A stretch of DNA of 64,000 nt from Escherichia phage MN04. The translations under genes and the position numbers were made by a program. Under the pieces are notes generated by a model. The model was not told the origin of the DNA. It worked only from the letters and a program-made list of their open reading frames with translations, and did not search any database. This document shows, piece after piece, positions 1-64,000 of this stretch. The stretch is taken from sequence record MT129654.1; one strand, 5' to 3'. The number at the start of each line of letters is the position of its first letter. Positions within the stretch are counted from its first letter, which is position 1.

Positions 1-1097
1 AAGACTTTGTAATCCAAGAAACCGATAATGTTTCGATGGCATTTACTCCTTCTCCGGACGGGTTCCGTCAACTGACGTATGTAAACAATATCCATACTAA
101 GAACGGTGGTCACCACGTTGAATGTGTGTTTGATGATATCTGTGAGCACCTTCTGCCTGGTATTAAAAAGAAATATAAAGGAATCGAAGTAACTAAGGCT
201 CGTGTTAAAGAATGCCTTACTATGGTAATGTTCATTCGTGATATGAGCAATATGCGTTTTGATTCGCAGACTAAAGAGCGATTAACCTCTCCGTTTGGCG
301 AGATTCGTAACCATATCCAAATTGATGCTAAGAAAATTGCAACGGCTATTCTTAAGGTCGATGGGTTGATTATGCCTATCGTCGAAGCCGCTTTAGCACG
401 TAAACTCGCTGCCGAAAAAGCCGCCGAAACAAAAGCTGCTAAGAAAGCTTTGAAAGCCAAGGTCCATAAGCATATTAAAGCCAATATGTATGGCAAAGAT
501 GCTGATACGACTTTATTCCTTACGGAAGGTGATTCTGCAATGGGTCCTTTCATTGAAGTTCGTAATAAAGACCTCCAAGGTGGTTATCCGTTACGCGGAA
601 AGGTTATGAATACCTGGGGTATGACTGCTGCTGATATCATGAAGAACAAAGAATTGTTTGATATCTGTGCAATCACTGGACTGGTTATTGGTGAACCTGC
701 AGATAAAACCAACTATCGTAATATCGCTATCATGACTGACGCCGATGTGGATGGTACTGGTTCGATTTATCCTTCGTTATTAGCTTTCTTTAGTCAGTGG
801 CCGGAATTGTTTGAACAGGGACGAATTCGTTTCTGTAAGACTCCTGTAATCATTGCTCAGGTTGGTAAAGAACAGGAATGGTTCTATGATGTACCTAGTT
901 ATACCAAAGCTAAGGACTCTCTACCAAAACATTCCATTCGATATATTAAAGGTTTAGGTTCTCTTGAGAAAGCTGAATATCGTCGAATGATTCAAGACCC
1001 TAAATTTGATGTGGTTCAATTACCTGAAGATTGGAAAGAACAGTTCGAAATGCTCCTAGGGAATGACCCACAGCTGCGTAAGGCTTGGATGTCATAA
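1..1097 (+). CDS. 39: DNA topoisomerase II large subunit (GyrB-like, unsplit 39+60 form), 5'-truncated at window edge
   Basis: Reading frame open from window start; TOPRIM motifs EGDSA and IAIMTDADVDGTGSIYPSLL; C-terminus resembles T4 gp60 end; sits upstream of rIIA. Confidence 0.85.
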   Translation, partial: DFVIQETDNVSMAFTPSPDGFRQLTYVNNIHTKNGGHHVECVFDDICEHLLPGIKKKYKGIEVTKARVKECLTMVMFIRDMSNMRFDSQTKERLTSPFGEIRNHIQIDAKKIATAILKVDGLIMPIVEAALARKLAAEKAAETKAAKKALKAKVHKHIKANMYGKDADTTLFLTEGDSAMGPFIEVRNKDLQGGYPLRGKVMNTWGMTAADIMKNKELFDICAITGLVIGEPADKTNYRNIAIMTDADVDGTGSIYPSLLAFFSQWPELFEQGRIRFCKTPVIIAQVGKEQEWFYDVPSYTKAKDSLPKHSIRYIKGLGSLEKAEYRRMIQDPKFDVVQLPEDWKEQFEMLLGNDPQLRKAWMS

Positions 1098-1139
1098 TAA
1101 ATACGTACGGTACATGAGTACCGTATAAAAGGAGACTTT

Positions 1140-1301
1140 ATGAGAAAGTACTGGGTTACGCTCGTCACAGGTGAATATGGTTATCTCTGGACAGATACAC
1201 GTCCTCTTTTTGCAGAGTACGTTACTATCACAGTTGAAACATGGGACGGCGAAGTTTACCAAACCCGTGGTCAAGTTTATAGAGTCGATTCAAGCAACTA
1301 A
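1140..1301 (+). CDS. hypothetical small protein (53 aa)
   Basis: ATG with AAGGAG Shine-Dalgarno upstream; followed by terminator hairpin; below track size cutoff. Confidence 0.3.
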   Translation: MRKYWVTLVTGEYGYLWTDTRPLFAEYVTITVETWDGEVYQTRGQVYRVDSSN

Positions 1302-1304
1302 TTA

Positions 1305-1326
1305 AGGGCCGCAAGGCCCTTTTTTG
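1305..1326 (+). terminator. rho-independent terminator
   Basis: AGGGCC-GCAA-GGCCCT hairpin followed by TTTTTT. Confidence 0.6.
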
Positions 1327-1328
1327 GG

Positions 1329-1358
1329 GTTTACAACAGATTAAAAGTGTGATACGAT
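1329..1358 (+). promoter_or_regulatory. early-type promoter (GTTTAC -35, weak -10)
   Basis: GTTTAC + 17-nt spacer + TACGAT; precedes ORF at 1377. Confidence 0.3.
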
Positions 1359-1376
1359 TCTCTAAGAGGTGAGAAT

Positions 1377-1700
1377 ATGATTATGCAAGATAATAGTATA
1401 GTGAACACTGGCAACTTGGCTTTGTCTTTTATGGAGACCGCAATTCGCAATTGTAAAGACGAAGGAGTAGTGATTACAAGCGGCAAGGGACTAGAATATC
1501 TCAAGGCTGTAAAATCTATTGCCTTAAAGATTAAAGATAACCAGGCGCTCTCTCCTGTTGTCCAGGAAAAGGTTCTAGAGATATTGTATCGCCACAGAGA
1601 GCACAAAAGTACAATGGGTTCTATGAGAAGAATTCTGGCTGAACTAGGTTCTACCAGAGAATATGTTCAACATGAGGTAGTTAAAAATGACAAACTTTAA
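1377..1700 (+). CDS. hypothetical early protein (107 aa)
   Basis: ATG with AGAGGTGAG SD; downstream of early-type promoter. Confidence 0.4.
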   Translation: MIMQDNSIVNTGNLALSFMETAIRNCKDEGVVITSGKGLEYLKAVKSIALKIKDNQALSPVVQEKVLEILYRHREHKSTMGSMRRILAELGSTREYVQHEVVKNDKL

Positions 1701-1890
1701 AGTCAACATTGATTTGTTTGATAAAGCTGTCCACAAAGAATTCCGGCTAATCCAGAGATTTTTTGATATCAATGCAGCTGAAGATTTTAAAGAACGCTTT
1801 AAAGAAATCAGATATAAAATACTCAACGACATCGCTACTAAGGAAGAGCTCCTTGAAGTAGCAGATATTTTTAAACGTAACCTGAATTGA
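1687..1890 (+). CDS. hypothetical protein (rIIA.1 position)
   Basis: ATG-initiated ORF overlapping upstream stop; position immediately before rIIA. Confidence 0.4.
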   Translation: MTNFKVNIDLFDKAVHKEFRLIQRFFDINAAEDFKERFKEIRYKILNDIATKEELLEVADIFKRNLN

Positions 1891-1897
1891 GAAAAAT

Positions 1898-4108
1898 ATG
1901 ATTATTGAAACCGAAAAAGAACAAATCATTGGCAACGGCTCTAAGTCCACAGGATTTACTATCCAGGCTTCGCCTAAGGTCTTTAAAATTCTTTCATCAG
2001 ACCTTTATAGTAATAAGGTACGTGCCGTAGTTCGTGAACTAATTACCAACATGATTGATGCTCATATTCTGAATGGTAATAAAGAACGTTGGAAAGTACA
2101 GGTTCCTGGTAAGCTCGACCCTCGCTTTGTGTGCCGTGATTTCGGCCCAGGTATGAGCGATTTCCAGATTCGTGGTGATGAAAACGAAACCGGTTTGTAT
2201 AACTCTTATTTCGCATCATCTAAAACTGCTTCTAATGATTTCATCGGCGGCTTTGGCCTTGGTTCAAAATCTCCGTTCAGTTATACCGAAACGTTTAATA
2301 TTACCTCATGGCACAATGGCGAAGTTCGCGGTTATGTAGCTTATATGGATGGTGATGGGCCGCAGATTAAACCTACTTTCGTAGAACCTATGCAGCCAGG
2401 TGATAAAACAGGTATCGAAATCACGGTTCCTGTCGATGAAGAAGATTTCCGTAAGTTTGAAACTGAAGTTCGATATATCATGCGTCCGTTCATTGGACTT
2501 GGCGATGTTGACGGTGTTGAAGTTGATTATTTCCCTGAATTTGAAGACTACTATCCTGTAACCACTACAAATTATGGCAGCTTCGAACGTTCAGGACTTT
2601 ATGCAGTTTATGGTGGTATTGTTTATCCATTGGATTCTGCTTATAATAAAGGCACATGGATGCGTACTCGCCATGATGTAGTTTATATTAAGTTCCCTAT
2701 GGGTTCGCTGGATATTGCTCCGTCTCGTGAAGTGTTGTCTCTTGATAAACGTACGATGGAAAATATTGCAACCCGTATCGAAGCACTGGATGCAGTGGTC
2801 TTTAAAAACGATACACAAGAATGGGTTGAATCTGATAATCCACGCCATGTTTATCGCGACCTTTCTAACCTTGGTTACAGTGCTCGTGACTATCTTACCA
2901 AAAAAGGTGGGACTAGCCTGTTTACTACAGAAAAATTGACATATGAGAAATTATACCAACGTTACACACTTCAAAACGACCTTATTAATTTAGGTGTGGT
3001 TTACGAAATCGTTTCAGACCCACGTTTGAAACGAATTAAGCCGAGTGGTAATACTTCTTCGGTGGCAGGACTTAGTAGCCTATTAGGCATTAATAATAAA
3101 GAAATCCATATTGTTTATGATGATGAAAAGGGTCGTGTGCCACTAGTTCGAGGACTTTGGGCTCTGGCAATGGACAACAGTGCTTCGGCTAAGAAAATTG
3201 TTAAAGAGAACAATATTCCTAAATACGGAACCGACCTTATTTTTGTCGACCCAAATTCAATGCTGCAAATGCAACAACTTGAAAAGGTTAAAGAACTTTT
3301 TAAAGGTGACACTATTCATTTTTATAAAGTCTCTGAACTGAATAAAATTGTTAAGCCATGGATTCCGGTTACTGTCCGTTCATCAGAACCTCGTCCTAAA
3401 ACACCAAGTGCTTATCGTTGGTTCATTAAAGACGGACGTTGGCAACAAGAGACCTTGTACTTAACTGCTGCAGAAGCAGAAGAAATTACAGGGTACGTAT
3501 TGTTTGGTAGTCGTTCTGATATCATGGGAATGGACGAAGCTTATGGTATCTTTGACATCAACACCACTACCATGTGTCGTATGGCTAATTTGATTGGTGC
3601 TACCGAATTCCATATCATTCGTCCTCAAATTGCCAAAAAGATTAAAAAGTTAGGCCAATGTGAATGCTTGATGGAAACCACGTTAGAAGCTTATGCCCAA
3701 GCCTTAGACGAAGTAGATGTTGACGATTACCTTGGTAGTAACACCCGTGCAAGATATTATCTTGAAATCATTGCCAAGTTCCCTGAGCTAGGTTTCATGA
3801 CCAAGTATTTCAGTGATAAGCCGGTGTCTGAAGCATATACTCGTCTGAGCAATTTCTATGATATATTCCGTTATATGAATTTCCATGGCTATATCACTGA
3901 TGACAAGCTTTCAGTTATCAAGAAAATTTGTAACACGACGTTCTATACGTTAACCGAAAATGCTTCAAGTAACAATGATAAAATGACTATACAGTTTGAA
4001 TCTGATTACCATTTAGTTTCGGACTACATGTATCGTCGTGGAACATCCATTACCGAGGCTTCTGTAGCTCAAATCGTTAAATTCATGAAAGCCGTGGAAG
4101 CGGCTTAA
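1898..4108 (+). CDS. rIIA: rIIA membrane-associated protein (lysis-inhibition / rapid-lysis locus)
   Basis: 736 aa; N-terminal MIIETEKEQIIGNGSK...RELITNMIDAH ATPase-like region recalled for T4 rIIA; synteny. Confidence 0.9.
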   Translation: MIIETEKEQIIGNGSKSTGFTIQASPKVFKILSSDLYSNKVRAVVRELITNMIDAHILNGNKERWKVQVPGKLDPRFVCRDFGPGMSDFQIRGDENETGLYNSYFASSKTASNDFIGGFGLGSKSPFSYTETFNITSWHNGEVRGYVAYMDGDGPQIKPTFVEPMQPGDKTGIEITVPVDEEDFRKFETEVRYIMRPFIGLGDVDGVEVDYFPEFEDYYPVTTTNYGSFERSGLYAVYGGIVYPLDSAYNKGTWMRTRHDVVYIKFPMGSLDIAPSREVLSLDKRTMENIATRIEALDAVVFKNDTQEWVESDNPRHVYRDLSNLGYSARDYLTKKGGTSLFTTEKLTYEKLYQRYTLQNDLINLGVVYEIVSDPRLKRIKPSGNTSSVAGLSSLLGINNKEIHIVYDDEKGRVPLVRGLWALAMDNSASAKKIVKENNIPKYGTDLIFVDPNSMLQMQQLEKVKELFKGDTIHFYKVSELNKIVKPWIPVTVRSSEPRPKTPSAYRWFIKDGRWQQETLYLTAAEAEEITGYVLFGSRSDIMGMDEAYGIFDINTTTMCRMANLIGATEFHIIRPQIAKKIKKLGQCECLMETTLEAYAQALDEVDVDDYLGSNTRARYYLEIIAKFPELGFMTKYFSDKPVSEAYTRLSNFYDIFRYMNFHGYITDDKLSVIKKICNTTFYTLTENASSNNDKMTIQFESDYHLVSDYMYRRGTSITEASVAQIVKFMKAVEAA

Positions 4109-4122
4109 TCTAAGGAAATATT

Positions 4123-5091
4123 ATGTACAATATTAAATGTCTATCCGAATCTGAACAGGTTGAAATCGTTAAGTTATATATTTCTGGTAATTATACCCAA
4201 CAAGAACTAGCCGACTGGTATAGTGTATCAGTTGATACAATCCGCAGAGTTTTGAATAACCATAAAGAAGCAGGACAAGCACAAGTGGTTATTACCGGAA
4301 ATATTACGGTAACGGTTCCTAACGAGCCTCGTGTAGTTCCGGTTGAAGTTACTATTGGTGGCTCTCGTCCGGAAATTATCTGGAACGCCAGTTCTAAATT
4401 CGTATCCATCACTGAAGGTCGTACAGTATGGAATACTACTAATAAGAACAAACACTTTGATGCCATCGTACAGGCCCTTAAAGAATCCCGTTTTGATGAT
4501 GCGATTAAACTGATTTCCATTAAAGAAGCTGTTAAGGCTTTCGTTAAAGGTAACGTTCGTATTGAAGGTGGACGTCTGGTTTATCAAGGTATCGAATTGC
4601 GTTCAGGGTTGATTGACCGTATTATCACCTCAATGGAAAATGGCGAAGATTTTGAATTCTACCTGCCGTTCCTTGAGAATCTGTTAGAAAACCCAAGCGA
4701 AAAAGCTGTACAGCGTCTGTTCGACTTCCTGGTCGCGAACGATATCAAAATCACTGAAGACGGCCACTTTATCGCATGGAAAGTTGTTAATTCCGATTAC
4801 ACCGACTGCCGTACTGGTACGTTTGATAACTCGCCAGGTAAGCCAGTTAAAATGCCTCGTTCGCGTGTAAATGATGACGACGAAGTAACTTGTTCAAGTG
4901 GTCTGCACGTTTGCTCTCGTAGCTATATTGGTCATTTTGGTAACTCTAACTGTAAAGTAGTTTCATGCAAAGTTAACCCGCGTGATGTTGTTAGTATCCC
5001 AGTTGATTATGGTGATGCTAAAATGCGTGTATGTTATTATGAAGTTCTGGAAGACGTCACTGAACAGTTCGCAAACGAATACAAATACTAA
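4123..5091 (+). CDS. rIIB: rIIB protein
   Basis: 322 aa; N-terminus MYNIKCLSESEQVEIVKLY resembles T4 rIIB; directly follows rIIA. Confidence 0.9.
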   Translation: MYNIKCLSESEQVEIVKLYISGNYTQQELADWYSVSVDTIRRVLNNHKEAGQAQVVITGNITVTVPNEPRVVPVEVTIGGSRPEIIWNASSKFVSITEGRTVWNTTNKNKHFDAIVQALKESRFDDAIKLISIKEAVKAFVKGNVRIEGGRLVYQGIELRSGLIDRIITSMENGEDFEFYLPFLENLLENPSEKAVQRLFDFLVANDIKITEDGHFIAWKVVNSDYTDCRTGTFDNSPGKPVKMPRSRVNDDDEVTCSSGLHVCSRSYIGHFGNSNCKVVSCKVNPRDVVSIPVDYGDAKMRVCYYEVLEDVTEQFANEYKY

Positions 5092-5129
5092 ATCAATAAA
5101 CGGAGGCTCCGGCCTCCTAAGAGGAAATT

Positions 5130-5327
5130 ATGTTAGATTACCAAGCACGTGTAATTGATGAATATGCCCAACTGGTCTTGAAAATTAATGCACTTGAAGA
5201 GTTTATTAAAGGCGTCGTTTTTGAAACTCTTGATATCCGTCAACAAGGGTTACTGATTGCACAACTGGATGCAATGGGTGCATATGCTCATTGTTTAGAG
5301 GTTCGTATTTCTTATTTCGGTGAGTAA
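5130..5327 (+). CDS. hypothetical protein (65 aa)
   Basis: ATG 8 nt after GAGGAAA SD; preceded by GGAGGC hairpin. Confidence 0.35.
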   Translation: MLDYQARVIDEYAQLVLKINALEEFIKGVVFETLDIRQQGLLIAQLDAMGAYAHCLEVRISYFGE

Positions 5328-5328
5328 A

Positions 5329-5646
5329 ATGATTAATTTCATGAACGTCGGCGACGAAGATATCAAAGATAGTTATCTCCAAGGTAATCATGTGGCCGAT
5401 AAGGTTTATTGTGTGGATGTAATCAAATCTGATAAAGCTACAGGCCATCTTTTTGCAACAGATGTGATTTTCGATTCAGTTGAAAACCTTAAAAAATTAG
5501 ACCACAGTAAATTGAGTGAAAACTCTCGTATCTATTTTGGTAATGTTCACGTCGAAGAATTGTATATTGGTGGTGATTATGAATCCGTCAAATCCGGGAC
5601 TAGTTCGACTGTCGAAGATGCCGACATTTACCCTGAAGACATCTGA
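5329..5646 (+). CDS. hypothetical protein (105 aa)
   Basis: Track ORF starts at GTG 5320; first ATG at 5329 used. Confidence 0.35.
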   Translation: MINFMNVGDEDIKDSYLQGNHVADKVYCVDVIKSDKATGHLFATDVIFDSVENLKKLDHSKLSENSRIYFGNVHVEELYIGGDYESVKSGTSSTVEDADIYPEDI

Positions 5647-5659
5647 TTTAACGGGTGAA

Positions 5660-6136
5660 ATGAAGGTCAAGATTAAGGATACCGTATTGTATTCCTTAAG
5701 CCAGGACCCATCCCAAGATAAGAAAGAAGTATTGACTCGGTGTGTTATTGCAACGTATGCAGAGTACATGGTGGCTGATTGGTTGAAAGGATATGTCAAC
5801 AGTGGTCTGGAAGACCATGACGACCCTTATACCTACGCCTGGGACGTTTTAGCCCATCCTATGTACTGTGGACTACGTGTAGAGGTCAAGACCCACCAAT
5901 CTGATTCTAAGTGGATTTCCTGCACTACAGGATACTCAGGTGACTTCCCTTATGGAACAGGGATAAACCTAGGACCGCTCTTGAATCATAAAGTTGCAGA
6001 CTGTATAATTATATTCGACACTTCAGTAAATGAGGCAGGCGACGTCCTGTTCACTCCTAAGTTCTCTGGTGACAGAGAATCCATCAAAAAGCTAGTCCGT
6101 AAGAGTAATTACAACGGCTGGTATCTCGCCTTATAA
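5660..6136 (+). CDS. hypothetical protein (158 aa); occupies the T4 denB position but no nuclease motif verified
   Basis: First ATG in track ORF 5516..6136 with GGGTGA SD; positional inference only. Confidence 0.3.
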   Translation: MKVKIKDTVLYSLSQDPSQDKKEVLTRCVIATYAEYMVADWLKGYVNSGLEDHDDPYTYAWDVLAHPMYCGLRVEVKTHQSDSKWISCTTGYSGDFPYGTGINLGPLLNHKVADCIIIFDTSVNEAGDVLFTPKFSGDRESIKKLVRKSNYNGWYLAL

Positions 6137-6150
6137 TTTTAAAAATAAGT

Positions 6151-6180
6151 GTTTACATACACCATGGATGGTGTTACTAT
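6151..6180 (+). promoter_or_regulatory. early promoter cassette (GTTTAC, TACTAT-like -10, palindrome ACACCATGGATGGTGT in spacer)
   Basis: sigma70-like spacing; shared downstream core CCTATCAACTA. Confidence 0.5.
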
Positions 6181-6211
6181 CTTCCTATCAACTACATGAG
6201 AGGAAAACAAA

Positions 6212-6472
6212 ATGGATATCAAATTATATTACGCTAAACACAAAGTTACGGGTAAAGTTGTTGCCGCAATGTACGATGCATCAGGTGAAGATGTTATTAC
6301 GGAATTATCCCTTTCTAATTGTAGATTTCTTCGTCCTTTGATAGCGTCAAAAAAAGATTTACAAAAACTTATCGACGGTAAATTAGATAATGTCGATGAT
6401 ATAGATATCCATTATGAACTCCGCCATGCACTGAATGATGGGTTTATGGAAATAAAAGAGCTAGTATTATGA
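6212..6472 (+). CDS. hypothetical early protein (86 aa)
   Basis: ATG after GAGAGGAAAA SD, downstream of early promoter at 6151. Confidence 0.4.
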   Translation: MDIKLYYAKHKVTGKVVAAMYDASGEDVITELSLSNCRFLRPLIASKKDLQKLIDGKLDNVDDIDIHYELRHALNDGFMEIKELVL

Positions 6473-6562
6473 GTAGCAAAATGTGGTGCCTTATTTGGAT
6501 AGCCTGTATCCCAGTGATTTGCGTATGTTTTAGTTTATTGTTGTGGAAATTGGCATAAATCA

Positions 6563-6614
6563 GTATACATCTCCATTAGACATGATATTATAGACCTATC
6601 AACTAATGGAGATG
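6563..6614 (+). promoter_or_regulatory. early promoter cassette with long-range inverted repeat covering the SD
   Basis: GTATAC, 17 nt, TATTAT; arms CATCTCCATTAG 6568-6579 and CTAATGGAGATG 6603-6614. Confidence 0.5.
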
Positions 6615-6617
6615 ATT

Positions 6618-6728
6618 ATGAAAAACTTACTTAAAGCAATTTGGAACATGTTTGTGTTATTGGTTGTATTGAGCATTTTCCCAATAGTTTTTATGATTGA
6701 CCATGTACGTGTATTCTTTAACTTCTGA
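6618..6728 (+). CDS. hypothetical small membrane peptide (36 aa)
   Basis: ATG after GGAG SD; hydrophobic core FVLLVVLSIFPIVFMI; below track cutoff. Confidence 0.25.
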   Translation: MKNLLKAIWNMFVLLVVLSIFPIVFMIDHVRVFFNF

Positions 6729-6738
6729 GGAAAATATT

Positions 6739-6885
6739 ATGGGTAATCGAATTTATAAAGTAAAGTTGCATGGTAAAGTGATTACTACCGTTAGTTTTAA
6801 TTTTTATATCAGCGCTGACTGCGCCCGCGATATCCTCATCGAGGAAGGATATAGCGAATACATCCAAATTGAAGAAGTTCTTTAA
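6739..6885 (+). CDS. hypothetical protein (48 aa)
   Basis: ATG preceded by TGAGGAAAATATT cassette; track start 6697 is non-ATG. Confidence 0.3.
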   Translation: MGNRIYKVKLHGKVITTVSFNFYISADCARDILIEEGYSEYIQIEEVL

Positions 6886-6901
6886 TTCTGAGGAAAATAT
6901 T

Positions 6902-7126
6902 ATGAAACTTTTTAAAGATATCGCAGTTGGTGAAAAATTTGTCTTAGGTAATGGTCAACAATTGATTCGCATTTCTCCTTTAATGGATAATAGTGAGCGG
7001 CCCATTCGTACTGAAAACTGTTTGGATTATCCTTTTTATCAAAAGCGTTTTGCTATTGAAAATAATACCGAGTGTTTCACGGTTGATGAACTGATGGAAT
7101 TATCAGAAGAAGTCGACTCTGAATAA
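6902..7126 (+). CDS. hypothetical protein (74 aa)
   Basis: ATG preceded by TGAGGAAAATATT cassette; track start 6869 is TTG. Confidence 0.3.
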   Translation: MKLFKDIAVGEKFVLGNGQQLIRISPLMDNSERPIRTENCLDYPFYQKRFAIENNTECFTVDELMELSEEVDSE

Positions 7127-7140
7127 TTGAGGAAAATATT

Positions 7141-7485
7141 ATGTCTAAAGTATTTTTTGGTAATTCTAAAGTTATGTTCTTTGAGCAACTCAGTCTTAAA
7201 GAGGCATTGGCAGCCTTCAATCAAGAACTGGTTACTGGGTTAGATTCAAAAACTATGGCAAGTGCGGATTTCGTTTTCGTTCAAGACCCGGATACAGGGT
7301 TTTATCGATTCATCAAATTCCGTATGAGCATGGACCCTGACTATCGTAGTGCTTACTATGTGAGTTACGAAAATGTTATCGAAGAATTACGTGATACCTA
7401 TGGACGTGCTTTGAACCCACTGAATAAGGTTTATAATGCGTCCTTTTATACGAGCGGATTTATTTTAGAACAGCTACAAAAATAG
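7141..7485 (+). CDS. hypothetical protein (114 aa)
   Basis: ATG preceded by TGAGGAAAATATT cassette. Confidence 0.4.
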   Translation: MSKVFFGNSKVMFFEQLSLKEALAAFNQELVTGLDSKTMASADFVFVQDPDTGFYRFIKFRMSMDPDYRSAYYVSYENVIEELRDTYGRALNPLNKVYNASFYTSGFILEQLQK

Positions 7486-7513
7486 TTTACAACCTCGAGA
7501 ATCATGTTATAAT
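7485..7513 (+). promoter_or_regulatory. early promoter of ndd (GTTTAC, 17 nt, TATAAT)
   Basis: Perfect consensus hexamers; CGAGAA/TTCTCG inverted repeat flanks the -10. Confidence 0.6.
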
Positions 7514-7562
7514 GGTTCTCGTTGACTGGATAACAAAACATTAATCTACTGAGGAAATTGAT

Positions 7563-8012
7563 ATGAATACTTATATGACTCGCGGTAACGTTCTGTCTGC
7601 TGGTGCTACTACTGTTGCTTATGTTAAGAATGGCGAATACCAAAATGGTAAGCCTTCTAAAGAAATCTCAGCCCAGCCAGGCTTCTACTTCTTTGTTAAA
7701 GGTGAAGCAGATTCTCGTGTCGTAGCCGCTCGCTTTTATGTCGGCAACCAACGTTCAGCTCAAGGTCTTGATGGTATTGTGGCTAACATTCGTAAGAAAC
7801 GTTCGCAATCAGCTCGTACTATGGCTGTGAATGGTGTAGTGTATGAAGTTCTTTATGTACCTGCTTCTAAAATGAAACCACTGACTACAGGTTTTGGTAA
7901 GGGTCAAATTGCAATGGCTTTCACTCGCAACCATAGTTCCGACCTTCAGACCCTGGAAGAAATGAACCGCATGTTGGCTGATAACTTTAAATTCGTTCTG
8001 CAGGCTTACTAA
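7563..8012 (+). CDS. ndd: nucleoid disruption protein Ndd
   Basis: 149 aa; C-terminus [18 protein letters not shown]...[20 protein letters not shown] matches recalled T4 Ndd; TATAAT early promoter upstream. Confidence 0.85.
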
Positions 8013-8089
8013 TGAGCAATTTCCATAACGAACATGTGATGCAGTTCTATCGTAACAATCTTAAAACTAAAGGCGTCTTCGGACGCTAA
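8012..8089 (+). CDS. stp: Stp peptide (activator of host anticodon nuclease in T4)
   Basis: 25-codon [28 protein letters not shown], near-identical to recalled T4 Stp; start overlaps ndd stop (TAATG). Confidence 0.7.
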
Positions 8090-8099
8090 TGAGGAAAAT

Positions 8100-8261
8100 A
8101 TGATTATCCTAGTTTTTATTGAACTTATTATGGCTATGGTTTGTTCAGTTTGCTTCTTTTTAGGTGTATGGACCCCTGGTCCGGTATTCTTAAGTTTTCT
8201 GTTTATTGGCTGGGTTCTTTCTACTTTTGTCGGTTTACTTAAGACGATTAAAAATGATTAA
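8100..8261 (+). CDS. small hydrophobic membrane protein (ac-like by position)
   Basis: 53 aa, ATG after GAGGAAAA SD; sits between stp and gene 52 as T4 ac does; identity not verified. Confidence 0.35.
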   Translation: MIILVFIELIMAMVCSVCFFLGVWTPGPVFLSFLFIGWVLSTFVGLLKTIKND

Positions 8262-8394
8262 GAAAATCTTGGGCTACTCGGTAGCCCTTGCTGCTTTATT
8301 GGTAGCACTGTATTATGGAGTAATATTCGGTCTTATCCAAGTTGTGCTTTTTATTTCCGATGTTATTATGGTTATTCATTCACTAGTATGGTAA
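8254..8394 (+). CDS. small hydrophobic membrane protein (46 aa)
   Basis: First ATG within track ORF 8206 (TTG start); predicted transmembrane stretch. Confidence 0.3.
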   Translation: MIKKILGYSVALAALLVALYYGVIFGLIQVVLFISDVIMVIHSLVW

Positions 8395-8398
8395 AATT

Positions 8399-9778
8399 AT
8401 GGCTGATGTAATTGATACCCTTTTTAAACAATCCTTAGATGTTTACGATGATGCTTTTACTCGTCGTGACTTAAAAAGCATTATCGACAATGAAGCGCTG
8501 GCTTATGCAATGTATACTGTCGAAAACCGCGCCATTCCAAATATGATTGATGGCTTTAAACCTGTACAACGTTTTGTAGTTGCTCGTTGTCTTGATATGG
8601 CTCGTGGTAATAAAGAAAAATTCCACAAACTAGCTTCTATTGCAGGTGGTGTAGCCGACCTTGGATATCACCACGGTGAAGGTTCTGCTCAAGAAGCAGG
8701 TGCTCTGATGGCTAACACATGGAACAACAACTTCCCACTGTTGGATGGCCAAGGCAACTTTGGTTCTCGATTAGTTCAAAAGGCTGCAGCCTCTCGTTAT
8801 ATTTTTGCACGAATTGGAACTAATTTCGCAAAGGTTTATAAGGATACAGAATATGCTCCGGTTCATGCGGATGTCGAACATAAGCCACCAGCTTTTTATC
8901 TGCCTATTATTCCTACTGTTCTTCTTAATGGTATTTCCGGTATTGCGACTGGTTATGCAACTAATATTCTTCCTCATAGTTTTGATTCTGTTAAGAAAGC
9001 TGTATTGCAGGTTCTTCAAGAAAAACGCGTAACCAAGCCTAAGGTGGCTTATCCGGAATTCCGTGGCGATGTGGTTGAGATTGAACCAGGTAGTTATGAA
9101 CTACGAGGCACGTATAAGTTCACATCTCGAACCCAAATGCATATCACAGAAATCCCGTACAAATACGACCGTGAAACGTACGTGGCCAAGGTACTGGACC
9201 CTTTAGAAGACAAAGGGTATATCACGTATGATGACGACTGTGACGAGAATGGTTTCGGCTTCAAGGTTAAGATTCGTAAAGAATATGAATTGCCTACTGA
9301 AGAAAATAAGAAGCATGAAAAAATCATGAAGGACTTCGGGTTAATCGAACGTCGTTCGCAAAACCTGACCGTCATTAATGAGAAAGGTAAACTTAAGGTT
9401 TACGAAGATGTAGTTGAACTGATTCGTGATTTCGTTGAGGTCCGTAAGACCTTTGTACAAAAACGTATTGATGGTAAAATCATCGAAACCGAAGAAGCTT
9501 TCAAACTGGCATTGGCTAAAGCTACATTCATTAAAGATGTTATTGATGGTGTGGTGGTTATCCAAGGTAAGACCCGTAAAGTTTTAACCGAAGAATTGGC
9601 CAGCAATAAAGTCTACGGTGAATACGCTGATAAACTCGTAGCAATGAATATTTTCCATATCACGTCCGATGAAGCTAAGAAACTGGCTTTGGAAGCCAAG
9701 GCTAAGAAAGAAGAGCACCAATACTGGAAAACCACTGATGTTGTAACTGAGTATGTTAAAGATTTGGAGGCTCTATGA
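8399..9778 (+). CDS. 52: DNA topoisomerase II medium subunit (GyrA-like)
   Basis: 459 aa; N-terminal RAIPNMIDGFKPVQRFV GyrA-type motif; T4 gene 52 synteny. Confidence 0.9.
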   Translation: MADVIDTLFKQSLDVYDDAFTRRDLKSIIDNEALAYAMYTVENRAIPNMIDGFKPVQRFVVARCLDMARGNKEKFHKLASIAGGVADLGYHHGEGSAQEAGALMANTWNNNFPLLDGQGNFGSRLVQKAAASRYIFARIGTNFAKVYKDTEYAPVHADVEHKPPAFYLPIIPTVLLNGISGIATGYATNILPHSFDSVKKAVLQVLQEKRVTKPKVAYPEFRGDVVEIEPGSYELRGTYKFTSRTQMHITEIPYKYDRETYVAKVLDPLEDKGYITYDDDCDENGFGFKVKIRKEYELPTEENKKHEKIMKDFGLIERRSQNLTVINEKGKLKVYEDVVELIRDFVEVRKTFVQKRIDGKIIETEEAFKLALAKATFIKDVIDGVVVIQGKTRKVLTEELASNKVYGEYADKLVAMNIFHITSDEAKKLALEAKAKKEEHQYWKTTDVVTEYVKDLEAL

Positions 9779-9879
9779 GCCTTGGAGTCGAGTTCTTGTT
9801 ACTCTGTATCTTTGCTGTTATCCTAGGCCTGGCGACAGGCTTAGCTATAGGTTTAATAGCAGCCCACTTTAAAAAGTAA
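9775..9879 (+). CDS. hypothetical small membrane peptide (34 aa)
   Basis: ATGA overlap with gene 52 stop; hydrophobic; followed by terminator. Confidence 0.25.
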   Translation: MSLGVEFLLLCIFAVILGLATGLAIGLIAAHFKK

Positions 9880-9900
9880 GGAACCTTCGGGTTCCTTTTT
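9880..9900 (+). terminator. rho-independent terminator after gene 52 operon
   Basis: GGAACC-TTCG-GGTTCC hairpin + TTTTT. Confidence 0.6.
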
Positions 9901-9919
9901 GGGTTTAGTGCAAAAAAGT

Positions 9920-9948
9920 GTTTACATCTGCTTTAAACATGATACTAT
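9920..9948 (+). promoter_or_regulatory. early promoter cassette, repeat copy 1
   Basis: GTTTAC, 17 nt, TACTAT; contains TGCTTTA (MotA-box-like). Confidence 0.5.
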
Positions 9949-9975
9949 AGACCTATCAAATAAATGAACTGAAAC
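9927..9975 (+). repeat. 49-nt direct repeat, copy 1
   Basis: TCTGCTTTAAACATGATACTATAGACCTATCAAATAAATGAACTGAAAC identical to 10271-10319. Confidence 0.8.
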
Positions 9976-9996
9976 AAACAACCCGGAGATACAAAA

Positions 9997-10224
9997 ATGA
10001 AATTTAAAATCGAAAACGAAATCGTTAAAGCTAAAAATGCTCTGACTGCTAACAAACTGGTTGTAGATGGTATTGAATATGATATCTGTGGAGTTCGTGA
10101 AGAAAAACCCGGTGTTCTGACTTTCTTCACAATGATTTTTAAATTTAAAGGTGACACAGAATTCAAACAGTTTGATTTTGCCCCTGAAGACGAAATCGAA
10201 GTTCGTAATCTGAACATTAAGTAA
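9997..10224 (+). CDS. hypothetical protein (75 aa) flanked by duplicated promoter cassettes
   Basis: ATG after GGAGAT SD; bracketed by the 49-nt repeat at 9927 and 10271. Confidence 0.4.
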   Translation: MKFKIENEIVKAKNALTANKLVVDGIEYDICGVREEKPGVLTFFTMIFKFKGDTEFKQFDFAPEDEIEVRNLNIK

Positions 10225-10263
10225 GTACTTTATTAGAGCTCTTGAAAAAGAGCTCAAAATAAA

Positions 10264-10292
10264 GTTTACTTCTGCTTTAAACATGATACTAT
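10264..10292 (+). promoter_or_regulatory. early promoter cassette, repeat copy 2 (upstream of motA)
   Basis: Near-identical to copy at 9920. Confidence 0.5.
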
Positions 10293-10319
10293 AGACCTAT
10301 CAAATAAATGAACTGAAAC
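10271..10319 (+). repeat. 49-nt direct repeat, copy 2
   Basis: Identical to 9927-9975. Confidence 0.8.
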
Positions 10320-10329
10320 GGAGATTAAA

Positions 10330-10965
10330 ATGTCTAAAATTACTTATATCATCAAAGCTTCTGAAGACGCCCTGAATGAAAAAACCGCTTCAATCTTAGT
10401 ACATATCATCAAGCATAACTTCATCACTTCAGGCGAAGTCCGTGAAGCCCTGAGTGAACAATTTAGTGCAGCGGTAGTTAACTCTAACATTGGTGTATTG
10501 ATTAAGAAAGGATTCATCGAAAAATCTGGTGATGGACTGGTGGCTACGGGTGAAGCAATGGACCTAGTTCAAAAAGCTGCTGACCTGTTCGCTTCTGAAA
10601 ATGCTCCAGAGATGTTGGAAAAACGTAAAACTCGCAGTTCACGTGGTGTTACTCCTGAAATGGTAGTATTGGCTGGTGAAGTTAAATCTTTGTTAGAAGA
10701 CCGAATCGAGATTCGTGAAATCGCTGAAAACCGTAGCAATCTTGAAGTTCGATTCGCTAAACGTACCAACGGTATTCGTCAAATCGAAGTCCGTCGTGAC
10801 GGAATGATGCGTATCTTCGGTTATAATATGACCGATAAAGAAAAACAAGTGTTTACTTCCTTGAATCTTGATGTTAAGATTAAGACTGGTGGTAAGAATA
10901 CTTATATCGACTTCCAAAACGTATCATCTGAAGTTATCAAAACCGTAACCAACGCAATTATCTGA
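10330..10965 (+). CDS. motA: middle-transcription activator MotA
   Basis: 211 aa as in T4; N-terminus MSKITYIIKASEDALNEKTASIL and NSNIGVLIKKGFIEKSGDGL resemble T4 MotA. Confidence 0.85.
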   Translation: MSKITYIIKASEDALNEKTASILVHIIKHNFITSGEVREALSEQFSAAVVNSNIGVLIKKGFIEKSGDGLVATGEAMDLVQKAADLFASENAPEMLEKRKTRSSRGVTPEMVVLAGEVKSLLEDRIEIREIAENRSNLEVRFAKRTNGIRQIEVRRDGMMRIFGYNMTDKEKQVFTSLNLDVKIKTGGKNTYIDFQNVSSEVIKTVTNAII

Positions 10966-10979
10966 CTGAGGAAATTATT

Positions 10980-11309
10980 ATGAACAAGCTGAATATTGTT
11001 AATGAACTTCGTCGTTGTGCAGAACCTACTCAAGAAGGTTGGGATATTTGGTACCATGGCGCTTATCTCGGCACTATTGTTAAGATTAAAGCAGGTAAAT
11101 ACTTAATCATCCGTGGTGGTTCTGAAGCTTCTATGGGAATTCGTAAGAACTTTATGGCAGCCATCAGCACCTTTGTTCCAGCTGCTTATGAAGTCTATAA
11201 AGCCGACTACAAAGAATACCAGGAATCACAACCGGTTATTCGTTCAATTGGTGTTAATAAAGCTCAACAGAAAACTTTATGGCAACGTGTTAAAGGATGG
11301 TTCAAATGA
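10980..11309 (+). CDS. hypothetical protein (109 aa)
   Basis: ATG after GAGGAAA SD. Confidence 0.4.
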   Translation: MNKLNIVNELRRCAEPTQEGWDIWYHGAYLGTIVKIKAGKYLIIRGGSEASMGIRKNFMAAISTFVPAAYEVYKADYKEYQESQPVIRSIGVNKAQQKTLWQRVKGWFK

Positions 11310-11644
11310 TTCCGATGGAACTTAACTGGGACGGCGAAGGTCATTCCCTTAAATTGATTGAAGAACAGCGTAATGATTGGGACGAGCGTGTAGCTTTAGT
11401 AAACGGTATTAAGAAAATTTACCAACTCAACCTTCATATTGACAATGTTCATCTTGAATTTGGTATGCAGTTATTGCGGTTTCTTGAGATTATTTTTATA
11501 GAAAAGGTAAACATAACTTCGCATGGTGCTGGCCAATCGGTTGTTATTAAATTATCATCCTATTATAAAGGTGATTTAATTGAAACAGCCACCAAAATTC
11601 AAGAATTTGCTAAAGATAACGGCCATAAGGTGATTTTCAAATGA
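11306..11644 (+). CDS. hypothetical protein (112 aa)
   Basis: ATGA overlap with upstream stop (translational coupling). Confidence 0.35.
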
Positions 11645-12129
11645 ATCCATTAAAAGGTAAAGAATTATCCTTTAAAGACCGTATGGCTTTATTAGATAAA
11701 GCTCTTTCTCGTGAAACACCTGAAAGCTTAGCAGCTAAATTACGAGCCTATGGTGATTACACTGAATATTCGGAAGAGGATGTTTTGGAAGAGGTTCCTG
11801 AAATCTGTTGGCAGATTGCTCATTGGAACAACAATGAAAAATATCAGCGACGAATTGTGTGTGCAGCCAATCGCTTTAAGTTAAAAGACGGCGGGACTTT
11901 GGTTATTCCTGGCGCGCGTCATTATTCAAAAGATATGGCGGAAGTGCTTGACCAAGTAAGTGATAAACTTGTGTCAGAGCATGTTTGCGGTGATGACCAA
12001 GGATTTATCGACCAATACTCAAATTATTGGACTCGCGAAGAAGCAATGATTATTGCAACATATGCTAATCAAGTTCGTATTGAACGTGGTGGTAGTGAAA
12101 AAGAACTTTACTCTGAGGACCTTTACTAA
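11641..12129 (+). CDS. hypothetical protein (162 aa)
   Basis: ATGA overlap with upstream stop. Confidence 0.4.
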
Positions 12130-12410
12130 TGAATCTTAAACAACTCCAGATTGATGCAATCGAAGCCCATATCAACCATATTAAACGTCTGAATGTTATG
12201 GTGGAAGATAATTGGGGAACTTATGTCAACCAACCGGCTTGGGATGCATTAGATCATGAATATATAAAGAATATTAGTTCTAAGACAATTCATGGGAATA
12301 TGGAAGGGTTGAAGCCGTTCCTACGTGATATGTATATTGCAACTAATAAAGAAATTATCAGTTCTCTTGAATATCAATTAAGGAAATTACGTGAACAATC
12401 TTGTAGCTAA
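12129..12410 (+). CDS. hypothetical protein (93 aa); in the region where T4 encodes Arn, not verified
   Basis: TAATG overlap with upstream stop; positional inference only. Confidence 0.35.
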   Translation: MNLKQLQIDAIEAHINHIKRLNVMVEDNWGTYVNQPAWDALDHEYIKNISSKTIHGNMEGLKPFLRDMYIATNKEIISSLEYQLRKLREQSCS

Positions 12411-12499
12411 GCACGATTTCAATAAGGCTTCGGTCCATAAGGACAAGAAGAAAAATTTTAAAGAGTCCAAGCGTAAGCAGAAACATAAGGGTAAAGGGT

Positions 12500-12658
12500 A
12501 TGAGTCATAACTTAGAGAATACCGTAACAGGTATGCGTACGCGTGAGCAGGAGTGCTTTGAGGAATTCCTAGGAGCTGATTTTAAGTTCCAGGAACCTAT
12601 TGAAGAAATGTATCAGGAATATGTTAAAAAGAACGAAGAACATGTTTACAATCCATAA
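12500..12658 (+). CDS. hypothetical small protein (52 aa)
   Basis: ATG with AAGGG SD; below track cutoff. Confidence 0.25.
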   Translation: MSHNLENTVTGMRTREQECFEEFLGADFKFQEPIEEMYQEYVKKNEEHVYNP

Positions 12659-12672
12659 GGATATGTTATTAT
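12644..12672 (+). promoter_or_regulatory. early promoter of asiA
   Basis: GTTTAC, 17 nt, TATTAT. Confidence 0.5.
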
Positions 12673-12713
12673 AGCCTTATCAGATAATGTCGTACTGAAT
12701 TGAAGAGAATATT

Positions 12714-12989
12714 ATGACTAAAATTGAAATCGTTTCCGAAATTGCTACTATTGTTTCCATTTTGATTAAAACGGATTGTGAAGACATCATGCAACGCCGT
12801 GATGAGTTTATTGCCTTTTTGAATGAGTTGGGTATTCGTAATGAACATGGAAAGGAACTTAACGGTCTATCTTTTAATAAACTCTTTAAGTCTTTAACTG
12901 AAGATGAACGTGATACTCTTATTGAGCAATTTAATGAAGGGTATGAAGATATACACCGTTATCTAATGATGTATACCTCCAATTTTTAA
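12714..12989 (+). CDS. asiA: anti-sigma70 factor AsiA
   Basis: 91 aa; IVSEIATIVSILIK...FIAFLNELGI...LIEQFNEGYEDIHRYLMMYT closely resembles T4 AsiA. Confidence 0.85.
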   Translation: MTKIEIVSEIATIVSILIKTDCEDIMQRRDEFIAFLNELGIRNEHGKELNGLSFNKLFKSLTEDERDTLIEQFNEGYEDIHRYLMMYTSNF

Positions 12990-13639
12990 CGAGTTCGACC
13001 TAATGTCCTCCCGGCCTGACCACACATAGACGAAAGTCTAGGAAATCCTAAATCCGGTTTGATGTCATACCAGTATAATGATATCGAACCGGCATAGATG
13101 TTATCCAAATTAAAAAACGGACATGAAAACATATACGTGAAATGGGTTTTCTTCTTTGTAGGAAGGAACACAGTTTCTGTACTTGATTCAAAATAATTCC
13201 CGTTAACTCCCGCCATATACTCCACTGACGTTTTGTCAATCGGAAATCCTCCCGTATTTTTTGCGTCTACCGTTTCCGGTAATTTACCCTCATAAGCAAC
13301 CATGTCCACAAAATAATTCATGTTGGTTGGTCTAAAAGAATATATTGCTGTGAAGTCTGCGCCTGAAGAAGAATGCACTATTCGGAGCTGCTCGATAGCC
13401 GCAATTTTAAATCTATTGTCCTGGTCTTGTCTAATCATTTCAGTATAAGAGGCATAAGTTGTCTCTTTATAAAAGTTTAGAATATATTCGCCTTTATACC
13501 AAACCAGTGCCATAAAGAACAATAATATTACGACTAGGACCCGGGAAAAAACTACTTTCCCGGAAGAAGTATCTTTAAAAATTCTATCAAGAAGTCCAAA
13601 AAGTAGGTCTGATAATGAAAATCCTACTTTTGGTTCCAT
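12986..13639 (-). CDS. t: holin T
   Basis: 217 aa; N-terminal TM region plus large C-terminal domain; FVDMVAYEGKLP and CPFFNLDNIYAGSISLYWY resemble T4 holin; late promoter upstream. Confidence 0.9.
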   Translation of the reverse strand: MEPKVGFSLSDLLFGLLDRIFKDTSSGKVVFSRVLVVILLFFMALVWYKGEYILNFYKETTYASYTEMIRQDQDNRFKIAAIEQLRIVHSSSGADFTAIYSFRPTNMNYFVDMVAYEGKLPETVDAKNTGGFPIDKTSVEYMAGVNGNYFESSTETVFLPTKKKTHFTYMFSCPFFNLDNIYAGSISLYWYDIKPDLGFPRLSSMCGQAGRTLGRTR

Positions 13640-13657
13640 ACTTTTCTCCTTTAAAGA

Positions 13658-13665
13658 TATTTATA
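13658..13665 (-). promoter_or_regulatory. late promoter (TATAAATA) for holin t
   Basis: Reverse complement reads TATAAATA about 20 nt upstream of t start. Confidence 0.55.
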
Positions 13666-13681
13666 ATTTAATACTTTCGTA

Positions 13682-14455
13682 TTATAACCAAGAGCCGTAG
13701 ATAGTGCCTGTAGCGCCCCATGATGGGGCGGAACCGAATACTGCTCTACCAGGAGCACCACCACCCGACCTGGATAAGTTTTTACCCCATCCATCTCCGC
13801 CCCAACCTCCAGCATCACCGCCATTGCCTCCGCCGAATTGGGAAGTGTAACCGGCGCCACCTGGACCATCATAACTAGCATTGCCACCTGGCCAATTAAC
13901 ACCACCGCCGCCGAGACCAAATGGTCTGCCGCCACCGCCACCTGCTGTAGAATTTGCAGGCCAACTATTCTGTAATGATACGGCACCGCCGCCACCACCA
14001 CCGGAGGCTATCACACCATAATTCCAAATGCGAAGTCGCCCACCAATATCATTTTGGATTACGTCACCACCATTAGTGCCTGGGCTTCCATTTACGCTAC
14101 CATTACCACCTCGGCCCCACATATGAACACCACCATGAATATTCAAAGTAACATATTCGTTAGGGGTATCACCGTACATAAAGAACAACGGAACATCTTT
14201 AGTATATGATACTAAGTTGCCTGTGATATTAAACACTATAGGAGCACCGCCGGCTTCAAAACAACGGTCTCTAAACCATTGCCCGTTAAAGTTATGGTCG
14301 GCCCCAAGCGTGTGAATTACTTCAACAGATCGACCTATCATATTACTCATCCAAAAAGGAACACCCATTCTTAATCTTACGGCTGCTCCTGCCATCCAAG
14401 GGTCTCCAGTTTGTACCCTTGCAGACCATCCTACCCACGGTCCTTCAACTGCCAT
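13682..14455 (-). CDS. 38: gp38 receptor-recognising adhesin (T2-type, glycine-rich)
   Basis: Conserved [22 protein letters not shown] block followed by poly-Gly motifs; start set to ATG after GGAGG (track start is TTG); downstream of gene 37. Confidence 0.8.
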
Positions 14456-14486
14456 ATAAACCTCCAAGGGGCCTAAGCCCCTCTTA

Positions 14487-17400
14487 TTATTTTAACAATG
14501 ATTTAACTAAAGCTTTAAGTTCTTCAATCTCTGATTTCAATTCTGTTATTTCGGCAGTATGCTCATTGATTGCAGCTGTATTTAAACCAATTACACCGTT
14601 ATAGTTCAAACGAAGTAAAGCTTCACTATTAGGGTCACCTTCAACCAATTCAGGTAAAATAGCTTGAACTTCTTGGGCAATTAAACCAGCATTAGGTTCC
14701 CATTTCTGATTACCTTCCTCATCTAGGCCTCGCTTCTGCATATAAGTGTAACCGTTAATTTTAGAAAGCTTCTGAGAAGCATTTTCAAATTTAACAAGGT
14801 CTTTTTTAACGCGAATATCAGAACGAACATAAACATCACGGACATATGTAGAATAGGCATCACTTTGTTGGATTAAATGACCAAAAGAAATAATAGCCCT
14901 TCCTGTTTCGGTCCACAAAGCACCGGTGGTATCCCAAAGACCTTGATGGATATGGTAAGAGCTAGACCAAGATGCAATATGCATACCATTGGCAACCATA
15001 TTGATTCGGCCATCACCGCCGTGTGATAATCCTGTGTCATTATCACCAATAGCAATACTAGGAGAGCCTAATCCGTTAACAGTTCCAACACCAATGGCAG
15101 GAGTCTGGACTAAAGTCGGGGCGTAAAATAAACCGCTAGAGTGGAATTCGAAAATACCTACAGGACCGTCGCCACGCTCGGCATTACCTACTCGAATTAT
15201 CGCTTGTCCCCATGCTTGTGGAGTACGACGCATGCCTAATTCAACAGAAGTAGTATAACCCTGACCACTAATTACAGATCGGCCTTTAATAATGGGATAA
15301 TAACTGTCTTCACCCACACTACCAAACTCAAGGAAATAAGGTGCTTCTAAGCCCCATTGGTCACCCCATGCACCAGATTTATGTGCAATCCAGTTGGAAC
15401 CGTTCATATAAATACGGTCTCGGTTTACATTGAATACTGAAGCACCTTGTGGAGATAAAACAACCTCACCATTATGGGTGATATTAATACCACCTTGGGA
15501 TTGGAAGCTCCAGAAGGCTAAACCGTTATCAGCACCACCATTACCTACATACCAGTTATCAACACCACCTTTTTTACCCTTAACATAACCAGCTTCATCT
15601 GCCGGATAATCAATAACAATAGCGTCTGAATTGGTTTTAAGAGTTAAGCGGCCTGTCATTGTGTCCCCGCCTTTACCAACACGAGTATTCACCGCTGCGT
15701 CAAGGTTAGTAGCACCGCTATACTTGTTCCAAATAGAACCTGCAATATTACCATCAGTATTCATGAAAGCTGTACCGGCATATAAGCGGTTCTGAGCCAT
15801 GAAGTTACCTTCTTTGGTAAAGCGCCAATATTTTAATCCTGTAGCATCACCATCACCAAGCAAATCACCTTGAGCAACAATTCGATATTCACTTGTAGCT
15901 CGGTCCATACCTTGAGTAACAGTTACGTTCGAATCAATATTTTTCTGCTTAGTAATAGGGTAAAATGCTTGAGTTGCAGCATCGAGCGTTTGATATACCA
16001 GAGCTTTAGTCGTGTTCTGGTTGGCATAAGATGCACCGTTACTATTAGGGAATTCTAATGCACCATTACCCCTAAAATAAACCTGGTCTGCTTCTAAGTT
16101 AGGGATTTTAACCCGACCGGTGTCTAACATAATACTTAATGGGCGTAATGGACCCAATCCGCCACTTTCACCAGCATTAACATTGGTTGGGATAATATGT
16201 AGCTGGTCTTCTGAATTTCGAAAAATAACACCATACTTATCATTCCAAATACGAAGACCACTAGCAGCGCGGACTTTAATTTCATTGGAAACATATAGAT
16301 TGCGTTTTAAAGATGTATCTTGACTGACAGACAATCCTTCGACGATGTTCATCGTGCCGTTTAAATAAGATTCGACTTTACCTGCCGTATTTCGTTGAAT
16401 ATAGTGCATCCAGCCGGTAGCATCAGATGTTTCCAATACGTTTTTACGAGAACCACCTACCGTATTAAAAGTGTCACCCCAACCTTTGAGCTCTATATTA
16501 TCAACTGAACTATATCCTGAGGTACTTCCTTTAAAAAGCACAGTGGAAGCGTTACCACGACCGTCAATATTAACCGAACCACCACGGACTTCAACGTTAC
16601 CAGGAGTAACCAACAACCCACCATCAGTGTTAACGTTTGTTACACCTTTACCACGGAAATAATGGTGGTATTTACCACTCTGATGATAACCTAAAAGAGT
16701 CTGCCCATCACCAAAGCCGTTTTTATCATTAGTAGTATTAACAATAACTAATGGATAGTTTTGAGCTGTAGGAAGAATTAAATCAGAACCGTTGGTTGAA
16801 TAACCCGCAACTAACTGTTTAAGGCTTGTAACTTCAGTCGGAGTTGTAAGTAAAGTATAAGCTCCATTATTAACTGTATGGAACTGGCCGTCTTGTTTCC
16901 ATTTCAAACCTGTGTTATTGTCACCAAGAGCAATTGAAGCCGTCCCTAATTCAGAATATCCTTTAGGGCCACCTGGAAGACCTACAGAAATAGAATGACC
17001 GGCTTTCAATCCACCTGCCCAGTTAAACGACAAAATATAAGTGTCTAAGCCATCTCCGGAATACCAGGCTATTCCGTCATTAACATTAACTTCGTGGAAA
17101 ATACCTGCTCCTACAGCATTTCGCATAACACGGAGGTGGTTAATAGCCGTTTCGCTTTCTGCCAATGGAGTGTTATTTGATAATGAAGATATATCGTAAT
17201 CGCCGGCGGCTTTACCGTCGGTAATAACTTTATTAGTATAAATTATTGGAGATTTTACCGATGTTCCACCAGAAATAGATGGAGCATAAAATAAACCGTC
17301 ACCGTTGAATGCAAAAATATTAGATGTTGAATTAGTGTAATCCTGAACACGAACATTTAAGATTTGCTTGGTATCCCCAGCACGGTTTTGAGAATAAATT

Positions 17401-17801
17401 ATGCCTCTTTCACGCGCATCAGCCAAATCCTGGAATCGAACGTGGGTAGTTCCTGCACCCCGTACAAGAACTTCACCGTTATCTGTCATTAGGCGAGATT
17501 TTGCTGTGATATCACCATTTGCTGTTATACTTCCGGATGTCGTATAACTACCTGTTTGGGTAAAAGCACCCTTCAGGGCATAATCGCCGGTCTGGTTGTA
17601 GTTACCGTTATGAATAACGTTTCCGTCGATATTACCACCTTTAGCAAAGCCAAGGTCGATAATCGCTCCAGTGTCATCTTTGGTAAATAACAAACGGTCT
17701 TTTAAGTTAATAGCCAGCTCGCCTTCAGCCAACTGCGCTGGCGTAGGACGTACACCAGCTACTTTACTTCTTTTAAATTGTATCTGTTTTAAAGTAGCCA
17801 T
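14487..17801 (-). CDS. 37: long tail fibre distal subunit gp37 with C-terminal intramolecular-chaperone-like domain
   Basis: 1104 aa; synteny 34-35-36-37-38; C-terminal SDIRVK...GLIAQEVQ motif. Confidence 0.9.
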
Positions 17802-17809
17802 AATGCCTC

Positions 17810-18457
17810 TTAATAATAACCAAAATCTTGAATAGAATCTTTTTGAACAATCTGGTCAAAGCGAGGAACGTGTCCTGCACCAGAGGCCGGATTCCGTGAA
17901 ATAAAGTTAGGAGCCGCTAGCACTCCATCCATTATTTGCATGTCAGTATTATTTATTTGGACCTGTTTTGCGTTATCTACTAATGACAATCCAACTTGAG
18001 CTTTAGTAGGGGTGTTGCCTGGGCTGAATACGCGGCCTGATTCATCATATACTTGACGGAATAATGAATCACCCATTACGGTAAGACGTTTAGCCCCAAC
18101 TGTTGTATTTGGGTCAAATATCATAAACGGAGTACCATCTTCCGTTTCATATCCAAAAGCACCTTTAATACGGAAAGAAGCTGTGAACGGAGCCCCGCCG
18201 GTTCTTGCTCCTAATTTAATACCATATCCATTAGTATCATTAAAGGTCAAACCTTTTTCAAAATACACGTTGTTCTTATAATTACCGCCGTTAGCTTTTG
18301 AAACGAAATCGTTATCAACTGCTTGAGGTTTATTATACTCGGTGTAAACTTTATATGTTTTGTAAAGAAGGTCATTTGATACAGGCGTTAAGGGGAAATT
18401 ACCTTGGTGCCATAATACCGAACCTCCTGCTGTAGAACCTAATTTTAAATCTGCCAT
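17810..18457 (-). CDS. 36: long tail fibre hinge protein gp36
   Basis: 215 aa, size and position as T4 gp36. Confidence 0.8.
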   Translation of the reverse strand: MADLKLGSTAGGSVLWHQGNFPLTPVSNDLLYKTYKVYTEYNKPQAVDNDFVSKANGGNYKNNVYFEKGLTFNDTNGYGIKLGARTGGAPFTASFRIKGAFGYETEDGTPFMIFDPNTTVGAKRLTVMGDSLFRQVYDESGRVFSPGNTPTKAQVGLSLVDNAKQVQINNTDMQIMDGVLAAPNFISRNPASGAGHVPRFDQIVQKDSIQDFGYY

Positions 18458-18513
18458 TTTGAGTTTCCTTTGGGAGTTATAGCCTTTTATATATATTTAT
18501 GGCTGTAGAAAAC

Positions 18514-18537
18514 GAAAAAAAGGAACCCGAAGGTTCC
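18514..18537 (-). terminator. rho-independent terminator after gene 35
   Basis: GGAACC-TTCG-GGTTCC hairpin; T-run on minus strand. Confidence 0.55.
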
Positions 18538-19659
18538 TTAATATTTTTCTCTAAATTCAGCGACCCAAACCTGACCAGGTTTAGTGCCTGTTTTATCATA
18601 TAGCTGGGCTATGGTAGTACCCATATTTTTAGTTTCCGTACCAAAGTTCATACGAATACCGTTAACACCAAATTCAGCAGGTTTTGGCTGAGGTTCTGAT
18701 TCAGATATCTCACCGAACATAACATTTCGAACTCCGCCTTGGCCAGCCGAAGCTGTTTTTCTGGCATAAAGGGTAAAGTCTGTAGTACCTTCAGGAACCA
18801 TTACTACCCGTTCAAACGTCATCCATGCACCAGCAGGAACGTTGGAAGGAACGTCCATATTAACTGTCCCAGTTAAAGCACCTGAAGCATTAAAAAATCT
18901 AACAGACATCTGAGAAGTCCCGACGTCTTTTAAAGCCTGGTCGCACATCATTTGAAACTTAAGGTAAAAGAATTCACCTGGTTTCATATTATAATCTGTT
19001 AATGGGGTAGTAGGAGATTCGGTGGGAAATCGCTTAATTTCATCTCCCTCATTGCTTAGATAAGTGCTTTCGTCTTCAACAATTCTGACAGGATATCCTG
19101 TACCACCGACGTCGCTGATATCATCAAATACCACTTCTAATGGAGTAGAAACATCTTCGACAAGCACCCCATCATTATAAAGCACATGTTCCATTACTAT
19201 AGCATTCCTTCCCGAAACATAAAATGCTGAATAAGACGGCTCGAAGCGGTCTATTAGCCATTTAGATGGAAATGCGGTACTTCCTGCTGCATGGAACCAA
19301 TCGATAAGTTTTTGTGAAGCATTTAATCTACCGGAAGATACTAAACAAACTATTCTATTGGCTGGTATAGAATTTATATACGTTATAAAAGCTTCAGAAA
19401 TAACATCAAAATCTTTTGTAAAACTATAAGTTTTGTTAGCCACTATTTTGGGTTCAGCACTAACATCGATTTCTATAAGGTTTAATCCATTTTGAAAATT
19501 TTGGGAACCGAAGTTCCCATCTTGAAATTTAACATATGCCTTTGTGGTAGACTTAGTACAACTACCCGCTATACTAAGTTTATACCTTACGGCATTGTTT
19601 TCAGATAATGTAGGAACCTGGACATATCCTTGTCCAAATTCTGCCATAAATCTTTCCAT
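18538..19659 (-). CDS. 35: long tail fibre hinge connector gp35
   Basis: 373 aa (T4 gp35 is about 372 aa); position. Confidence 0.8.
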   Translation of the reverse strand: MERFMAEFGQGYVQVPTLSENNAVRYKLSIAGSCTKSTTKAYVKFQDGNFGSQNFQNGLNLIEIDVSAEPKIVANKTYSFTKDFDVISEAFITYINSIPANRIVCLVSSGRLNASQKLIDWFHAAGSTAFPSKWLIDRFEPSYSAFYVSGRNAIVMEHVLYNDGVLVEDVSTPLEVVFDDISDVGGTGYPVRIVEDESTYLSNEGDEIKRFPTESPTTPLTDYNMKPGEFFYLKFQMMCDQALKDVGTSQMSVRFFNASGALTGTVNMDVPSNVPAGAWMTFERVVMVPEGTTDFTLYARKTASAGQGGVRNVMFGEISESEPQPKPAEFGVNGIRMNFGTETKNMGTTIAQLYDKTGTKPGQVWVAEFREKY

Positions 19660-19667
19660 AATACCTC

Positions 19668-22600
19668 TTATTCAATCCACTCAAATTTAACGGATTTAGT
19701 GACCGGGTCAGGAATAATGCGAACGTTACCAATACGTAACCAATCAAGGATTGTAATGTTACCCATTGTAGCGTTATCAGCAGGCAATGCACCAACCTCT
19801 TCCGCAGAAGGAGGGTTATCTGCGGTATAGACCATAGAGAACGTAGTCCATGCGTTTTTATTTTTCTGCCAGGTGCGAGTATAACGAATAGTACCACCAT
19901 TCAATCCTGTAGGATAGCACACCCAATCCTGATAACATGAATCCAATGTATTACCAAACTGTGTTAACGTACCAGGATATTTAACTTCCTTATCACGAAC
20001 AGAATAATCAAACCAAGTACCACGTAATTTCTGACCTGATGTACCGAGAACTTCGTCACCAAAACTACCGTCTTCGTTACGATAACGAATAGCCGGGGAA
20101 CTAAATGCACCCGTTTCTGTCAACCAACCAGAAGCATTCCATATCTCATCAGAAACACCTGCAGGTTTAGTTTGGACCGTATCGATATTAACCTGACGTT
20201 TAGTTTTCATCGTCCAATAACCTGGGAACAGGTTAAATGTAGCCGAATCATTGATATCGACAGACCAGAAGCCAACTGTTTCTGCAGTAGGGGCCTGGGA
20301 TGCTAATGTAGGTTTAACACCAACAGAGCGGACGTATTTTTGAGCAACCAAACCATTGTTTGCCGATACTTGCCCTGTAGAAACGATAGTACCTGAAGTA
20401 GTTACGTTTTGCAATGAAGACAGAGCAGAAGCATTTAGTGTGGTTGTAGAAACACCGTTAGAAGTGGTTATACCTGTGATATTAGCATTCTTAGAAATAC
20501 TAATGGAACCACTATTAACAGCAAAGTCACCAGTCGTATTAAAGGTCCAGTAGGAAGATTCTAAAGAACCCGGCGATGGAAGATAATGTATTTTAAAATC
20601 ACGAGTTCCATCGTTTACAGTGCCTAAAGAGAATGTACCTTGCCCTAAACGTTGTTTAACAATAGGATGGAACTTGGCATCCGGGGTCGAATTTATCTCG
20701 GCAAAAATCGGAGCTAAAGTATCGCCTTGAGAGTTCCAAGTACCGGCACCTGACTGTGGTCCTACAAATTTAATAGATTTACCTGAGCTAACAGATACAT
20801 CATTTTTAAAAGTAGAATTCCCGGTTACTTCCAGAGAACCTAAAATAGTGTTGCCGGTAATATTAGCAGTACTAGAAGACACCAGAGGAGCCGCCAGGTT
20901 CAATTGTTTGGTCAGGATTAAAGAACCATTAACCGTTTGGTCGACGTCTCTACGAATGAACTGAAGTGAATCCAGACCATCCAATTTCTCGGAGTTCACA
21001 GCCGTAGCATTTATAGGTAAAAAGTTCTGTAAAGTTTTATTCATCTCGTAAGATGAAACCGCATAACCTGTTTTAGGATAGTTGGCTGCATTCAGAACAG
21101 TATCGTCGTTCTCATAAAGGCCTGTACCTGAGTTAAATTTAACACCAGAACCGGTAACTTTATTTCCTGAGTAAGTCAAAGCACCTTCGGTCAATTTAAC
21201 AAATCCACGACGAAGTGCAGTAGCTTCCCAAGTGGTTTCGGACTGTACTACATATTTTAAACCAGAAGGGCTTACAGCCAGAACTTTAGAAGTTCCTGCA
21301 GTGGTTTCGGTATTCGTTGCAACACGAATAATACCTTCAGAACTTTCAGTAGATTTTTTAGAGTGTAATTTCAAAGGAGTGATGATGGTTTTGTCATCAG
21401 TGCCAACATTGACTTCGGTCTGGGTAGCCAGACGAGCGGTACCACGTTGGGTCTCATTTGCTTCTCTAATATCTAGTGTATAATGGTTCCATAAGGTTCC
21501 TGATTCAATCAAACCGCTGGCTGCTGAGACAGAAGTTCTAGCAGTATCATTAAGTCTTGTTTTAATTTTCAACGGAGTTGAAATAACATTATCTAACGTA
21601 CCAGCATCAAATTCTGCTTGGGTTGCAATTCTAGCAATACCAGTCAATCCTTCCGTAGCTTTCCTGTCATTTAACGTTTTAGGCGTTACCGCACGAGTAT
21701 AATCTGTTCCAGTATCGGTCTCTACTTGCGTAGCAATTTCAATTAACCCTGTACGAGTATCAAGAGCCACACGGGCATGCAACGTTTCAGGAGAAACCGC
21801 ACTGTTAGCAAATCCGCTAGCAGACTGTCCAGTATTAACTTCTGACTGGGTAGAAAGATATACTGTACCTTGTTGGGCTTGAGTAGCTTTATATTGGTCA
21901 AGTGCTTTAGGAGAAATAACCAAATTGCCTACGTTCTTATTATAAACGTTAGTACCTACAGTGTCCCTAGCAGTCGCAGGAGTGGTGTCCACCGTAGAGG
22001 TATATTTTACAATACCTGAAAGACTTTCAGTGCCCTGGCGCGTCTGTAGCTTCTTAGGAGTAATAATGGTGGTATCGTCAACACCAGCATCAGTTTCCTG
22101 TTGCGTAGCAATTTCAGCTACACCACGACGAGTTTCGGTTGCAGTACGTTCGTTTAATTTCTTAGGAGAAATAATCAAATCGTCCTGGAATGCGAAGGTT
22201 GTGTCCTGGTTCACCTGAGCAGTAGTAGCAATACGAGCAATACCACGACGAGTTTCAGTGGCAACACGATTGGCTAAAGTCTGCGGAGTAATTGCAAGTT
22301 CTTTTTCAGGATTATTTTCATGGTCGACGTTTGCCTGGGTCTGAGACGCAAGGGCAATAACACCTAGACGAGCACGAGTTAAATCATCCTTAGAATCAAC
22401 ACGTTCTACCGTAGGAACGTTCTGAGCAACAACCCAATATTTACCACCTGTAGTGGTGTCTTCGATATAACTCAGTTCAATAACCGGGGTATAACTTATA
22501 TTACCATTAAAGGTCAATACATCATTCAACACCCATTCAGTATCTGGTGGATATTCAGAACGTTTAGGGAACTGGAGCAATTGAACCGAAGAAGCAATTT

Positions 22601-23717
22601 TATCACCTACAGCGGCCTTAATATTTACTGTCTGTGCTTTACGAAGATAGTTCAATGCGATTTTAATAGTATCGCCTTGTGCTACGCTAGTAGGTAAAGT
22701 GATGTTAATAGTTTGTGGAGTTGTGTTATTAGGACCAAAAACAATAATACTTTCGTTAGCCAAAAGTTCTACGTCATCACGAATAACACGCAGACGAGTT
22801 TGACGGTCACCGTCCCAAACATACCACATTTTTTCAACAGAGTTATAAACAAAGAATCCATCACCAGAGGTACGGAATTCCATGCTATGCTGGCCAGGCT
22901 TACCTAATGAAGATGACGCATCAAACGTTTCAACTACTAAATGGAACTTACTTCCAAGACCATCGATATCAACGGTTTTAACCATATCACCTTGGTTTGC
23001 ATACTTAGGAAGAGTAAATTTAATTACTGCACCTGAAGTATAACGACGTAAAACGTTATCACCTGCTTGAGCTTGGAACTGTGCAGTATTGGGCTCTACG
23101 CGAATACCACGTTCTTCGTTACCTGCTTCCCAGAAATGCCAAAGGCGGTTAGCAAAGATAAGCATGTTATAAGAAAAAGGCTTCGTAATTAAGGTCTCAG
23201 TAAACTGATTACCAAAACGAACAATTTTCTGGTTACCGCCACCAGGAGCAGAACTAGATTGGACCTTTATTTCGTTATAACCAACACGTCCACCGATATC
23301 TTTAATTACAACGGTATCGCCATCAGTAGGGTTCGGAGGCAGGGTAAATGTAGTAAAGCTAGCAGCAGAATCCACAGCAATATATTCACCGGAAGCCAGC
23401 TGGCGTGTAGGAGATGCTACGGTAATCCATTTAGGGTCAGTACGGGTAGCAGTCCAATAACCAGGTACAAAGGCTCCTGCTGGAGCATTGATATCACGTT
23501 GAGCAACCCAAATACGTTGGTCATGGATTACTGCAAACCCTTTCTTATATCCGCGCGTCTCGTCGTACGCCTGGATGGTGTTCTCATCTATAAAGAATTC
23601 AACGTTGACGCCATCATCTAATACATTGTAATCGGCTTTGGCAACATTGATAACTTTCTCGCCCGCAGCATCGAGTCCGGATGTAGCACGGAATGCAGGT
23701 TTTAAAATATCAGCCAT
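19668..23717 (-). CDS. 34: long tail fibre proximal subunit gp34
   Basis: 1349 aa; internal repeats ATETRRG(I/V)A(R/E)IAT; C-terminus PDPVTKSVKFEWIE; late promoter upstream. Confidence 0.9.
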   Translation of the reverse strand: MADILKPAFRATSGLDAAGEKVINVAKADYNVLDDGVNVEFFIDENTIQAYDETRGYKKGFAVIHDQRIWVAQRDINAPAGAFVPGYWTATRTDPKWITVASPTRQLASGEYIAVDSAASFTTFTLPPNPTDGDTVVIKDIGGRVGYNEIKVQSSSAPGGGNQKIVRFGNQFTETLITKPFSYNMLIFANRLWHFWEAGNEERGIRVEPNTAQFQAQAGDNVLRRYTSGAVIKFTLPKYANQGDMVKTVDIDGLGSKFHLVVETFDASSSLGKPGQHSMEFRTSGDGFFVYNSVEKMWYVWDGDRQTRLRVIRDDVELLANESIIVFGPNNTTPQTINITLPTSVAQGDTIKIALNYLRKAQTVNIKAAVGDKIASSVQLLQFPKRSEYPPDTEWVLNDVLTFNGNISYTPVIELSYIEDTTTGGKYWVVAQNVPTVERVDSKDDLTRARLGVIALASQTQANVDHENNPEKELAITPQTLANRVATETRRGIARIATTAQVNQDTTFAFQDDLIISPKKLNERTATETRRGVAEIATQQETDAGVDDTTIITPKKLQTRQGTESLSGIVKYTSTVDTTPATARDTVGTNVYNKNVGNLVISPKALDQYKATQAQQGTVYLSTQSEVNTGQSASGFANSAVSPETLHARVALDTRTGLIEIATQVETDTGTDYTRAVTPKTLNDRKATEGLTGIARIATQAEFDAGTLDNVISTPLKIKTRLNDTARTSVSAASGLIESGTLWNHYTLDIREANETQRGTARLATQTEVNVGTDDKTIITPLKLHSKKSTESSEGIIRVATNTETTAGTSKVLAVSPSGLKYVVQSETTWEATALRRGFVKLTEGALTYSGNKVTGSGVKFNSGTGLYENDDTVLNAANYPKTGYAVSSYEMNKTLQNFLPINATAVNSEKLDGLDSLQFIRRDVDQTVNGSLILTKQLNLAAPLVSSSTANITGNTILGSLEVTGNSTFKNDVSVSSGKSIKFVGPQSGAGTWNSQGDTLAPIFAEINSTPDAKFHPIVKQRLGQGTFSLGTVNDGTRDFKIHYLPSPGSLESSYWTFNTTGDFAVNSGSISISKNANITGITTSNGVSTTTLNASALSSLQNVTTSGTIVSTGQVSANNGLVAQKYVRSVGVKPTLASQAPTAETVGFWSVDINDSATFNLFPGYWTMKTKRQVNIDTVQTKPAGVSDEIWNASGWLTETGAFSSPAIRYRNEDGSFGDEVLGTSGQKLRGTWFDYSVRDKEVKYPGTLTQFGNTLDSCYQDWVCYPTGLNGGTIRYTRTWQKNKNAWTTFSMVYTADNPPSAEEVGALPADNATMGNITILDWLRIGNVRIIPDPVTKSVKFEWIE

Positions 23718-23749
23718 TTTATTTCCTTTTCGTTTTCAGGGTATAGAAC

Positions 23750-23757
23750 TATTTATA
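23750..23757 (-). promoter_or_regulatory. late promoter (TATAAATA) for gene 34
   Basis: Reverse complement reads TATAAATA about 35 nt upstream of gene 34 start. Confidence 0.6.
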
Positions 23758-23764
23758 GCAAAGT

Positions 23765-23793
23765 GTTTACTTCTTCCAGGGCCATGATATAAT
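23765..23793 (+). promoter_or_regulatory. early promoter of rnh
   Basis: GTTTAC, 17 nt, TATAAT. Confidence 0.6.
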
Positions 23794-23824
23794 AACCTTC
23801 TACACTAATTGGACAGAGGTTCAT

Positions 23825-24772
23825 ATGAACGATTTAGATTTTTTACTTCCTGAAGAAGACCAACAAAAAGATGGATTTTTACTCCTGGATTTCAGCCAAA
23901 TCATTATGGCGGCAGCCTTCCAAGAATTTGGTGAAAACGCTGGATTTCCTAAAGTAACAACAGCAATGCTTCGACATCTCGTCTTGAATTCAATCAAGAA
24001 AAACATTAAAGACTTTAAAAAACAAGGTTACAACCAACTAATCATTTGTGTTGATAACTCTAAATCAGGTTATTGGCGTCGTCGTTATTCTTCTTATTAT
24101 AAGAAAAACCGTGCTAAGGCACGTGACGAATCACCATTTGATTGGGAAGGCTTATTCACTGCAATGCATATTATTGTGGATGAGCTTGAACAAAACATGC
24201 CTTATATTGTTATGAATATCGACACAATCGAGGCCGATGACCATATTGCTGTATTGACTCGCATCCTTACGGCTTTAGGTCATCCTGTTATGATTGGCTC
24301 TTCTGATGGTGACTTTACCCAACTTCATAAATTCCCTGGTGTAAAACAATGGTCTCCAATGCAGAAAAAATTCGTCAAAACAAAATCTGGTGATGCTCTG
24401 CTTGATTGTGTGACCAAGGTTGTTAAAGGTGACCGCAAGGATAACGTTGCAAGTATTAAAGTTCGTGGTGATTATTGGTTGACAATGGTTGAAGGTGAAC
24501 GTACTCCTAGCACTCGTGCTAAGGAACTTGAAGCAATTGCTCTGAATTATTATGACCATGATATAATTAAAACACTTCTTACTGAGGAACAATATGAACG
24601 TTTCTGTGAAAACCAAATCTTAATTGATATGGACTTTATTCCAGATGATATTGTTGCTTTAATTACTGAAAGATATAATACGTATAACAAACCTTCGAAA
24701 TCTAAAGTTTATCCTTATTTCGTTAAATCAGGTTTGTCTAAACTAACTGCTACAGTAGCTGATTTTTATTAA
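23825..24772 (+). CDS. rnh: RNase H (5'-3' exonuclease / flap endonuclease)
   Basis: 315 aa; GYWRRRYSSYYKKNR, EADDHIAVL, SSDGDFTQLHK motifs match T4 RNase H. Confidence 0.9.
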   Translation: MNDLDFLLPEEDQQKDGFLLLDFSQIIMAAAFQEFGENAGFPKVTTAMLRHLVLNSIKKNIKDFKKQGYNQLIICVDNSKSGYWRRRYSSYYKKNRAKARDESPFDWEGLFTAMHIIVDELEQNMPYIVMNIDTIEADDHIAVLTRILTALGHPVMIGSSDGDFTQLHKFPGVKQWSPMQKKFVKTKSGDALLDCVTKVVKGDRKDNVASIKVRGDYWLTMVEGERTPSTRAKELEAIALNYYDHDIIKTLLTEEQYERFCENQILIDMDFIPDDIVALITERYNTYNKPSKSKVYPYFVKSGLSKLTATVADFY

Positions 24773-24782
24773 GGTGAATATA

Positions 24783-25052
24783 ATGGCTAAAGAAAAAGTG
24801 AAAGTTGAATTCAACCAAGAAGAACATGGTAATACCCTGGCCCAGTTGATTAAAACTGCTTCCGATACTAAATTAAAAATGGAAGCATATGGTGACGAAA
24901 TTAAAGATATCAAAGACCGTGCTAAGACTGAACTTGGTGTAGACGGTAAAATGTTTAACCAGCTGTTCTCCTTGTATCATAAAGGCACTCGTGAACGTTT
25001 CGAAGACGAAAAAACTGAAGTGGTAGAACTGTATGACACAATCTTTGAATGA
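24783..25052 (+). CDS. dsbA: dsDNA-binding late transcription protein DsbA
   Basis: 89 aa from first ATG (track start GTG 24774), same length as T4 DsbA; synteny rnh-dsbA-33. Confidence 0.7.
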   Translation: MAKEKVKVEFNQEEHGNTLAQLIKTASDTKLKMEAYGDEIKDIKDRAKTELGVDGKMFNQLFSLYHKGTRERFEDEKTEVVELYDTIFE

Positions 25053-25335
25053 TTTTGATGGAGCGGTTAATACCGCTTCTGAACCTGTCCATGTATTGGT
25101 AAACAAACAACAGAATGGCCTTGATATTGAGGCCTTTGTTGAGGCTGAAGGGTGTAGTTACCTCGAAGCGGCTACCGCATGGTTGGAAGAGAACAGCATC
25201 CCTGAAGGTAACTTTGCTCGTTATTTGCCTGCAGGAATTATTGATAAAATTATGAACGAGGCCATTGATGATAACTTGCTTCGTCCTTCAATGGCACGAA
25301 CGCAAAAAACTAATACTCTGGATTTCTTGTTATGA
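25033..25335 (+). CDS. 33: late transcription co-activator gp33
   Basis: 100 aa; C-terminus LLRPSMARTQKTNTLDFLL resembles T4 gp33. Confidence 0.7.
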   Translation: MTQSLNDFDGAVNTASEPVHVLVNKQQNGLDIEAFVEAEGCSYLEAATAWLEENSIPEGNFARYLPAGIIDKIMNEAIDDNLLRPSMARTQKTNTLDFLL

Positions 25336-25985
25336 TTAAGATTCGCATGCCACCAAACAATAACCGTATGGTGAATGGCAAGAGCGTATATTCACTATAC
25401 TTAATGCTCAAACATCACTTCAATGCCAAATACGACGTTATAAAATATAACTGGGTCATGCGAATCTCCGATACGGCTTACCAAAAACGTCGTGACAAAT
25501 ATTTCTTCGAGAAATTGAGTGATAAATACACTTTGAAAGAGCTTGCTCTTATCTTCATGAGTAACTTGGTGGCTAACCAAGACGCATGGATTGGCGACAT
25601 CAGTGATGCTGACGCCTTAGTCTTTTACCGAGAATATATCGGTAGACTTAAAAGAATAAAACAAGTTTTTGAGGACGATATCAAAAACATCTATTATTTC
25701 AGTAAGAAAGTGGAAGTTCAAGCGCTTTCTGAAATTTTTGATTATAATAAAAAAGTTAATTCGAGCTATATTTTTAAGCTCCTTCAATCGAATGTGATTT
25801 CATTCGAAACGTTTATTTTGCTTGATTCATTTATGGACATAATAAATAAACATGATGAACAGACTAACGATTTAGTGTGGTCTAAGTATTCGACTAAATT
25901 AAATGCTTATAAGAAAATCCTTATAATCGATAATTTAGAAGCTCGTAAATTGTTCATTGAAACTATCAAATCTTGCAAGTTTTAA
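25332..25985 (+). CDS. 59: helicase loader gp59
   Basis: 217 aa; DVIKYNWVMRISDTAYQKRRDKYFF and LVANQDAWIGDISDADALVFYREYIGRLK match T4 gp59. Confidence 0.85.
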   Translation: MIKIRMPPNNNRMVNGKSVYSLYLMLKHHFNAKYDVIKYNWVMRISDTAYQKRRDKYFFEKLSDKYTLKELALIFMSNLVANQDAWIGDISDADALVFYREYIGRLKRIKQVFEDDIKNIYYFSKKVEVQALSEIFDYNKKVNSSYIFKLLQSNVISFETFILLDSFMDIINKHDEQTNDLVWSKYSTKLNAYKKILIIDNLEARKLFIETIKSCKF

Positions 25986-26074
25986 TGCTTCAAATCAACT
26001 GTGTTAATATACTAACTCAATCTGTTAAAAACTGTCAATAAAATACAACTGCTAAATCTGCTAAGGTAAATAAT
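25986..26074 (+). promoter_or_regulatory. gene 32 5' leader (candidate autogenous translational operator)
   Basis: AU-rich unstructured leader before gp32 start; analogous to the T4 gp32 operator. Confidence 0.35.
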
Positions 26075-26980
26075 ATGTTTAAACGTAAAGACCCTTCCCA
26101 ACTGGCTGCTCAACTGTCTGCAATGAAAGGTGGTTCTTCTTTCTCTTCCGATGATAAAGCTGAATGGAAATTGAAAGATGACAATGGTGTTGGTACTGCG
26201 GTAATTCGTTTCCTACCTTCGAAAAACGAAGAAAATCCATCTCCATTCGTTAAGCTCGTTAACCACGGCTTTAAGAAAAATGGTCAATGGTACATTGAAA
26301 ACTGTACGTCTACTCACGGTGATTTCGATTCTTGTCCTGTATGTAAATACATGAACCAGAACGATACATATAATACTAATAACGCCGAATACAAACTGAT
26401 GAAACGTAAAACTTCCTTCTGGGCTAACATCCTTGTTATTAAGGATAGTGCAGTGCCTGCTAACGAAGGTAAAGTGTTTAAATTCCGTTTCGGTCAGAAA
26501 ATTATGGATAAAATCAACCAGATGGTTGAAGTTGATACTGATATTGGTGAAGTGCCGGTTGACGTAACATGTCCGTTTGATGGTGCTAACTTCGTACTGA
26601 AATCTAAGAAAGTTGGCGACTTCAAAAACTACGACGATTCCAAATTCATGGGTCAGTCTGAAATTCCTAACATCAATGATGAAGCTTACCAAGCTAAATT
26701 GATGGAAGAAATGCACGACCTTTCTAAACTGCTCGAGTTCAAATCCTTTGAAACTAACGAAGCCAAGTTTAAGAAAGTTGTTGGTACTGCTGCTCTTGGT
26801 GGTGCTGCCGCTAAAGCTTCTGCAGCTGCTGATAAGATTGGTGATGACCTGGACGCATTCAGTGCAGACCTTGATGCATATGATTCCAAACCGTCTACAC
26901 CGGCCCGTTCCACTACTCCTGAACCATCAGTAAGTCCTTCTGATGACGATGGTCTGGACGACCTGTTAGCTGGTCTATAA
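26075..26980 (+). CDS. 32: single-stranded DNA-binding protein gp32
   Basis: 301 aa; [36 protein letters not shown] and acidic C-terminal tail as in T4 gp32. Confidence 0.9.
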
Positions 26981-26997
26981 GTTATTGATTTATAATG

Positions 26998-27022
26998 GGA
27001 AGACTTCGGTCTTCCCTTTTTG
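26998..27022 (+). terminator. rho-independent terminator after gene 32
   Basis: GGGAAGAC-TTCG-GTCTTCCC hairpin + TTTTT. Confidence 0.65.
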
Positions 27023-27032
27023 GCATTTAATG

Positions 27033-27061
27033 GTTTACAATGCCTTTAAACATGATACTAT
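27033..27061 (+). promoter_or_regulatory. early promoter cassette
   Basis: GTTTAC, 17 nt, TACTAT, then TCCTATCAACTA. Confidence 0.5.
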
Positions 27062-27090
27062 AGTCCTATCAACTACATGAGGAAATAAAA

Positions 27091-27462
27091 ATGGAAATTG
27101 GTAAATTTTACGTATTAGACCCTGCTGCCAAAAAACAATTCATCGCTGGTAGTCCTGATGATAATTATAATTCGTGCATAGTAAGATTGTTGGAACAACA
27201 TGGCAATTCCTTCAAAGTCCTGGATATGAGTTATATTGAAGGTGATTATTTTGTTGAAAAAGTTGAAATGAAAGATGGCACCATCCTGAATAGTATGGGC
27301 GGTGCTGATGAGTACTTTGAACTCGGTGAATGGGAATTCTGTCACTTCCTGGAAGTTGATGGCGATGCTCCTGCCGTTGATACCCAAACTATCCATGTAC
27401 AGGTAAACCACAAAAATGCGGCAGAAGTTGTTGCCTTGATTAAAGCTACCTTTGGAATTTAA
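27091..27462 (+). CDS. hypothetical protein (123 aa), paralog A
   Basis: ATG after GAGGAAATAAAA SD; shares (E/D)EYFEL..E.EF..F motif with next ORF. Confidence 0.4.
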   Translation: MEIGKFYVLDPAAKKQFIAGSPDDNYNSCIVRLLEQHGNSFKVLDMSYIEGDYFVEKVEMKDGTILNSMGGADEYFELGEWEFCHFLEVDGDAPAVDTQTIHVQVNHKNAAEVVALIKATFGI

Positions 27463-27464
27463 AA

Positions 27465-27848
27465 ATGAAAATTGGTAAAAAATACGAACTTCGCCCTGAG
27501 TGTATCAAAGCTTTTATTAATATCACCCCTATCAATAATAATGATATGGTCGATATTATCCAAGAAAACGGCGGGTGGTTTGAAGTAAAGGATACAATGA
27601 CCACAGATGGGGATAAATTTGTAACTAAAATCAAATGTGCTAATGGCAAGATTTTTAGTGCAGATGGAACACTAGAGGAATATTTTGAATTGCATGAAGA
27701 TGAGTTCTATTGCTTCCGTGAATATGATGGACAAGATGAAGTTGACAAACCTGTTACTAAGACCGGCGTGACCCAAATCCATTGCATTGTCACTGAACAG
27801 AACGTCGACCAAATTATTGAACTTTTGCAAAAAACTTTTAAGGCCTAA
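27465..27848 (+). CDS. hypothetical protein (127 aa), paralog B
   Basis: Adjacent to paralog A, similar length and shared motif. Confidence 0.4.
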   Translation: MKIGKKYELRPECIKAFINITPINNNDMVDIIQENGGWFEVKDTMTTDGDKFVTKIKCANGKIFSADGTLEEYFELHEDEFYCFREYDGQDEVDKPVTKTGVTQIHCIVTEQNVDQIIELLQKTFKA

Positions 27849-27849
27849 C

Positions 27850-28110
27850 ATGACTAAAGATGATTTCCTGGATGCAGTAGAAAAAGCCAGTGAGAAATTT
27901 GAAGTGATGGGTGTACGAGTTCATAAAGACCGAAATTACGGCCTCGATATCCAAACGTATTCGTTATGGCTTGTAGGCGAACATAGTCTTGTAACCACCT
28001 TAGTTATGGGTGTTGATGCTCAACCCTTACTGGTTAAATTCAGAAGTATGGAAAAAGCTACCAAAGAAATGATTAAACTTGGTAAATGGCTTGATAAAAT
28101 TCAAAAATAA
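27850..28110 (+). CDS. hypothetical protein (86 aa)
   Basis: First ATG in track ORF 27787; overlaps upstream stop. Confidence 0.35.
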   Translation: MTKDDFLDAVEKASEKFEVMGVRVHKDRNYGLDIQTYSLWLVGEHSLVTTLVMGVDAQPLLVKFRSMEKATKEMIKLGKWLDKIQK

Positions 28111-28112
28111 AT

Positions 28113-28148
28113 GTTTACAAGGTCTATAGGCATGATACTATAGACCTA
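28113..28148 (+). promoter_or_regulatory. early promoter cassette with stem-loop around -10
   Basis: GTTTAC, 17 nt, TACTAT; AGGTCTATAG/CTATAGACCT inverted repeat. Confidence 0.5.
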
Positions 28149-28173
28149 TCAACTAACGAGTGAGGAAAATAAA

Positions 28174-28401
28174 ATGGCTAAGGTTAATATTGATATCGTT
28201 GATTTTGAATACACTTACGAAGTTATCCGTAATCGTTATCCTTCTTTGACTATGACTTATATCAAAGACACACAATTCTGTAGTATGCAAATTGAAGTCC
28301 AAGGTCCTCTTGAAGACCTTACCCGCTTTATGGCTGATGAATATTGCGATGGTATGCATGCTGAAGACGCTGAATTTTATATGGGCTTAATTCAAAAATA
28401 A
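28174..28401 (+). CDS. hypothetical protein (75 aa)
   Basis: ATG after GAGGAAAATAAA SD; own promoter cassette. Confidence 0.4.
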
Positions 28402-28403
28402 GT

Positions 28404-28440
28404 GTTTACCTAAGGCTATGGTAGTGATACTATAGCCTTA
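28404..28440 (+). promoter_or_regulatory. early promoter cassette with stem-loop around -10
   Basis: GTTTAC, 17 nt, ATACTA; AAGGCTAT/ATAGCCTT inverted repeat. Confidence 0.5.
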
Positions 28441-28459
28441 TCAATTTGAGGAGAATAAA

Positions 28460-28699
28460 ATGAAATTACAACGTGAATCAATTAAAGATTCTGAAGTTAA
28501 AGGCAAATGGTACTTCACAATCCAAGGTAACAATCCGGAAGCTCTGGAAAAAGCCGAACAAGCTTTGTGTGAAATGGGCTGGAAAGATGAGTGTGATGGA
28601 TGTCCTCTTTATGAAGATGGTAGCTCATCTGGTTTCTGGATTCACCATTCCGATGTTGATCAATTTAAAGCTGACTGGAAAGTCGCTAAGAAAGCATGA
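28460..28699 (+). CDS. hypothetical protein (79 aa)
   Basis: ATG after GAGGAGAATAAA SD; own promoter cassette. Confidence 0.4.
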   Translation: MKLQRESIKDSEVKGKWYFTIQGNNPEALEKAEQALCEMGWKDECDGCPLYEDGSSSGFWIHHSDVDQFKADWKVAKKA

Positions 28700-28709
28700 G
28701 GAAAATATA

Positions 28710-28954
28710 ATGCAAATTACTATAAATTTAAAAGAGTTTACTGGTACTGAAGCAGAATTAGATAGACTTTATAATAATACAGCATATGACGAATCCTTTT
28801 GGGTCAGGGACCGTTATGAAAACCTCCATAAGGTGTCTTTGGCCTGGGAGCAAGGCCGTGGTAATAATTATCGTTTTGTTAAGGGTGATATTTCCTATTA
28901 TAACCATCATGACATCATTTGGCCAAACGATATCACACATGTTGAGGTGCTATA

Positions 28955-28955
<1 letters not shown>
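28710..28955 (+). CDS. hypothetical protein (81 aa)
   Basis: ATG after GAGGAAAATATA SD; track ORF 28473 over-extends upstream. Confidence 0.35.
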
Positions 28956-30076
<1,121 letters not shown>

Positions 30077-30077
<1 letters not shown>

Positions 30078-30940
30078 TGAAACAATACCAATTTTTAATT
30101 AAAGATATCCTGGAAAATGGCTACGAAACCGACGACCGTACCGGCACCGGTACAATTGCACTGTTCGGTACTAAATTACGTTTTGATTTAACTAAAGGCT
30201 TTCCTGCAGTAACAACTAAAAAATTAGCATGGAAAGCCTGTATTGCTGAGCTCCTTTGGTTCCTTTCAGGTTCAACTAACGTTAACGACCTTCGTTTCCG
30301 TACTCACGGTTCATTAATTGACGGTAAAACTATTTGGGACGAGAATTATGAAAATCAGGCCAAAGATTTAGGTTATCATAGCGGTGAACTCGGTCCTGTA
30401 TATGGGAAACAATGGCGAGATTTTGGTGGTGTCGACCAGGTTGTAGAAATCATCGACCGTATTAAAAAGATGCCTAATGACCGACGTCAAATCGTATCTG
30501 CATGGAACCCGGCTGAAATCAACCAGATGGCTCTTCCACCATGTCATTGTTTTTATCAGTTCAACGTTCGTAACGGCCATCTTGACCTCCAGTGGTACCA
30601 ACGTTCGGTTGACGTGTTCTTAGGATTGCCATTTAATATCGCCTCTTACGCCGCTCTTGTGCATATTGTAGCTAAGATGTGTAATCTTATTCCGGGTGAT
30701 TTAGTGTTCTCAGGCGGCAATACGCACATCTATTCTAACCACGTTGAACAATGCCAAGAAGTATTGCGGCGTGAACCTAAAGAGCTTTGTGAACTGGAAA
30801 TACGGTATTGGCATAAAGATTTCCATGAGTGGACAACAGAACAACAGTTGGCTTGGGTTACCGGAATGATGTATCCTGAAGACTTCGTTCTTAAAGGTTA
30901 CGAATCACACCCTACTATTAAGGCTAAAATGGCTGTATGA
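30077..30940 (+). CDS. td: thymidylate synthase (intron-less)
   Basis: Start moved to ATG 30077 (track 30065 is TTG); MKQYQFLIKDILENGYETDDRTGTGT and PPCHCFYQFNV active-site region; ORF uninterrupted. Confidence 0.9.
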
Positions 30941-31001
30941 AAATTCAAATAATCTGTACTCTATTTTTGGTTATTATGGTCGGACTGAATTTGGTGCTAT
31001 A

Positions 31002-31295
31002 ATGAGAGTCTGTAGAGTTGTTAACAAGTATAAAGAAGATTTTGATGTCAATATCCAGCGTGGAACTATGTGGGGTAATCCATTTAAAGACGGTACCCGC
31101 GAGGAAAACATCAAGAACTTTAAAGAATACTTTATTGCTAAAATAAAATCGGGTGAAATTAAAAGAGAACATCTTGAAACCCTTAGAGGTATGCGAATAG
31201 CGTGTACCTGTAAACCTAAGGACTGTCATGGGGATGTGATAGCCCTGGTTGTTAACAAACTTTTCAAAGATACGTTCTCATTAGAAGACCTATAA
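31002..31295 (+). CDS. hypothetical Cys/His-containing protein (97 aa)
   Basis: ATG-initiated ORF; WGNPF and CTCKPKDCHGD motifs. Confidence 0.4.
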   Translation: MRVCRVVNKYKEDFDVNIQRGTMWGNPFKDGTREENIKNFKEYFIAKIKSGEIKREHLETLRGMRIACTCKPKDCHGDVIALVVNKLFKDTFSLEDL

Positions 31296-31361
31296 ATATC
31301 AGTCCATGCTTAACAGGTTCTATGATAGAATAATTGTAGAACCTAACATATTGAGGAAATT

Positions 31362-33617
31362 ATGCAAGTACAAAAGAGTAGTGGTGTATCCCAAGATTTT
31401 GACGCACAAAAAATTATTAAAGTTCTGACTTGGGGCTGTGAAGGAACCCAAATCGACCCCTATGAATTATACGAAGAAATCAAAACCCACCTTCGTGATG
31501 GTATGACTACCAAAGATATCCAAAATCTGACTGTTAAGGTAGCGGCCAACCTTATCTCGGTTGAAGAGCCTGACTATCAGTATGTTGCTGCAAAGCAATT
31601 GATGTTTGCACTGCGTAAAGAAGTTTATGGCCAGTTCGAACCACGTAGTTTTATCGACCATATTTCCTATTGTGTTAACGAAGGTAAATATGACCCTGAA
31701 TTGTTGTCTCGTTATTCTGCAGAAGAAATTACTTTCTTAGAATCTCATATCAAGCATGAACGCGATTTCGAATTGACTTATGCTGGCGCAATGCAGCTGA
31801 AAGAGAAATATCTGGTTAAAGATAAAACAACCGGTAAAATCTACGAAACTCCTCAGTTCGCTATCATGTGTATTGGTATGGCCTTACACCAAGACGAGCC
31901 GGGTAACCGTTTAGCACATATTATTCGTTTTTATGACGCTGTAAGTACTCGTCAGGTTTCGTTGCCTACTCCTATTATGGCTGGTGCACGTACTCCAACC
32001 CGTCAATTTAGTTCTTGTGTTGTTATTGAAGCAGGTGACTCACTGAAATCTATTAACAAAACTGCAAACTCAATAATTGAATACATTTCTAAACGTGCAG
32101 GTATTGGTATCAACGTTGGTATGATTCGTGCTGAAGGTTCTCGTATTGGCATGGGTGAAGTCAAACATACTGGTGTTATTCCGTTCTGGAAACATTTCCA
32201 GACTGCTGTTAAATCATGTTCACAAGGTGGAATCCGTGGCGGCGCTGCTACTGCTTATTATCCTATTTGGCATTTGGAAGTTGAAAATCTGCTCGTTCTG
32301 AAAAACAACAAAGGTGTCGATGAAAACCGTATTCGTCATATGGACTACGGAATCCAGTTGAATGACCTTATGATGGGACGTTTCGGTAAAAATGATTACA
32401 TTACCCTGTTTAGTCCTCATGAAATGGGTGGTGAGCTTTATTATTCTTATTTTGAAGACCAAGAACGTTTCCGTGAATTGTATGAAGCGGCTGAAAAAGA
32501 CTCTAGTATTCGTAAGAAACGTATTAAAGCACGCGACCTCTTCGAATTGTTTATGACCGAACGTTCAGGCACTGCACGAATTTATCCTCAGTTTGTTGAT
32601 AACACTAACAACTTCACACCATTTATTCGTGAAAAGGCTCCTATTCGCCAGAGTAACCTGTGTTGTGAAATTGCTATCCCGACTACCGATGTTAACAGTC
32701 CTGATGCTGAAATCGGGTTGTGTACTCTGTCTGCATTCGTATTGGATAACTTTGATTGGCAAGACCAAGACAAAATCAACGAACTTGCTGAAGTACAGGT
32801 ACGTGCACTTGATAACTTGTTAGACTACCAAGATTATCCTGTTCCTGAAGCTTTGAAGGCTAAGAAACGTCGTAACCTTGGCGTGGGTGTTACTAACTAC
32901 GCAGCATGGCTGGCAAGCAACTTTGCTTCTTATGAAGACGCAAACGATTTAACTCACGAACTGTTTGAGAGATTACAGTATGGACTTATCCGAGCATCAA
33001 TCAAGTTGGCCGAAGAAAAAGGACCTTGCGAGTATTATTCAGACACTAAATGGTCTCGAGGCGAGCTTCCTATCGACTGGTACAATAAAAAGATTGACCA
33101 AATCGCAGCCCCAAACTATGTTTGTGACTGGTCGTCGTTGCGGGAAGACTTGGCTAAACATGGCATCCGTAATAGCACATTATCAGCACTTATGCCATGC
33201 GAGTCAAGCAGCCAGGTTTCCAACTCTACCAACGGTATCGAACCTCCGCGTGGTCCAGTAAGTATTAAAGAATCTAAAGAAGGTAACTTCCGACAGGTAG
33301 TTCCTAATGTAGAACATAACCAAGGCCTTTATGATTATGCTTGGAGCCTCGCTAAGAAAGGTAATAAACCTTATCTTACCCAAGTAGCAATTATGTTGAA
33401 ATGGGTTTGCCAATCAGCATCAGCGAATACGTATTACGACCCTCAGAATTATGAGAAAGGAAAAGTTCCTATGTCAGTAATGCTTGATGACCTGTTATAT
33501 TTCTGGTACTTTGGTGGTAAGAACCTTTACTATCATAACACCCGTGATGGCTCTGGTACTGACGATTATGAAATCGAAACTCCTAAAGCCGATGATTGCG
33601 CAGCTTGTAAGCTTTAA
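31362..33617 (+). CDS. nrdA: ribonucleotide reductase large subunit NrdA
   Basis: 751 aa; ATP-cone N-terminus, SNLCCEIAIP, C-terminal DDCAACKL; matches T4 NrdA. Confidence 0.9.
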   Translation: MQVQKSSGVSQDFDAQKIIKVLTWGCEGTQIDPYELYEEIKTHLRDGMTTKDIQNLTVKVAANLISVEEPDYQYVAAKQLMFALRKEVYGQFEPRSFIDHISYCVNEGKYDPELLSRYSAEEITFLESHIKHERDFELTYAGAMQLKEKYLVKDKTTGKIYETPQFAIMCIGMALHQDEPGNRLAHIIRFYDAVSTRQVSLPTPIMAGARTPTRQFSSCVVIEAGDSLKSINKTANSIIEYISKRAGIGINVGMIRAEGSRIGMGEVKHTGVIPFWKHFQTAVKSCSQGGIRGGAATAYYPIWHLEVENLLVLKNNKGVDENRIRHMDYGIQLNDLMMGRFGKNDYITLFSPHEMGGELYYSYFEDQERFRELYEAAEKDSSIRKKRIKARDLFELFMTERSGTARIYPQFVDNTNNFTPFIREKAPIRQSNLCCEIAIPTTDVNSPDAEIGLCTLSAFVLDNFDWQDQDKINELAEVQVRALDNLLDYQDYPVPEALKAKKRRNLGVGVTNYAAWLASNFASYEDANDLTHELFERLQYGLIRASIKLAEEKGPCEYYSDTKWSRGELPIDWYNKKIDQIAAPNYVCDWSSLREDLAKHGIRNSTLSALMPCESSSQVSNSTNGIEPPRGPVSIKESKEGNFRQVVPNVEHNQGLYDYAWSLAKKGNKPYLTQVAIMLKWVCQSASANTYYDPQNYEKGKVPMSVMLDDLLYFWYFGGKNLYYHNTRDGSGTDDYEIETPKADDCAACKL

Positions 33618-33670
33618 TAAAATCTGATTATAATTGACTCATGGATGAGTCACTAACAAATGAGAATAAC

Positions 33671-34810
33671 ATGTCTACAGTTTTTAATACTACCCCAGTT
33701 GATGTTTTAGTCGAACCGATGTTCTTTGGTTCAGGATTGGGTATTGCTCGTTACGATATCCAACGTCATAAAGTATTCGAAGAGCTTTGTGAAAAGCAGT
33801 TGAGTTTCTTCTGGCGTCCAGAGGAAGTTAACTTGATGATGGATGCTGCCCAGTTTAATAAGCTTCCACAATTCCAACAAAATATTTTTACCAATAACCT
33901 GAAGTATCAATCACTTCTGGATAGTATCCAGGGACGTGCGCCGTCTGCTGCACTCCAAGCCTTGATTTCAGACCCTAGCCTTGATACTTGGGTGGCTACA
34001 TGGACCTTTAGTGAAACCATTCACTCTCGTTCGTATACCCATATCATGCGTAACCTTTATACAGACCCATCTAAGGTATTTGATGAAATTCTGTTAGATG
34101 AAGCTATCATGAAACGTGCTGAATCTATTGGTCGTTATTATGATGATGTTATTGAGAAAACCAGACTTTACCAGAATGCCTTAGAAGAATATCATGAGTT
34201 TAGCGAAGGCGTAAAACAGGCCAAATACGAACTAATGCGCTCTCTTTACCTCTGCCTGCATGTAATCAATGCATTGGAAGCTATTCGTTTTTACGTATCT
34301 TTCGCATGCACCTTTAACTTCCATAAGAATATGGAAATCATGGAAGGTAATGCTAAGATTATGAAGTTCATTGCACGTGATGAACAGCTTCACCTTAAAG
34401 GCACCCAATATATTATTCGTCAACTCCAGCTTGGTACTGATGGTGATGAATGGGTTAAAATTGCTCAAGAGTGCGAACAAGAAGCAGTTGATATTTTCAT
34501 GGAAGTTAACCGACAAGAAAAAGAGTGGGCTGCGCACCTGTTCAAAGACGGTACTTGCCCTGGATTAAATACTCAGAACATGGGTGCTTTTGTCGATTAC
34601 CTGACAGTTTCTCGTATGAAGCAATGTGGCTTACCATGTCCTATTACTGATGCTCCTACTCGCCATCCATATCCTTGGATTCGCGAATACCTGAACTCTG
34701 ATGCTGTACAGGCTGCTCCTCAGGAAGTGGAAATCAGTTCTTACCTTGTAGCACAAATTGATAATGATGTCGATGAAAAAGTAATGGCGTCATACAAGAA
34801 ATATTTTTAA
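33671..34810 (+). CDS. nrdB: ribonucleotide reductase small subunit NrdB (intron-less)
   Basis: MSTVFNTTPVDVLVEPMFFGS start as recalled for T4; in-frame ATG also at 33641; continuous ORF. Confidence 0.85.
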   Translation: MSTVFNTTPVDVLVEPMFFGSGLGIARYDIQRHKVFEELCEKQLSFFWRPEEVNLMMDAAQFNKLPQFQQNIFTNNLKYQSLLDSIQGRAPSAALQALISDPSLDTWVATWTFSETIHSRSYTHIMRNLYTDPSKVFDEILLDEAIMKRAESIGRYYDDVIEKTRLYQNALEEYHEFSEGVKQAKYELMRSLYLCLHVINALEAIRFYVSFACTFNFHKNMEIMEGNAKIMKFIARDEQLHLKGTQYIIRQLQLGTDGDEWVKIAQECEQEAVDIFMEVNRQEKEWAAHLFKDGTCPGLNTQNMGAFVDYLTVSRMKQCGLPCPITDAPTRHPYPWIREYLNSDAVQAAPQEVEISSYLVAQIDNDVDEKVMASYKKYF

Positions 34811-34837
34811 GGAATGGGGCTTCGGCCCCTTATTGCT

Positions 34838-35251
34838 ATGAAAGAAATCGCAGATGAATTTAGCTTTATCAAGTACGTTACACTGGAGCTCCAAACAGAT
34901 GCTACTATAGCCCCTATCACGGTTCCAAACAAACAAAATGTCATATATGCTATAGCGGTTGATGATATACTAGTCTACATCGGGAAGACTAAAAATCTTC
35001 GTAAGCGCATCAACTACTACCGAACAGCTATTAATCGTAAGGACCAAACGTCGGATTCGACCAAGTCCATTCTGATTCATGAAGCATTAATGGCTGGTAA
35101 AAAGGTAGAGTTCTATGCTAGACAGTGCTTTAATCTGTCGATGACTAACGAACTTGGAACTATGTCAGTTGAGACCATGTCTCTTGAAGAGCCAATGTTC
35201 ATAAAGAAATTTAATCCACCTTGGAATACCCAACATAGGATAAAGCAATGA
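34838..35251 (+). CDS. denA: endonuclease II (GIY-YIG family)
   Basis: MKEIADEFSFIKY...VIYAIAVDDILVYIGKTKNLRKRINYYR near-identical to recalled T4 EndoII; in-frame ATG also at 34814 inside a hairpin. Confidence 0.85.
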   Translation: MKEIADEFSFIKYVTLELQTDATIAPITVPNKQNVIYAIAVDDILVYIGKTKNLRKRINYYRTAINRKDQTSDSTKSILIHEALMAGKKVEFYARQCFNLSMTNELGTMSVETMSLEEPMFIKKFNPPWNTQHRIKQ

Positions 35252-36396
35252 TTGAATTATATGATAACTTGATGACTTTGGTTAAAAACTCGACTAAATC
35301 TAAGTTCTTCTTTAAAGACTTCCAGAGTGCTCTAGGAGTCAACTATCGCATCTTTAGTTATAACTATGCATCGTACAGCGATTGGTTGGAAGACGGCGCG
35401 CTAGAGTGCCGAGGCATTATGTTTGAAATGGACGAGAACGGTCCTGTACGTATCGCTGCTCGTCCTATGCAAAAGTTCTTTAATCTCGATGAAAATCCAT
35501 TGACTATTGGTTTGGATTTATCACAAGAAAATATCGACCTCGTAATGGCTAAGGAAGATGGTTCCTTGATTTCTACTTTCATGGACAGACAATATCTTTC
35601 TGTTAAATCTAAAGGCTCTATCCATTCGTCGATGGTACATGATTCTTTACGTTTCCTTCGACTCCCTGAAAACGAGGCCTTCGCTGCTCGTTTAGAAGAA
35701 ATTACTAAAGCAGGCTATACATGTAACCTCGAGTATGTTTCGCCTACTAACCGTATTGTGCTGGCTTACCAAGAAACAAACCTTATCTTACTGAACGTTC
35801 GTAATAACGAAACGGGTGAGTATATCCCTTACGCTGAACTGTTTAAAGATGGCGCTCTGCGTAAGCATTTGGTTAAAAGCTATGAACTCGCCGAAGGTGA
35901 TTTTGTTGACAATATCCGTAAACAAGAGGGTATTGAAGGCTTTATCTTTGTACTTAAAGATGGCACGTTCTTTAAACTCAAAACCGCTTGGTATAGCGCA
36001 CTGCATCATACCAAAGATTCCATTAACAATAACGAACGTTTATTTGAAGTTGTAGTGGCTGGTGGAACCGATGACCTCCGAGGTTTGTTCAGCACTGATT
36101 CATTTGCTATCGAGAAAATCAATGCATTTGAACGTACCCATTTAGACTACTTAGAACAGTCCTTGGCTTTGTTAGAAGCAGCATATTCCCAGCTCAAAGG
36201 CCGCGACCGTAAAGACTACGCTGTTACTGGTCAGTTAATCCTCAAAGACTTCCCAGGGCTGTTCTCTATTCTTATGCAGGCGTACGTAGACGGTATTAAT
36301 TATGATACGGTCGTGGACCAGATTAACTCTGTGTTCTTGAAAAATCATAAGGCCCAAATCCCTGAAAAATATTTGAAAGAAATTGTAATAGAGTAG
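35248..36396 (+). CDS. rnlA: RNA ligase 1 (gp63)
   Basis: 382 aa; YRIFSYNYASYSDWLEDGALECRGIMFEMDENGPVRIAARPMQKFFNL matches T4 Rnl1. Confidence 0.9.
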   Translation: MIELYDNLMTLVKNSTKSKFFFKDFQSALGVNYRIFSYNYASYSDWLEDGALECRGIMFEMDENGPVRIAARPMQKFFNLDENPLTIGLDLSQENIDLVMAKEDGSLISTFMDRQYLSVKSKGSIHSSMVHDSLRFLRLPENEAFAARLEEITKAGYTCNLEYVSPTNRIVLAYQETNLILLNVRNNETGEYIPYAELFKDGALRKHLVKSYELAEGDFVDNIRKQEGIEGFIFVLKDGTFFKLKTAWYSALHHTKDSINNNERLFEVVVAGGTDDLRGLFSTDSFAIEKINAFERTHLDYLEQSLALLEAAYSQLKGRDRKDYAVTGQLILKDFPGLFSILMQAYVDGINYDTVVDQINSVFLKNHKAQIPEKYLKEIVIE

Positions 36397-36447
36397 TTTA
36401 CATCTCCTCATGATGTGTTAGTATAGACTTACCAACTAATGAGGAGA
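36396..36447 (+). promoter_or_regulatory. early promoter cassette of alc with SD-covering inverted repeat
   Basis: GTTTAC, 17 nt, TAGTAT; arms TCTCCTCAT 36403-36411 and ATGAGGAGA 36439-36447. Confidence 0.5.
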
Positions 36448-36454
36448 AAACAAA

Positions 36455-36955
36455 ATGAATATGCAAATGATTACCAACGAAATGGTTGTTAAAGCTTTTG
36501 GTGACTCTACTGACGGTATCCAAGTTTTTAAAGGTTCTCGTGCAGTAGGTTATCTAACCGATCTTCGTGTTACTTTAGCTAAAAATGCTAAAAAGAAAAT
36601 TAAGCAAAAAGAATACTCTACCCGTTATGCAGAAGAAAAGCGTGAAGCCATGCCCGAAGCTGTTAACTCTATGGTTGAGTTTCTCCAAAACAACCTTTCT
36701 AAGTATGATGCTGAGGTATTCATTAATATTAGCCAACCTAATGTCAAAATCGCAGGAATCACTTTCTATTTGATTTGCGACCCATTAAGCGATAAGTTTA
36801 ATCGCCTTGGCATTTCGAGCCCTTACCATACCGCTGAAGAATTGTGCGTGATGTTCGAAACGTATAAAATCCAGTGTGAAAACCCTAAAACGGTTCTTAT
36901 CAACTCCCTGTCACGTGATGACATCATCGAGATTATTACTAAATGTCTAAATTAA
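36455..36955 (+). CDS. alc: probable Alc (host transcription unfolding/termination factor)
   Basis: 166 aa (T4 Alc 167 aa); located between rnlA and spanin genes as in T4; sequence not independently verified. Confidence 0.5.
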   Translation: MNMQMITNEMVVKAFGDSTDGIQVFKGSRAVGYLTDLRVTLAKNAKKKIKQKEYSTRYAEEKREAMPEAVNSMVEFLQNNLSKYDAEVFINISQPNVKIAGITFYLICDPLSDKFNRLGISSPYHTAEELCVMFETYKIQCENPKTVLINSLSRDDIIEIITKCLN

Positions 36956-37296
36956 GTATTTACCTTTTAGCTGGAGCCATTGCAGTAGGTGCTTACGGTT
37001 TTATTTCGTATCAATCGAGCCGTATTGATACATTAACCGAAGAACTGAAAACAACCCAGCAAACGGCTAAACAGAACGCTGAAGCTGTAGAGGACCTTCG
37101 TGGTCAATACTCTGATATTGAATTCCGTACTACTGAAATGAATGCCCGAATGGATAAAATTAAGGCAGAAAATGAAAAGCTCCGTAAAGATTCGAAGAAG
37201 GCGCACGTGGTGGCAAGTAAGCCAGGATTGGTCGAAAAACAAATCAACAAGTCCTTCGATTCCTTTACCCAAGACTTCAGGAGCATCACAGAATGA
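36943..37296 (+). CDS. i-spanin (inner-membrane spanin, pseT.3-like)
   Basis: 117 aa; N-terminal TM helix IYLLAGAIAVGAYGFI then coiled-coil region; overlaps downstream lipoprotein gene. Confidence 0.6.
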   Translation: MSKLSIYLLAGAIAVGAYGFISYQSSRIDTLTEELKTTQQTAKQNAEAVEDLRGQYSDIEFRTTEMNARMDKIKAENEKLRKDSKKAHVVASKPGLVEKQINKSFDSFTQDFRSITE

Positions 37297-37583
37297 TTAA
37301 ATTGACTGCTGTAATGTTATCTATTGGCTTGTTAGTTGGGTGTGCCCAGGATGTTCCTGTAGCGCCTAAACAACAACTCCACCCTTCATGGCCGCAACCT
37401 ATTGCCGAACATAATGTTAAATGGCAGGTTAAGGTAATCGACGGTAAGGCCTGGGTTGGTATGCCATTTGAAGACTCGCAAGAACACCGAATTTGGTTGA
37501 ACGACGTAAAAAGATATGTACAAGACCAGAAATCTATGTTATGTTATTATCGTTCTGGACTAAAAGAGGAGAAGTGCAAATGA
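37293..37583 (+). CDS. o-spanin (outer-membrane lipoprotein spanin, pseT.2-like)
   Basis: 96 aa; signal peptide with lipobox LLVGC; ATGA overlap with i-spanin. Confidence 0.65.
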   Translation: MIKLTAVMLSIGLLVGCAQDVPVAPKQQLHPSWPQPIAEHNVKWQVKVIDGKAWVGMPFEDSQEHRIWLNDVKRYVQDQKSMLCYYRSGLKEEKCK

Positions 37584-37686
37584 TTGAAGCCTGTATCGAT
37601 GGGTGGGATGTTTTTAAATTCGGTGCTGCATGTTTTTGCTTTGGCATCGTGTTCAGCCTGTGTATGAATGGTATTTTTGGGAAGTA

Positions 37687-37721
37687 GTTTACAAACTCTT
37701 GGGAGCAGAGTATAATGCTCC
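37687..37721 (+). promoter_or_regulatory. early promoter cassette
   Basis: GTTTAC, 17-18 nt, TATAAT; GGAGCA/TGCTCC inverted repeat flanking -10. Confidence 0.5.
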
Positions 37722-37750
37722 TACGGATTATAAAAATTGAGGAAATTATT

Positions 37751-38229
37751 ATGACTTTACGTGATAACAGTTTTGTAGCTAAGCCTGAATACATTTCAGG
37801 TGTTAAATCGCCCGCATTACAAAAGCTCCTAAAACTAGGGTCCTGTGCAAGTACACCACTTGAAAAGAAGGCAACTTTCGATTTTGCTTGGGCTATTGTG
37901 GACGGTATTGATGTAGTAAGACAGGTAACTTTTTATGCTCCAGGGTCTATTGAGCCTTCGCAGATTATTAATTTGAATGGAAGTAATTATATTACCATCC
38001 AACAGTGGTATCGTATGATGCGCCCAGTTTGGGAATACCCTGAATTCATTGAAGAGTACAATGAAAAAGAACGTATTCGTGAATTGGTGAAAAGTTTTGA
38101 ATACGCGGCTAAACGCCATGGCCAAATGCAATCCGCAGTAACTCTCGGCGATGTTCCTGAAAGTGTTGCTTATGAATCCGGTAAAACCCTTAAAACCTGC
38201 CGTGAAGAACTTTATAAGGAGCTTGGTGT

Positions 38230-38233
<4 letters not shown>
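37751..38233 (+). CDS. hypothetical protein (160 aa)
   Basis: First ATG with GAGGAAATTATT SD; track start 37715 non-ATG. Confidence 0.35.
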
Positions 38234-39433
<1,200 letters not shown>

Positions 39434-39434
<1 letters not shown>

Positions 39435-39631
39435 TGAATAATATCGAAAAGATTTTTCGTACAATCGAAGAAATTGAAAAACGTAAATGCTTTTTCTTCG
39501 GCGTGTGGCCTTTAACTGATGGACGTATTGGCCTGGATGTTATGGACTATAGAGATGAAGACAGGGTCGATGGTGGTATTTTTAAATCAGCGCCAGAACT
39601 CCTTGCCTTCTTGGAAAAACATTATGTATAA
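39434..39631 (+). CDS. hypothetical protein (65 aa)
   Basis: TAATG overlap with pseT stop; track start 39404 lies inside pseT. Confidence 0.3.
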
Positions 39632-39839
39632 CAAACACCATGAAGTTGAAGAAGAAGCTTATAAAGAGCTTCAGAAACTGGTAGGGCTTAATATGTCTCC
39701 TACCCTCATTAACTCTCTAGCAGCTCTCCGTAACGATTTGAATGAACGTTACAAAGGTGAGTACTATGTTGAGTTCGTTCCTCTGACTGAAGTCGTTGAC
39801 CGGTTTATTGTTAACGTGAAGGTCCATACAGTACACTGA
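39624..39839 (+). CDS. hypothetical protein (71 aa)
   Basis: First ATG of track ORF 39519; overlaps upstream stop. Confidence 0.3.
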   Translation: MYNKHHEVEEEAYKELQKLVGLNMSPTLINSLAALRNDLNERYKGEYYVEFVPLTEVVDRFIVNVKVHTVH

Positions 39840-39846
39840 GGTAATT

Positions 39847-40125
39847 ATGTTCCCTACTTATTCTGAAATTGTTAAAGTAGTTTTTAGTCAGATTGTATCT
39901 GATTACCTATACGAACCTGTCGACACGTCGATTGAATTAAAAGTGCACGGACGTTTGTCTGCTATTCTGGAAATCATGTTCCCAGATGCAGTTGATGCAA
40001 TCACTGTCCAACTCACGACTGGTGCAGCATTTGCAATTGTTCCATTTAAAATTGATGACCACATTTTGGCTATTTCATGCAAAATGGACTTCCAGAAACA
40101 AACGGTAGTTGTCGAAGCAATTTAA
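39847..40125 (+). CDS. hypothetical protein (92 aa)
   Basis: ATG-initiated ORF. Confidence 0.35.
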   Translation: MFPTYSEIVKVVFSQIVSDYLYEPVDTSIELKVHGRLSAILEIMFPDAVDAITVQLTTGAAFAIVPFKIDDHILAISCKMDFQKQTVVVEAI

Positions 40126-40127
40126 GT

Positions 40128-40165
40128 GTTTACATCATGGTAGGACTGTGGTATAGTAGTCCTAC
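40128..40165 (+). promoter_or_regulatory. early promoter cassette with stem-loop
   Basis: GTTTAC, 17 nt, GTATAG; GGTAGGACT/AGTCCTACC inverted repeat. Confidence 0.5.
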
Positions 40166-40187
40166 CGAAACAAATGAGGAAATCGAA

Positions 40188-40742
40188 ATGAGCAAGTTCT
40201 TTGAAGAGCGTAAGTTTTATAAGTTCGGTAGTGAATACACTAAAAACAAATTCACTAATAACGGCGCTTATGGCCTCAATACAGCTTTTGCCAAGTATGT
40301 AGGTATGAATCCGTTTGAAGTTGAAATTGATTACCATAATGGGCGTGAACGTGTAAGCCGAATTCGTGTATATGACGAGATGATGTTTGTCGACCCTAGC
40401 AAAATCACAGGTAATCCTGATGATGCAAATGCTGTTCTTTTTAATTCCTCAGGCTTTTTTGGCCATGAATTCGATTACTTTATTGAAGTGGTACGTCCAC
40501 TGGCCTCGGTGAGTATTCCTGAAAATGGTGGACCTAAACAGGTAAAAGCCACTGCGGATTGGAAAGTGCTTATCGTTAAAAATGGTAAGATTGAAGTTCA
40601 TTCTCGCCATAACACAAAGGAACAAGCCGATCGTCAGGCTGAAGAGCTTTTGACCAGTTCGTTCCAACAAGTGTGTTATATTGTTAAAGGCGACGTTATT
40701 CAAGCTACCACTACCAAACAACTTAAGTTGGAGACCATCTAA
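40188..40742 (+). CDS. hypothetical protein (184 aa)
   Basis: ATG after GAGGAAATCGAA SD, downstream of promoter at 40128; track start 40077 non-ATG. Confidence 0.4.
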   Translation: MSKFFEERKFYKFGSEYTKNKFTNNGAYGLNTAFAKYVGMNPFEVEIDYHNGRERVSRIRVYDEMMFVDPSKITGNPDDANAVLFNSSGFFGHEFDYFIEVVRPLASVSIPENGGPKQVKATADWKVLIVKNGKIEVHSRHNTKEQADRQAEELLTSSFQQVCYIVKGDVIQATTTKQLKLETI

Positions 40743-40975
40743 TGCTGAGCGAACAACCTATTACTGTAGAGCAGTTTCAAGTTAAAGTTAAAGAATTTGC
40801 TCAGGCCCTGATTAATAAGGTTTCTGTACGTTTTCCTGATGCGACTCTGCGAGTAATCCAGGAATCACCACGTGCGGTATTGGTTATCGTTAATCCTAAA
40901 AATGGCGGCCAGATTACCCAGTTAAAACTTGGTTCTGATGGTCTGGTCGAAGCGCAGCGAGTGTTCGTAGAATGA
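40742..40975 (+). CDS. hypothetical protein (77 aa)
   Basis: Overlaps upstream stop. Confidence 0.35.
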   Translation: MLSEQPITVEQFQVKVKEFAQALINKVSVRFPDATLRVIQESPRAVLVIVNPKNGGQITQLKLGSDGLVEAQRVFVE

Positions 40976-41517
40976 AAGCAAGCACATACCTTCAGATTGC
41001 CTATCTGATTTCTCAGGAATCAAAATGTTGTTCATGGAAAGTGGGCGCGGTTATTGAAAAGAATGGCCGCATTATTTCTACAGGGTATAATGGTTCTCCG
41101 TCTGGCGGTGTTAACTGTTGTGACCATGCAGTGGAACAGGACTGGACTCGTGTTGTGTATGACCCAGCACGAATGACCCATAAATCGATTCTTCTTAAAG
41201 AACATCGTATGGCTCATGCCGCATGGTCATCCAAAAATGAAATCCATGCCGAACTGAATGCTATCCTGTTCGCAGCTCGTACAGGAAGTTCTATTGACGG
41301 CGCTACGATGTATGTGACACTGTCCCCGTGTGCAGATTGTGCTAAGTCTATTGCGCAGTCCGGAATTAAAACTCTGGTTTATGCTGAACTCTATGACCGA
41401 AATCCTGAAGGATGGGATGATATCCTCCGTGAATCAGGCATCGAAGTTATCCAGTATAACCGTACTGGTCTCCGTTCTCTGAACTGGGAATCAATTCAAA
41501 ACTATTGTGGTGAATAA
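40972..41517 (+). CDS. cd: dCMP deaminase
   Basis: 181 aa; cytidine/dCMP deaminase zinc motifs HAELNAI and TLSPCADCAK. Confidence 0.85.
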   Translation: MKASTYLQIAYLISQESKCCSWKVGAVIEKNGRIISTGYNGSPSGGVNCCDHAVEQDWTRVVYDPARMTHKSILLKEHRMAHAAWSSKNEIHAELNAILFAARTGSSIDGATMYVTLSPCADCAKSIAQSGIKTLVYAELYDRNPEGWDDILRESGIEVIQYNRTGLRSLNWESIQNYCGE

Positions 41518-41750
41518 TGAAATTTCGATTAGTGAAGTTTTCAGGTCTGAATTCAAAAGGTGAAAGCTTAGTAGCCTATTCGGTAGAATACAAAAAGTAC
41601 TTTTTCTCTCGATGGAAATCGTACTATAAATCTGAGTGGGTCTATGCCAACATGAAATACAAAACGGTGCCTATTCTTGATAATTGCCATAGCCTACTAA
41701 GAGCTCTAAAAGAGCGTAATGCAACCACTATTAAAACTATTCTGGAATAA
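41517..41750 (+). CDS. hypothetical protein (77 aa)
   Basis: Start overlaps cd stop. Confidence 0.35.
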   Translation: MKFRLVKFSGLNSKGESLVAYSVEYKKYFFSRWKSYYKSEWVYANMKYKTVPILDNCHSLLRALKERNATTIKTILE

Positions 41751-41752
41751 TT

Positions 41753-42052
41753 ATGATTTTAACTGAACAAGAAACTATTCGACTCCGTGAAAAAGCCAAG
41801 ACTATTCTGTCTGTAGGTACTCACGAAGTTCTGTTTGAAAAGGCGGATGGTAGCGTTCGTCGTATGACTTGTACTCGCGACCTGGACCTTCTCCCGTATA
41901 AAGAAATTCAAGCACCGGGCCCAGAAGCTAATAAAGAACCGGTTAATTATATTCGTGTATTTGATACCAAGGTTAATGACTGGCGTTCATTCCGTTTCGA
42001 TAAACTGATTTCTATTAATGGGCTTCAGACTGAAACTCTGCTTGTCCTGTAA
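41753..42052 (+). CDS. hypothetical protein (99 aa)
   Basis: ATG-initiated ORF. Confidence 0.35.
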   Translation: MILTEQETIRLREKAKTILSVGTHEVLFEKADGSVRRMTCTRDLDLLPYKEIQAPGPEANKEPVNYIRVFDTKVNDWRSFRFDKLISINGLQTETLLVL

Positions 42053-42110
42053 TATGCTTTAAGAATAGCGTGTTATTATTAATCTATCAACAAAACAACA
42101 TGGATTAAAT

Positions 42111-42434
42111 ATGGAACTTCCTATTAAAGCGGTCGGAGAATATGTTATTCTCGTTTCCGAACCAAAACAAGCTGGTGATGAAGAAACTACTGCATCTGGT
42201 ATCGTTATTGGCAAACTTCATCAAGGTGAAATCCCTGAACTTTGTGAAATTTATTCTGTAGGACCTGATGTCCCTGAAGGTTTTTGTGAAGTAGGTGATT
42301 TGACTCCACTTCCTGTTGGTAAGATTGCTAACGTGCCACATCCTTTAGTTGCATTGGGTATTAAACAGCCTAAAGAAATTAAACAGAAATTCGTTACCTG
42401 TCACTATAAAGCTATTCCGTGTCTTTATAAGTGA
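42111..42434 (+). CDS. 31: co-chaperonin gp31 (GroES-like, capsid folding)
   Basis: 107 aa; [15 protein letters not shown]...[32 protein letters not shown] matches T4 gp31. Confidence 0.9.
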
Positions 42435-42442
42435 TATAAATA
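42435..42442 (+). promoter_or_regulatory. late promoter motif TATAAATA upstream of rIII
   Basis: Exact T4 late consensus just after gene 31 stop. Confidence 0.4.
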
Positions 42443-42580
42443 ATAATATGGATTGGCTGCCGGACTAGTTAGTTAACCGGAGAATCCTAAGCGGTGGACT
42501 ACAACTGAGAGACTTGCCGAAAGGAAGTGAAATTCAGAAGAACATGTCCACCAATCTTTATCTCGAATCGAGAATTTAAA

Positions 42581-42829
42581 ATGAACAAACATCTGAATCA
42601 CGCTCTTGAACTGCAACGCAACGCTTGGAACAACGGTCACGAAAACTACGGCGCATCTATTGATGTTGAAGCCGAAGCACTGGAAATCCTGCGTTATTTC
42701 AAACATCTTAATCCGGCTCAGGCTACTCTGGCTGCTGAATTGGAAGCAAAAGATGAACTGAAATATGCTAAGCCTTTGGCTTCAGCAGCTCGTAAAGCAG
42801 TACGTCATTTTATTATTACCCTGAAGTAA
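42581..42829 (+). CDS. rIII: rIII lysis-inhibition accessory protein
   Basis: 82 aa from ATG 42581, same length as T4 RIII; MNKHLNHALELQRN start; track start 42527 non-ATG. Confidence 0.75.
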   Translation: MNKHLNHALELQRNAWNNGHENYGASIDVEAEALEILRYFKHLNPAQATLAAELEAKDELKYAKPLASAARKAVRHFIITLK

Positions 42830-43183
42830 AATCGAGGAGCCGTCGAACTGTCTGATTAATGATTTGCGAATCATTATAGTTTTAAGACCCCCGGCAGTTT
42901 TACGGTGTACCTCTTGAATGGTATTTTATAGCGGCAAGTGCATGCTACCCCGAGGTGATGGCCAATCGGGAGTACGCCTCAAGGCCTATATATCCATCAG
43001 TATATATCTTATCCTCGAGAAATCGAACCCGGAACCTTTAAGCTAACGGTGTGCAACAGATAAGAGCTATGATGACGAGGTTTACGGTTATCCTGTCGTT
43101 AAATATCTAAAACCTATGTTCCCCTTGAGGGCTTGCGCAGGCAATGCCAATAAGTCCTGCATCCTAATTTAAGAGATTTAAAA

Positions 43184-43345
43184 ATGGCTAAGAAAGAAGT
43201 TAAAGTAGTTGACGGAACCTCTAAACGCGCTGGTTACAAGCGTGCGTCTAACAAGCGTATCAATCAGGTAGTTGATAAGCTTCAAGCTCGTGCTCGTGCA
43301 GTATTGCGTGCAGATGCTGCTTGCTTCGGTAAAGTTATTGCATAA
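43184..43345 (+). CDS. hypothetical small basic protein (53 aa)
   Basis: ATG after AAGAG; Lys/Arg-rich; followed by strong terminator; below track cutoff. Confidence 0.35.
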   Translation: MAKKEVKVVDGTSKRAGYKRASNKRINQVVDKLQARARAVLRADAACFGKVIA

Positions 43346-43350
43346 GTTAT

Positions 43351-43378
43351 GGGACTCTTCGGAGTCCCATTTTTGTTT
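43351..43378 (+). terminator. rho-independent terminator
   Basis: GGGACTC-TTCG-GAGTCCC hairpin + ATTTTTGTTT. Confidence 0.65.
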
Positions 43379-43396
43379 CTAAATCTTTAAAAAAGG

Positions 43397-43460
43397 GTAT
43401 ACATCTCCAGTAGGCATGATACTATAGACATGTACCAAATAATACGAAAACAAACTGGAG
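43397..43460 (+). promoter_or_regulatory. early promoter cassette with SD-covering inverted repeat
   Basis: GTATAC, 17 nt, TACTAT; arms CTCCAGT 43405-43411 and ACTGGAG 43454-43460. Confidence 0.5.
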
Positions 43461-43470
43461 AATAAAATGA
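43431..43470 (+). repeat. 40-nt direct repeat (leader/RBS cassette), copy 1
   Basis: TGTACCAAATAATACGAAAACAAACTGGAGAATAAAATGA identical to 43837-43876. Confidence 0.8.
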
Positions 43471-43799
43471 AAACTGTAAACCTGAATGCATCTGTTAAAG
43501 CTAAATGTTTCAACGGTGAATATCAAGAAACCATGTGGGTCCTGACTGCAGTTGAAGGTGATATCATCGAAGTTGAAACAACTGAAGGTATGGGTACTGA
43601 TTTCACATTTACCATCGAGCTTCACAACTTCTTTACAGGTTGGATTTATGAACTGAAAACTGTAATTACTGGTCGTATTGAAGAAAACAAAATTGGTGAA
43701 TTCTATTACGTTAATGCCCGTACACGTGCTGAACGTCTGATTGCTCAGATGAAAAAAGTTGGTAAACTTGATATGAAAAATTGGAATGTTGTGAAATAA
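43467..43799 (+). CDS. hypothetical protein (110 aa)
   Basis: ATG after CTGGAGAATAAA cassette, copy 1 of 40-nt repeat. Confidence 0.4.
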   Translation: MKTVNLNASVKAKCFNGEYQETMWVLTAVEGDIIEVETTEGMGTDFTFTIELHNFFTGWIYELKTVITGRIEENKIGEFYYVNARTRAERLIAQMKKVGKLDMKNWNVVK

Positions 43800-43802
43800 A
43801 TG

Positions 43803-43842
43803 TTTTACTTTGGTACAGGTTGTGTTATTATAGACCTGTACC
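43803..43842 (+). promoter_or_regulatory. early promoter cassette with stem-loop
   Basis: TTTTAC, 17 nt, TATTAT; GGTACAGGT/ACCTGTACC inverted repeat. Confidence 0.45.
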
Positions 43843-43876
43843 AAATAATACGAAAACAAACTGGAGAATAAAATGA
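43837..43876 (+). repeat. 40-nt direct repeat (leader/RBS cassette), copy 2
   Basis: Identical to 43431-43470. Confidence 0.8.
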
Positions 43877-44238
43877 ACTACATCAACTTCGAACGTAAAT
43901 ATGTTTCTAACGGTATCGCTGGTTCTTCTGAAGTTATTTGTCTGTGGAAACACAACAACGGCACAGTGTGCGAAATCGAACAGTGCATGACTCCTAACTA
44001 CGTTTATATGCGCTTTGAAAATGGTATCACGGTTTCAATCACTATGGAAGGTTCTACTTTTAAAATCGCTTTGGATGATGATTTCCGTCAACGTGATTTA
44101 GGTACCCATCCTTGCTGGAACGGTGATAATCGTAAGCTTCTGGTTAAAACCTGGATTCGTCACATCCTGAGCAACCGTGCTAAACCTGAACACCTGGAAG
44201 CAATCTTTGATGTAGTTCTGAATGAATTTGATATCTAA
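43873..44238 (+). CDS. hypothetical protein (121 aa)
   Basis: ATG after identical 40-nt leader cassette, copy 2. Confidence 0.4.
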   Translation: MNYINFERKYVSNGIAGSSEVICLWKHNNGTVCEIEQCMTPNYVYMRFENGITVSITMEGSTFKIALDDDFRQRDLGTHPCWNGDNRKLLVKTWIRHILSNRAKPEHLEAIFDVVLNEFDI

Positions 44239-44279
44239 TCTTAAAAATGGAGGCTTCTGCCTCCTTTGAGGAAAATATT

Positions 44280-44567
44280 ATGTTTATGACCACTTATTTC
44301 GATACTCGTAAAAATTTCTGTGAAGTTGTCTTCTCTAAGGCAGGTAAAGATGTTCCTGCTGACAAACAGCCTACTCGTGAATCCATTAAGGCCTATGCTG
44401 ATGTGGTTTGTCCAGTAGAATTCCGTACAGTCAATGGTCGTGACACCCTAGCAATCACTAAGCTCAACCGCGATATTAACATCGACCCAAGTGTCGCCCG
44501 CGAAGTCAATACTTCTGACATCTACGGCGGTAATGTTAAATCACATGGATTCCAGATGAGGTTCTAA
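44280..44567 (+). CDS. hypothetical protein (95 aa)
   Basis: ATG after TTTGAGGAAAATATT SD; track start 44247 lies inside an upstream hairpin. Confidence 0.35.
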   Translation: MFMTTYFDTRKNFCEVVFSKAGKDVPADKQPTRESIKAYADVVCPVEFRTVNGRDTLAITKLNRDINIDPSVAREVNTSDIYGGNVKSHGFQMRF

Positions 44568-44761
44568 TGCAACTATTCTTATCACAAACCGTTCAGTTAA
44601 AAGGTGTAGGTATTCCTGGTATGATTTCAAAGGTTTTACCTGCTTTTAAATTGGGTAATGCTACTATTAAAGAAGCCTACACGGTCCTATGGGTCGATGG
44701 CACTGAAGACGTTCGCATGGGTTCTGAATTGTCTGTAATCAAATGTTTGAAGCGAGGATAA
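44567..44761 (+). CDS. hypothetical protein (64 aa)
   Basis: TAATG overlap. Confidence 0.3.
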   Translation: MQLFLSQTVQLKGVGIPGMISKVLPAFKLGNATIKEAYTVLWVDGTEDVRMGSELSVIKCLKRG

Positions 44762-44762
44762 T

Positions 44763-44978
44763 ATGGTCAAGAAACTGATTCAGAAATTGTTAGGTACGGA
44801 AATGGTTGAAGTGACTTATCGTGTGACTGATGTTTCTCCTCATACGGCGGACCATTTAGAACCTTATATCATGACAATTAAAATGCCTAAACATGACGGT
44901 GGTTTATCCATTGAAGACCGACTGCCGGGTTATGGTTATTGGGCTGATGTTGAAATTATAAGTGTCAAAGATGTCTGA
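44763..44978 (+). CDS. hypothetical protein (71 aa)
   Basis: ATG-initiated ORF. Confidence 0.3.
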   Translation: MVKKLIQKLLGTEMVEVTYRVTDVSPHTADHLEPYIMTIKMPKHDGGLSIEDRLPGYGYWADVEIISVKDV

Positions 44979-45429
44979 GTTAGAAATTAGAAGTAACTTT
45001 CCGTGGCCATCATGTGCATTAAGTAACTTTGCTAAATGGCCTTTCGTTATGGATGGTATCCAATTTGGTGGACTTGAAGGATTCCTCCAAGGATGTAAGG
45101 TGAAAAATGTTGAACAACAAAGACGTATATTTAGGATGTCCGGGTTGGACGCGCAAAAAGCTGGACGAGCTTATGCTAGGGCTCAGGACCGTGGCACGTT
45201 GTTCTGGCTTGGAACCCCGTTTTCAAGATATTCCGAAGCGTGGAAAGAGCTTTACGAAAGTGCGTATTTTGAAGCAGCGCTCCAGAACAAAGGATTCCGA
45301 GAAGCTTTACAAGCCACTAAAGGTAAGGTTTTAAAGCATTCAATGGCAAGCCACCTCAAAGAATGTGATACAATACTAACTGAAAAAGAGTTTATCGACA
45401 TCCTAAACAAATTGAGAGATTTATTATGA
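44971..45429 (+). CDS. NADAR / YbiA-like domain protein (putative ADP-ribose or N-glycoside hydrolase)
   Basis: LSNFAKWPFVMDGIQFGGLEGFLQGCK resembles the YbiA/NADAR signature (FSNFAAWPI..DG......E..FQA.K); track start 44962 is GTG. Confidence 0.55.
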   Translation: MSELEIRSNFPWPSCALSNFAKWPFVMDGIQFGGLEGFLQGCKVKNVEQQRRIFRMSGLDAQKAGRAYARAQDRGTLFWLGTPFSRYSEAWKELYESAYFEAALQNKGFREALQATKGKVLKHSMASHLKECDTILTEKEFIDILNKLRDLL

Positions 45430-46064
45430 AACCAGTTATCTTAACAGATATCGATGGAGTATGTTTAAGTTGGCAGTCCGGCTTGCCTTATTTCGCACAG
45501 AAATATAATTTGCCTTTAGAACATATTTTGAATATGATTCAGGACGAACGTTTCTTATCTCCAGGTGAACTGTTTAATTGTGACGACGAATTAGGCGCAC
45601 GTTTAATTGAGAAATATAATCAGTCGGATTTTATTCGTTATCTGTCCCCTTACATGGACGCATTAAAACACATCAACAAGCTCAAAAAAGACTTCGATTT
45701 TGTAGCCGTGACTGCGCTAGGCGACTCAATTGATGCCCTGCTGAATAGACAATTCAATTTGAATGCTTTGTTCCCTGGCGCATTCAAGGAGATTCTGATG
45801 TGTGGTCATTCAGAATCAAAAGAAGACCTGTTCATAAGAGCTAAAAATACGTACGGCAAACGCATTAAGTTTTATGTTGACGATTTGGCTCACCACTGTG
45901 ATGCTGCATCTAATATTCTCATGGATATCCAAGTTTATTGGTTAGCCCGTGGTGAACGCGACTTTAAACCTAATTTAGCCGTAAAGGTTAATTCATGGGA
46001 CGATATCGCAGCAATCGAATCCCTTCGTAATAATGCAGCCGTTGAATGGATTGCACGAGGTTAA
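45426..46064 (+). CDS. HAD-superfamily hydrolase (putative nucleotidase/phosphatase)
   Basis: Motif I ILTDIDGV, motif II VAVTA, C-terminal K...YVDD; ATGA overlap with NADAR stop. Confidence 0.5.
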   Translation: MKPVILTDIDGVCLSWQSGLPYFAQKYNLPLEHILNMIQDERFLSPGELFNCDDELGARLIEKYNQSDFIRYLSPYMDALKHINKLKKDFDFVAVTALGDSIDALLNRQFNLNALFPGAFKEILMCGHSESKEDLFIRAKNTYGKRIKFYVDDLAHHCDAASNILMDIQVYWLARGERDFKPNLAVKVNSWDDIAAIESLRNNAAVEWIARG

Positions 46065-46065
46065 T

Positions 46066-46329
46066 ATGTTTGTTGTTCATACTATTACTGATGGAATCCC
46101 TAAATCCCATGATTATGGAAACTTTAGACAATTCCTTCGATTGAATCCTGTATATTTCCAAGCCAAAGATGAAGATATCTTTATCCAATGTGTTCGGCGT
46201 GGATTTATGTATGTTACTGAATATGATATTAAAGATAAGCGTATTATATCGTATCACAAAACTTTAAATGAGCTTTTAGATGAAGTAGCTTATAATAGAA
46301 GTACACAAACTGTAAGGACGGTAAAATGA
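46066..46329 (+). CDS. hypothetical protein (87 aa)
   Basis: First ATG of track ORF 46033. Confidence 0.35.
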   Translation: MFVVHTITDGIPKSHDYGNFRQFLRLNPVYFQAKDEDIFIQCVRRGFMYVTEYDIKDKRIISYHKTLNELLDEVAYNRSTQTVRTVK

Positions 46330-47849
46330 TTTTAGATATTTTAAACGAAATTGCTTCTATTGATTCTACTAAAGCTAAAGAAGCTATTATTGCTCGTGAA
46401 AAGGATAACGAGCTTCTGAAACGTGTATATCGTATGGCTTATACCCGTCGTTTGAACTATGGTATTAAAAAGTGGCCAGAACCTGGATTTACGTCTCAAT
46501 CCTTTGGTATGATTACACTTGAAGACCTTCTTGATTTCGCTGAGTTCACATTAGCCACCCGTAAGATTACGGGTAATGCTGCTATTGAAGAGCTTGCTCA
46601 AATTATTGCTGATGCTAAGGGTCCTGACGCTGAGGTATTACGTCGCGTAATGATGCGTGACCTTGAATGTGGTGCATCGATTTCTATTGCTAACAAGGTT
46701 TGGAAAGGTTTAATCCCTGAACAACCTCAAATGTTGGCTAGTTCTTATGATGAAGATTTGATTAAGAAAAATATTAAATGGCCTGCGTTCGCCCAATTAA
46801 AAGCTGACGGCGCCCGTTGTTTTGCTGAAGTTCGTAACGATGGCGTAACATTCCTTACTCGTGGTGGTAATGAATACCAAGGGCTTAATCTTTTGGCGGC
46901 TGAATTAATGGCCATGACCGAAGAAGCTCGACAGCGCCATCCTAATGGTGTTATGATTGATGGCGAATTAGTTTACCACACTCCTAAAGTAGAACCTAAA
47001 GCATCTAATGATTTGTTTAGTATGTTTGATGAGGAACTTCCTGAATTAAGTAAAGCCAAGGAATTCCAAACCGTAGCCGATCGTTCTACTTCAAACGGGT
47101 TGGCTAACAAGGCTCTTCAAGGAACTATTACTCCAACCGAAGCAGCAGGTATGGTGTTACAGGCGTGGGATTATGTCCCATTGGATGTCGTATATTCCGA
47201 AGGTAAAATTAAAGGCGATAAGTATGATGTACGCTTTGCAGCCTTAGAACTTATGGTTGCTCATAATGTCGTATTGCATGGTACAACGCGTGTTGAAGCT
47301 ATCGAAAACCAATGGGTTAATAATCTTGACGAAGCTAAAGTCGTTTATAAGAAATATGTCGACCAAGGCCTGGAAGGTATTATCCTTAAGAACATGGACT
47401 CCTACTGGGAAAACCGCCGTTCTAAGAATCTTATCAAGTTCAAAGAAGTAATCGATATCGCTTTAGAAGTGGTAGGTTATTATGAACACTCGAAGGACCC
47501 AAACAAACTTGGTGGTGTCGAGCTAGTATCACGGTGTCGTCGAATTACATCTGACTGTGGTTCAGGCTTTAAAGATACTACCCATAAGAAAGATAAATCA
47601 GGTAAAAAGGTATTGATTCCATTAGAAGACCGTCCTGATTTAGACCGTGAACTTCTTATGAAACAAGCCCGTGAAGGTAAATTGATTGGACGTATTGCTG
47701 ACTGTGAATGTAATGGTTGGGTTCATTCTAAAGGACGTACTGATACTGTAGGTATTTTCCTTCCAATTATTAAAGGTTGGCGTTTCGATAAAACAGAAGC
47801 TGATACATTTGAAGATGTATTTGGTGATTGGTCTCAAACTGGACTATAA
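46326..47849 (+). CDS. 30: ATP-dependent DNA ligase
   Basis: 507 aa; MILDILNEIASIDSTKAKEAII start; adenylation motif AQLKADGARC; EGIILKN; matches T4 ligase. Confidence 0.9.
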   Translation: MILDILNEIASIDSTKAKEAIIAREKDNELLKRVYRMAYTRRLNYGIKKWPEPGFTSQSFGMITLEDLLDFAEFTLATRKITGNAAIEELAQIIADAKGPDAEVLRRVMMRDLECGASISIANKVWKGLIPEQPQMLASSYDEDLIKKNIKWPAFAQLKADGARCFAEVRNDGVTFLTRGGNEYQGLNLLAAELMAMTEEARQRHPNGVMIDGELVYHTPKVEPKASNDLFSMFDEELPELSKAKEFQTVADRSTSNGLANKALQGTITPTEAAGMVLQAWDYVPLDVVYSEGKIKGDKYDVRFAALELMVAHNVVLHGTTRVEAIENQWVNNLDEAKVVYKKYVDQGLEGIILKNMDSYWENRRSKNLIKFKEVIDIALEVVGYYEHSKDPNKLGGVELVSRCRRITSDCGSGFKDTTHKKDKSGKKVLIPLEDRPDLDRELLMKQAREGKLIGRIADCECNGWVHSKGRTDTVGIFLPIIKGWRFDKTEADTFEDVFGDWSQTGL

Positions 47850-47850
47850 T

Positions 47851-48021
47851 ATGAAAGCTTATTTAGAAACAATTGTTGTAACAAACGCAAATAACACTGC
47901 GGCCTCTCAAATCATCCTAGAGTTTGAGGATGAAATAGCTTTTGCCGATTTTAAAGACGTGTTTGACGGCTATGAAAAAGGCCCGACATTCGAAGTATAT
48001 CGTACGTTGCTACCACTTTAA
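47851..48021 (+). CDS. hypothetical protein (56 aa)
   Basis: First ATG after ligase stop; followed by hairpin terminator. Confidence 0.3.
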   Translation: MKAYLETIVVTNANNTAASQIILEFEDEIAFADFKDVFDGYEKGPTFEVYRTLLPL

Positions 48022-48039
48022 GGCCTTCGGGCCTTTTAT
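48021..48039 (+). terminator. terminator-like hairpin after ligase operon
   Basis: AGGCC-TTCG-GGCCT + TTTTA. Confidence 0.45.
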
Positions 48040-48041
48040 GG

Positions 48042-48049
48042 CATAAATA
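48042..48049 (+). promoter_or_regulatory. possible late promoter variant (CATAAATA) upstream of alt
   Basis: 7/8 match to TATAAATA, 23 nt before Alt start. Confidence 0.3.
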
Positions 48050-48071
48050 CGGTTATTAAAGAGGAATTATT

Positions 48072-50159
48072 ATGACCGAACAATTAAATGAAGTGTTTGA
48101 GTCCGAAGGCACCCTGCCTACTGTAAACTTAAACCCAAAACTTAAAGTACCCCAGATTTGGAAGATTGGCGACGCCGAATCCCAATTAGTTGCTCGTATG
48201 GTATCTTATGCCTCTGAAGGCGATGCTATTAAACAGGTTAAATTAGGTGATAAATATGCCCACGTTATTTTGATGAGTTTATCAGCTAAAGGTACTCCAG
48301 CCGAACTTAAAGGTGGATTAGGCCCTACTCCTATTGATGCTATTAATACCATTTTCGACGTAGTATTCGAACAAGTTAAAAAGCTTCGTATGGATGCTGT
48401 GATGTTCCGTTTTCCAACCAAGAAAATGAAAGGACAAGGACCTATTGTCCAACGGATTATCCAACGTTTGGTAGCACAGAAAACCGGTGGACGTTTTAAA
48501 GTAGTTCCAGCCATGTACCAATTTACCGGTAAACATACTTATATCCTAGTAGTTCGTAAACAAGCTGATATCGAAGATATCAAAGGTATGCCTGGAATTA
48601 ATGCCGAATTATATACTAAGGTAGATTCTGATGTTGGTGAAGTTTATATTTCTAAAAAAGAAGGCGCTCAGGTTACTAAAGAAACCGCTATTGCCGGCAG
48701 TATTGCTAAAGTTGAAGAACGTCGCACTGATAAAATGGTTATAACCAAGACTAAGATTTCTCGTCGTGCGATTGCGGCAAGCCAGTCATTAGAAGCAGAC
48801 CGTAATGAAGGTGAATTATTTCAGAAATATGAACAAACTGCCAATGAGTTCAGTGCGCCTGCTACGGCGGAATTAATTCCACAAGCAGCCGAAGTTGAAT
48901 TATCATTATCATCCGAAACAGCTAAGGATAAGCTGGCTACGGCTATTGATTTTAAAATTTATAATACTATGGATGATTCATTTAAATTTGCGGATGAAGT
49001 TTCTTACGGTGATAAAATTAACTCTTCTTTAGAAAAATTTGTCAAAAAAATTAAAAATGAAAAAACCACGTCAGTTAAAGCTTTAGCCGCCTTTGTTGAA
49101 GCTGCTAATGAAATCGCAGAATCTATTAAAAGTGATTGGTTTGAAGATTATAGAAAAGACAATTTCCATTTGGAAAAAGAGATATTGAATGAAAACAGTG
49201 AAAGAGTATGGAAACAACGTAAGTCTTCATTCTTGTCTAAGATAATGTATACATACGCTATAGAATCAACTAGAGAAATTCTTAATATAACAACATCTCG
49301 AGACCCTAAACAATATACACTTGCAGAAAAACGAGCTATCAGAGAATACGCCTCTTCAGCTTATATTGATATTAACAATGTCCTTCTTGGCCGTTATAAA
49401 CCGGGCTTTTATGAAGTTTTGGACGAAAGCGAAGTTAAACGTGCTATTGATGGAATGGATTCTGCCTTTAAAAATGGTGACCGTTTACCTGAAGGAATAA
49501 TGGTTTATAGAGCACAATCTTTGCGCGCGCCTATCTACGAAGCATTAGTTAAAAATAAGGTATTCTATTTTAGAAACTATGTTTCAACCTCATTGGCTCC
49601 AATCATTTTTGGTGGCTTTAAAGAGAATGCGGCTATTGGTCTTGCTTCCGATGATGTTCGAAAAGAATTAAACATTGATAATAATGACGAAGGCGTTACC
49701 ATCTCTGCTAGTCAAGTGCGTACACATATGTATGCGCCGGATCAAATCCGTGTTGATGTTGGCTGGGCTATTAGTGGCGCTCATAAGGTTAACGTGATTT
49801 ATCCTGGCCAATTAAGCATGCATGCCAACGAAAAGGAAATAATTTTACCACGCGGGCTACTTGTAAAAATAGATAAAATCGTGGATGCATCAGCCAATAC
49901 TGGTTCTGGGGCGGTTTCTAACAATAAATTTATTCAAGCTGAAGTTATGACATCAGATGAGCTTCAAGAATCTGTAGTGTATGATGGTGACGTACTAATG
50001 GAAACCGGTGAGTTGGTCGTATACCAAGATGACTTCGATACTTCCGAAAGCCCTGTATCTTTTGATTCATTTGTTAAATCTACACGGTTTGACGTACTGC
50101 CTCTTTTGGCTTCATGCATAGACCTCTATGGCATACCAGAAAAATTCATCCAAGGGTAA
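48072..50159 (+). CDS. alt: Alt-like ADP-ribosyltransferase, copy 1
   Basis: 695 aa; locus between gene 30 and gene 54 as T4 alt; C-terminal R/S-x-S/E-x-E signature: VYRAQSL, YVSTSL, EKEIILPRG. Confidence 0.75.
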   Translation: MTEQLNEVFESEGTLPTVNLNPKLKVPQIWKIGDAESQLVARMVSYASEGDAIKQVKLGDKYAHVILMSLSAKGTPAELKGGLGPTPIDAINTIFDVVFEQVKKLRMDAVMFRFPTKKMKGQGPIVQRIIQRLVAQKTGGRFKVVPAMYQFTGKHTYILVVRKQADIEDIKGMPGINAELYTKVDSDVGEVYISKKEGAQVTKETAIAGSIAKVEERRTDKMVITKTKISRRAIAASQSLEADRNEGELFQKYEQTANEFSAPATAELIPQAAEVELSLSSETAKDKLATAIDFKIYNTMDDSFKFADEVSYGDKINSSLEKFVKKIKNEKTTSVKALAAFVEAANEIAESIKSDWFEDYRKDNFHLEKEILNENSERVWKQRKSSFLSKIMYTYAIESTREILNITTSRDPKQYTLAEKRAIREYASSAYIDINNVLLGRYKPGFYEVLDESEVKRAIDGMDSAFKNGDRLPEGIMVYRAQSLRAPIYEALVKNKVFYFRNYVSTSLAPIIFGGFKENAAIGLASDDVRKELNIDNNDEGVTISASQVRTHMYAPDQIRVDVGWAISGAHKVNVIYPGQLSMHANEKEIILPRGLLVKIDKIVDASANTGSGAVSNNKFIQAEVMTSDELQESVVYDGDVLMETGELVVYQDDFDTSESPVSFDSFVKSTRFDVLPLLASCIDLYGIPEKFIQG

Positions 50160-50162
50160 ATA

Positions 50163-52286
50163 ATGGAAAATTTAAACGAAGTTTTTGATAGTGATTCCGC
50201 TAAAAACTATCCAGTAACAAATCTTAAGCCGGGCTCCGGTATCCCACAGATTTTCTCTATCCAAGCACCAGGTAACGATAACCTGGTTGCTCGTATGGTA
50301 TCTTATGCGTCTCAAGGAGACGCTATTAAAATGGTTAAGCCAGGCGACAAATATGTCCATGTTATTTTAATGAGTTTGTCGAGCAAGGGTGCTCCAGCCG
50401 AACTCAAAGGTGGTCTTGGTTCCGACCCACTTGGTGCATTGAATACTATTTTTGATACGATATACGAACAAGTAAATAAACTTAAAATGGATGCGGTTTT
50501 GTTCCGTTTCCCTACCAAGAAAATGAAAGGTAAGGGCCCTACTGTTCAGCGTGTATTAGCTCGTTTGGCGATGGCACGTACCGGTGGTAAGTTTAAAGTT
50601 GTCGATGATATGTTCCAGTTTAGTGGTAAACATACATACGTTCTTTTAGCACGTCGTGGCACTAATATCGAAGATATCAAGGGTATGCCTGAAATTGATG
50701 CGGACCTTTATACCAAGGTTGAGTCTAAAGTCGGTGAAGTTTATGTTTCTAAGAAAACCGGCCAGGCCGTAAGTAAGGTCGAAGCCGTAGCGGCATCTAT
50801 TGCACAGGTTGAAGAGAAACGTACCGATAAGGCTGTTATCTCTCGTACTAAAATTTCCCGTCGTATGGCTGCAGCAGCGCAGTATTCTACTGCCGAACCT
50901 GAAACTTTATCACCTAAAGAATTGCAGGTTTATAACGAGTTTGAAGCTTCTGTCCCTGTTCACTCGGCCGAAGGCCCTGAGAACGAAGGTATTGAGCAGA
51001 TTAGTCAGAACTTTAAAAAAGGTGCTATTACTAAAATGCGTCAGGCCTCTCAGTTTAAATCTAAGAGTGAGGACCTTGCCAACTTTAGATACACCATTGC
51101 TCTCACGCACGCTTTAATGACTGATAGTAAATTTAAACTAAATTATGCTAATAGAGATAAACAAGGGTTTGAAATTTACTCTAATAATATGGCATTTTTT
51201 AATACGGAAGTCGATAGACTTTTAAGTGGCCTTTCTCAAATCAATACTACCAATAGTCTGGATATTATTAAGAGAATTGTTAATAACCTGAGTGCCCGTT
51301 TTCAGGGGTCTCCTTCAGAGAAAGCATCCCGAATTGCTTTCGCTATGGAAGCCGTTTATAAACTGATTAACGATTCTATTAGCGATGCATATGCTTATTC
51401 AGGCGAGCTCATTAAACCTAAGGGCTTGACCAAAGACGAAAGTAATGCCATTATTGAATATTGTGCGGCTGAATATGCTCCTATGAACTTATTCCTTTTA
51501 GGTAAACCTGAATCCGAAAACAATACAACAGCTATTAAATTGATTAAGGATTTAGACTCAGCATTTACCAAGGGTATTAAACTTCCTAAGGGTACTATTT
51601 TGTATCGTGGTCAGGATTTACCATACAAAATTCTGCGCCATAATATTGATAACAAAACATTTTACTTTAAGAACTTTGTGTCCGCTTCATTAAAGCCTAA
51701 TATCTTTGGCGAATTTGGTAAAAATTATATGGCCCTCGACAACCAAGCAGTTTTTGTTGGCGATGAAGGTTCTTTATCCTCCGCTGATGAGTTGTTTAAA
51801 TTAGCCAGTGGTAGTTCATCTGATGTAGGCGAAGTTGATGATGAAGAGGTAGAATGGGAAGAAGACGAGTTCGGTAATCCAATTGCACCTGAAGGCCCTG
51901 CAGACAGGATTGCTGAAATCGGTATGGTTATTCGAGGTGCTGAAGCAGTTAAAGTTATCGCTCCTGGTGACCTTACAGAATATTCCGAAGAAGCAGAAAT
52001 TATCCTTCCGCGAGGATTATTGTTGAAGGTTGATAAAGTAGCGGCTTTTGCTATGAATGATAGAGTATCTCACAAATACCTTATGGAAGCTACAGTGACA
52101 TCTCCTTCAGAACTCAGTGGGTCCGTTTACGATGGTGACCATCTGATGGAAACCGGTGAAGTTAAATTGATGAATGGGTTTAAAGAATTCCTAGTTTCAG
52201 AATCTGTTTCAGAAAGTAATGAGGCTATGGAAATCCTTGCTGCATCTTTGGACATCTCTTCTTTACCAAATAAATTCAAAATGTAG
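50163..52286 (+). CDS. Alt-like ADP-ribosyltransferase, copy 2 (divergent paralog)
   Basis: 707 aa; N-terminal region clearly homologous to copy 1; ART signature LYRGQDL, FVSASL, EAEIILPRG; central region unrelated. Confidence 0.7.
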   Translation: MENLNEVFDSDSAKNYPVTNLKPGSGIPQIFSIQAPGNDNLVARMVSYASQGDAIKMVKPGDKYVHVILMSLSSKGAPAELKGGLGSDPLGALNTIFDTIYEQVNKLKMDAVLFRFPTKKMKGKGPTVQRVLARLAMARTGGKFKVVDDMFQFSGKHTYVLLARRGTNIEDIKGMPEIDADLYTKVESKVGEVYVSKKTGQAVSKVEAVAASIAQVEEKRTDKAVISRTKISRRMAAAAQYSTAEPETLSPKELQVYNEFEASVPVHSAEGPENEGIEQISQNFKKGAITKMRQASQFKSKSEDLANFRYTIALTHALMTDSKFKLNYANRDKQGFEIYSNNMAFFNTEVDRLLSGLSQINTTNSLDIIKRIVNNLSARFQGSPSEKASRIAFAMEAVYKLINDSISDAYAYSGELIKPKGLTKDESNAIIEYCAAEYAPMNLFLLGKPESENNTTAIKLIKDLDSAFTKGIKLPKGTILYRGQDLPYKILRHNIDNKTFYFKNFVSASLKPNIFGEFGKNYMALDNQAVFVGDEGSLSSADELFKLASGSSSDVGEVDDEEVEWEEDEFGNPIAPEGPADRIAEIGMVIRGAEAVKVIAPGDLTEYSEEAEIILPRGLLLKVDKVAAFAMNDRVSHKYLMEATVTSPSELSGSVYDGDHLMETGEVKLMNGFKEFLVSESVSESNEAMEILAASLDISSLPNKFKM

Positions 52287-52315
52287 TTTACAACACCACA
52301 AGGATGTGGTACTAT
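52286..52315 (+). promoter_or_regulatory. early promoter cassette
   Basis: GTTTAC, 17 nt, GTACTA; CCACA/TGTGG inverted repeat in spacer. Confidence 0.45.
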
Positions 52316-52343
52316 TACCTTACACAAACATGAGGAGAACATT

Positions 52344-52634
52344 ATGAAATCTACATTCCGCTTTAACGGTCAAGAACTGGTAGTTGAAAACGTTATCCCT
52401 GCTTCTGAAGAGTTCGACAGTGCAGTCGGTAATGAATTACGTCGAGTTTTCGGCGAAGACAAACAGTTCGACTTACGCCCGGTTGAAAATTTTTCACAAC
52501 CTGAACAAACTGAAAATATCTTTAATGGTGTAGTAACCGGTCAGCTTGAATCTGAAGCTCCTATTTCTATTACGGTCTTTGTTAAAAAGCAGCCATTAAT
52601 GACCGCAGCAGGTTTTATCTCGTTCCGTAAATAA
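52344..52634 (+). CDS. hypothetical protein (96 aa)
   Basis: ATG after GAGGAGAACATT SD; own promoter cassette; terminator follows. Confidence 0.4.
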   Translation: MKSTFRFNGQELVVENVIPASEEFDSAVGNELRRVFGEDKQFDLRPVENFSQPEQTENIFNGVVTGQLESEAPISITVFVKKQPLMTAAGFISFRK

Positions 52635-52640
52635 ACCCCT

Positions 52641-52668
52641 AAAGGAGAGCGTAAGCTCTCCTTTTTTG
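52641..52668 (+). terminator. rho-independent terminator between convergent units
   Basis: GGAGAGC-GTAA-GCTCTCC + TTTTTT. Confidence 0.6.
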
Positions 52669-53622
52669 TTATAACAACCTGGATATTCCATTATTAATAG
52701 CACGCCCACCAAATGTATTAACCAATCCGGTCAATCCACTAGAAGCTCCTGAAAGTCGGCTTAATTTAGCTACAGAAGCACTTAATGAGTTACTCTCACT
52801 TATACCTGCTACGCCTTTAAGGACTTTATCTTCCAGCCATTCATAAGCAGCTTGTTTACCAACTGCACCTGTCTGCACACTTCTATAAGCAAATGTAACA
52901 TCAAACGAAGCAATTTGGTTATCACCATCATAGGATAATTCCGGCGATGAAACACTAACAGGAACACATCCATTAAGCATTACCACCGTATGTGGCAATC
53001 CATTACGAGAATGAAGGTTGACTTGGATGTCAGCTTCAACATCTTCAGGCAATGCTCTTAATTGTGTAATAGGGTCTTGGACACTATTGACCCAATCATT
53101 AAAAGCACGGTAGTTGGCAGCTTCAGAATCCATACGGAAGCTTAATACCAATGGGGAATATTCTCTTCCGGTAATTTTGATATTAGGCGAGTTGTGGTTC
53201 AAATCCATTTCATAGTTCAAAGTATTATCCGGAATTTTAACGGCATGGACTAAAAGACCTGCCGTAGGATAAGCCATATTGAAAAAATCCATAAGATAAG
53301 TCCCGACTTCAAACTCACCTAGTAAGCTCTGCACAACCCTGGATGACATAGCTCCAATCAGATATTTACTTATGCCGGACTTACGAATCAACTTCTGAGT
53401 GCCCGCTGTCACTAATGTCGTAACACCTTGGGTTAAATCTCCTTGGGTAATTCCAAACAAATCGGTATTCAACGGGATATTGTTAAATAAAGCTCCACCG
53501 AACTGGTCGAGGAGCGCTTGGGATTTAGAAGAAGGAACTGTAGCAAATACTACACTAAACAGGTTATTCCTTTGTAGGTCAATATTAATTGCCTGGTTTT
53601 GAAATTCTTGTAAAGTATACAT
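52669..53622 (-). CDS. 54: baseplate tail-tube initiator gp54
   Basis: 317 aa; MYTLQEFQNQAINIDLQRNNLFSVVFAT and LVLSFRMDSEAANYRA resemble T4 gp54. Confidence 0.8.
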   Translation of the reverse strand: MYTLQEFQNQAINIDLQRNNLFSVVFATVPSSKSQALLDQFGGALFNNIPLNTDLFGITQGDLTQGVTTLVTAGTQKLIRKSGISKYLIGAMSSRVVQSLLGEFEVGTYLMDFFNMAYPTAGLLVHAVKIPDNTLNYEMDLNHNSPNIKITGREYSPLVLSFRMDSEAANYRAFNDWVNSVQDPITQLRALPEDVEADIQVNLHSRNGLPHTVVMLNGCVPVSVSSPELSYDGDNQIASFDVTFAYRSVQTGAVGKQAAYEWLEDKVLKGVAGISESNSLSASVAKLSRLSGASSGLTGLVNTFGGRAINNGISRLL

Positions 53623-54716
53623 TAGAATCCTTCCGTATAAAGTGAGCCGCGGTTCAAAGTAATGATTTCACGGAAAGTAACTTCTAAACTAAACGTGGAT
53701 GGTAAGTTAGGAGCAATAGCCAAACCATTAAAATGTCCGTCGGGAGTTTTATCAAATCGTATACTTTGGATTTGGCACGGTCCGAAAATATCTTCACGTC
53801 CGTCATATGAACTTGTATTACCAAAGTTTCGAATATACCAAATAGTTGGGTTACTTACCACAATAACATTAGAAAGGAAACTTGTGATACCTTCTCCTAA
53901 TAGCTTGCCGTCAAAGTTATCAATAGCTTCTTTTTTAAACGTAGAACGGTACCATGTATCAATCTTCTCTTTTAATTCGCCGGCAAAGGCAGAGTTGCCT
54001 GTTTCACCATAAGAATAGTAATTAAAGATTTCGTATATTTTAATAATCTGAATAAGGTCTTGGGCGTTTCTAGGGGTCATTTCCCAAGTGAATACCTTAG
54101 TACGGTTATCCGGTCCTGCATACATACTACGTGCGGTAGTGTATATTTGCTCACCGGAATCGGCCATTACACCGTTAGTTACAGATTCCAATGCGCCAAA
54201 TACAGCAGTACTGGCAACGTTACTCAAAATACCTGTAGCAGTACCACCACCTTTAGTAATTAATGATTCGCCTACATCATTAAATTTATGCGTAACCGAA
54301 TCAACATCAGATTTGGAACGAGGGAGCAAAATATTGGCTAAAGCCTGGCTATCAAATTTAACTCCTTTAGAGTTGTTACTAAACAAGTTTTTAACAGCAC
54401 TGAACCCTCCAGTATTACCGGTAAGTTTACCTGCAGCTTTTGAAAACTTTTTGGTCATTTGGCTCGAGCGGTCGTTACGTAAATCAGGTGATACGCGAGA
54501 GCTAAAATTATATGCCGTAAAAAGTAATCCATTTTTATATAAATCGTTTAACACCATATCTGTAGAGGTATCATTGCCCGAGGCCCTTTCGGCTGGATAC
54601 TGGGCAGTTACCGTAGTTTGGGCCGGTTTAGCTTTAGATTGGCCCGCGGAGGTTTTTGAACCTCCTTTAAATAAGGAGGCTACGTCAATGTCAATTTCTT
54701 TTACTTTCATTATCAA
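53622..54716 (-). CDS. 48: baseplate tail-tube junction protein gp48
   Basis: 364 aa (T4 gp48 364 aa); synteny 29-48-54. Confidence 0.8.
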   Translation of the reverse strand: MIMKVKEIDIDVASLFKGGSKTSAGQSKAKPAQTTVTAQYPAERASGNDTSTDMVLNDLYKNGLLFTAYNFSSRVSPDLRNDRSSQMTKKFSKAAGKLTGNTGGFSAVKNLFSNNSKGVKFDSQALANILLPRSKSDVDSVTHKFNDVGESLITKGGGTATGILSNVASTAVFGALESVTNGVMADSGEQIYTTARSMYAGPDNRTKVFTWEMTPRNAQDLIQIIKIYEIFNYYSYGETGNSAFAGELKEKIDTWYRSTFKKEAIDNFDGKLLGEGITSFLSNVIVVSNPTIWYIRNFGNTSSYDGREDIFGPCQIQSIRFDKTPDGHFNGLAIAPNLPSTFSLEVTFREIITLNRGSLYTEGF

Positions 54717-54718
54717 TC

Positions 54719-56455
54719 CTAATTAACTTTAGTAGCTTGACGCATACCAGGAGCAGGAGTGGAAGACTGTGGTGGTAAATTATAACTAGTCTTACTCGTT
54801 TTCTTGATATTCGTTTGCTGATTTATTTGAGTTGGAGCTTGCTGACTATATTTAGCATTTTCCTTTGCTCTCATTTGCTCGTCAACCTTTTTAACCTGGG
54901 TATTTTCAGGAGATTCCGCTACAGAAGCAGGTTTAGGCTTTTCAGCTTCATTAAATTTCTCTAAAGATTTATTCATCTTATCAAGTAATTGCTGAATATT
55001 AAGGTCCTTAGGTGCTCCACCTTTAGCCATAATAGGGTCAGCCAATTGTTTCTCTATATCCGCTTTATATGCTTTAGCATTTTCGATATCTTTAGAATCA
55101 GGCTTCATTATATTATCGGCGGTTTGGGTTAAACGAATAATATCAGCCTGGGCTTTATCACGTTTCTTAAAATACTCTAAACGTTCTTCTTCAGGGAGGT
55201 CACGGAAGCTTGTGTCAATTCCACCAGCGCGTAATTGGTCGGCTTGTTCTTTAGTAAGGTTACCGTATTTCTCTGCCTGGTTTATAAGCTCAGGTTTACC
55301 CTTATACTTCTTATTCATTTTCTCGGCTGTTTCTAAAGCCTCAGCTGAACGTCTATCATGGTATTTGGCTACTTTAGTTTGGTCTTCGTCATCTAAAGTG
55401 GCTCCGGTATTTTGTTGATACGACATTAAAGCGGATGCCTCTACGTTTTCAGCCAAATCACCCATACCTGGTATTTTACTTAAAATAGCAGAAATCAATT
55501 TAGAAATACCGAGCATTAACAGCTGTGCCATATTTTTGGTAAGATTAACCATACCGCGAATAATAGCTTCTGCCAGACCTAGCCAATTTCTTTCGCTAAA
55601 CATAGCTTCAGCATTCTTGGCCCATGTCATTAATCCTTCAAGTAACGGACCCCACTCTTTAAACTTATCGTTAAATTTTTTCCATCCTTCATTAAATTGG
55701 TCCATGAAATATTGGAAGTATACGCGAATAGCATCTATACCAAATATTAAAAGGGCCAGGCCTGCTGCCAGTTTAGCGGCTTCTGCAGCAGCAGTAATAG
55801 TATACTTAAAAAGCATACCTGAAATTCTATCAGCGACGCCTATAGAAGCTTTAAATCCTTTTTCGGTTATTTTTGTAAGGGCTTCGATTTTATCGGAAAG
55901 AGAAGACTTATCACCTTCTTTACCTTCATCCGAATTTTTAGGAGGCTCTGGTACAAATTCAGCGTCAGGTTTATTATCTTCAGGCGGAAGAATATCTTCA
56001 ATAACAGCAGGGACTTTAGGAGTTTCAGCCTTAGGTTCTTCAGGAATAGAGTCTTCAATAACCTTTAATGAGCTCCCTTCCGGCGGAATAGAAATACCAG
56101 AGAATTTAGCCTCCAACATATTAGAAAGCTTATTAATCTTTTCGTTTAATGCATCCGAAAGAGCTTTAGATTGTTGGGTTTGTTCTGATATAGCTTCGGC
56201 TGTTAATTCTGTTCCGGCGACAACATCTTGAACACTTTTATCTACTCGGTCTATAGAATTAATAATCTGATTAGACTTTGTTTCAACAACTTCAGAGAGC
56301 AATTCAGACGCCGCCTGGGTTTCTGATAAAGCTTCTGTTATATTTCCTAATTCGTCGTTCTGGGTTTGGGCTAGCGCCTCAGCACGACGCTGAGGAGCCA
56401 TTTCTTCAATCAGTTTATTGCGACGAAAACTATTCTGATTAGATTCATTCTTCAT
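54719..56455 (-). CDS. 29: baseplate hub / tail length tape-measure protein gp29
   Basis: 578 aa; extended coiled-coil-like composition; synteny. Confidence 0.8.
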   Translation of the reverse strand: MKNESNQNSFRRNKLIEEMAPQRRAEALAQTQNDELGNITEALSETQAASELLSEVVETKSNQIINSIDRVDKSVQDVVAGTELTAEAISEQTQQSKALSDALNEKINKLSNMLEAKFSGISIPPEGSSLKVIEDSIPEEPKAETPKVPAVIEDILPPEDNKPDAEFVPEPPKNSDEGKEGDKSSLSDKIEALTKITEKGFKASIGVADRISGMLFKYTITAAAEAAKLAAGLALLIFGIDAIRVYFQYFMDQFNEGWKKFNDKFKEWGPLLEGLMTWAKNAEAMFSERNWLGLAEAIIRGMVNLTKNMAQLLMLGISKLISAILSKIPGMGDLAENVEASALMSYQQNTGATLDDEDQTKVAKYHDRRSAEALETAEKMNKKYKGKPELINQAEKYGNLTKEQADQLRAGGIDTSFRDLPEEERLEYFKKRDKAQADIIRLTQTADNIMKPDSKDIENAKAYKADIEKQLADPIMAKGGAPKDLNIQQLLDKMNKSLEKFNEAEKPKPASVAESPENTQVKKVDEQMRAKENAKYSQQAPTQINQQTNIKKTSKTSYNLPPQSSTPAPGMRQATKVN

Positions 56456-56966
56456 TTAAGATATCCATGATTTTAAGCAATCCTTTAATAGGACCATTAG
56501 GACCAGGGATAGCTACAGTAGAAGTTATATCGTCGGCCCATGTAGCAACAAAGGCAGGCATATCCAGAAAATCTGGTACATCGTCCCCAAGGTAAAGGGA
56601 TTGTAATACACTATCAACAGGACCAAATGTTTGGAACGGTTCATGTGATTTAAATTTAAATGTTTTACCTTGGAATTGGAATTCAAGACGTTGGCAGATA
56701 TAAAGGTCATTTAAGTTATACGTAAACCCATCCTTAGTTACCTTTTCTTTTAACCGTCCGTTGAATTCTAAAAGATGAAGAGCAGCGAAATCGGTTTCGG
56801 CTGCAGTTAAACCCTTATAAATGGAACTCATTAATATATGAAGAGCTTTATAAGGGTCTTTTTCATCTTTAACCAATTTTTGGTGTTTAAGACCCAATTT
56901 AGGAATGGAAATCTCTTTATCACCCAGCGTTATTTTCTTGATCGGGAGTATCAGTTTTAAGTTCAT
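56445..56966 (-). CDS. 28: baseplate hub distal subunit gp28
   Basis: Start set to internal ATG with GAAGG SD (173 aa; T4 gp28 177 aa); first ATG 57008 possible. Confidence 0.65.
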
Positions 56967-58089
56967 TTTTAACCTTCGGTGGCTCTTCAATCTTAATAGG
57001 CTTACCATTAGTAAACATATAAAGGTTTGTAATTGATGTATTGTTACTCACTTCATGAATAACTTCGTCTACATAAAAATCGTATTGGAATTGGTTTTTA
57101 GGGTCATAGAAGTTAATCTTATCACCCGGAGTTAATTCAAAGTTCCCGTATACCTTGCAATGTGCGTACCCATCATACTGGGCCATTGTAACTAATCTAT
57201 CAGCTTCTTCAAATCCGTTTCGGTAGGTATAATCGGAATATCCGCCTGAACGAGAAACCAATATACTGTTTTGTCCATCACCAAAAGTAATTCGTGTAGC
57301 GTTTTTATCTAAGAACGAATGGGCGTATACTGTAGCATTTTCGTACGGTTTTCGGGTATGTTGGTTAGCTTTAGTTAACCACTCAAAATCAAATGCAATA
57401 GGAGTATCCATATCTTGGACGTATTGGCCTATTAAACGAGGCTCACCAACCACAAAATTGATAGGCTCTTGATTAACCATAAATTCGTAGTCCATGATAG
57501 AAATACCATCTATATCTTCCCAGACAAATACAAATTTATCAGATTCAACAGCCATACCTACTTCTCGCACAAATTCCATATATCTGTCCATTGAATCACA
57601 CCAAGGAACGTTAGGAACGTAAACGTTTATTCCGTTCAAAGGAGGAGCAAGTAATGGGCGGTCTTGATAAATAACCCCAATCATTTCGGTTAATGTTTCT
57701 TGAACGCTAGGGAAGAACATACGTCCGAATTTAAGATTTTCTAAAAAGTGGATAGGGGCGAGTTGTATTGTTATGATATTGTCGCCCTTAGAATCCACCC
57801 CTACTGCAAAGTGTTTACTTCCGTAAATTCTTGATTGGGTACGTTCCGAGTTGGCATTCTTAACAGAAACTTGGATAATTTGTTCACCATCCATTTTAGT
57901 ATGAAGGTTTTTTGCATCATAAAACTGGAGCAATCCTTCATTATTACCATAAAGACCATCTCGCATTGTTAGGGTAGTAAATGTCGCGCCTAGTTCAACA
58001 AAACGATGCTCTAACCAGGCGTCATAATCTTCGTAAAGGCGTATACTAATATTAGGAAAGCCTTCACGCTGCATAGTTTTTGAACTCAT
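56920..58089 (-). CDS. 27: baseplate hub subunit gp27
   Basis: 389 aa; [49 protein letters not shown] matches T4 gp27. Confidence 0.85.
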
Positions 58090-58838
58090 TTCTTAAGGTC
58101 CTTTTCAACCAAAGACAAAGCAATACCACGTTCGATTGGAATCATCTGCATAATGCTTTCTAATGAATAGTTGTTCTTTACCAGTAAATGGTTTATTTGG
58201 TAAAATAAAAATATCTCATCCGGATTGACTATAAGTTTAAACACTTCTAAAATGTCAGTGTATGTAATTGTTCTACGATTACAGCACCCATATTTGAGCT
58301 CGAAATGAATAGGGCTTGTTTGTTTGACTATATCCTCTAAAGTAGATAAGTCTATAGCATCTATTACGGCTAACTGGTCTTCTTCAGAAAGGTCTGTCCA
58401 GTTATAAACCCCATTTTCATCTTCTACTGACTGGAGGGTATTCAAAATCAATTCAGATTTATCATGATATTCTATTTCAGGGAATTTGAATGTCAATTTC
58501 AAGCCGGCCACTTCAATTGTAGGGTTAACTAACTTGGTCTGCTTCAAATTGAATAAAACTTGTCTATCCTTTTCACACTTACTGCAAGTGTATCGGATAG
58601 GAATTTTGGTCTTGCCGAGAGATGACGTATACAATTCAATAAACATGTATGGGCGCCATGACACAGGGTACTCACCAAAGTATTCTTCCAGTAACTCATC
58701 TAAAATTTGTTTTTGCTCTTCAGGTGATTTATTATTCATATCATTTCGAATCAAAATAAAATCACGATAATCAGCTACTGTAAAAGGTTTAAATCGGTGG
58801 ACTCCATCAGGCATTTCGCAACGTACTATATTAGCCAT
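58086..58838 (-). CDS. 51: baseplate hub assembly catalyst gp51
   Basis: Start moved to ATG 58838 with AGAGGA SD (250 aa; T4 gp51 249 aa); track start is TTG; Cys-rich. Confidence 0.7.
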
Positions 58839-58858
58839 AGGGTATCCTCTTATTGATG

Positions 58859-58870
58859 TATTTATAAATA
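58859..58870. promoter_or_regulatory. overlapping divergent late promoters for gene 51 (minus) and gene 26 (plus)
   Basis: TATTTATAAATA contains TATAAATA on both strands (58859-58866 minus, 58863-58870 plus). Confidence 0.6.
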
Positions 58871-58888
58871 AGCTTAAAGGAGAAGACA

Positions 58889-59512
58889 ATGAATTATACT
58901 TTTGACGTAAAAATTAAAAACAAGACCATAAAATGCAGAGCATTTACCCTCAGAGAGTATAAGGACTTGCTCCAAGCTAAATTAGAAGACAGAATAGAGC
59001 CCTTTATCAATGAACTCATTTTGAATTGCACAGATGCTCGTGGTTTAAACAAGCAAGAATCTGAGCTCCTGGTGATAAACCTGTGGGCCCATTCACTAGC
59101 TGAAGTGAATATAGAACGTGAGTGGGTTTGTAGTTGTGGTCGCTCACAGATTGTCCCTATGACGTTAACTCGCGCTACATTAGGTAAAGAGCCTGATATT
59201 ATTAAGGACTTCGGCAACTTTAAAATAGTGTTCAGATATCCTAAGCTCTTTGAAGACAAAAATAGGGCTATGATGGTTGCAGGATGTATCGATTATATTT
59301 TAACTTCTGCAGGCGAAAAGCTTCTTCTTTCTGATTTAAGTGATGCGGAACTAGACGACCTTTATTCTGTGATAACGGAAAAAGATGTAAAAGAAATTTA
59401 TGATGCTCTAGTCGCCCCTAAGCCTATTTTGGCCATACCTATTTCTTGTGAATGTGGTGAGCATACCGTCCACGTTATTGAGGGACTTAAAGAGTTCTTT
59501 AAGGTGATGTAA
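58889..59512 (+). CDS. 26: baseplate hub subunit gp26
   Basis: 207 aa (T4 gp26 208 aa); ATG after AAGGAGAAG SD and late promoter TATAAATA. Confidence 0.75.
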   Translation: MNYTFDVKIKNKTIKCRAFTLREYKDLLQAKLEDRIEPFINELILNCTDARGLNKQESELLVINLWAHSLAEVNIEREWVCSCGRSQIVPMTLTRATLGKEPDIIKDFGNFKIVFRYPKLFEDKNRAMMVAGCIDYILTSAGEKLLLSDLSDAELDDLYSVITEKDVKEIYDALVAPKPILAIPISCECGEHTVHVIEGLKEFFKVM

Positions 59513-59901
59513 TGAATATCGATAAAATGTATTCAGATTTAGACCCTGAAATGAGGACGTCTTGGAATAGAGACGTCGCTAAAGCTACAGGGGCCCGTGC
59601 AGTAAAAAATAGTTTGTTAGGCATTATTACTACTCGTAAGGGTTCTCGCCCTTTTATGCCTGAATTTGGTTGTGATATCAGTAATCAACTATTTGAGAAT
59701 ATTACCCCATTAATCACGGATACCATTAAGCGTAATATAGTTTCCGCTGTGCGGAACTTCGAACCTAGAATTTCTGCTCTTGCCGTAGGCGTTACCCCTG
59801 TTTATGATGACAACTCTATTATAGTAACCGTCCAGTTTAGTATTGTTGATGACCCAGATACATTAGAGCAAATTAGAATCCAGATCTCACAGAGTGGTTA
59901 A
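59512..59901 (+). CDS. 25: baseplate wedge protein gp25 (lysozyme-like fold)
   Basis: 129 aa; LLGIITTRKGSRPFMPEFGCD and VRNFEPRI match T4 gp25. Confidence 0.85.
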   Translation: MNIDKMYSDLDPEMRTSWNRDVAKATGARAVKNSLLGIITTRKGSRPFMPEFGCDISNQLFENITPLITDTIKRNIVSAVRNFEPRISALAVGVTPVYDDNSIIVTVQFSIVDDPDTLEQIRIQISQSG

Positions 59902-59959
59902 TTGCTGTTCAAATGAATAGTGTATAATGGTCCTATGGTTATTACACAGGAAACATGCG

Positions 59960-60394
59960 ATGAGTAAAGAGATTGAATATAAATTGGAATCATTCCAAGA
60001 TGCATTAGATGAAGATTTAAAGATTGATGGGACTCGTTTACAGTATGAAGTACAGAACAACGTTTTGCTGCACAGCAAATGGCTAAGGCTGTATACGAAT
60101 TGTAAGAAAGAGATAATGCGATTAGAAATCCAGAAAAAGACCTCTCTTAAGAAGCGATTAGATTTCTACACGGGACGTGGAGAGCCTGGTGATGAGGTTT
60201 GTATGGACCAATACGAGAAGTCAGAATTAAAGACTGTAATGGCCGCAGATTCTAGCGTGATTAAAATAGATACATCAATCCAGTATTGGGCTTTATTACA
60301 GGACTTTTGTAGTTCGGCACTTGATGCTATTAAGGCGCGAGGTTTTAACCTTAAGACCATGCATGAGATGAGACAATTTGAGGCTGGCAAATAA
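59960..60394 (+). CDS. uvsY: recombination mediator UvsY
   Basis: 144 aa from ATG 59960; TRLQYEVQNNVLLHSKWL and LQDFCSSALDAIKARGF match T4 UvsY. Confidence 0.85.
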   Translation: MSKEIEYKLESFQDALDEDLKIDGTRLQYEVQNNVLLHSKWLRLYTNCKKEIMRLEIQKKTSLKKRLDFYTGRGEPGDEVCMDQYEKSELKTVMAADSSVIKIDTSIQYWALLQDFCSSALDAIKARGFNLKTMHEMRQFEAGK

Positions 60395-60492
60395 TGAGAC
60401 GTACTAAAAATACCAAACCCATTAAAGTAGATGCCGATAAGATGAAACTTCTCCAAGAATTCATTAATGCCGCTTTAGCAAGTAATAAATAG
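60394..60492 (+). CDS. hypothetical small protein (32 aa)
   Basis: TAATG overlap with uvsY stop; below track cutoff. Confidence 0.25.
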   Translation: MRRTKNTKPIKVDADKMKLLQEFINAALASNK

Positions 60493-60520
60493 ATATGTAA
60501 GTTAAACTAAGGAGACAATC

Positions 60521-60688
60521 ATGTCAGATAAGATTTGCGTTGTCTGTAAAACTCCAATCGATGCTGCATTGGTTGTTGAAACAGAAAAAGGCCCGGTTCA
60601 TCCGGGTTCATGTTATAATTACGTTCAAAGCATGCCTGTTACGGAAAACACTGAAGAACAGCTGAACGAAACACAATTATTACTTTAG
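60521..60688 (+). CDS. hypothetical small Cys-containing protein (55 aa)
   Basis: ATG after AAGGAGA SD; CVVC motif; followed by terminator. Confidence 0.35.
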   Translation: MSDKICVVCKTPIDAALVVETEKGPVHPGSCYNYVQSMPVTENTEEQLNETQLLL

Positions 60689-60718
60689 TCTAGTGTGTAT
60701 AGCCATTTTATGGTTATT

Positions 60719-60746
60719 GGCCCTTCCGAAAGGTTGGGCCTTTTTT
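60719..60746 (+). terminator. rho-independent terminator between uvsY unit and uvsW.1
   Basis: GGCCC...GGGCC hairpin + TTTTTT. Confidence 0.55.
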
Positions 60747-60748
60747 GT

Positions 60749-60976
60749 TTAGAAATCTTCCTCTTCCTCGTCGTCCATCGACTCCAATTCAGCTCTCTTA
60801 CCAGCCAATGCATCACGCACGCTAATATCGTCCGAATCACGAAGTTCAGCTTCCTTACTACGAGTTTTGTAATACTTCTCTAATTCCTCCAGACCTTCCA
60901 TGGTCTGACAGGAACTAATTTTAGACATGAAGCTCTCGATAGAGGCTTCATAGATAACTTCTTTAAAGGACTTCAT
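60749..60976 (-). CDS. uvsW.1: UvsW.1 small protein
   Basis: 75 aa acidic C-terminus; immediately downstream of uvsW as in T4. Confidence 0.6.
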   Translation of the reverse strand: MKSFKEVIYEASIESFMSKISSCQTMEGLEELEKYYKTRSKEAELRDSDDISVRDALAGKRAELESMDDEEEEDF

Positions 60977-62469
60977 AAATCCACCTGTTTCATTACGTAA
61001 TTAAATTTCTCGTCAGCATAACGTTGAATACGTTCTAAGGCATGTTTTAATGCATAATTCAAATGAACATATTTCTTTTTAGCATTTGCTGATTTAGGCT
61101 TAACGCCCATGTCGTCTATAATGTCCCAAACTTGTGCTGTTGATTTAGAAGCATGTTTACGGAGTACACGACCAATTGTCTGGAGTACAATGATTTTGGA
61201 TTTTACCGGATGAGCAAATACAACATGATGAAGGTTCTTAACGGAAATACCAGTAGAGAACACACCATAACTTGCCACAACAATAATACCCTTACCATTT
61301 TCCGCCATTACTTTCAGAGCATTACGCGTTTCGGTATTAACTTCACCTGATACGTAATAAACTTCTTTATGTTGCTCTTTAACCATTTCAAAAAGAGTTT
61401 TACCGTGTTCGATGTTTTTAAACATCAGGAATACGTTCTCTTCTTTCTTAGCGAGTTTAACAGCTAAATTAGCAACCCATTTATTACGACGAGTAGCCTT
61501 AGTAATGACCTTTATTTCTGATTGGTAATCTTTACCTTTCATCTTAACAGTGAATTCATCCGGATAACGAAGGAAAATACTGTTGATTTTAAGGTCTGTA
61601 ACCTGTCCTTCTTCCATTAACTGTGAAGTGGATACTGGCTTAAACACATCACCAAACAAACCCATATACTGCATTAAATTGGCTTTACCATCTTTTAAAG
61701 AACCGGACAAACCGAATTTAAACATACAATTGGTTAGGCCTTCGATGATGGTAGAAATTGATTTACCTGTCGCCAAATGGCATTCGTCGTTCATAAACAT
61801 ACCAAACTGAGCAAACCATTCTTTAGGTTGTTTAATAGCCGTTTGATAAGTTGAAACATAAATCATTGCATCGGAATCACGAGCAGTACCTGAACGAATA
61901 CCAAGCATAGCATCTTTAGGGAACAAACGATAATCAATGAAGTCATTAATCATCTGGTCGACAAGTGCAGTAGTAGGAACTAAGATAAGAATTTTACCTT
62001 CATAGTTCTCAACGTAATATCGACTAAGGAGCGCCTGAATCAATGATTTACCTGCAGATGTAGGTAAATTCAGAATTGCACGACGTTTTGTCAGACCGTT
62101 GTATACGGCTTCATTCTGATACCAATGTGGCTCAATCTTGGTAGAACCTGAATAAATCTCTTGTGAAGCTACCCATGAGTCAAAATCTTCACGTGAAATA
62201 TCTTCTTGTTCAAGAATTCGTGGGTCTATCCAAAGAGAGTATTCAAACTGGTCAGCGAATTTTTTAATTTGTGGGACTAGACCATACGGGAGTTTACGGT
62301 TATAATCTAGAAGACGAATTCTCCCATCCCATTGCCCGTAACGGTATTTAGGGTTAAATTTATATCCATCAGCTTCAAAGCTGAAATAGTCTCTGAGTTC
62401 GTAGAAGGTGGATTCATCACACTCAACACGAACATGACTAAAATTATCAAAATGTACTTGAATTTGCAT
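60973..62469 (-). CDS. uvsW: RNA-DNA and DNA-DNA helicase UvsW
   Basis: 498 aa; Walker A LPTSAGKS; DECH box MNDECHL; matches T4 UvsW. Confidence 0.85.
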   Translation of the reverse strand: MQIQVHFDNFSHVRVECDESTFYELRDYFSFEADGYKFNPKYRYGQWDGRIRLLDYNRKLPYGLVPQIKKFADQFEYSLWIDPRILEQEDISREDFDSWVASQEIYSGSTKIEPHWYQNEAVYNGLTKRRAILNLPTSAGKSLIQALLSRYYVENYEGKILILVPTTALVDQMINDFIDYRLFPKDAMLGIRSGTARDSDAMIYVSTYQTAIKQPKEWFAQFGMFMNDECHLATGKSISTIIEGLTNCMFKFGLSGSLKDGKANLMQYMGLFGDVFKPVSTSQLMEEGQVTDLKINSIFLRYPDEFTVKMKGKDYQSEIKVITKATRRNKWVANLAVKLAKKEENVFLMFKNIEHGKTLFEMVKEQHKEVYYVSGEVNTETRNALKVMAENGKGIIVVASYGVFSTGISVKNLHHVVFAHPVKSKIIVLQTIGRVLRKHASKSTAQVWDIIDDMGVKPKSANAKKKYVHLNYALKHALERIQRYADEKFNYVMKQVDL

Positions 62470-62483
62470 GTCTAATTCTCAGT

Positions 62484-62505
62484 TATAAATATAACTATAT
62501 TTATA
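62484..62505. promoter_or_regulatory. divergent late promoters for Inh-like gene (plus) and uvsW (minus)
   Basis: TATAAATA at 62484-62491 (plus) and reverse complement at 62498-62505. Confidence 0.5.
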
Positions 62506-62524
62506 CACCAACAAGAGACTAATT

Positions 62525-63196
62525 ATGGATACTCAATATATTGAAGAGCTTCGTGCACTCGAAGATAAAAAAGAAGCTAAAGCTAAGTTAATCGAATACG
62601 GCGAACAGTTCGGTTTAAAACTTAAGAAAACCCGTTCGTTTGATAATTTGATTATCGATATCTCTGAAGGCCTTAAAGCCTTGGCTGACGAACCACTCCC
62701 AGAAACCGAAGGTTTGTCTATTTCTGATTTGATTGATGCTGCTGACGAACTCACCGGTGATAACGATTTTATCGAAGGTGCAGAACCAGCTAAAGAAGAA
62801 GCAACCCTGTTGTTCGATGCTCCTGAGGCGGTTGTTGAAGTAATAGAGGTAGCCGAACTTCCTAAGGTAGAGATTATTGAAGAGGATGCCCCATTTGTCG
62901 AAGAGAAATTCAAAGAGGCTGTAGCCAAGGTTATTGAATCGGAAAAACCTGTGTTCTCTTTACCCGAAAACTTCAGTCCTAATCTTTTGCTTATCGGTAA
63001 GAACCCTGGATTCTGTACTGTTCCATGGTGGATTTATCAGTGGATTTCTGAGACTCCGGATTGGAAAGAACGTCCAACTGCTTTCCCACATCCTACTGCA
63101 CACCAAACACTATTCAGCTTGATTTATTACATCAATCGTAATGGGTCTGTTCTAATACGAGAAACTCGTAACTCATCTTTTGTCACTTTAAAATAA
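62525..63196 (+). CDS. acidic protein at the T4 inh position (possible prohead protease inhibitor Inh)
   Basis: 223 aa; located between uvsW and hoc; late promoter upstream; identity not verified. Confidence 0.4.
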   Translation: MDTQYIEELRALEDKKEAKAKLIEYGEQFGLKLKKTRSFDNLIIDISEGLKALADEPLPETEGLSISDLIDAADELTGDNDFIEGAEPAKEEATLLFDAPEAVVEVIEVAELPKVEIIEEDAPFVEEKFKEAVAKVIESEKPVFSLPENFSPNLLLIGKNPGFCTVPWWIYQWISETPDWKERPTAFPHPTAHQTLFSLIYYINRNGSVLIRETRNSSFVTLK

Positions 63197-63205
63197 GGGT
63201 TTATT

Positions 63206-64000
63206 ATGGCTTATACCGTATCTATTGCTCCTTTGGCGGCTACGGCCGTTATTGGAGCAACAACCAATTTCACTGCGACCGGTTCCGGTGCTGCAGCTGA
63301 AGGTACCGAATCATTTGTCTGGACCGTTGATGGCGTTCCTCAATCTTCTGTAACTGCAGCAATGGCTTATGTCGCTGTTGGTCCAGCAGGCAGTAAGACT
63401 ATTAAAGTTGTTGCAACTACCACTCCGGCAGACGGTGAACCGGAAACTGCTGAGGCTGAGACAACTTTAACTATCCAGAATAAAACAATGTCAGGTGTTT
63501 CTATTACATTAACCCCAGAATCAATTAATGTTCCTGAAGGAACTCCGGCTTCTTTTAAAGCTACTGTAGCCGGTGCGCCTGCTGGTGCTACTTTTGCCTA
63601 TTCTTGGAAGAAAGACGGTTCTCCTGTAGTTGGCACCACGGATACTTTAGCAATCGACACAAGCGCCGAAGGTTCCCAGTTAATTGAAGTTTCTGTTGTT
63701 GTATCTGCTACAGATTATAACCAGGCAACTGTCACAAAAACTGGTAATGTAACAGTCACAGCTAAAGTCGCACCAGTTCCAGATGGTGAATTACCTTACG
63801 TTCATCCATTGCCAGTACGCAATTCAGCTTATATCTGGTGCGGATGGTGGGTTATGGATGAAATTCAGAAAATGACTCTTGCCGGACAAGACTGGAAAAC
63901 TGATGACCCAGATAGCCCGTATTATTTGCACCGATATACACTTCAAAAAATGATTACCGATTATCCGGAGGTTGATGTACAAGAATCTCGTAATGGTCGA
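63206..64000 (+). CDS. hoc: Hoc outer capsid decoration protein (Ig-like domains), 3'-truncated at window edge
   Basis: Ig-like repeats; PYVHPLPVRNSAYIWCGWWVMDEIQKMT and DWKTDDPDSPYYLHRYTLQKM match T4 Hoc capsid-binding domain. Confidence 0.8.
   Translation, partial: MAYTVSIAPLAATAVIGATTNFTATGSGAAAEGTESFVWTVDGVPQSSVTAAMAYVAVGPAGSKTIKVVATTTPADGEPETAEAETTLTIQNKTMSGVSITLTPESINVPEGTPASFKATVAGAPAGATFAYSWKKDGSPVVGTTDTLAIDTSAEGSQLIEVSVVVSATDYNQATVTKTGNVTVTAKVAPVPDGELPYVHPLPVRNSAYIWCGWWVMDEIQKMTLAGQDWKTDDPDSPYYLHRYTLQKMITDYPEVDVQESRNGR

Follow-up and report, generated by a model that had tools for sequence, protein, structure and literature searches.

A stretch of phage DNA 64,000 nucleotides in length (hereafter the window) begins, almost certainly, within the C-terminal part of gene 39 of a JS98-like T4-type coliphage, the gene being present in its ordinary, uninterrupted form. 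The large subunit of the phage type II topoisomerase, which in T4 is divided between gp39 and gp60 and additionally depends on a translational hop, is here read as one continuous polypeptide from the window edge to its stop codon (Table 1). We consider it very probable, moreover, that the MobA homing-endonuclease cassette, with its 50-nt bypass element, never entered this gene.

The gene 39 frame and its domains

Translation of positions 3–1097 on the (+) strand yields 364 sense codons followed by TAA at 1095–1097, with no internal stop. The ORF listing gives the frame only from its first ATG, at nt 36, but translation shows it open further 5′, as far as the window edge. The 5′ 723 nt of the gene (codons 1–241) lie upstream of the window; the unsplit state is therefore shown from codon 242 onward. 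BLASTP aligns the protein with JS98 gp39 residues 242–605 at 363 of 364 residues (99.7% protein identity), the one substitution being E versus D near the C-terminus. That an unsplit gene 39 exists is already known, as the JS98 record annotates a 605-aa protein (YP_001595132.1) as 'DNA topoisomerase II large subunit' (gene 39). The corresponding family in PHROGs, phrog_543 (also 'DNA topoisomerase II large subunit'), is matched at E 1.2e-163. The solved structure that matches best, PDB 8ylu_C (611 aa), is evidently T6 gp39 with a C-terminal His tag, from a 2024 cryo-EM study (PMC11461880); it aligns in a single stretch (residues 3–364 to 244–604, E 3.5e-192). The engineered T4 gp39–gp60 fusion, PDB 8yo3_C, is matched in two stretches, and the PDB chains of GyrB, ParE, and eukaryotic Topo II give single-stretch matches that cross the T4 split position. 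An antisense ORF of 147 aa at 110–553 was regarded as an incidental consequence of the conserved sense frame and set aside.

Table 1. Features located in the window, with the evidence on which each was assigned
Feature	Position (nt)	Strand	Evidence
3′ three-fifths of gene 39, codons 242–605 and TAA	3..1097	+	open frame, JS98, phrog_543, 8ylu_C
Gene 39 product: unsplit large (GyrB/ParE-like) subunit, phage type II DNA topoisomerase	3..1097	+	
Transducer domain, DNA_gyraseB PF00204, aa 10–144	30..434	+	Pfam E 1.7e-13
Toprim domain, aa 170–277, within a single polypeptide	510..833	+	Pfam sub-threshold, motifs, PDB
Equivalent of T4 gene 39/gene 60 split, A-D-K-T-N, aa 233–237	699..713	+	BLASTP ends, MAFFT
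Equivalent of T4 gene 60 hop, Gly251 GGT directly followed by Thr252 ACT	753..758	+	sequence
9-bp perfect hairpin, ACGGUAC core, directly 3′ of gene 39 stop	1105–1126	+	MFE -13.8 kcal/mol, z -4.0
53-aa ORF between gene 39 and rIIA.1	1140–1301	+	phrog_4369
Strong intrinsic terminator after 53-aa ORF, AAGGGCC-GCAA-GGCCCUU and U run	1304–1326	+	-17.8 kcal/mol, z -3.75
T4-early-like promoter match directly after terminator, TTTACA, 17 nt, TG-TACGAT	1330–1358	+	
107-aa ORF between gene 39 and rIIA.1	1377–1700	+	Pfam DUF7367 E 3e-43; phrog_5382
Gene 52, GyrA/ParC-like DNA-cleavage partner subunit, 459 aa	8399..9778	+	tblastn, ORF coordinates

The domain content is that of a type IIA topoisomerase large subunit. 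The transducer domain scores 50.9 bits against a Pfam cut-off of 27. The Toprim domain, at 19.2 bits, falls under its gathering cut-off of 23.1; its assignment is nevertheless secure because the diagnostic motifs and the structural matches agree. The translation places the catalytic glutamate, E175 (nt 525–527), in a TEGDSA motif and a DADVD acidic cluster (DxDxD) at aa 246–250 (nt 738–752), and the Toprim regions of GyrB, ParE, and Topo II are matched in the PDB as single stretches. The N-terminal GHKL ATPase domain is found in the 605-aa ORFs of the related phages JS98, NC-G, and Esco_phi_B-01, and lies upstream of the window here. The part of gp39 within the window would thus supply the transducer and Toprim regions, with the ATPase part encoded further upstream, and gp39 and gp52 would be expected to assemble into an A2B2 type IIA topoisomerase, as solved for T6. 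Neither reassembly of a divided subunit nor ribosome hopping would be needed. The enzyme is presumably functional, given its homology to those solved from T6 and T4.

Given that the first 241 codons are outside the window, it could be supposed that gene 39 is interrupted or truncated upstream, by a mobile element, by an intein, or as a pseudogene, and that the subunit is not truly unsplit. Such events have precedent, inteins and other endonucleases having been reported in the upstream ORF of a metagenomic relative (bioRxiv 10.1101/2022.08.31.505936). However, JS98, NC-G, and Esco_phi_B-01, which share 96–98% DNA identity with the window over positions 1–1400, each carry an intact 605-aa ORF that starts 721 nt before the equivalent of window nt 1; the frame in the window is open right to its edge, and no hint of a 5′ interruption of gene 39 was found within it. 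We regard an upstream interruption or truncation as highly improbable, and judge just as slight the chance that the unseen 5′ 723 nt contain a different interruption (intein, intron, or homing endonuclease) that splits the subunit at a new site. An exact search with the 60-mer of positions 1–60 gave no match in either the viral or the metagenomic contig collection. By comparison with these three relatives, the unseen 5′ part of gene 39 is probably intact.

The T4 split and hop sites and the MobA cassette

For comparison with the divided gene, we used T4 gp39 (516 aa) and gp60 (160 aa, assembled over the annotated gap of 50 nt) as given in NC_000866, and T2 gp39 (605 aa) and RB69 gp39 (606 aa) as given in their own records. 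The T4 proteins represent the same enzyme with the same Toprim residues, and the window protein is equally similar to both: residues 3–233 align with T4 gp39 244–473 (76% identity, E 3e-116) and residues 233–364 with T4 gp60 28–159 (76% identity, E 1e-76) in BLASTP. In a MAFFT alignment that includes T4 gp39 and gp60, the gp39 sequences of the window phage, JS98, RB69, and T2 are colinear and gap-free at both the split and the hop sites. T4 gp39 homology, by contrast, stops at GE(K/P)A (GEKA in T4), its final 43 residues being unrelated, and the N-terminus of T4 gp60 is unrelated too, homology there beginning only near residue 31 (MNY). In the window phage, T2, and RB69, GE(K/P)A and NY are joined by three ordinary codons. 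The T4 split thus falls inside the Toprim domain, between E175 and the DADVD cluster, and it is here that T4 carries an insertion of about 1 kb, consisting of the 43-aa gp39 C-terminal extension (CTE), mobA (a pseudogene in laboratory T4), the gp60 N-terminal extension (NTE) of about 30 aa, and the 50-nt gap. The mobA gene has been described as an insertion splitting the T4 gene (Edgell et al., PMC2988022). None of this insert is present in the window.

The hop site is likewise unremarkable. Whereas the T4 ribosome leaves the message at Gly46 (GGA), passes a UAG and the 50-nt gap, and resumes from a GGA landing codon to Leu47, the window phage has GGT-ACT with nothing between, and no take-off codon, stop, or gap was found at 753–758. 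The peptide IAIMTDADVDGTGSIYPSLL, which the preliminary description had singled out as continuous with upstream sequence, is indeed residues 241–260 of the frame (nt 723–782) and runs on without a break from the preceding sequence. At positions 730–800, which surround the hop-equivalent site, the predicted RNA fold is no more stable than that of shuffled sequences (z +0.51). The 48-nt region equivalent to the MobA target is identical to that of T2 at 35 of 48 positions.

A short hop or frameshift could in theory be concealed in an apparently continuous ORF, but such cryptic recoding is the least credible of the alternatives considered here, to the point of being negligible. There is no internal stop to be bypassed; the four in-frame GGA codons (aa 60, 199, 226, and 273) include none that is directly followed by a stop; no unusual RNA structure occurs at the hop-equivalent site; and the protein is residue-for-residue colinear with those of JS98, T2, and RB69 and with the solved T6 gp39 chain. 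The colinear alignment refutes recoding.

Searches for the cassette itself were extended to the whole window. Even with up to three mismatches allowed, the 50-nt gap of T4 is not matched anywhere in the 64 kb. With intact T4T MobA and T4 gp60.1 as tblastn queries, the best matches in the 64 kb reach E 0.29–0.41, in unrelated places, and neither the CTE nor the NTE has a tblastn match better than E 2.3 over the same extent. Between the gene halves the ORF is continuous, with no remnant of mobA or gp60.1. Every component by which a T4-type cassette might be recognized (the HNH endonuclease gene mobA or its remnant, gp60.1; the element-derived CTE and the NTE with its nascent-peptide signal; the 50-nt gap with its matched Gly take-off and landing codons, the stop or hungry codon after take-off, and the take-off stem-loop) is therefore absent.

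The preliminary description had proposed that a single ORF runs from the window edge through the regions equivalent to the end of gp39 and to gp60, and the 364 codons, with BLASTP matches to both T4 proteins, bear this out. Its statement that no mobile gene intervenes agrees with the continuity of the ORF and with chance-level tblastn scores for MobA and gp60.1 (E ≥0.29 in 64 kb), and its statement that no 50-nt bypass element is present agrees with the unmatched gap sequence and the GGT-ACT juncture. The alignment it had named as a check, with T4 genes 39 and 60 and with gene 39 of T2 and RB69, spans the junction and the hop site without gap, stop, or frameshift.

Distribution of fused and split forms

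The arrangement in the window is the common one. When the 364-aa sequence was searched by tblastn against 50,697 phage records, homologs were recovered in 2188, of which 1884 cover 80% or more of the query at a single location; these span phages of Escherichia, Klebsiella, Acinetobacter, Aeromonas, Vibrio, Campylobacter, Agrobacterium, and other hosts. In the 47 records whose identity is 90% or higher (Dhakavirus relatives), the gene is without exception a single piece that covers 99–100% of the query. The T4 insertion (NC_000866, 2780–3930, megablast), on the other hand, is matched in only 43 records, each at least 95% identical to that of T4 and all from T4-like Escherichia, Salmonella, and Shigella phages. 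An uninterrupted gene 39 is the majority, or default, arrangement, and the T4 split-and-hop is a rare exception. As the cassette is confined to 43 records and most records have the fused form, the split-and-hop is therefore a shallow, clade-restricted state.

These observations accord with published work on the cassette. Manning and Atkins describe the MobA element as a mobile cassette of about 1.1 kb, acquired at one and the same site by several Myoviridae clades through independent insertions; every one of these clades also has 96–99% identical 'parental' genomes without the element, and they call the unsplit progenitor of T4 ancestral (bioRxiv 10.1101/2022.08.31.505936). The 2024 cryo-EM study compares a two-subunit enzyme from T6 with a three-subunit enzyme from T4, and describes the insertion in the T4 Toprim domain as a pendant, with no change in activity; the T2/T6 enzyme has two subunits where that of T4 has three (PMC11461880). 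The T2/T6 gp39 (605 aa) is also unsplit, is colinear with the window protein over the split and hop sites, and works with gp52 alone as partner.

An uninterrupted ORF could alternatively have arisen secondarily, from an ancestor that bore the MobA cassette and later lost it by excision, so that a single ORF was recreated. Re-fusion of this 'hit and run' type has been described, and proposed for a clade of Aeromonas phages (bioRxiv 10.1101/2022.08.31.505936), and if the excision were perfectly precise, nothing of the cassette would be left to see. The re-fused genes described there, however, keep CTE- and NTE-like residues, whereas the junction in the window is gap-free relative to T2 and RB69, and the T4 CTE and NTE remain without a match better than E 2.3. 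The uninterrupted layout is, in addition, common to all 47 of the close relatives; neither a Dhakavirus relative with a MobA cassette nor CTE/NTE-like residues at aa 233–237 were found. A history of invasion and excision is thus very unlikely, and we reject it on the strength of the gap-free junction in favor of a gene that was never split.

The distribution and parsimony, taken together with the literature rather than with a phylogenetic tree, suggest that the fused state is ancestral, as the preliminary description had held; the near-universal fused form, the single-stretch PDB matches of cellular and eukaryotic type IIA enzymes over the split site, and the restriction of the cassette to 43 records give that view its support. 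The further remark that the arrangement is 'as in T2-like phages' holds for the gene and fails for the phage. Gene 39 is arranged as in T2, but T2 and T6 belong to the genus Tequatrovirus, share about 77% amino acid identity with the window protein, and lack one of its residues (K-IDV, against KGIEV in the window). The phage itself is JS98-like: by megablast of positions 1–1400, the closest records are Esco_phi_B-01 (97.9%), JS98 (97.8%), JS10 (97.6%), and NC-G (96.1%), all Dhakavirus.

With this result the window phage joins the large majority of T4-type phages, in which the large subunit is one polypeptide, and the T4 split-plus-hop is confirmed as a mobile-element insertion that is recent and clade-restricted. 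Its gene 39 could serve as a 'parental' comparison sequence, or possibly as a naive target for MobA homing. The names in the databases do not always reflect this arrangement. The original JS98 and JS10 entries (GenBank EF469154 and EU863409) call the fused 605-aa product 'gp39 topoisomerase II large subunit N-terminal region'; this name is carried over from the split gene of T4 and misfits an unsplit one.

Neighborhood, partner subunit, and mosaicism

As in JS98, gene 39 is followed by rIIA.1, rIIA, and rIIB, and the partner gene 52 is present; the window reads in the reverse direction relative to the JS98 record and continues through the three rII-region genes and onward. In T4 and T2, rIIA.1 directly follows the topoisomerase gene, whereas RB69 has a different ORF, of 366 aa, in this position. 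The two small ORFs that occupy it in the window are both annotated in NC-G, and the same stretch is unannotated in the JS98 RefSeq record. The interval between gene 39 and rIIA.1 appears to be a small variable slot.

The slot also contains candidate transcriptional signals. The hairpin immediately 3′ of gene 39 lies just 5′ of the Shine–Dalgarno sequence (AAGGAG) of the 53-aa ORF. It is not an intrinsic terminator on the (+) strand because no T-run follows it, and it may be an element for mRNA stability or processing. The terminator after the 53-aa ORF was missed by a simple scanner because A-U pairs extend its stem into the T-run. With this terminator and the adjoining promoter match, gene 39 and rIIA.1/rIIA look like separate transcription units.

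Over aa 3–442, the partner subunit gp52 shares 99.3% identity with its JS98 counterpart (tblastn). It has 17 extra N-terminal residues (8399–8460; MADVIDTLFKQSLDVYDDAFTRRDLKS..., against MELTSRGLKS... in the 442-aa JS98 protein, which uses the same ATG). The longer N-terminus recurs, with 100% identity, in no fewer than 11 further Dhakavirus records, and a 47-aa query from this end of the protein is covered to 80% or more in 299 records; since the longer form is common to other Dhakavirus phages, JS98 gp52 is the short variant.

The window phage is a mosaic relative of JS98, and not JS98 itself. At 8013/8014, between ndd and 52.1, about 460 bp of the JS98 sequence are cleanly deleted; in JS98 this stretch carries orf256 and orf257, which are annotated 'activator of host PrrC lysyl-tRNA endonuclease' (Stp-like) and are absent from the window. 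Positions 10218–14691 (the arn, asiA, t, and gp38 region) are 85% identical to JS98, versus 95–98% elsewhere. Within the first 54 kb, resemblance to JS98 is lowest at positions 14691–16354, which either go unmatched or reach about 71% identity; this segment maps to the C-terminal, receptor-binding part of the long tail fiber gene 37. The divergence over 10218–16354 is typical host-range mosaicism.

Follow-up and report, generated by a model that had tools for sequence, protein, structure and literature searches.

Conserved mRNA stem-loops of a long-known type between genes of a T4-like Escherichia phage

Introduction

The gap behind rIIB in Escherichia phage MN04 raises the question of what a small, very stable GC-rich hairpin is doing directly in front of the ribosome-binding site of the next gene. 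Stem-loops between the cistrons of bacterial operons, such as the REP sequence in malE-malF, give differential mRNA stability. Hairpins with a CUUCGG core are also described as abundant in the intergenic regions of T4 (Tuerk et al. 1988, PNAS 85:1364, as cited in PMC8948821). An original prediction, made from the letters of a 64,000-nucleotide stretch of the phage (record MT129654.1; hereafter the window), linked the rIIB hairpin with two others, one between genes 30.7 and 30.6 and one before denA. The window derives from a Dhakavirus, a JS98/JS10-like T4-type phage, and we set these three hairpins (sites 1, 2 and 3, in the order named) against their counterparts in related phages and against the known RNA elements that they resemble.

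Results and discussion

Position and architecture of the three hairpins

All three hairpins are present in the window with the sequences given for them, each between a stop codon and the next start codon (Table 1). Those of sites 1 and 3 lie where they had been placed; that of site 2 starts at 44249, the position 44259 previously given as its start belonging to the 3' arm. Sites 1 and 2 share one layout, in which a stop codon is followed by 10 nt, the hairpin, 3 nt, GAGG and AUG: at the DNA level GGAGGC-TCCG-GCCTCC (5102-5117) is followed by TAAGAGGAAATT and the ATG at 5130, and GGAGGC-TTCT-GCCTCC (44249-44264) by TTTGAGGAAAATATT and the ATG at 44280. The order at site 3 is SD, hairpin, AUG, the hairpin ending 8 nt 5' of the denA ATG at 34838. 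The view that the hairpins abut the next SD thus describes sites 1 and 2 only, since that of site 3 stands between AAGGA and the AUG; likewise, the notion of one recurrent element holds for the first two sites, which are alike, and fails for the third, the architecture of which differs.

The loops also vary. Site 1 carries C(UCCG)G, a UNCG tetraloop, and site 3 carries C(UUCG)G, whilst the C(UUCU)G of site 2 is a variant outside the special tetraloops. At both GGAGGC sites the loop of most close relatives is UUCG, so that the loops of the window are minor variants, and one relative (L007) has UCCG at site 1 in common with it. We also considered whether the second and third hairpins might be coding, as part of open reading frames starting from the ATGs at 44247 and 34814, and rejected this because these extensions are unconserved and the homologues begin at the downstream ATG.

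Table 1. Coordinates of the hairpins, their flanking signals and other hairpins of the class in the window
Feature	Position	Strand	Remarks
Site 1 hairpin, GGAGGC-UCCG-GCCUCC	5102-5117	+	rIIB / denB.1 gap; dG -11.8
rIIB stop TAA	5089-5091	+	10 nt 5' of hairpin 1
denB.1 SD GAGG; ATG	5121-5124; 5130-5132	+	sequence; JS10 annotation
Site 2 hairpin, GGAGGC-UUCU-GCCUCC	44249-44264	+	30.7 / 30.6 gap; dG -11.0
30.7 stop TAA	44236-44238	+	10 nt 5' of hairpin 2
30.6 SD GAGG; ATG	44268-44271; 44280-44282	+	sequence; JS10 and T4 annotation
Site 3 hairpin, GGGGC-UUCG-GCCCC	34816-34829	+	between denA SD and AUG; dG -9.6
nrdB stop TAA; overlapping SD-like AAGGA	34808-34810; 34809-34813	+	24 nt 5' of denA AUG
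True denA start codon, MKEIA...	34838-34840	+	homology to T4 EndoII (PDB 2WSH) starts at MKEIA
GCGUC-UUCG-GACGC, then UAAUGAGGAAAAUAUG	8073-8086	+	overlaps last stp codons; repeat family D9; JS10 annotation
AGGGGC-UUAG-GCCCCU, after gene 37, then GGAGG and gene 38 AUG	14467-14482	-	
AAGGGCC-GCAA-GGCCCUU UUUU, then early-type promoter	1304-1321	+	U-run; terminator score +10
AAGGAACC-UUCG-GGUUCCUU UUU, then early-type promoter	9878-9897	+	
AAGGAACC-UUCG-GGUUCCUU with U-run	18520-18539	-	20-mer identical to 9878-9897; sense for late genes; terminator score +16
GGGAAGAC-UUCG-GUCUUCCC UUUUU, then early-type promoter	26997-27016	+	terminator score +16
AUGGGACUC-UUCG-GAGUCCCAU UUUU, after 30.9	43349-43370	+	terminator score +25
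Gene 26/25 split initiation region, internal control	59480-59514	+	GAGG 59480-59483, hairpin 59486-59503, AUG 59512

Selection at the RNA level

The suggestion that these are RNA-level elements, and not chance palindromes, is upheld by an excess of hairpins over shuffled sequence, the strand on which the special loops lie and the conservation of pairing. The window holds exactly two copies of the pattern GGAGGC-N4-GCCTCC (GGAGGCNNNNGCCTCC), where 0.03 would be expected, and none of 100 shuffles gave as many. More generally, the plus strand holds 72 hairpins with a dG of -8 kcal/mol or below where dinucleotide shuffles give 30 +/- 5, and these are about five times as dense in intergenic as in coding sequence. 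When the 23 perfect GC-rich tetraloop hairpins are read on the sense strand, nine have UNCG and three GNRA loops, compared with none and one, respectively, on the antisense strand. Taken together, the excess, the intergenic enrichment and the bias of the loops towards the sense strand point to selection at the level of RNA.

Conservation adds to this. A hairpin follows rIIB in 21 of 25 T4-like loci, with differing stems, and lies between nrdB and denA in 34 of 36, with some 12 different stems; at the 30.7-30.6 junction all 14 related loci have one, as does T4, built on GGAGGC, GGGGC or GAGGGGC stems and closed by UUCG, GAAA or UUUG (UUCA in T4). In the comparison with T4 intercistronic regions that had been proposed, T4 itself carries hairpins at all three orthologous junctions, although that of site 1 is weak there (about -4 kcal/mol). 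Changes on both sides of the stem that keep the pairing are found at four to five of six pairs at sites 3 and 1 and at two of six at site 2, counts which are inflated because the alignments (A1-A3) were anchored on the best hairpin picked at each locus; the level of covariation observed was reached by no shuffle at any of the three sites. At site 3, un-anchored MAFFT alignment with RNAalifold recovered the same helix.

A role at the level of DNA or of the antisense strand, in which the hairpins would be minus-strand terminators or recombination junctions for modular shuffling, is hard to reconcile with these data. The minus strands of sites 1 and 2 do run on into GUUUAUUGAU and AUUUUUAAGA and are flagged by a simple terminator scan, and the indel breakpoints in JS10 and in a T4-like contig (L067) fall beside or within the site-2 hairpin. 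However, A-rich 5' flanks of this sort are usual in T4 intergenic DNA, the indel examples number only two, antisense terminator scores are -12 to -19 and the special tetraloops stand at 12 sense to one antisense. We rejected antisense-strand terminators on the scores and the loops, and give the DNA-level reading as a whole almost no credence.

We also asked whether the two GGAGGC hairpins could be copies of one mobile module, and rejected this because their likeness extends only to the stem and to the generic SD/ATG consensus of early genes (family D9). With a UUCG loop, the exact 16-mer turns up in at least 120 stretches, from viral contigs that differ greatly in size and in flanking sequence, which makes convergence the simpler reading. 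An Rfam search of the whole window returned nothing above the gathering score.

These hairpins are conserved mRNA stem-loops of a type long known between the genes of T4-like phages, and their identification as members of the T4 class of intercistronic C(UUCG)G hairpins is an ordinary finding. They lie in intergenic regions on the sense strand, keep their pairing and carry a tetraloop, with a loop variant at site 2; like the T4 class, which is abundant in T4-type phages, they have complementary arms of 5-10 nt on the mRNA strand, and they differ from it in the UCCG of site 1 and the UUCU of site 2. In the polycistronic mRNAs of T4-type phages such hairpins are routine punctuation. No long-standing question is opened by them, and the value of the present analysis lies mainly in annotation, in that sites 1-3 should be called neither RegB sites nor strong terminators.

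Transcription termination

Like intrinsic terminators, these hairpins have a GC-rich stem capped by a stable tetraloop close behind a stop codon, and further hairpins of the class in the window carry U-runs and score positively as terminators. The original prediction had the three sites lacking a U-tract, which is true of site 1, with its tail UAAGAGG (UAAGAGGA), and not of sites 2 and 3, the tails of which, UUUG (UUUGAGGA) and UUAUUGCU, hold only three to four U, where a U-tract would have about four or more within 8 nt directly behind the hairpin. On a d'Aubenton-Carafa-type scale with modern energy parameters, the zero point of which is approximate, site 1 scores -28.9 and sites 2 and 3 are borderline at -5.8 and -0.9, and the hairpins of the window form a continuum from +25 to -29. 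An early-type promoter comes after each of the U-run hairpins at 1304, 9878 and 26997, whereas hairpins lacking a U-run adjoin an SD with no promoter. At sites 1-3 we found no promoter-like site between the upstream stop codon and the next ATG. Since the SD or AUG of the next gene comes directly after the hairpin with no promoter in between, read-through is required, in which respect, as in the short or missing U-tract, these sites are unlike intrinsic terminators. The claim that they are unlikely to be simple terminators can thus be kept in part: termination is probably inefficient where the next gene needs read-through, but the borderline scores of sites 2 and 3 leave those two sites less clear-cut.

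It might still be argued that the hairpins are full terminators or attenuators and nothing else, setting the ratio of upstream to downstream expression and having no part in stability or translation. In distant lineages the hairpin after rIIB stands at the same position and has a U-run, which in Dhakavirus and T4 is replaced by TAAGAGG, TAATGAGG or CTTAACTAAGG, and the exact GGAGGCUUCGGCCUCC core has at least six T in the eight positions after it in about 45% of the 125 matches listed, which are spread over at least 120 viral contig stretches. In a reporter assay, the PeSL stem-loops of RB49 and phi1 lowered lacZ expression as much as rrnB T1, a very strong terminator (PMC2839356), so that sites 1 and 2 could terminate better than their tails suggest. 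Set against this are the complete lack of a U-tract at site 1 together with its low score, the want of a promoter for the genes downstream and the conserved SD-hairpin-AUG geometry of site 3, which termination alone leaves unexplained. On balance we regard a purely terminating function as unlikely. A search of a literature library found no transcript 3'-end map (Term-seq) for T4-type phages.

PeSL cassettes, known from RB49/phi1, PST and nt-1 (PMC2839356, PMC4122927), resemble our sites in placing a stem-loop, an SD and a start codon where small early genes meet in hyperplastic regions. We rejected this assignment for sites 1-3 because the early promoter that completes the defining composite is missing. 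PeSL-like cassettes are present elsewhere in the window, and an early-promoter cassette family (D1) has eight copies in it, none of them at sites 1-3.

GGAG and the RegB endoribonuclease

The GGAG of these hairpins had been put forward as a target of RegB, and this part of the original prediction is not borne out. In its favour, sites 1 and 2 each have a GGAG in the gap between early genes, where RegB/S1 cleavage sites lie, and regB is encoded in the lineage (JS10 annotation); RegB, or another specific endonuclease, would then cut the 5'-arm GGAG and so inactivate or process the message. RegB, however, requires some 11 nt of single-stranded GGAGRAYARAA (PMC1702504; PMC3014915), and the motif at sites 1 and 2 is not single-stranded, as GGAG makes up four of the six pairs of a stem of -11 to -12 kcal/mol, the minimum free energy (MFE) structure of which accounts for about 0.97 of the ensemble. 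Nor does the A-rich 3' half exist: GGAG is followed by GCUCCGG at site 1 and GCUUCUG at site 2, neither of which matches RAYARAA, and neither site is among the matches when the window is scanned for the consensus with up to one mismatch. The perfect consensus sites in the window are instead unstructured SDs, of the form GGAGAAUAAAA-AUG, at 28450, 43457 and 43863. GGAG is also absent from site 3 and is not kept at the orthologous hairpins, where stems such as GGGGC, GGGGAC, AAGGGAC and GAGGGGC are found. This is in line with the work of Durand et al., who tested T4 intergenic GGAG motifs and found the 16 that lie inside stem-loops, 'often' with UUCG tetraloops, to be RegB-resistant (PMC1702504). 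We therefore rejected the sites as RegB targets on structure, consensus, non-conservation and the published resistance of structured GGAG; cleavage at this motif is extremely unlikely.

The junctions behind rIIB and 30.7

The account that we favour, and consider probable from the sequence comparisons, is that all three are T4-type extra-stable tetraloop hairpins in intercistronic gaps, acting at the RNA level on the sense strand in two architectures, A at sites 1 and 2 and B at site 3, with none of them a RegB site. For sites 1 and 2, the most likely role would be that of a 3'-end element of the upstream cistron, serving as both leaky terminator and exonuclease barrier. Each may be a weakened intrinsic terminator in which the U-tract has been replaced by the ribosome-binding site of the next gene, so that most polymerases would continue into denB.1 or 30.6. 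The stem would mark the 3' end of the upstream message and, after occasional termination or after cleavage downstream, would shield it from 3'-to-5' exonucleases, the barrier role being one that we infer. REP-type stem-loops such as that of malE-malF offer a parallel, being stable stems between the cistrons of a read-through transcript for which a 3'-exonuclease barrier guarding the upstream segment has been proposed, but the phage hairpins, which have no sequence relationship to them, are much smaller and consist of one stem with a special tetraloop.

The assignment is supported by the U-run hairpins that stand at the same position after rIIB in distant lineages, by the continuum of terminator scores and by the contrast between U-run hairpins with a promoter behind them and hairpins that adjoin an SD and have neither. 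In JS10, 30.8 and 30.7 are missing along with the site-2 hairpin, yet the SD and AUG of 30.6 are retained, which indicates that the hairpin travels with the upstream module; 30.7 comes with a promoter and 5'UTR cassette of its own (family D12). The state of JS10 also weighs against the hairpins being 5' elements of the downstream cistron. According to that proposal, RNase E would cut in the AU-rich stretch between stop codon and hairpin, leaving a 5'-terminal stem that protects the mRNA, insulates the ribosome-binding site from folding with upstream RNA, or both. The hairpins of sites 1 and 2 do end just 3 nt 5' of the SD, and a 5' CUUCGG hairpin is reported, in the account given in PMC8948821, to stabilise the gene 32 mRNA of T4. 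In contig L067, moreover, a truncated site-2 hairpin lies downstream of a promoter, in the would-be 5'UTR of 30.6, and since 30.7 is absent the hairpin there cannot be a 3'-end element. Nevertheless, 30.6 of JS10 uses the same SD and AUG with no hairpin, and the positional homologues elsewhere bear the U-runs that are typical of 3'-end elements, so that we think a 5' role quite improbable.

Translation may also be involved. In the MFE structure of site 2 the helix is extended (UCUUAAA with UUUGAGG) and the SD of 30.6 is partly sequestered, which points to translational coupling and not to a purely 3'-end role. A more elaborate version of this would make the GGAGG/CCUCC hairpins a switch that mimics the SD:anti-SD pair. 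The CCUCC of the 3' arm is identical to the anti-SD core of 16S rRNA and can alternatively pair with the next SD (CCUC-N4-GAGG at 5114-5124 and 44261-44271), so that opening of the stem by a terminating ribosome, or cutting of the 5' arm by a nuclease, would free an arm to sequester the downstream SD and thereby couple translation of denB.1 or 30.6 to the upstream cistron. We mention this switch as a speculation with a very slim chance of being correct.

The nrdB-denA junction

Site 3 seems to serve a different purpose. Its junction resembles, as a third case, the split initiation regions described for T4 genes 25 and 38 (Nivinskas 1999; Malys and Nivinskas 2009; as reviewed in PMC3014915), a reading by analogy that would make AAGGA, overlapping the nrdB stop codon, the only SD of denA. 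No SD occurs in the 24 nt between AAGGA and the AUG, and the 14-nt hairpin, flanked by 2 nt on its 5' side and 8 nt on its 3' side, would loop out the intervening RNA to leave an effective spacing of about 10 nt. The gene 26/25 junction in the window, our internal control, has the same geometry (2 nt, hairpin, 8 nt), and hairpin-bridged initiation has been validated experimentally for gene 25 of T4 (PMC3014915). Sites 1 and 2 are not split initiation regions, as they have a normal GAGG 5-8 nt 5' of the AUG.

Pairing energies with the anti-SD are consistent with this. In the window the duplex is favourable in the 5' flank of the hairpin (-6.1 kcal/mol) and unfavourable in the 8 nt on its 3' side (+2.2). 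The 5' side gives -3.7 to -8.0 kcal/mol in 14 of 15 lineages (-1.7 in the remaining one, L058) and the 3' side about zero or positive values in all 15. Right behind the nrdB stop the sequence TAAGG(A/G) is conserved. The SD and the AUG are separated by a linear distance of 23-24 nt in all but one of the 15 lineages and of 28 nt in that one, and the bridged spacing across them is 5-10 nt, inside the functional range of 5-11 nt. Like genes 25 and 38, therefore, denA has an SD more than 20 nt from its AUG, a stable hairpin that brings it to within 5-10 nt and no normally placed SD. It is unlike them in being an early gene with a GC-rich UUCG hairpin and a U-rich tail, by virtue of which the hairpin may at the same time terminate transcription weakly behind nrdB. 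In T4 the helix can be extended over the GGAG SD through G-U pairs, which would inhibit, not help, initiation.

Termination-reinitiation offers another explanation for this site alone, in which ribosomes end nrdB at the UAA and restart at the denA AUG 27 nt on, with the hairpin a terminator or a passenger. The overlap of AAGGA with the nrdB stop is compatible with this, and a terminating ribosome would melt the stem, which the stop precedes by only 5 nt. Such a mechanism accounts poorly, however, for the near-constant linear distance, for the conservation of the hairpin through covarying stems of about 12 types and for a geometry that is the same as in the experimentally supported gene 25 case, and we consider it very unlikely.

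We found no description of a split denA initiation region in the literature library searched. The arrangement at denA is conserved far beyond the close T-evens, to which reports of the gene 25 structure are confined. If the split region is real, a terminator-type UUCG hairpin can also act as a bridge between SD and AUG, and this way of initiating would have a greater age and a broader spread among T4-type phages than gene 25 suggests. A split region would also explain why gene callers start denA inside the hairpin, at a GTG in the RefSeq entry of T4 and at an ATG in JS10; the in-frame ATG at 34814, upstream of the denA start in the window, is not conserved.

Intercistronic hairpins

All three GC-rich palindromes of the original prediction are found in the window; for site 2 the hairpin itself stood, while its proposed start at 44259 did not, that position lying inside the 3' arm. 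The 64 kb contain exactly two copies of the motif GGAGGC-N4-GCCTCC where 0.03 would be expected, and the predicted folding energies are -11.8, -11.0 and -9.6 kcal/mol for sites 1, 2 and 3, respectively. On the + strand, 72 hairpins with a ΔG of -8 kcal/mol or below were observed compared with 30 ± 5 in dinucleotide shuffles, from which the chance of such a hairpin in a random 60-nt stretch is estimated at about 3%. Stable hairpins are about five times denser in intergenic DNA, which makes up 6.5% of the window. The three-hairpin observation is real and non-random. The phage is T4-type, genus Dhakavirus, with 96-97% identity to JS10, JS98 and IME281, and its + strand carries the early genes. 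Two alt-like paralogues stand in tandem at 48072-50159 and 50163-52286 (695 and 707 aa), with 75-83% nucleotide identity over stretches.

The sites belong to a class that is already known, the T4 intercistronic hairpins described by Tuerk et al. (1988), as summarised in PMC8948821; Rfam gave zero family matches across the whole window. Among 23 perfect GC-rich tetraloop hairpins, the loops read in sense include nine UNCG and three GNRA, against none and one in antisense, and since such an asymmetry is meaningless for DNA, the sites are RNA elements. Two further members (9878 and 18520) are identical over 20 nt, both sense to local genes and both followed by a U-run. The member overlapping stp precedes UAAUGAGGAAAAUAUG of a small ORF (8100-8261) without a JS10 annotation.

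Positions of hairpins and related elements (gene names at sites 1-3 follow the JS10 and T4 annotations)
Feature	Position	Strand	Context
Site 1, GGAGGC-UCCG-GCCUCC	5102-5117	+	rIIB (4123-5091)/denB.1 (ATG 5130) gap
Site 2, GGAGGC-UUCU-GCCUCC	44249-44264	+	30.7 (43873-44238)/30.6 (ATG 44280) gap
Site 3, GGGGC-UUCG-GCCCC	34816-34829	+	nrdB (stop 34808-34810)/denA gap
Class member, GCAA loop	1304	+	
Class member, UUCG loop	26997	+	
Class member, UUCG loop	43349	+	
Class member, UUCG loop	48020	+	
Class member	14467		after gene 37
Class member	52641		between convergent genes
Class member, GCGUC-UUCG-GACGC	8073-8086	+	overlaps stp last codons (KGVFGR, stop)
Class member, AAGGAACC-UUCG-GGUUCCUU	9878-9897	+	
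Class member, AAGGAACC-UUCG-GGUUCCUU	18520-18539	-	late-gene sense strand
Perfect RegB consensus GGAGAAUAAAAUG	28450, 43457, 43863		unstructured SD
Near-consensus RegB site GGAGAUUAAAAUG	10320-10332		unstructured SD before motA start
Promoter/5'UTR/SD repeat, 55 nt (copies 95% identical)	43417-43471		before 30.8
Promoter/5'UTR/SD repeat, 55 nt (copies 95% identical)	43823-43877		before 30.7
Early-promoter cassettes, 8 copies, ~65 nt each	6554, 9911, 10255, 23756, 27024, 28104, 36387, 43388		

Comparing the three junctions across T4-like phage contigs from IMG/VR and T4 itself, we found a strong hairpin no more than 70 nt past the rIIB stop in 21/25 loci. Its stems include GGAGGC, GGGGC, GGGGAC, AAGGGAC, AAAGGGCC, TAAGCCCTC and AAAGGCCCTC, its loop is nearly always UUCG, and it is followed by a U-run in distant lineages, by TAAGAGG or TAATGAGG in Dhakavirus and a neighbouring group, and by CTTAACTAAGG in T4. 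A hairpin is present at 30.7/30.6 in all 14 loci, with GGAGGC or GGGGC stems and UUCG, GAAA or UUUG loops (GAGGGGC-UUCA-GCCCCUU in T4), and at nrdB/denA in 34 of the 36, with about 12 different stems. Both sides of a pair have changed at four to five of six pairs at sites 3 and 1, and at two of six at site 2. Paired cells amount to 96-99%, far over shuffled and slid controls, in alignments whose anchoring on a chosen hairpin favours structure; the site 3 helix was recovered with covariation by un-anchored MAFFT and RNAalifold.

The denA initiation region

Modestly new is a predicted, conserved split initiation region for denA together with the resulting mis-annotation of its start codon; our literature search found no description of such a region for this gene. 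In the ORF list and in JS10 as annotated, denA begins at ATG 34814, and RefSeq T4 puts the start on a GTG within the hairpin between nrdB and denA (NC_000866 137951; position 11952 of L199, the T4 comparison locus). Homology to T4 EndoII (PDB 2WSH) starts at MKEIA, that is ATG 34838, as does the solved EndoII structure, and changes in the 5' 'extension' from 34814 follow stem covariation, with no protein-level conservation. Judged from these comparisons, the start in public records is probably mis-annotated.

Site 3 is organised unlike sites 1 and 2. No SD lies between hairpin and denA AUG in any lineage, the anti-SD duplex energy there being about zero or positive (15 lineages). For TAAGG(A/G), which overlaps the nrdB stop, this energy is -3.7 to -8.0 kcal/mol in 14 lineages and -1.7 in the fifteenth. 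The linear distance from SD to AUG is 23-24 nt in 14/15 lineages and 28 nt in the other; with the hairpin closed, the spacing is 5-10 nt. This geometry is the same as that of the window's gene 26/25 junction (59480-59514; GAGG, 2 nt, an 18-nt hairpin CUUAAAG-AGUU-CUUUAAG, 8 nt, AUG), where the gene 25 AUG overlaps the gene 26 stop and the published split initiation region is seen. Experimental support exists in T4 for gene 25 (27 to 11 nt) and gene 38 (22 to 5 nt) (PMC3014915).

Sites 1 and 2

Both sites are laid out as stop, 10 nt, hairpin, 3 nt, GAGG, 5-8 nt and AUG. Between sites 1-3 and the next ATG there is no sigma-70, MotA-box or late-promoter match, so the downstream genes rely on read-through and the sites are probably not efficient terminators; the proposal that they are not simple terminators was reasonable, as was its suggestion of possible stability elements. 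On a d'Aubenton-Carafa-type discriminant with an approximate zero point, sites 3, 2 and 1 score -0.9, -5.8 and -28.9, and the hairpins at 1304, 18520, 26997, 43349 and 52641 score positive. A caveat on weak termination is that RB49 PeSL stem-loops cut reporter lacZ expression like a very strong terminator (PMC2839356).

JS10 has no 30.8, 30.7 or site-2 hairpin, the indel (window 43432-44267 vs 10935-10945 of the JS10 locus, L001) running from the promoter cassette to just 5' of the 30.6 SD, and its 30.6 directly follows the cassette with the same GAGGAAAAAAUAUUAUG. Because of this deletion, we regard the site-2 hairpin as part of the upstream module and dispensable for the 30.6 RBS; the U-run positional homologues likewise support upstream membership. 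Since a promoter and 5'UTR cassette of its own (repeat family D12) precedes each of 30.8 and 30.7, 30.7 plus hairpin resembles a promoter-ORF-stem-loop unit. Our reading is that sites 1 and 2 most likely serve the upstream cistron as leaky terminator and 3'-barrier elements, crowded up against the RBS that follows. Caution is due, because seven weak pairs (UCUUAAA with UUUGAGG, 44239-44271) can extend the site-2 helix over the 30.6 SD, as also predicted for Dhakavirus relatives and not for T4, and because one T4-like contig (L067) without 30.7 keeps a truncated site-2 hairpin downstream of a promoter.

In most close relatives both sites read GGAGGC-UUCG-GCCUCC; no relative fetched has the window's UUCU loop of site 2, and its UCCG loop of site 1 recurs in L007 only. 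The likeness of the two sites stops at the stem and at a generic TIR consensus of early genes, TGAGGAAAATATTATG (repeat families D6, D7, D9 and D11). With a UUCG loop, the exact 16-mer turns up in at least 120 viral contig stretches of very diverse sizes and flanks, and about 45% of 125 occurrences among the matches listed are followed by at least six T in eight, which makes it a generic terminator-type hairpin core. The shared stem is, on this pattern, probably convergent.

RegB is probably available, as its gene is present in JS10, which is the nearest relative with an annotation. Its target is about 11 nt of single-stranded GGAGRAYARAA (PMC1702504, PMC3014915), to which neither the site 1 nor the site 2 hairpin has a match. 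GGAG at both is base-paired, and in T4 16 GGAG motifs in intergenic stem-loops, often with UUCG loops, are RegB-resistant (PMC1702504). Nor is GGAG conserved at orthologous positions, and on these grounds the suggested RegB link is not supported. In T4, the mRNA of motA is among the classic targets of RegB, and the window has a near-consensus site before motA. Both 55-nt repeat copies end in the perfect consensus.

Promoter cassettes

Hairpins without a U-run adjoin an SD, and behind three U-run hairpins (1304, 9878 and 26997) an early-type promoter (TTTACA-N16/17-TAnnAT) follows within about 40 nt. The eight-copy cassettes, laid out as GTTTACA...CATGATACTATAGACCTATCAACTAA...GAGG and in several copies preceded by a U-run hairpin, are like the PeSL regulatory cassettes of RB49 and phi1. 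Long palindromes (arms of 10-13 bp) lie over the -10 of early/middle-type promoters at 7496-7521, 28120-28147, 28411-28440 and 31315-31344; transcripts would fold the complete hairpin only when they read through from upstream.

What the first reader, a model, noticed from the sequence alone, without database searches (positions are those of the whole stretch)
6151..52315. Family of at least 14 early-promoter stem-loop cassettes sharing a conserved core
The motif GTTTAC - 17 nt - TA(C/T)TAT recurs at 6151, 6563, 9920, 10264, 12644, 23765, 27033, 28113, 28404, 36396, 37687, 40128, 43397, 43803 and 52286, with weaker -10 matches at a few sites. Many copies share extended identity (CATGATACTATAGACCTATCAACTA) and carry inverted repeats that place the -10 hexamer in or beside a hairpin. 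They always sit in front of small ORFs of unknown function. This matches my recollection of the PeSL (promoter-early stem-loop) elements described in T4-type phages as recombination hotspots for gene shuffling.
Basis: partly seen in the sequence, partly recalled or inferred. Interest (0 to 1): 0.5.

Follow-up and report, generated by a model that had tools for sequence, protein, structure and literature searches.

The report
Early-promoter stem-loop cassettes (PeSLs), Dhakavirus
The window comes from a JS98/JS10-like T4-type coliphage and carries 16 copies of a compact "stop codon, strong early promoter, hairpin, ribosome site" joint between early genes, a known kind of element (PeSL) at which related phages have swapped, gained or lost genes.

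Summary
The window is a Dhakavirus (JS10 about 97% identical). All 15 cited sites belong to one family, and I found a 16th at 7485. All 16 lie on the early-transcribed + strand.

The literal motif fits only 5 sites with N17 and 8 with N15-19. The rest are near-variants.

- **Hairpins:** twelve cassettes carry a hairpin inside the promoter. Four have a separate hairpin just upstream. The hairpins exceed chance, covary, and show a strand-specific G·U bias, so they most likely act in sense-strand read-through RNA.
- **Downstream genes:** these are not only small unknown ORFs. They include motA, asiA, alc, ndd and rnh.
- **Relatives:** seven relatives show cassette-bounded deletions, insertions and replacements, with crossovers inside the conserved core. 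Only events with both ends in cassettes are enriched over a gene-boundary null.
- **Spread:** T4 and Yersinia, Enterobacter and VR7-type phages use the same design with different stems.
- **Subset:** in ndd.4, alc and 30.8 the promoter spacer pairs with the Shine-Dalgarno site. The PeSL papers I read do not list this arrangement.

Verdict: new members of a known kind, of modest interest.

The parts
6151..6214 (+). Cassette before a hypothetical 86-aa ORF (6212-6472). The hairpin lies inside the spacer: ACACCA 6159-6164 pairs with TGGTGT 6169-6174.
   Evidence: (z -2.05). PSD2002 has an extra ORF and a half cassette inserted here.
6563..6620 (+). Cassette before ndd.4 (6618-6728). The spacer pairs with the SD: CATCTCCATTAG 6568-6579 pairs with CTAATGGAGATG 6603-6614.
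   Evidence: 11-bp run; dG -20, z -6.1.
7485..7565 (+). CGAGAATCAT 7496-7505 pairs with ATGGTTCTCG 7512-7521 across the -10.
   Evidence: E 8e-4; z -1.9.
9878..9897 (+). Canonical UUCG-tetraloop terminator with a T-run after gp52, just upstream of cassette 9920.
9920..9999 (+). Cassette before a 75-aa ORF (9997-10224). It has no strong internal hairpin. It forms a tandem pair with 10264, sharing 49 identical nt.
   Evidence: In relatives the ORF between the pair is deleted (PSD2002) or replaced and doubled (IME08, AnYang, Bp7).
10236..10255 (+). Hairpin GAGCTCTTGAAAAAGAGCTC between the stop of ORF 9997-10224 and cassette 10264.
10264..10332 (+). Cassette before motA (10330-10965).
12644..12716 (+). 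Cassette before asiA (12714-12989). ATAAGGATAT 12655-12664 pairs with ATAGCCTTAT 12671-12680. The upstream ORF's stop codon lies inside the 5' arm.
23765..23827 (+). Cassette before rnh (23825-24772). Only a weak hairpin links the TSS region to the SD and start codon in the window. It is a perfect 10 bp in IME08.
26997..27016 (+). UUCG-tetraloop terminator with a T-run after gp32, upstream of cassette 27033.
27033..27093 (+). Cassette before frd.2a (27091-27462).
   Evidence: AnYang joins this cassette to cassette 28113 and deletes 1018 nt.
28113..28176 (+). Cassette before frd.3 (28174-28401). AGGTCTATAG 28120-28129 pairs with CTATAGACCT 28138-28147, enclosing TGn and half of the -10.
   Evidence: (z -3.5).
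28404..28462 (+). Cassette before frd.1/DUF5417 (28460-28699). TAAGGCTATGGTA 28411-28423 pairs with TACTATAGCCTTA 28428-28440.
   Evidence: (z -3.8).
36396..36457 (+). Cassette before alc (36455-36955). The spacer pairs with the SD: TCTCCTCAT 36403-36411 pairs with ATGAGGAGA 36439-36447. The rnlA stop codon TAG overlaps the -35.
   Evidence: (z -3.8).
37687..37753 (+). Cassette before a 160-aa ORF (37751-38233). GGGAGCA 37701-37707 pairs with TGCTCCT 37716-37722.
   Evidence: (z -2.9). The ORF is deleted in IME281, AnYang and Bp7 and replaced in JS10, starting exactly at the ATG.
40128..40190 (+). Cassette before a 184-aa ORF (40188-40742). GGTAGGACT 40139-40147 pairs with AGTCCTACC 40158-40166. 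It is the positional ortholog of T4 early promoter Pe133295.
   Evidence: (z -2.7).
43351..43368 (+). UUCG-tetraloop terminator with a T-run after 30.9, upstream of cassette 43397.
43397..43469 (+). Cassette before gp30.8 (43467-43799). The spacer pairs with the SD: TCTCCAGT 43404-43411 pairs with ACTGGAGA 43454-43461. It forms a tandem pair with 43803, sharing 39 identical nt.
   Evidence: (z -2.4). The JS10/AnYang deletion junction lies inside its core.
43803..43875 (+). Cassette before gp30.7 (43873-44238). TTTGGTACAGGT 43809-43820 pairs with ACCTGTACCAAA 43834-43845.
   Evidence: (z -3.9). The same stem occurs in T4.
52286..52346 (+). Cassette before alt.-3/DUF5498 (52344-52634). The hairpin lies inside the spacer: ACCACA 52295-52300 pairs with TGTGGT 52305-52310. 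The alt stop codon TAG overlaps the -35.
   Evidence: (z -1.4).

Best explanation
These are PeSL-type intergenic cassettes of a Dhakavirus.

**Anatomy.** Each is a 57-145 nt joint made of these parts in order:
- the stop codon of the upstream early gene, set in an A-rich UP-like stretch;
- a T4-type early sigma-70 promoter (GTTTAC, 17-18 nt spacer, TGn, TAYTAT or TATAAT);
- a hairpin;
- a short A/C-rich leader, then the SD and ATG.

**Where the hairpin sits.** Where the intergenic space is minimal (57-77 nt), the hairpin is folded into the promoter. The free spacer supplies the 5' arm. The 3' arm runs from the 3' half of the -10 to about the inferred +1. Where there is more room (105-124 nt), a separate UUCG-loop terminator or hairpin sits upstream.

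**How it works (inferred).** The cassette's own transcript starts at or inside the 3' arm, so it lacks the hairpin. The hairpin therefore forms only in sense-strand RNA read through from upstream promoters. There it marks the end of the upstream message, as an attenuator or as a protector of the 3' end. In the ndd.4, alc and 30.8 cassettes it also masks the SD.

**Consequence for the genome (partly shown).** Copies share 14-49 nt of exact identity. Homologous recombination between copies deletes, duplicates or replaces the ORFs between them, and each exchange leaves a working joint.

**Shown versus inferred.**
- Shown: sequence anatomy, hairpin excess, covariation, G·U strand bias, and cassette-bounded events and hybrid cassettes in relatives.
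- Inferred: promoter activity (by orthology to T4 early promoters), the TSS position, RNA-level function, and the recombination pathway.
For: **Family and promoter anatomy.** The window is a Dhakavirus. T4 has orthologous promoters in front of the same genes. One of them is the annotated early promoter Pe133295, whose start site fits +1 about 7 nt after the -10.

**Hairpins beyond chance.**

**Covariation.** In 11 frd.1, frd.3 and motA cassettes, 82.5% of cells are paired against 29-43% when the partner is slid. Four pairs change on both sides. The covariation score is 0.245 against 0.113, reached by 0 of 500 shuffles. frd.1 orthologs in T4 and in Enterobacter and other phages keep a hairpin across the -10 with quite different stems.

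**Strand bias.** Among internal stem mismatches in 132 distinct cassettes there are 33 G·T or T·G against 4 C·A or A·C.

**Placement of the stop codon.** In 8 cassettes the upstream stop codon lies between 1 nt of overlap and 3 nt upstream of the -35, and these 8 have embedded hairpins. Four of the five cassettes with 105-145 nt intergenic regions have a separate upstream hairpin.

**Recombination.**
- The gp52-motA interval holds 1, 2 or 3 cassettes with 0, 1 or 2 unrelated ORFs in PSD2002, the window and IME08.
- gp30.8 is replaced by a 40%-identical allele exactly between two cassettes, while gp30.7 next to it is 100% identical.
- JS10 and AnYang hybrid cassettes have their junction after TATAGA in the core.
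- The AnYang deletion of 1018 nt joins cassettes 27033 and 28113.
- Alignment overlaps at junctions are 46-63 nt.
- The spacer of the frd.3 cassette has been swapped for the motA type or the frd.2 type in IME08 and PSD2002.
Against: - No experiment here shows promoter, terminator or recombination activity.
- The embedded hairpins have no U-run after them, so they are not canonical intrinsic terminators.
- Four cassettes (9920, 10264, 23765, 27033) have no significant internal hairpin.
- Some orthologous cassettes lost the hairpin after a spacer swap.
- Against a gene-boundary null (16 of about 71 early gene starts carry a cassette), events with at least one end in a cassette are not enriched: 10 of 31, P = 0.86. 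Only events with both ends in cassettes are: 5 observed against 1.6 expected, P = 0.02.
- Many other indels are homing-endonuclease insertions or plain ORF-boundary events.
- The G·T bias could partly reflect avoidance of an antisense -10 hexamer.
Confidence: 0.8

Rival explanations
1. The sites are ordinary strong early promoters and nothing more. The shared core is just the 'uber' UP/-35/TGn/-10 consensus of T4-type early promoters. The inverted repeats are incidental, and the indels near them merely reflect that indels fall at gene boundaries.
For: T4 early promoters have an extended consensus beyond the -35 and -10 (Hinton 2010, PMC2988021). The motif CTATCAA around +1 is shared with T4 promoters. 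Events with at least one end in a cassette are not enriched over a gene-boundary null.
Against: - Stems exceed shuffles and random segments.
- Arms covary, and stems differ in sequence but persist across genera.
- Identity reaches 39-49 nt and runs into the 5'UTR, beyond any RNA polymerase contact.
- Hybrid cassettes and junction overlaps of 46-63 nt place crossovers inside the cassettes.
Confidence: 0.07
2. The hairpins act at the DNA level. They would be cruciforms or recombination signals that are cut or recognised, for example by a structure-specific nuclease, making the cassettes site-specific recombination sites.
For: Arbiol et al. leave open homologous or site-specific recombination and mapped one mini-circle crossover to the loop. 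The JS10 and AnYang junctions lie next to the -10 and loop region.
Against: - Stem mismatches are overwhelmingly G·T on the + strand (33 against 4). These would be C·A on the other strand, so a symmetric cruciform is disfavoured.
- Stem sequences and their register relative to the -10 differ among copies and lineages, so there is no common recognition sequence.
- Crossover points vary: in the core, at the ATG, and at the upstream stop.
Confidence: 0.05
3. The main job of the hairpins is translational gating rather than ending upstream messages. Read-through transcripts carry a structure that blocks ribosome access, so each gene is translated only from its own early promoter. This is the logic known for T4 e, soc, 49 and I-TevI with late promoters.
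For: - Spacer-to-SD runs of 11, 9 and 8 bp occur in cassettes 6563, 36396 and 43397. Cross-paired controls reach at least 8 bp in only 2.1% of cases.
- Predicted SD-to-AUG accessibility drops 3.5-, 1.9- and 1.6-fold in read-through RNA.
- T4 has SD-pairing stems of different sequence before the genes in the same positions: ndd.4 (assigned by position), alc and 30.8 (z -4.9, -5.4, -2.2).
- The mechanism is documented for late promoters (Uzan and Miller 2010, PMC3014915).
Against: - Only 3 or 4 of the 16 cassettes pair with the SD. In the others the hairpin ends 15-25 nt before the SD and predicted accessibility is unchanged.
- Covariation within ndd.4 cassettes is weak: 1 compensatory pair, reached by 33 of 500 shuffles.
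- Some alc orthologs (the metagenomic locus L016 and Yersinia phages) use other hairpin positions.
Confidence: 0.25
4. The inverted repeats are operators for a sequence-specific dimeric protein that switches early promoters off.
For: The mechanism of early-promoter shut-off in T4 is stated to be unknown. The repeats straddle the -10.
Against: The arms differ completely in sequence between cassettes (AGGTCTATAG, GGTAGGACT, TTTGGTACAGGT, GGGAGCA and others), while pairing is what is conserved. The G·T asymmetry does not fit a double-stranded palindrome.
Confidence: 0.03

Closest known systems
PeSLs (promoter-early stem-loops) of RB49/phi1 (Arbiol et al. 2010, PMC2839356)
   Same: - Composite joint of upstream stop codon in an AT-rich stretch, sigma-70 early promoter, stem-loop, then SD and ATG.
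- The stem-loop most often lies between -35 and -10 or overlaps the -10, and contains G-T pairs.
- Many copies per genome, with gene indels and replacements bounded by copies in close relatives.
   Different: - The promoter is the T4 type (GTTTAC, TAYTAT), not near-perfect TTGACA/TATAAT.
- Stems are mixed or AT-rich, not polyG/polyC.
- 11 of the 16 downstream ORFs have Pfam families and include core regulators (motA, asiA, alc), so the cassettes are not mainly linked to ORFans.
- Terminator activity and mini-circles were shown experimentally there and are untested here.
- A spacer-to-SD class is present here that is not among their five positional subclasses.
PeSLs of T4/PST and KVP40/nt-1 (Comeau et al. 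2014, PMC4122927)
   Same: The promoter consensus TTTACW-N17-TAYWAT reported for T4/PST matches these cassettes. Both are associated with indels in hyperplastic regions.
   Different: That paper places the T4/PST stem-loops just upstream of the promoter. Here, and in the T4 orthologs I examined, most stems are inside the promoter and span the -10. Only four cassettes here have the upstream arrangement, three of them canonical terminators.
T4 early promoters ('uber' UP/-35/TGn/-10; Hinton 2010, PMC2988021)
   Same: A-rich upstream region, GTTTAC -35, TGn, -10, and positional orthology to T4 promoters of motA, asiA, alc, frd.1, 30.7, 30.8, alt.-3 and Pe133295.
   Different: The promoter description alone covers neither the covarying hairpin arms nor the role in gene shuffling.
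TIR-masking hairpins with an internal promoter in T4 genes e, soc, 49 and I-TevI (Uzan and Miller 2010, PMC3014915)
   Same: Long transcripts carry a helix that sequesters the SD. A promoter inside the region encoding the 5' arm gives a shorter, translatable RNA. The geometry is the same in cassettes 6563, 36396 and 43397.
   Different: The internal promoter there is a late promoter and delays expression. Here it is an early sigma-70 promoter, so the predicted effect is to confine translation to the early period. This is untested.

Membership tests
PeSL (Arbiol 2010; Comeau 2014) | Sigma-70-type early promoter (-35, 17±1 nt, -10) with an AT-rich region upstream | tested here: met
   All 16 have a -35 hexamer GTTTAC or a one-mismatch variant. 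Eleven have a 17-nt spacer and five an 18-nt spacer. Most have TGn, and all have a TAnnnT -10 and an A-rich upstream stretch. There is positional orthology to T4 early promoters, including the annotated Pe133295.
PeSL (Arbiol 2010; Comeau 2014) | Sequence able to form a stable stem-loop within or next to the promoter | tested here: met
   Twelve of 16 have one inside the promoter and 4 have a separate upstream hairpin. Stems exceed chance and covary.
PeSL (Arbiol 2010; Comeau 2014) | Upstream gene's stop codon at the 5' edge, SD and start codon at the 3' edge | tested here: met
   The stop codon lies between 1 nt of overlap and 3 nt upstream of the -35 in 8 cassettes, and 14-90 nt upstream or inside the promoter in the others. 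An SD and ATG lie 20-43 nt after the inferred start.
PeSL (Arbiol 2010; Comeau 2014) | Repeated in the genome with conservation over tens of bases | tested here: met
   There are 16 copies in 64 kb. Exact shared runs are 14-49 nt. Dhakavirus genomes give 10-14 BLAST places each, against 1-2 in most Tequatrovirus and Mosigvirus genomes.
PeSL (Arbiol 2010; Comeau 2014) | Preferentially in hyperplastic regions, in front of ORFans | tested here: inconclusive
   All lie in early-gene regions. However, 11 of 16 downstream ORFs have Pfam families, including MotA, AsiA, Alc, Ndd and RNase H. Only 16 of about 71 early gene starts carry one.
PeSL (Arbiol 2010; Comeau 2014) | Insertions, deletions and replacements between close relatives bounded by the elements | tested here: met
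   Ten of about 31 events in 7 relatives have an end in a cassette, and 5 have both ends (1.6 expected, P = 0.02). Hybrid cassettes and junction overlaps of 46-63 nt are present. Events with at least one end in a cassette are not enriched over gene boundaries.
PeSL (Arbiol 2010; Comeau 2014) | Stem-loop acts as a transcription terminator or attenuator (shown with lacZ reporters) | not testable with these tools
   By sequence alone, three upstream hairpins are canonical (UUCG loop plus T-run). The embedded ones lack a U-run.
PeSL (Arbiol 2010; Comeau 2014) | Recombination between neighbouring copies gives mini-circles | not testable with these tools
   The tandem pairs 9920/10264 (344 nt apart, 49 nt identical) and 43397/43803 (406 nt apart, 39 nt identical) are the obvious substrates.
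TIR-masking hairpin with internal promoter (T4 e, soc, 49, I-TevI) | SD and/or AUG sequestered in a helix in the longer transcript | tested here: met
   This holds for cassettes 6563, 36396 and 43397, and weakly for 23765. Runs are 11, 9 and 8 bp, against 2.1% of cross-controls reaching at least 8 bp. Predicted accessibility drops 1.6- to 3.5-fold. It does not apply to the other 12 cassettes.
TIR-masking hairpin with internal promoter (T4 e, soc, 49, I-TevI) | The internal promoter is a T4 late promoter (TATAAATA) | tested here: not met
   The promoter is an early sigma-70 type. The cassettes work like this class but are not members of it.
Intrinsic (Rho-independent) terminator | GC-rich hairpin followed directly by a U-run | tested here: not met
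   The feature is not met for the 12 promoter-embedded hairpins, whose 3' arm is followed by an A/C-rich sequence such as ATCAAC. It is met only for the separate upstream hairpins at 9878, 26997 and 43351.
Any Rfam RNA family | Match at the curated gathering score | tested here: not met
   There are 0 matches in the whole window.

The most novel reading that the evidence does not exclude
The promoter-embedded hairpins make each cassette a switch that depends on where the transcript started. RNA started at the cassette's own early promoter lacks the 5' arm and is open. RNA read through from upstream carries the full hairpin. That hairpin ends or stabilises the upstream message, and for alc, ndd.4 and 30.8 it also hides the SD behind an anti-SD-like ATCTCC placed directly after the -35. 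This SD-masking arrangement is kept at the same three gene positions in T4 and in Dhakavirus with different stem sequences. It would confine translation of these genes to the minutes when early promoters fire. It could also account for part of the abrupt, still unexplained fall in early protein synthesis.
Probability: 0.35. Interest if true: 0.5.

Novelty: new member of a known kind. Interest (0 to 1): 0.3.

Why it matters
PeSLs were proposed as a way for T4-type phages to shuffle accessory genes while keeping them expressed. They have been documented in three phage pairs only, and JS98 is mentioned once in passing.

This window adds three things:
- The same elements are abundant in the JS98/JS10 group. 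Hybrid cassettes, and copy-number series of 0, 1 or 2 ORFs at a single locus, support exchange inside the cassette.
- The G·U strand bias and the covariation across genera give sequence-level evidence that the hairpin is selected as sense-strand RNA.
- The SD-pairing subset points to a testable link with the unexplained shut-off of early gene expression in T4.

For annotation, the cassettes mark early transcription units and likely breakpoints of mosaicism in therapeutic coliphages.

Tried and rejected
- **Strict motif search.** It is too narrow, giving 5 or 8 of 16 sites. I replaced it with a profile HMM.
- **Rfam at gathering thresholds.** Nothing was found.
- **One structural alignment for all frd.1 orthologs.** This failed because the hairpin sits in at least three registers relative to the -10 (column sums 46, 47 and 52 in alignment A1). 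I ran the covariation test on the one-register subset (A2).
- **Covariation in ndd.4 cassettes alone.** With 6 sequences the test is weak: 1 compensatory pair, reached by 33 of 500 shuffles.
- **Breakpoint enrichment.** It is very large against a per-base null, since cassettes cover about 3% of the early regions. Against a gene-boundary null, events with at least one end in a cassette are not enriched (P = 0.86). Only events with both ends are (P = 0.02).
- **Canonical terminator reading of the embedded hairpins.** I rejected it because no U-run follows them.
- **Sequence-specific operator reading.** I rejected it because the arms differ between copies.
- **T4 genome review (PMC150520).** It is not held in the library, so statements about the classical T4 early-promoter consensus rest on Hinton 2010.
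- **Limits.** I did not scan the rest of any relative's genome. Copy numbers per genome are therefore BLAST places or counts within the 50-61 kb syntenic stretches.

Full report
**Identity of the window.** Megablast places the window in the genus Dhakavirus, the JS98/JS10-like T4-type coliphages. JS10 is 97.3% identical over 26000-30000. UP19 is 95% identical over 25001-50000. No record matches end to end, so the genome is a mosaic of known relatives. The + strand of the window is the early-transcribed strand. It runs from rIIA and rIIB through ndd, gp52, motA and asiA. The tail-fibre genes gp34-38 follow on the - strand. The + strand then resumes with rnh, gp32, frd, td, nrdAB, alc, pseT, cd, gp31, gp30 and alt, and baseplate genes follow (JS10 and UP19 annotation).

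**The observation.** The literal motif GTTTAC-N17-TAYTAT hits 5 sites (0.07 expected). With N15-19 it hits 8 (0.24 expected). Reading all 15 cited positions shows that the others are one-step variants:
- GTATAC at 6563 and 43397, and TTTTAC at 43803;
- -10 hexamers TATAAT, TAGTAT and TATAGT;
- an 18-nt spacer at five sites.

A profile HMM built from the 15 sites recovers all of them, which is expected by construction. It finds nothing else better than E = 0.3 on either strand, apart from one further copy at 7485 in front of ndd. The family thus has 16 members, all on the + strand. The 25-mer core occurs 5 times with at most 1 mismatch, against none expected.

The downstream genes include ndd, motA, asiA, rnh, frd.2, frd.3, frd.1 (DUF5417), alc, 30.8, 30.7 and alt.-3. 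Five have no Pfam family.

**Anatomy.** Aligned on the -10, the consensus is an A-rich stretch, GTTTAC, a variable spacer, cATGaTAcTAT, then AG.CcTAtcaA. The last part contains a nearly invariant C four bases and T six bases after the hexamer. The seventh base after the hexamer, the inferred +1, is A in 11 of 16 cassettes.

The 5' edge is the stop codon of the upstream gene. TAG overlaps the G of GTTTAC in four cassettes (7485, 36396, 37687, 52286). TAA lies 2-3 nt upstream of the hexamer in four more (28113, 28404, 40128, 43803). In these eight the whole stop-to-ATG distance is only 57-77 nt.

**Hairpins.** They fall into four arrangements:
- The 5' arm lies in the spacer and the 3' arm runs from the 3' part of the -10 to about +1 (7485, 12644, 28113, 28404, 37687, 40128, 43803).
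- Both arms lie within the spacer (6151, 52286).
- The spacer pairs with the SD region (6563, 36396, 43397).
- A separate hairpin sits upstream. It is a C(UUCG)G-loop terminator with a T-run before 9920, 27033 and 43397, and GAGCTCTTGAAAAAGAGCTC before 10264.

Four of the five cassettes with long intergenic regions (105-145 nt) have the separate upstream hairpin. The cassettes with minimal intergenic regions have the embedded one. The simplest reading is that a hairpin is wanted shortly after the upstream stop codon. When space is short it is written into the only free part of the promoter.

**Are the hairpins more than chance?**
- RNA folding from the -35 to the ATG gives z between -2.4 and -6.1 for eight cassettes and about -2 for two more. 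Six give z of -1.4 or weaker: 9920, 10264, 12644, 23765, 27033 and 52286.
- A mismatch-neutral stem finder gives a summed score of 122, against 87 for shuffles and for random window segments (maximum 102.5). Six stems score at least 8, against 0.5 expected.

**Conservation and covariation.** nhmmer finds 14-16 copies in each of the five relatives scanned, within the syntenic 50-61 kb. With IMG/VR loci fetched through Alc, gp30.7, frd.1, the 184-aa ORF and the 86-aa ORF, I collected 132 distinct cassette sequences. Of these, 98 have a stem scoring at least 6.

Upstream of frd.1 a hairpin across the -10 is present in many lineages:
- Dhakavirus: TAAGGCTATGGTA/TACTATAGCCTTA;
- T4: AGGGTAGTAGT/ACTATTACCCT;
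- Enterobacter phage CIP9: TGGTGTAGAGGC/GCTTCTACACCA;
- several others, and even a 235-kb phage that uses a TTGACT -35.

The register relative to the -10 differs between lineages. What is conserved is therefore a hairpin, not a set of columns. On the subset that shares one register (11 frd.1, frd.3 and motA cassettes):
- 82.5% of cells pair, against 29-43% when the partner is slid;
- four pairs change on both sides;
- the covariation score is 0.245 against 0.113, reached by 0 of 500 shuffles.

These sequences are related and the structure was derived from them, so the shuffle figure is not a probability.

**Which strand folds?** Among internal mismatches in the best inverted repeats, found without favouring any mismatch type, 33 are G·T or T·G and 4 are C·A. 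There are about a dozen independent G·T cases, in frd.1, frd.3, ndd.4, rnh, alc and alt.-3 cassettes from several genera. G·U-type pairs on the + strand would be C·A on the - strand. The structure is therefore selected in the sense strand, most simply in RNA read through from upstream. Arbiol et al. also drew G-T pairs in their stem-loops.

One caveat applies. The T is usually a fixed -10 base. A G in place of an A opposite it also avoids creating a -10 hexamer on the other strand.

**Relation to the cassette's own transcript.** With +1 seven bases after the -10, the 3' arm ends at about -1 in 28113 and overlaps +1 in the others. The cassette's own RNA therefore lacks the 5' arm. This is inferred from geometry and from the T4 annotation of Pe133295. 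That promoter is the positional ortholog of cassette 40128 and fits the rule to within 1 nt. The embedded hairpins are followed by A/C-rich sequence, not a U-run, so they are not canonical intrinsic terminators. Attenuation or 3'-end protection is an inference carried over from the RB49 experiments.

**The SD-pairing subset.**
- Spacer-to-SD runs are 11, 9 and 8 bp in the ndd.4, alc and 30.8 cassettes. Pairing each spacer with other cassettes' SD regions gives at least 8 bp in 2.1% of cases.
- All three spacers begin with ATCTCC directly after the -35.
- Predicted SD-to-AUG accessibility falls 3.5-, 1.9- and 1.6-fold in read-through RNA.
- T4 has SD-pairing stems of different sequence before the genes in the same positions: CTGTTCTTCC/GGAGGAACAG, a long stem at alc, and TCCTTTG/CAAAGGA, with z of -4.9, -5.4 and -2.2. 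The first gene assignment is by position and is tentative.
- VR7-type phages keep the ndd.4 pairing with one compensatory change and several G·U changes (weak statistics).

This is the logic known for T4 e, soc, 49 and I-TevI, where a late promoter lies inside the masking hairpin. Here the internal promoter is an early one. The five positional subclasses of Arbiol et al. do not include this arrangement.

**Gene shuffling at the cassettes.** I compared the window with JS10, UP19, IME08, PSD2002, IME281, AnYang and Bp7.

- *gp52-motA interval.* PSD2002 has one cassette and no ORF. The window, JS10, UP19 and IME281 have two cassettes and a 75-aa ORF. IME08 has three cassettes and two ORFs unrelated to the window's. 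Tandem copies within a genome resemble each other more than their counterparts in another genome. That fits duplication or conversion.
- *30.9-30.6 interval.* IME08 and PSD2002 carry a gp30.8 allele only 40% identical in protein, bounded exactly by the two cassettes. The adjacent gp30.7 is 100% identical. JS10 and AnYang lack both genes. They carry a hybrid cassette whose junction lies just after TATAGA.
- *Between gp32 and frd.3.* AnYang joins the 5' half of cassette 27033 to the 3' end of cassette 28113 and loses 1018 nt.
- *At 6151.* PSD2002 has an extra 75-aa ORF followed by a half cassette that lacks a -35.
- *At 37687.* The same cassette precedes three different contexts, with the junction at the ATG.
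- *frd.3 cassette.* It carries a motA-type spacer in IME08 and a frd.2-type spacer in PSD2002, losing its hairpin in both.
- *Stem reuse.* The stem of cassette 40128 reappears in front of alc in Yersinia phages fHe-Yen9-01 and TG1.

**How strong is the 'hotspot' claim?** Of about 31 distinct events of at least 100 nt in the early regions, 10 have an end in a cassette and 5 have both ends. About 16 of 71 early gene starts carry a cassette. On that basis, events with at least one end in a cassette are not enriched (P = 0.86). Events with both ends are enriched: 1.6 expected, P = 0.02. The remaining events are homing-endonuclease or intron insertions and plain ORF-boundary indels. The better evidence for exchange inside cassettes is the junction sequences themselves, together with alignment overlaps of 46-63 nt at junctions. 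Exact identity between copies in the window reaches 49 nt (9920/10264) and 39 nt (43397/43803), and is 14-22 nt among the others. From memory, and not checked here, T4 recombination works down to a few tens of base pairs of homology.

**Comparison with what is known.** Every sequence-level defining feature of PeSLs is met. The exception is the preference for ORFans, which is only partly met. The experimental features (promoter strength, terminator activity, mini-circles) cannot be tested here. The papers I could read mention JS98 only once, for 'PeSL-like sequences' near g43. A full-text search found no description for the JS98 group. No Rfam family matches. One cassette used as a BLAST query gives 10-14 places per Dhakavirus genome, against 1-2 in most Tequatrovirus and Mosigvirus genomes. 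The same design with other sequences is nevertheless present in T4, VR7-type, Yersinia and Enterobacter phages.

**Verdict.** The PeSL interpretation is supported. The elements are new members of a known kind. The points that go beyond the published description are:
- sequence evidence that the hairpin is a sense-strand RNA element;
- the rule linking hairpin placement to intergenic length;
- the SD-pairing subset shared with T4.

None of these is tested experimentally.

Noticed in passing
9878-9897 (+) and 18520-18539 (- strand): The same 20-nt C(UUCG)G-loop terminator AAGGAACCTTCGGGTTCCTT, each followed by a T-run on its own strand, closes gp52 on the early strand. It also sits between gp35 and gp36 on the late strand. 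Further UUCG-loop terminators lie at 26997, 34816 and 43351.
   Followed up: partly
48072-50159 and 50163-52286: There are two tandem alt (ADP-ribosyltransferase) genes, with one internal stretch of about 470-480 nt 72-74% identical between them. AnYang, and by alignment apparently PSD2002, carry a third copy (+3145 and +2440 nt). Breakpoints inside alt differ among relatives.
   Followed up: partly
25983-26062, 34310, 35235, 25332: Relatives carry insertions absent from the window: a homing-endonuclease gene between gp59 and gp32 (PSD2002; ORFs of similar size in AnYang and Bp7), I-TevIII within nrdB (Bp7), a 650-nt ORF before rnlA (IME281) and a 671-nt insert between gp33 and gp59 (AnYang). 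None is bounded by cassettes.
   Followed up: partly
6741-6878: A 137-nt segment inside ORF 6697-6885 is present in the window and JS10. It is absent from IME08, PSD2002, AnYang and Bp7, and apparently from UP19 and IME281 too. It is not associated with a cassette.
   Followed up: no
43467-43799: The gp30.8 of the window is only 40% identical in protein to that of IME08 and PSD2002, while the adjacent gp30.7 is 100% identical. This is a sharply bounded allelic replacement.
   Followed up: yes
9926-9931 and 10270-10275 with SDs near 9984 and 10320: The motA-type cassettes have ATCTGC or TTCTGC after the -35 and a GGAGAT SD. They look like one-mismatch versions of the ATCTCC/GGAGAT SD-pairing cassettes. 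Many cassette SDs contain GGAG, the RegB cleavage motif.
   Followed up: no
L018, L020 (Yersinia phages fHe-Yen9-01 and TG1), upstream of alc: The stem GGTAGGACT/AGTCCTACC of window cassette 40128 appears in front of a different gene (alc) in another genus. VR7-type phages instead have a GGGG-loop-CCCC hairpin enclosing the -35 before alc, which resembles the RB49-type PeSL stem.
   Followed up: partly
44249-44264: The hairpin GGAGGCTTCTGCCTCC plus TTT lies between gp30.7 and gp30.6 in the window, without a promoter. JS10 and AnYang have a full cassette in that position.
   Followed up: partly
12499-12503: JS10 has a 287-nt insertion about 140 nt upstream of the asiA cassette, not bounded by a cassette.
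   Followed up: no

Follow-up and report, generated by a model that had tools for sequence, protein, structure and literature searches.

The literature on phage T4 describes Stp as a peptide that targets the type IC restriction enzyme EcoprrI, and also EcoR124I, but not type IA enzymes, and that blocks restriction with modification unaffected (PMC3014915, PMC1484252, PMC12409349, PMC12707154). In prr+ hosts, the inhibition of EcoprrI by Stp unmasks PrrC, an anticodon nuclease specific for tRNA-Lys (PMC3014915, PMC1484252, PMC12409349). For its activation, PrrC requires GTP hydrolysis and an EcoprrI DNA substrate that is unmodified, with dTTP as co-activator; it cleaves the tRNA 5′ of the wobble base (PMC3014915, PMC1484252, PMC12409349, PMC12707154). 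The cleaved tRNA-Lys is then healed and sealed by Pnkp and Rnl1 (PMC3014915, PMC1484252, PMC12409349). How EcoprrI is inhibited is still unknown according to a 2025 review (PMC12707154).

In Stp, the first 18 residues hardly vary among T4 relatives, whereas the C-terminus is polymorphic (PMC3014915, citing Penner et al. 1995). In the same source, loss-of-function suppressor mutations cluster at residues 4–14, and removal of the eight C-terminal codons lowers both activities only moderately (PMC3014915).

The stretch of 64,000 nucleotides analyzed here (the window) carries at 8012..8089, on the + strand, a 25-codon frame that alignment and family profiles identify as a true T4-type stp, an already known gene at its usual site. 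The best explanation of the whole, to which we give a probability of about 0.93, is that this frame is the stp of a Dhakavirus and would act as T4 Stp does.

Genomic setting of the stp frame

When positions 7400–8700 are compared by megablast with 50,697 phage records, the best matches have 95%–97% identity and belong to Dhakavirus (NC-G, dhabil, JS10, JS98, IME08) of the Tevenvirinae; none of these records is identical to the segment. By nucleotide identity, the window phage belongs to Dhakavirus (JS10/JS98 group), as a close but distinct relative of recorded phages. The window runs opposite to the standard T4 map, and the order ndd-stp-ac-52.1-52 is the same in the window, T4, and JS10. The region contains, in order:

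7486..7513, + strand: promoter-like site of the sigma-70/T4-early type (TTTACA, 16-nt spacer, TG, TATAAT), 11 of 12 consensus matches
7563..8012, + strand: ndd, nucleoid disruption protein, 149 aa (PF06591, Phage_T4_Ndd, E = 1.2e-68)
8002..8004, + strand: weak Shine–Dalgarno-like AGG, 7 nt upstream of the stp ATG, from sequence inspection
8012..8089, + strand: stp, ATG start, 25 codons and TAA stop, from the ORF listing, the T4 alignment, family profiles, and codon analysis
8100..8261, + strand: ac, acridine resistance membrane protein, 53 aa (phrog_9347, E = 8e-26; position as T4 ac)
8254..8394, + strand: gene 52.1, 46-aa membrane protein (Pfam DUF7396, E = 6e-22), in agreement with the JS10 annotation
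8399..9778, + strand: gene 52, topoisomerase II medium subunit (PF00521, E = 1.8e-74)
9878..9897, + strand: terminator-like hairpin AAGGAACC-TTCG-GGTTCCTT followed by TTT, 3′ of gene 52, a consensus match only

The site at 7486..7513, upstream of ndd, is the likely start of a putative ndd-stp-ac-52.1-52 transcript. The ndd product is 62% identical to T4 Ndd. A GAGG at 8091–8094 forms the ribosome-binding site of ac, the counterpart of which in phage NC-G is annotated "acridine resistance."

A 25-codon frame overlapping the ndd stop had been reported in the initial annotation and is present as described: the two genes overlap by one base, the final A of the ndd TAA, with which the stp ATG begins (TAATG). 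A second stop, TGA (8090–8092), follows directly upon the stp TAA, and the ORF listing has no minus-strand frame of at least 20 aa across 8012–8089. The arrangement of AGG and TAATG before stp is found also in T4 and JS10. The weak AGG and the overlap suggest translational coupling of stp with ndd.

Alignment with T4 Stp and codon pattern

The window peptide is identical to T4 Stp at 25 out of 25 aligned residues. The T4 peptide given in the initial annotation was thus right in sequence, without a mismatch on alignment, but not in length, since authentic T4 Stp has 26 residues (RefSeq NC_000866, 165505-165585, annotated as a 26-amino-acid activator of host PrrC): codon 26 is CAG (Gln) in T4 and TAA in the window. 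The family profiles agree with the alignment. Pfam PF08133 (anticodon nuclease activator) matches with 72.1 bits (cutoff 25, E = 2e-20) over residues 1–25, the profile having 26 positions, and phrog_6763 matches with E = 1.6e-20; phrog_28068, with function unassigned, matches residues 2–19. The loss of Gln26 should be tolerated and is unlikely to matter, because the loss of eight C-terminal codons lowers the activities of T4 Stp only moderately.

In a tblastn search of the phage collection, Stp matches 820 records, and in 438 the identity is at least 99%. With respect to T4, stp forms an island of 95% nucleotide identity between less similar neighbors (ndd 56%–72%, ac 47%).

Codon substitutions (Nei–Gojobori) were compared in eight T4-like alleles (window, JS10, T4, VR25, UPEC01, Yersinia P8, T2, and NIC06P2) and five siphovirus-type alleles (Kagunavirus PDP21P8, HelliStehle_Bas95, Tunavirus Lg3, Tlsvirus Stevie, and Deseoctovirus S192). 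For codons 2–18, pN/pS is 0.16 in the T4-like alleles and 0.15 in all 13; for codons 19–25, the values are 0.54 and 0.73. A ratio near 0.15 at codons 2–18 across the 13 alleles means that the frame is read as protein: stp evolves as a protein-coding frame and its peptide is under purifying selection. The pattern, constrained at 2–18 and looser at 19–25, agrees with the published contrast between the N- and C-terminal parts of Stp.

Short frames are abundant (the ORF listing has 42 with 20 aa or more in 3 kb) and the Shine–Dalgarno element of stp is weak, so that an untranslated chance ORF, alike to Stp by coincidence, has to be weighed. Such a frame would not be expected to share 25 of 25 residues with T4 Stp and to reach E = 2e-20 in Pfam, to lie in conserved synteny, to change mostly synonymously between alleles (pN/pS 0.15), or to recur in as many as 820 phage records. 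Taken together, the match to T4, the family score, the conserved gene order, and the codon pattern exclude a chance ORF, which we regard as exceedingly improbable.

Hairpin at the 3′ end of stp

The last codons of stp can fold in the RNA:

8072..8087, + strand: RNA hairpin GGCGUC-UUCG-GACGCU with a C(UUCG)G tetraloop, comprising stp codons 21–25 (GVFGR) and the first base of the stop, from folding

The folding energy is −9.3 kcal/mol (z = −2.8). The T4 counterpart (−11.5 kcal/mol) is the same except for the terminal pair, which is G-C in T4 and G-U in the window. The ribosome-binding site of ac comes directly after the hairpin. Read on the minus strand, with a T-rich run behind it, the hairpin has a terminator-like score, and in some GenBank records (vB_EcoM_G2540) a "terminator" is annotated at this spot.

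The conserved block could be mainly an RNA element, the hairpin stabilizing the message or controlling the translation of ac and the peptide being secondary. The hairpin is indeed stable in both phages, its stem is kept in VR25/Gaprivervirus-type alleles through wobble-compatible changes, and the spacer between stp and the start codon of ac shows 100% identity with T4. However, it spans only the last five codons, whereas the strongest conservation is in codons 1–18, which are synonymously variable. In addition, the T2-type, Kagunavirus, Bas95, and Drexlerviridae alleles all keep the peptide without the hairpin. A scan of 7000–10000 against Rfam, with E up to 1, yields no match, and T4 genetics maps stp function to missense changes of the peptide (PMC3014915). 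Confined to the 3′ end and missing from alleles that keep the peptide, the hairpin is rejected as the cause of the conservation in place of the peptide, and a primary RNA role is very unlikely. With the peptide as the conserved product, the hairpin may be an accessory feature that does not replace it.

Stp in other phages

Within Dhakavirus, two Stp alleles are found. The T4-type allele of 25 residues occurs in JS10, IME341 (L018), and the window, and the Gaprivervirus-type allele of 26 residues (..QWHRHNLKLTGVFGRP) in JS98 (L048) and IME281 (L042). The presence of a Gaprivervirus-type allele in some Dhakavirus genomes indicates that alleles have been exchanged between genera. The sequence upstream of stp differs in JS98 and IME341, and in UPEC01 other DNA is present between ndd and stp. 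The mixed alleles, the differing upstream sequence, and the insert between ndd and stp together point to the stp locus as a recombination mosaic.

The Stp family extends beyond the T4-like phages, to Kagunavirus (92% identity to the window peptide) and HelliStehle_Bas95 (84%). Peptides of the family are present also in Tunavirus Lg3, Tlsvirus Stevie, Deseoctovirus S192, and many IMG/VR contigs of 43–50 kb, a good ribosome-binding site preceding each. In the extracted loci, the Stp frames lie at 2501-2578 (L009 and L010), 2501-2581 (L011 and L012), and 2501-2584 (L013), with about 25 IMG/VR loci among L015–L052. In a 4-kb IMG/VR contig (L033, 226-450), the Stp frame has no stop and continues as a 74-aa ORF, perhaps because it is fused to the ORF that follows or because of a sequencing error.

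The siphovirus peptides share the motif MSN[FW]HNEH[VI]MQ[FW][YH]R and have divergent C-termini. Ribosome-binding sites of the GGAG/GAGG type precede all siphovirus stp alleles. Between the Kagunavirus allele and that of the window there are 10 synonymous codon differences and only two amino-acid differences. Siphovirus-type Stp is mostly unannotated or "hypothetical"; only Stevie has a note naming Stp. With the window Pnkp and Rnl1 as tblastn queries against the flanks of siphovirus stp, no linked repair module was found, the only match being the already annotated phosphatase domain of Stevie.

A tblastn search with Stp of 72,556 plasmids gives a single match, at 96% (CP088689.1, 40360-40434). 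This record, of 44,086 bp and non-mobilizable, comes from an E. coli blood isolate, resembles a Kagunavirus genome in size, and probably represents a phage placed among the plasmids. Stp as a plasmid anti-restriction gene in that collection was considered and rejected, given one match in 72,556 plasmids, itself probably phage.

tRNA repair genes and proposed action of Stp

The initial annotation had placed pseT and rnlA in the same window, and both are there:

35248..36396, + strand: rnlA (gene 63), RNA ligase 1, 382 aa (PF09511, RNA_lig_T4_1, and PF20819, T4_Rnl1_C)
38529..39434, + strand: pseT, polynucleotide 5′-kinase/3′-phosphatase, 301 aa (PF13671, AAA_33 kinase, and PF25109, HAD_PNKP phosphatase)

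As in T4, alc sits between the two genes. The pseT ORF opens with ATGATG (38526, 38529), and the alignment with T4 Pnkp, to which the product is 89% identical, favors 38529, giving 301 aa. All 11 Pnkp residues checked are kept (K15, S16, D35, R38, R126, D165, D167, R176, R213, D254, and D278), the essential positions in published T4 Pnkp mutagenesis. The rnlA product is 49% identical to T4 Rnl1 over its full length. The motif I lysine is kept, K102 being the counterpart of the adenylylated Lys99 of T4, as are 11 other residues (R54, K75, F77, D101, G102, K119, E159, E227, G228, K240, and K242) that are essential in published mutagenesis of the T4 enzyme. From their sequences, with every catalytic residue checked in place, pseT and rnlA are apparently intact.

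Within 4 kb, the divergence from T4 is thus very uneven, Pnkp at 89% identity versus Rnl1 at 49%. Together with Stp (100% over 25 residues) and Ndd (62%), these values suggest that some genes have been exchanged with Tequatrovirus in a mosaic fashion.

The proposed course of events follows T4. The gene would be transcribed early, most likely on the ndd-stp-ac-52.1-52 message, and its translation, coupled to the end of ndd, would yield a 25-residue peptide with its activity in the first 18 residues. By analogy, Stp would bind the type IC restriction–modification complex of the host (EcoprrI, EcoR124I) and block DNA restriction. In the rare hosts with PrrC docked on a type IC complex, binding of Stp would unmask PrrC, which would cut tRNA-Lys 5′ of the wobble base, and the break would be mended by Pnkp and Rnl1. 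We infer transcription, translation, and every biochemical step in the window phage, including the inhibition of type IC restriction and the activation of latent PrrC by its Stp, from sequence and from the T4 precedent. The role assigned to Stp in the initial annotation (interference with EcoprrI that triggers PrrC, countered by Pnkp and Rnl1) agrees with the literature (PMC3014915, PMC1484252, PMC12409349). Its "complete attack-and-repair gene set" holds for the trigger and the repair enzymes, which the phage carries, but not for PrrC and EcoprrI, which are host genes and not in the window. ARAGORN finds no tRNA genes over the 64-kb window, and hence there is no phage tRNA-Lys decoy in the window.

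The window also has alc, denA, and denB, a set that suggests modified phage DNA. Type I enzymes would not be expected to act on such DNA, so that anti-restriction alone does not explain the benefit of Stp here. The gene could then be a true stp homolog with its selected role elsewhere than in type IC anti-restriction or PrrC triggering, namely on a second host target. To the modified DNA, which type I enzymes should not cut, one can add the strong purifying selection on the N-terminal 18 residues, which T4-like phages have in common with three unrelated groups of siphoviruses (Kagunavirus, Drexlerviridae, and the Deseoctovirus type, where these residues are just as fixed), and an inhibition of EcoprrI that is still without a known mechanism in the 2025 review (PMC12707154). 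Yet a second Stp target is not reported, largely the same residues are needed to activate PrrC and to inhibit EcoprrI (PMC3014915), and the siphoviruses, with DNA presumably unmodified, would gain from plain anti-restriction. We consider a second target unlikely and keep the T4-like action as the preferred reading. Were a second target real, the window stp would be another copy of a widely used peptide effector with its main function undiscovered.

Annotation of stp

In a spread tblastn sample of 38 annotated T4-like records, the Stp match is covered by a CDS other than ndd in at most eight, and a Stp-related name is given in only four. The gene thus mostly goes unannotated. We suspect that, at 78–81 nt, it is shorter than the smallest gene that common gene callers accept. 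The gene had been called unannotated in the initial annotation, which is correct for the track used there but not in general: an identical 25-aa gene is annotated stp in RefSeq JS10. The 25-residue form without Gln26 is therefore already on record, and the window stp is a known gene at its known site, with a function established in T4.

The Dhakavirus of the window carries the classical trio Stp, Pnkp, and Rnl1. Small known effector genes are hidden by the size cutoff in annotation tracks, and beyond such annotation hygiene the stp finding has little import.

Comparison with known systems

A close counterpart is JS10 stp (YP_002922605, Dhakavirus, RefSeq NC_012741), annotated "stp, activator of host PrrC lysyl-tRNA endonuclease." It encodes the same 25-aa peptide in the same local context as in the window, the surrounding 1.3 kb is 96.7% identical, and the two genes differ by one synonymous change at codon 2 (AGC versus AGT).

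T4 Stp (NP_049878; PF08133, Nuclease_act) has residues 1–25 in common with the window peptide. In both phages, stp sits between ndd and ac and overlaps ndd at TAATG, the C(UUCG)G hairpin is present, and ac has GAGG as its ribosome-binding site. The window gene differs from that of T4 by the missing Gln26 and by 4 nt out of 78. Stp of the Gaprivervirus/JS98 type belongs to the same family and locus and has its first 11 residues as in the window peptide, but it differs by five substitutions in residues 12–20 and by a 26th residue.

At a greater distance stand T7 Ocr with PARIS and Ronin, where a phage restriction inhibitor likewise triggers a second-line, translation-blocking defense (PMC12409349). 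AriB of PARIS also cuts tRNA-Lys, as PrrC does (PMC12409349). The inhibitors themselves are unrelated proteins: Ocr is a DNA mimic of 116 aa, whereas Stp is a peptide of 25–26 aa specific for type IC enzymes.
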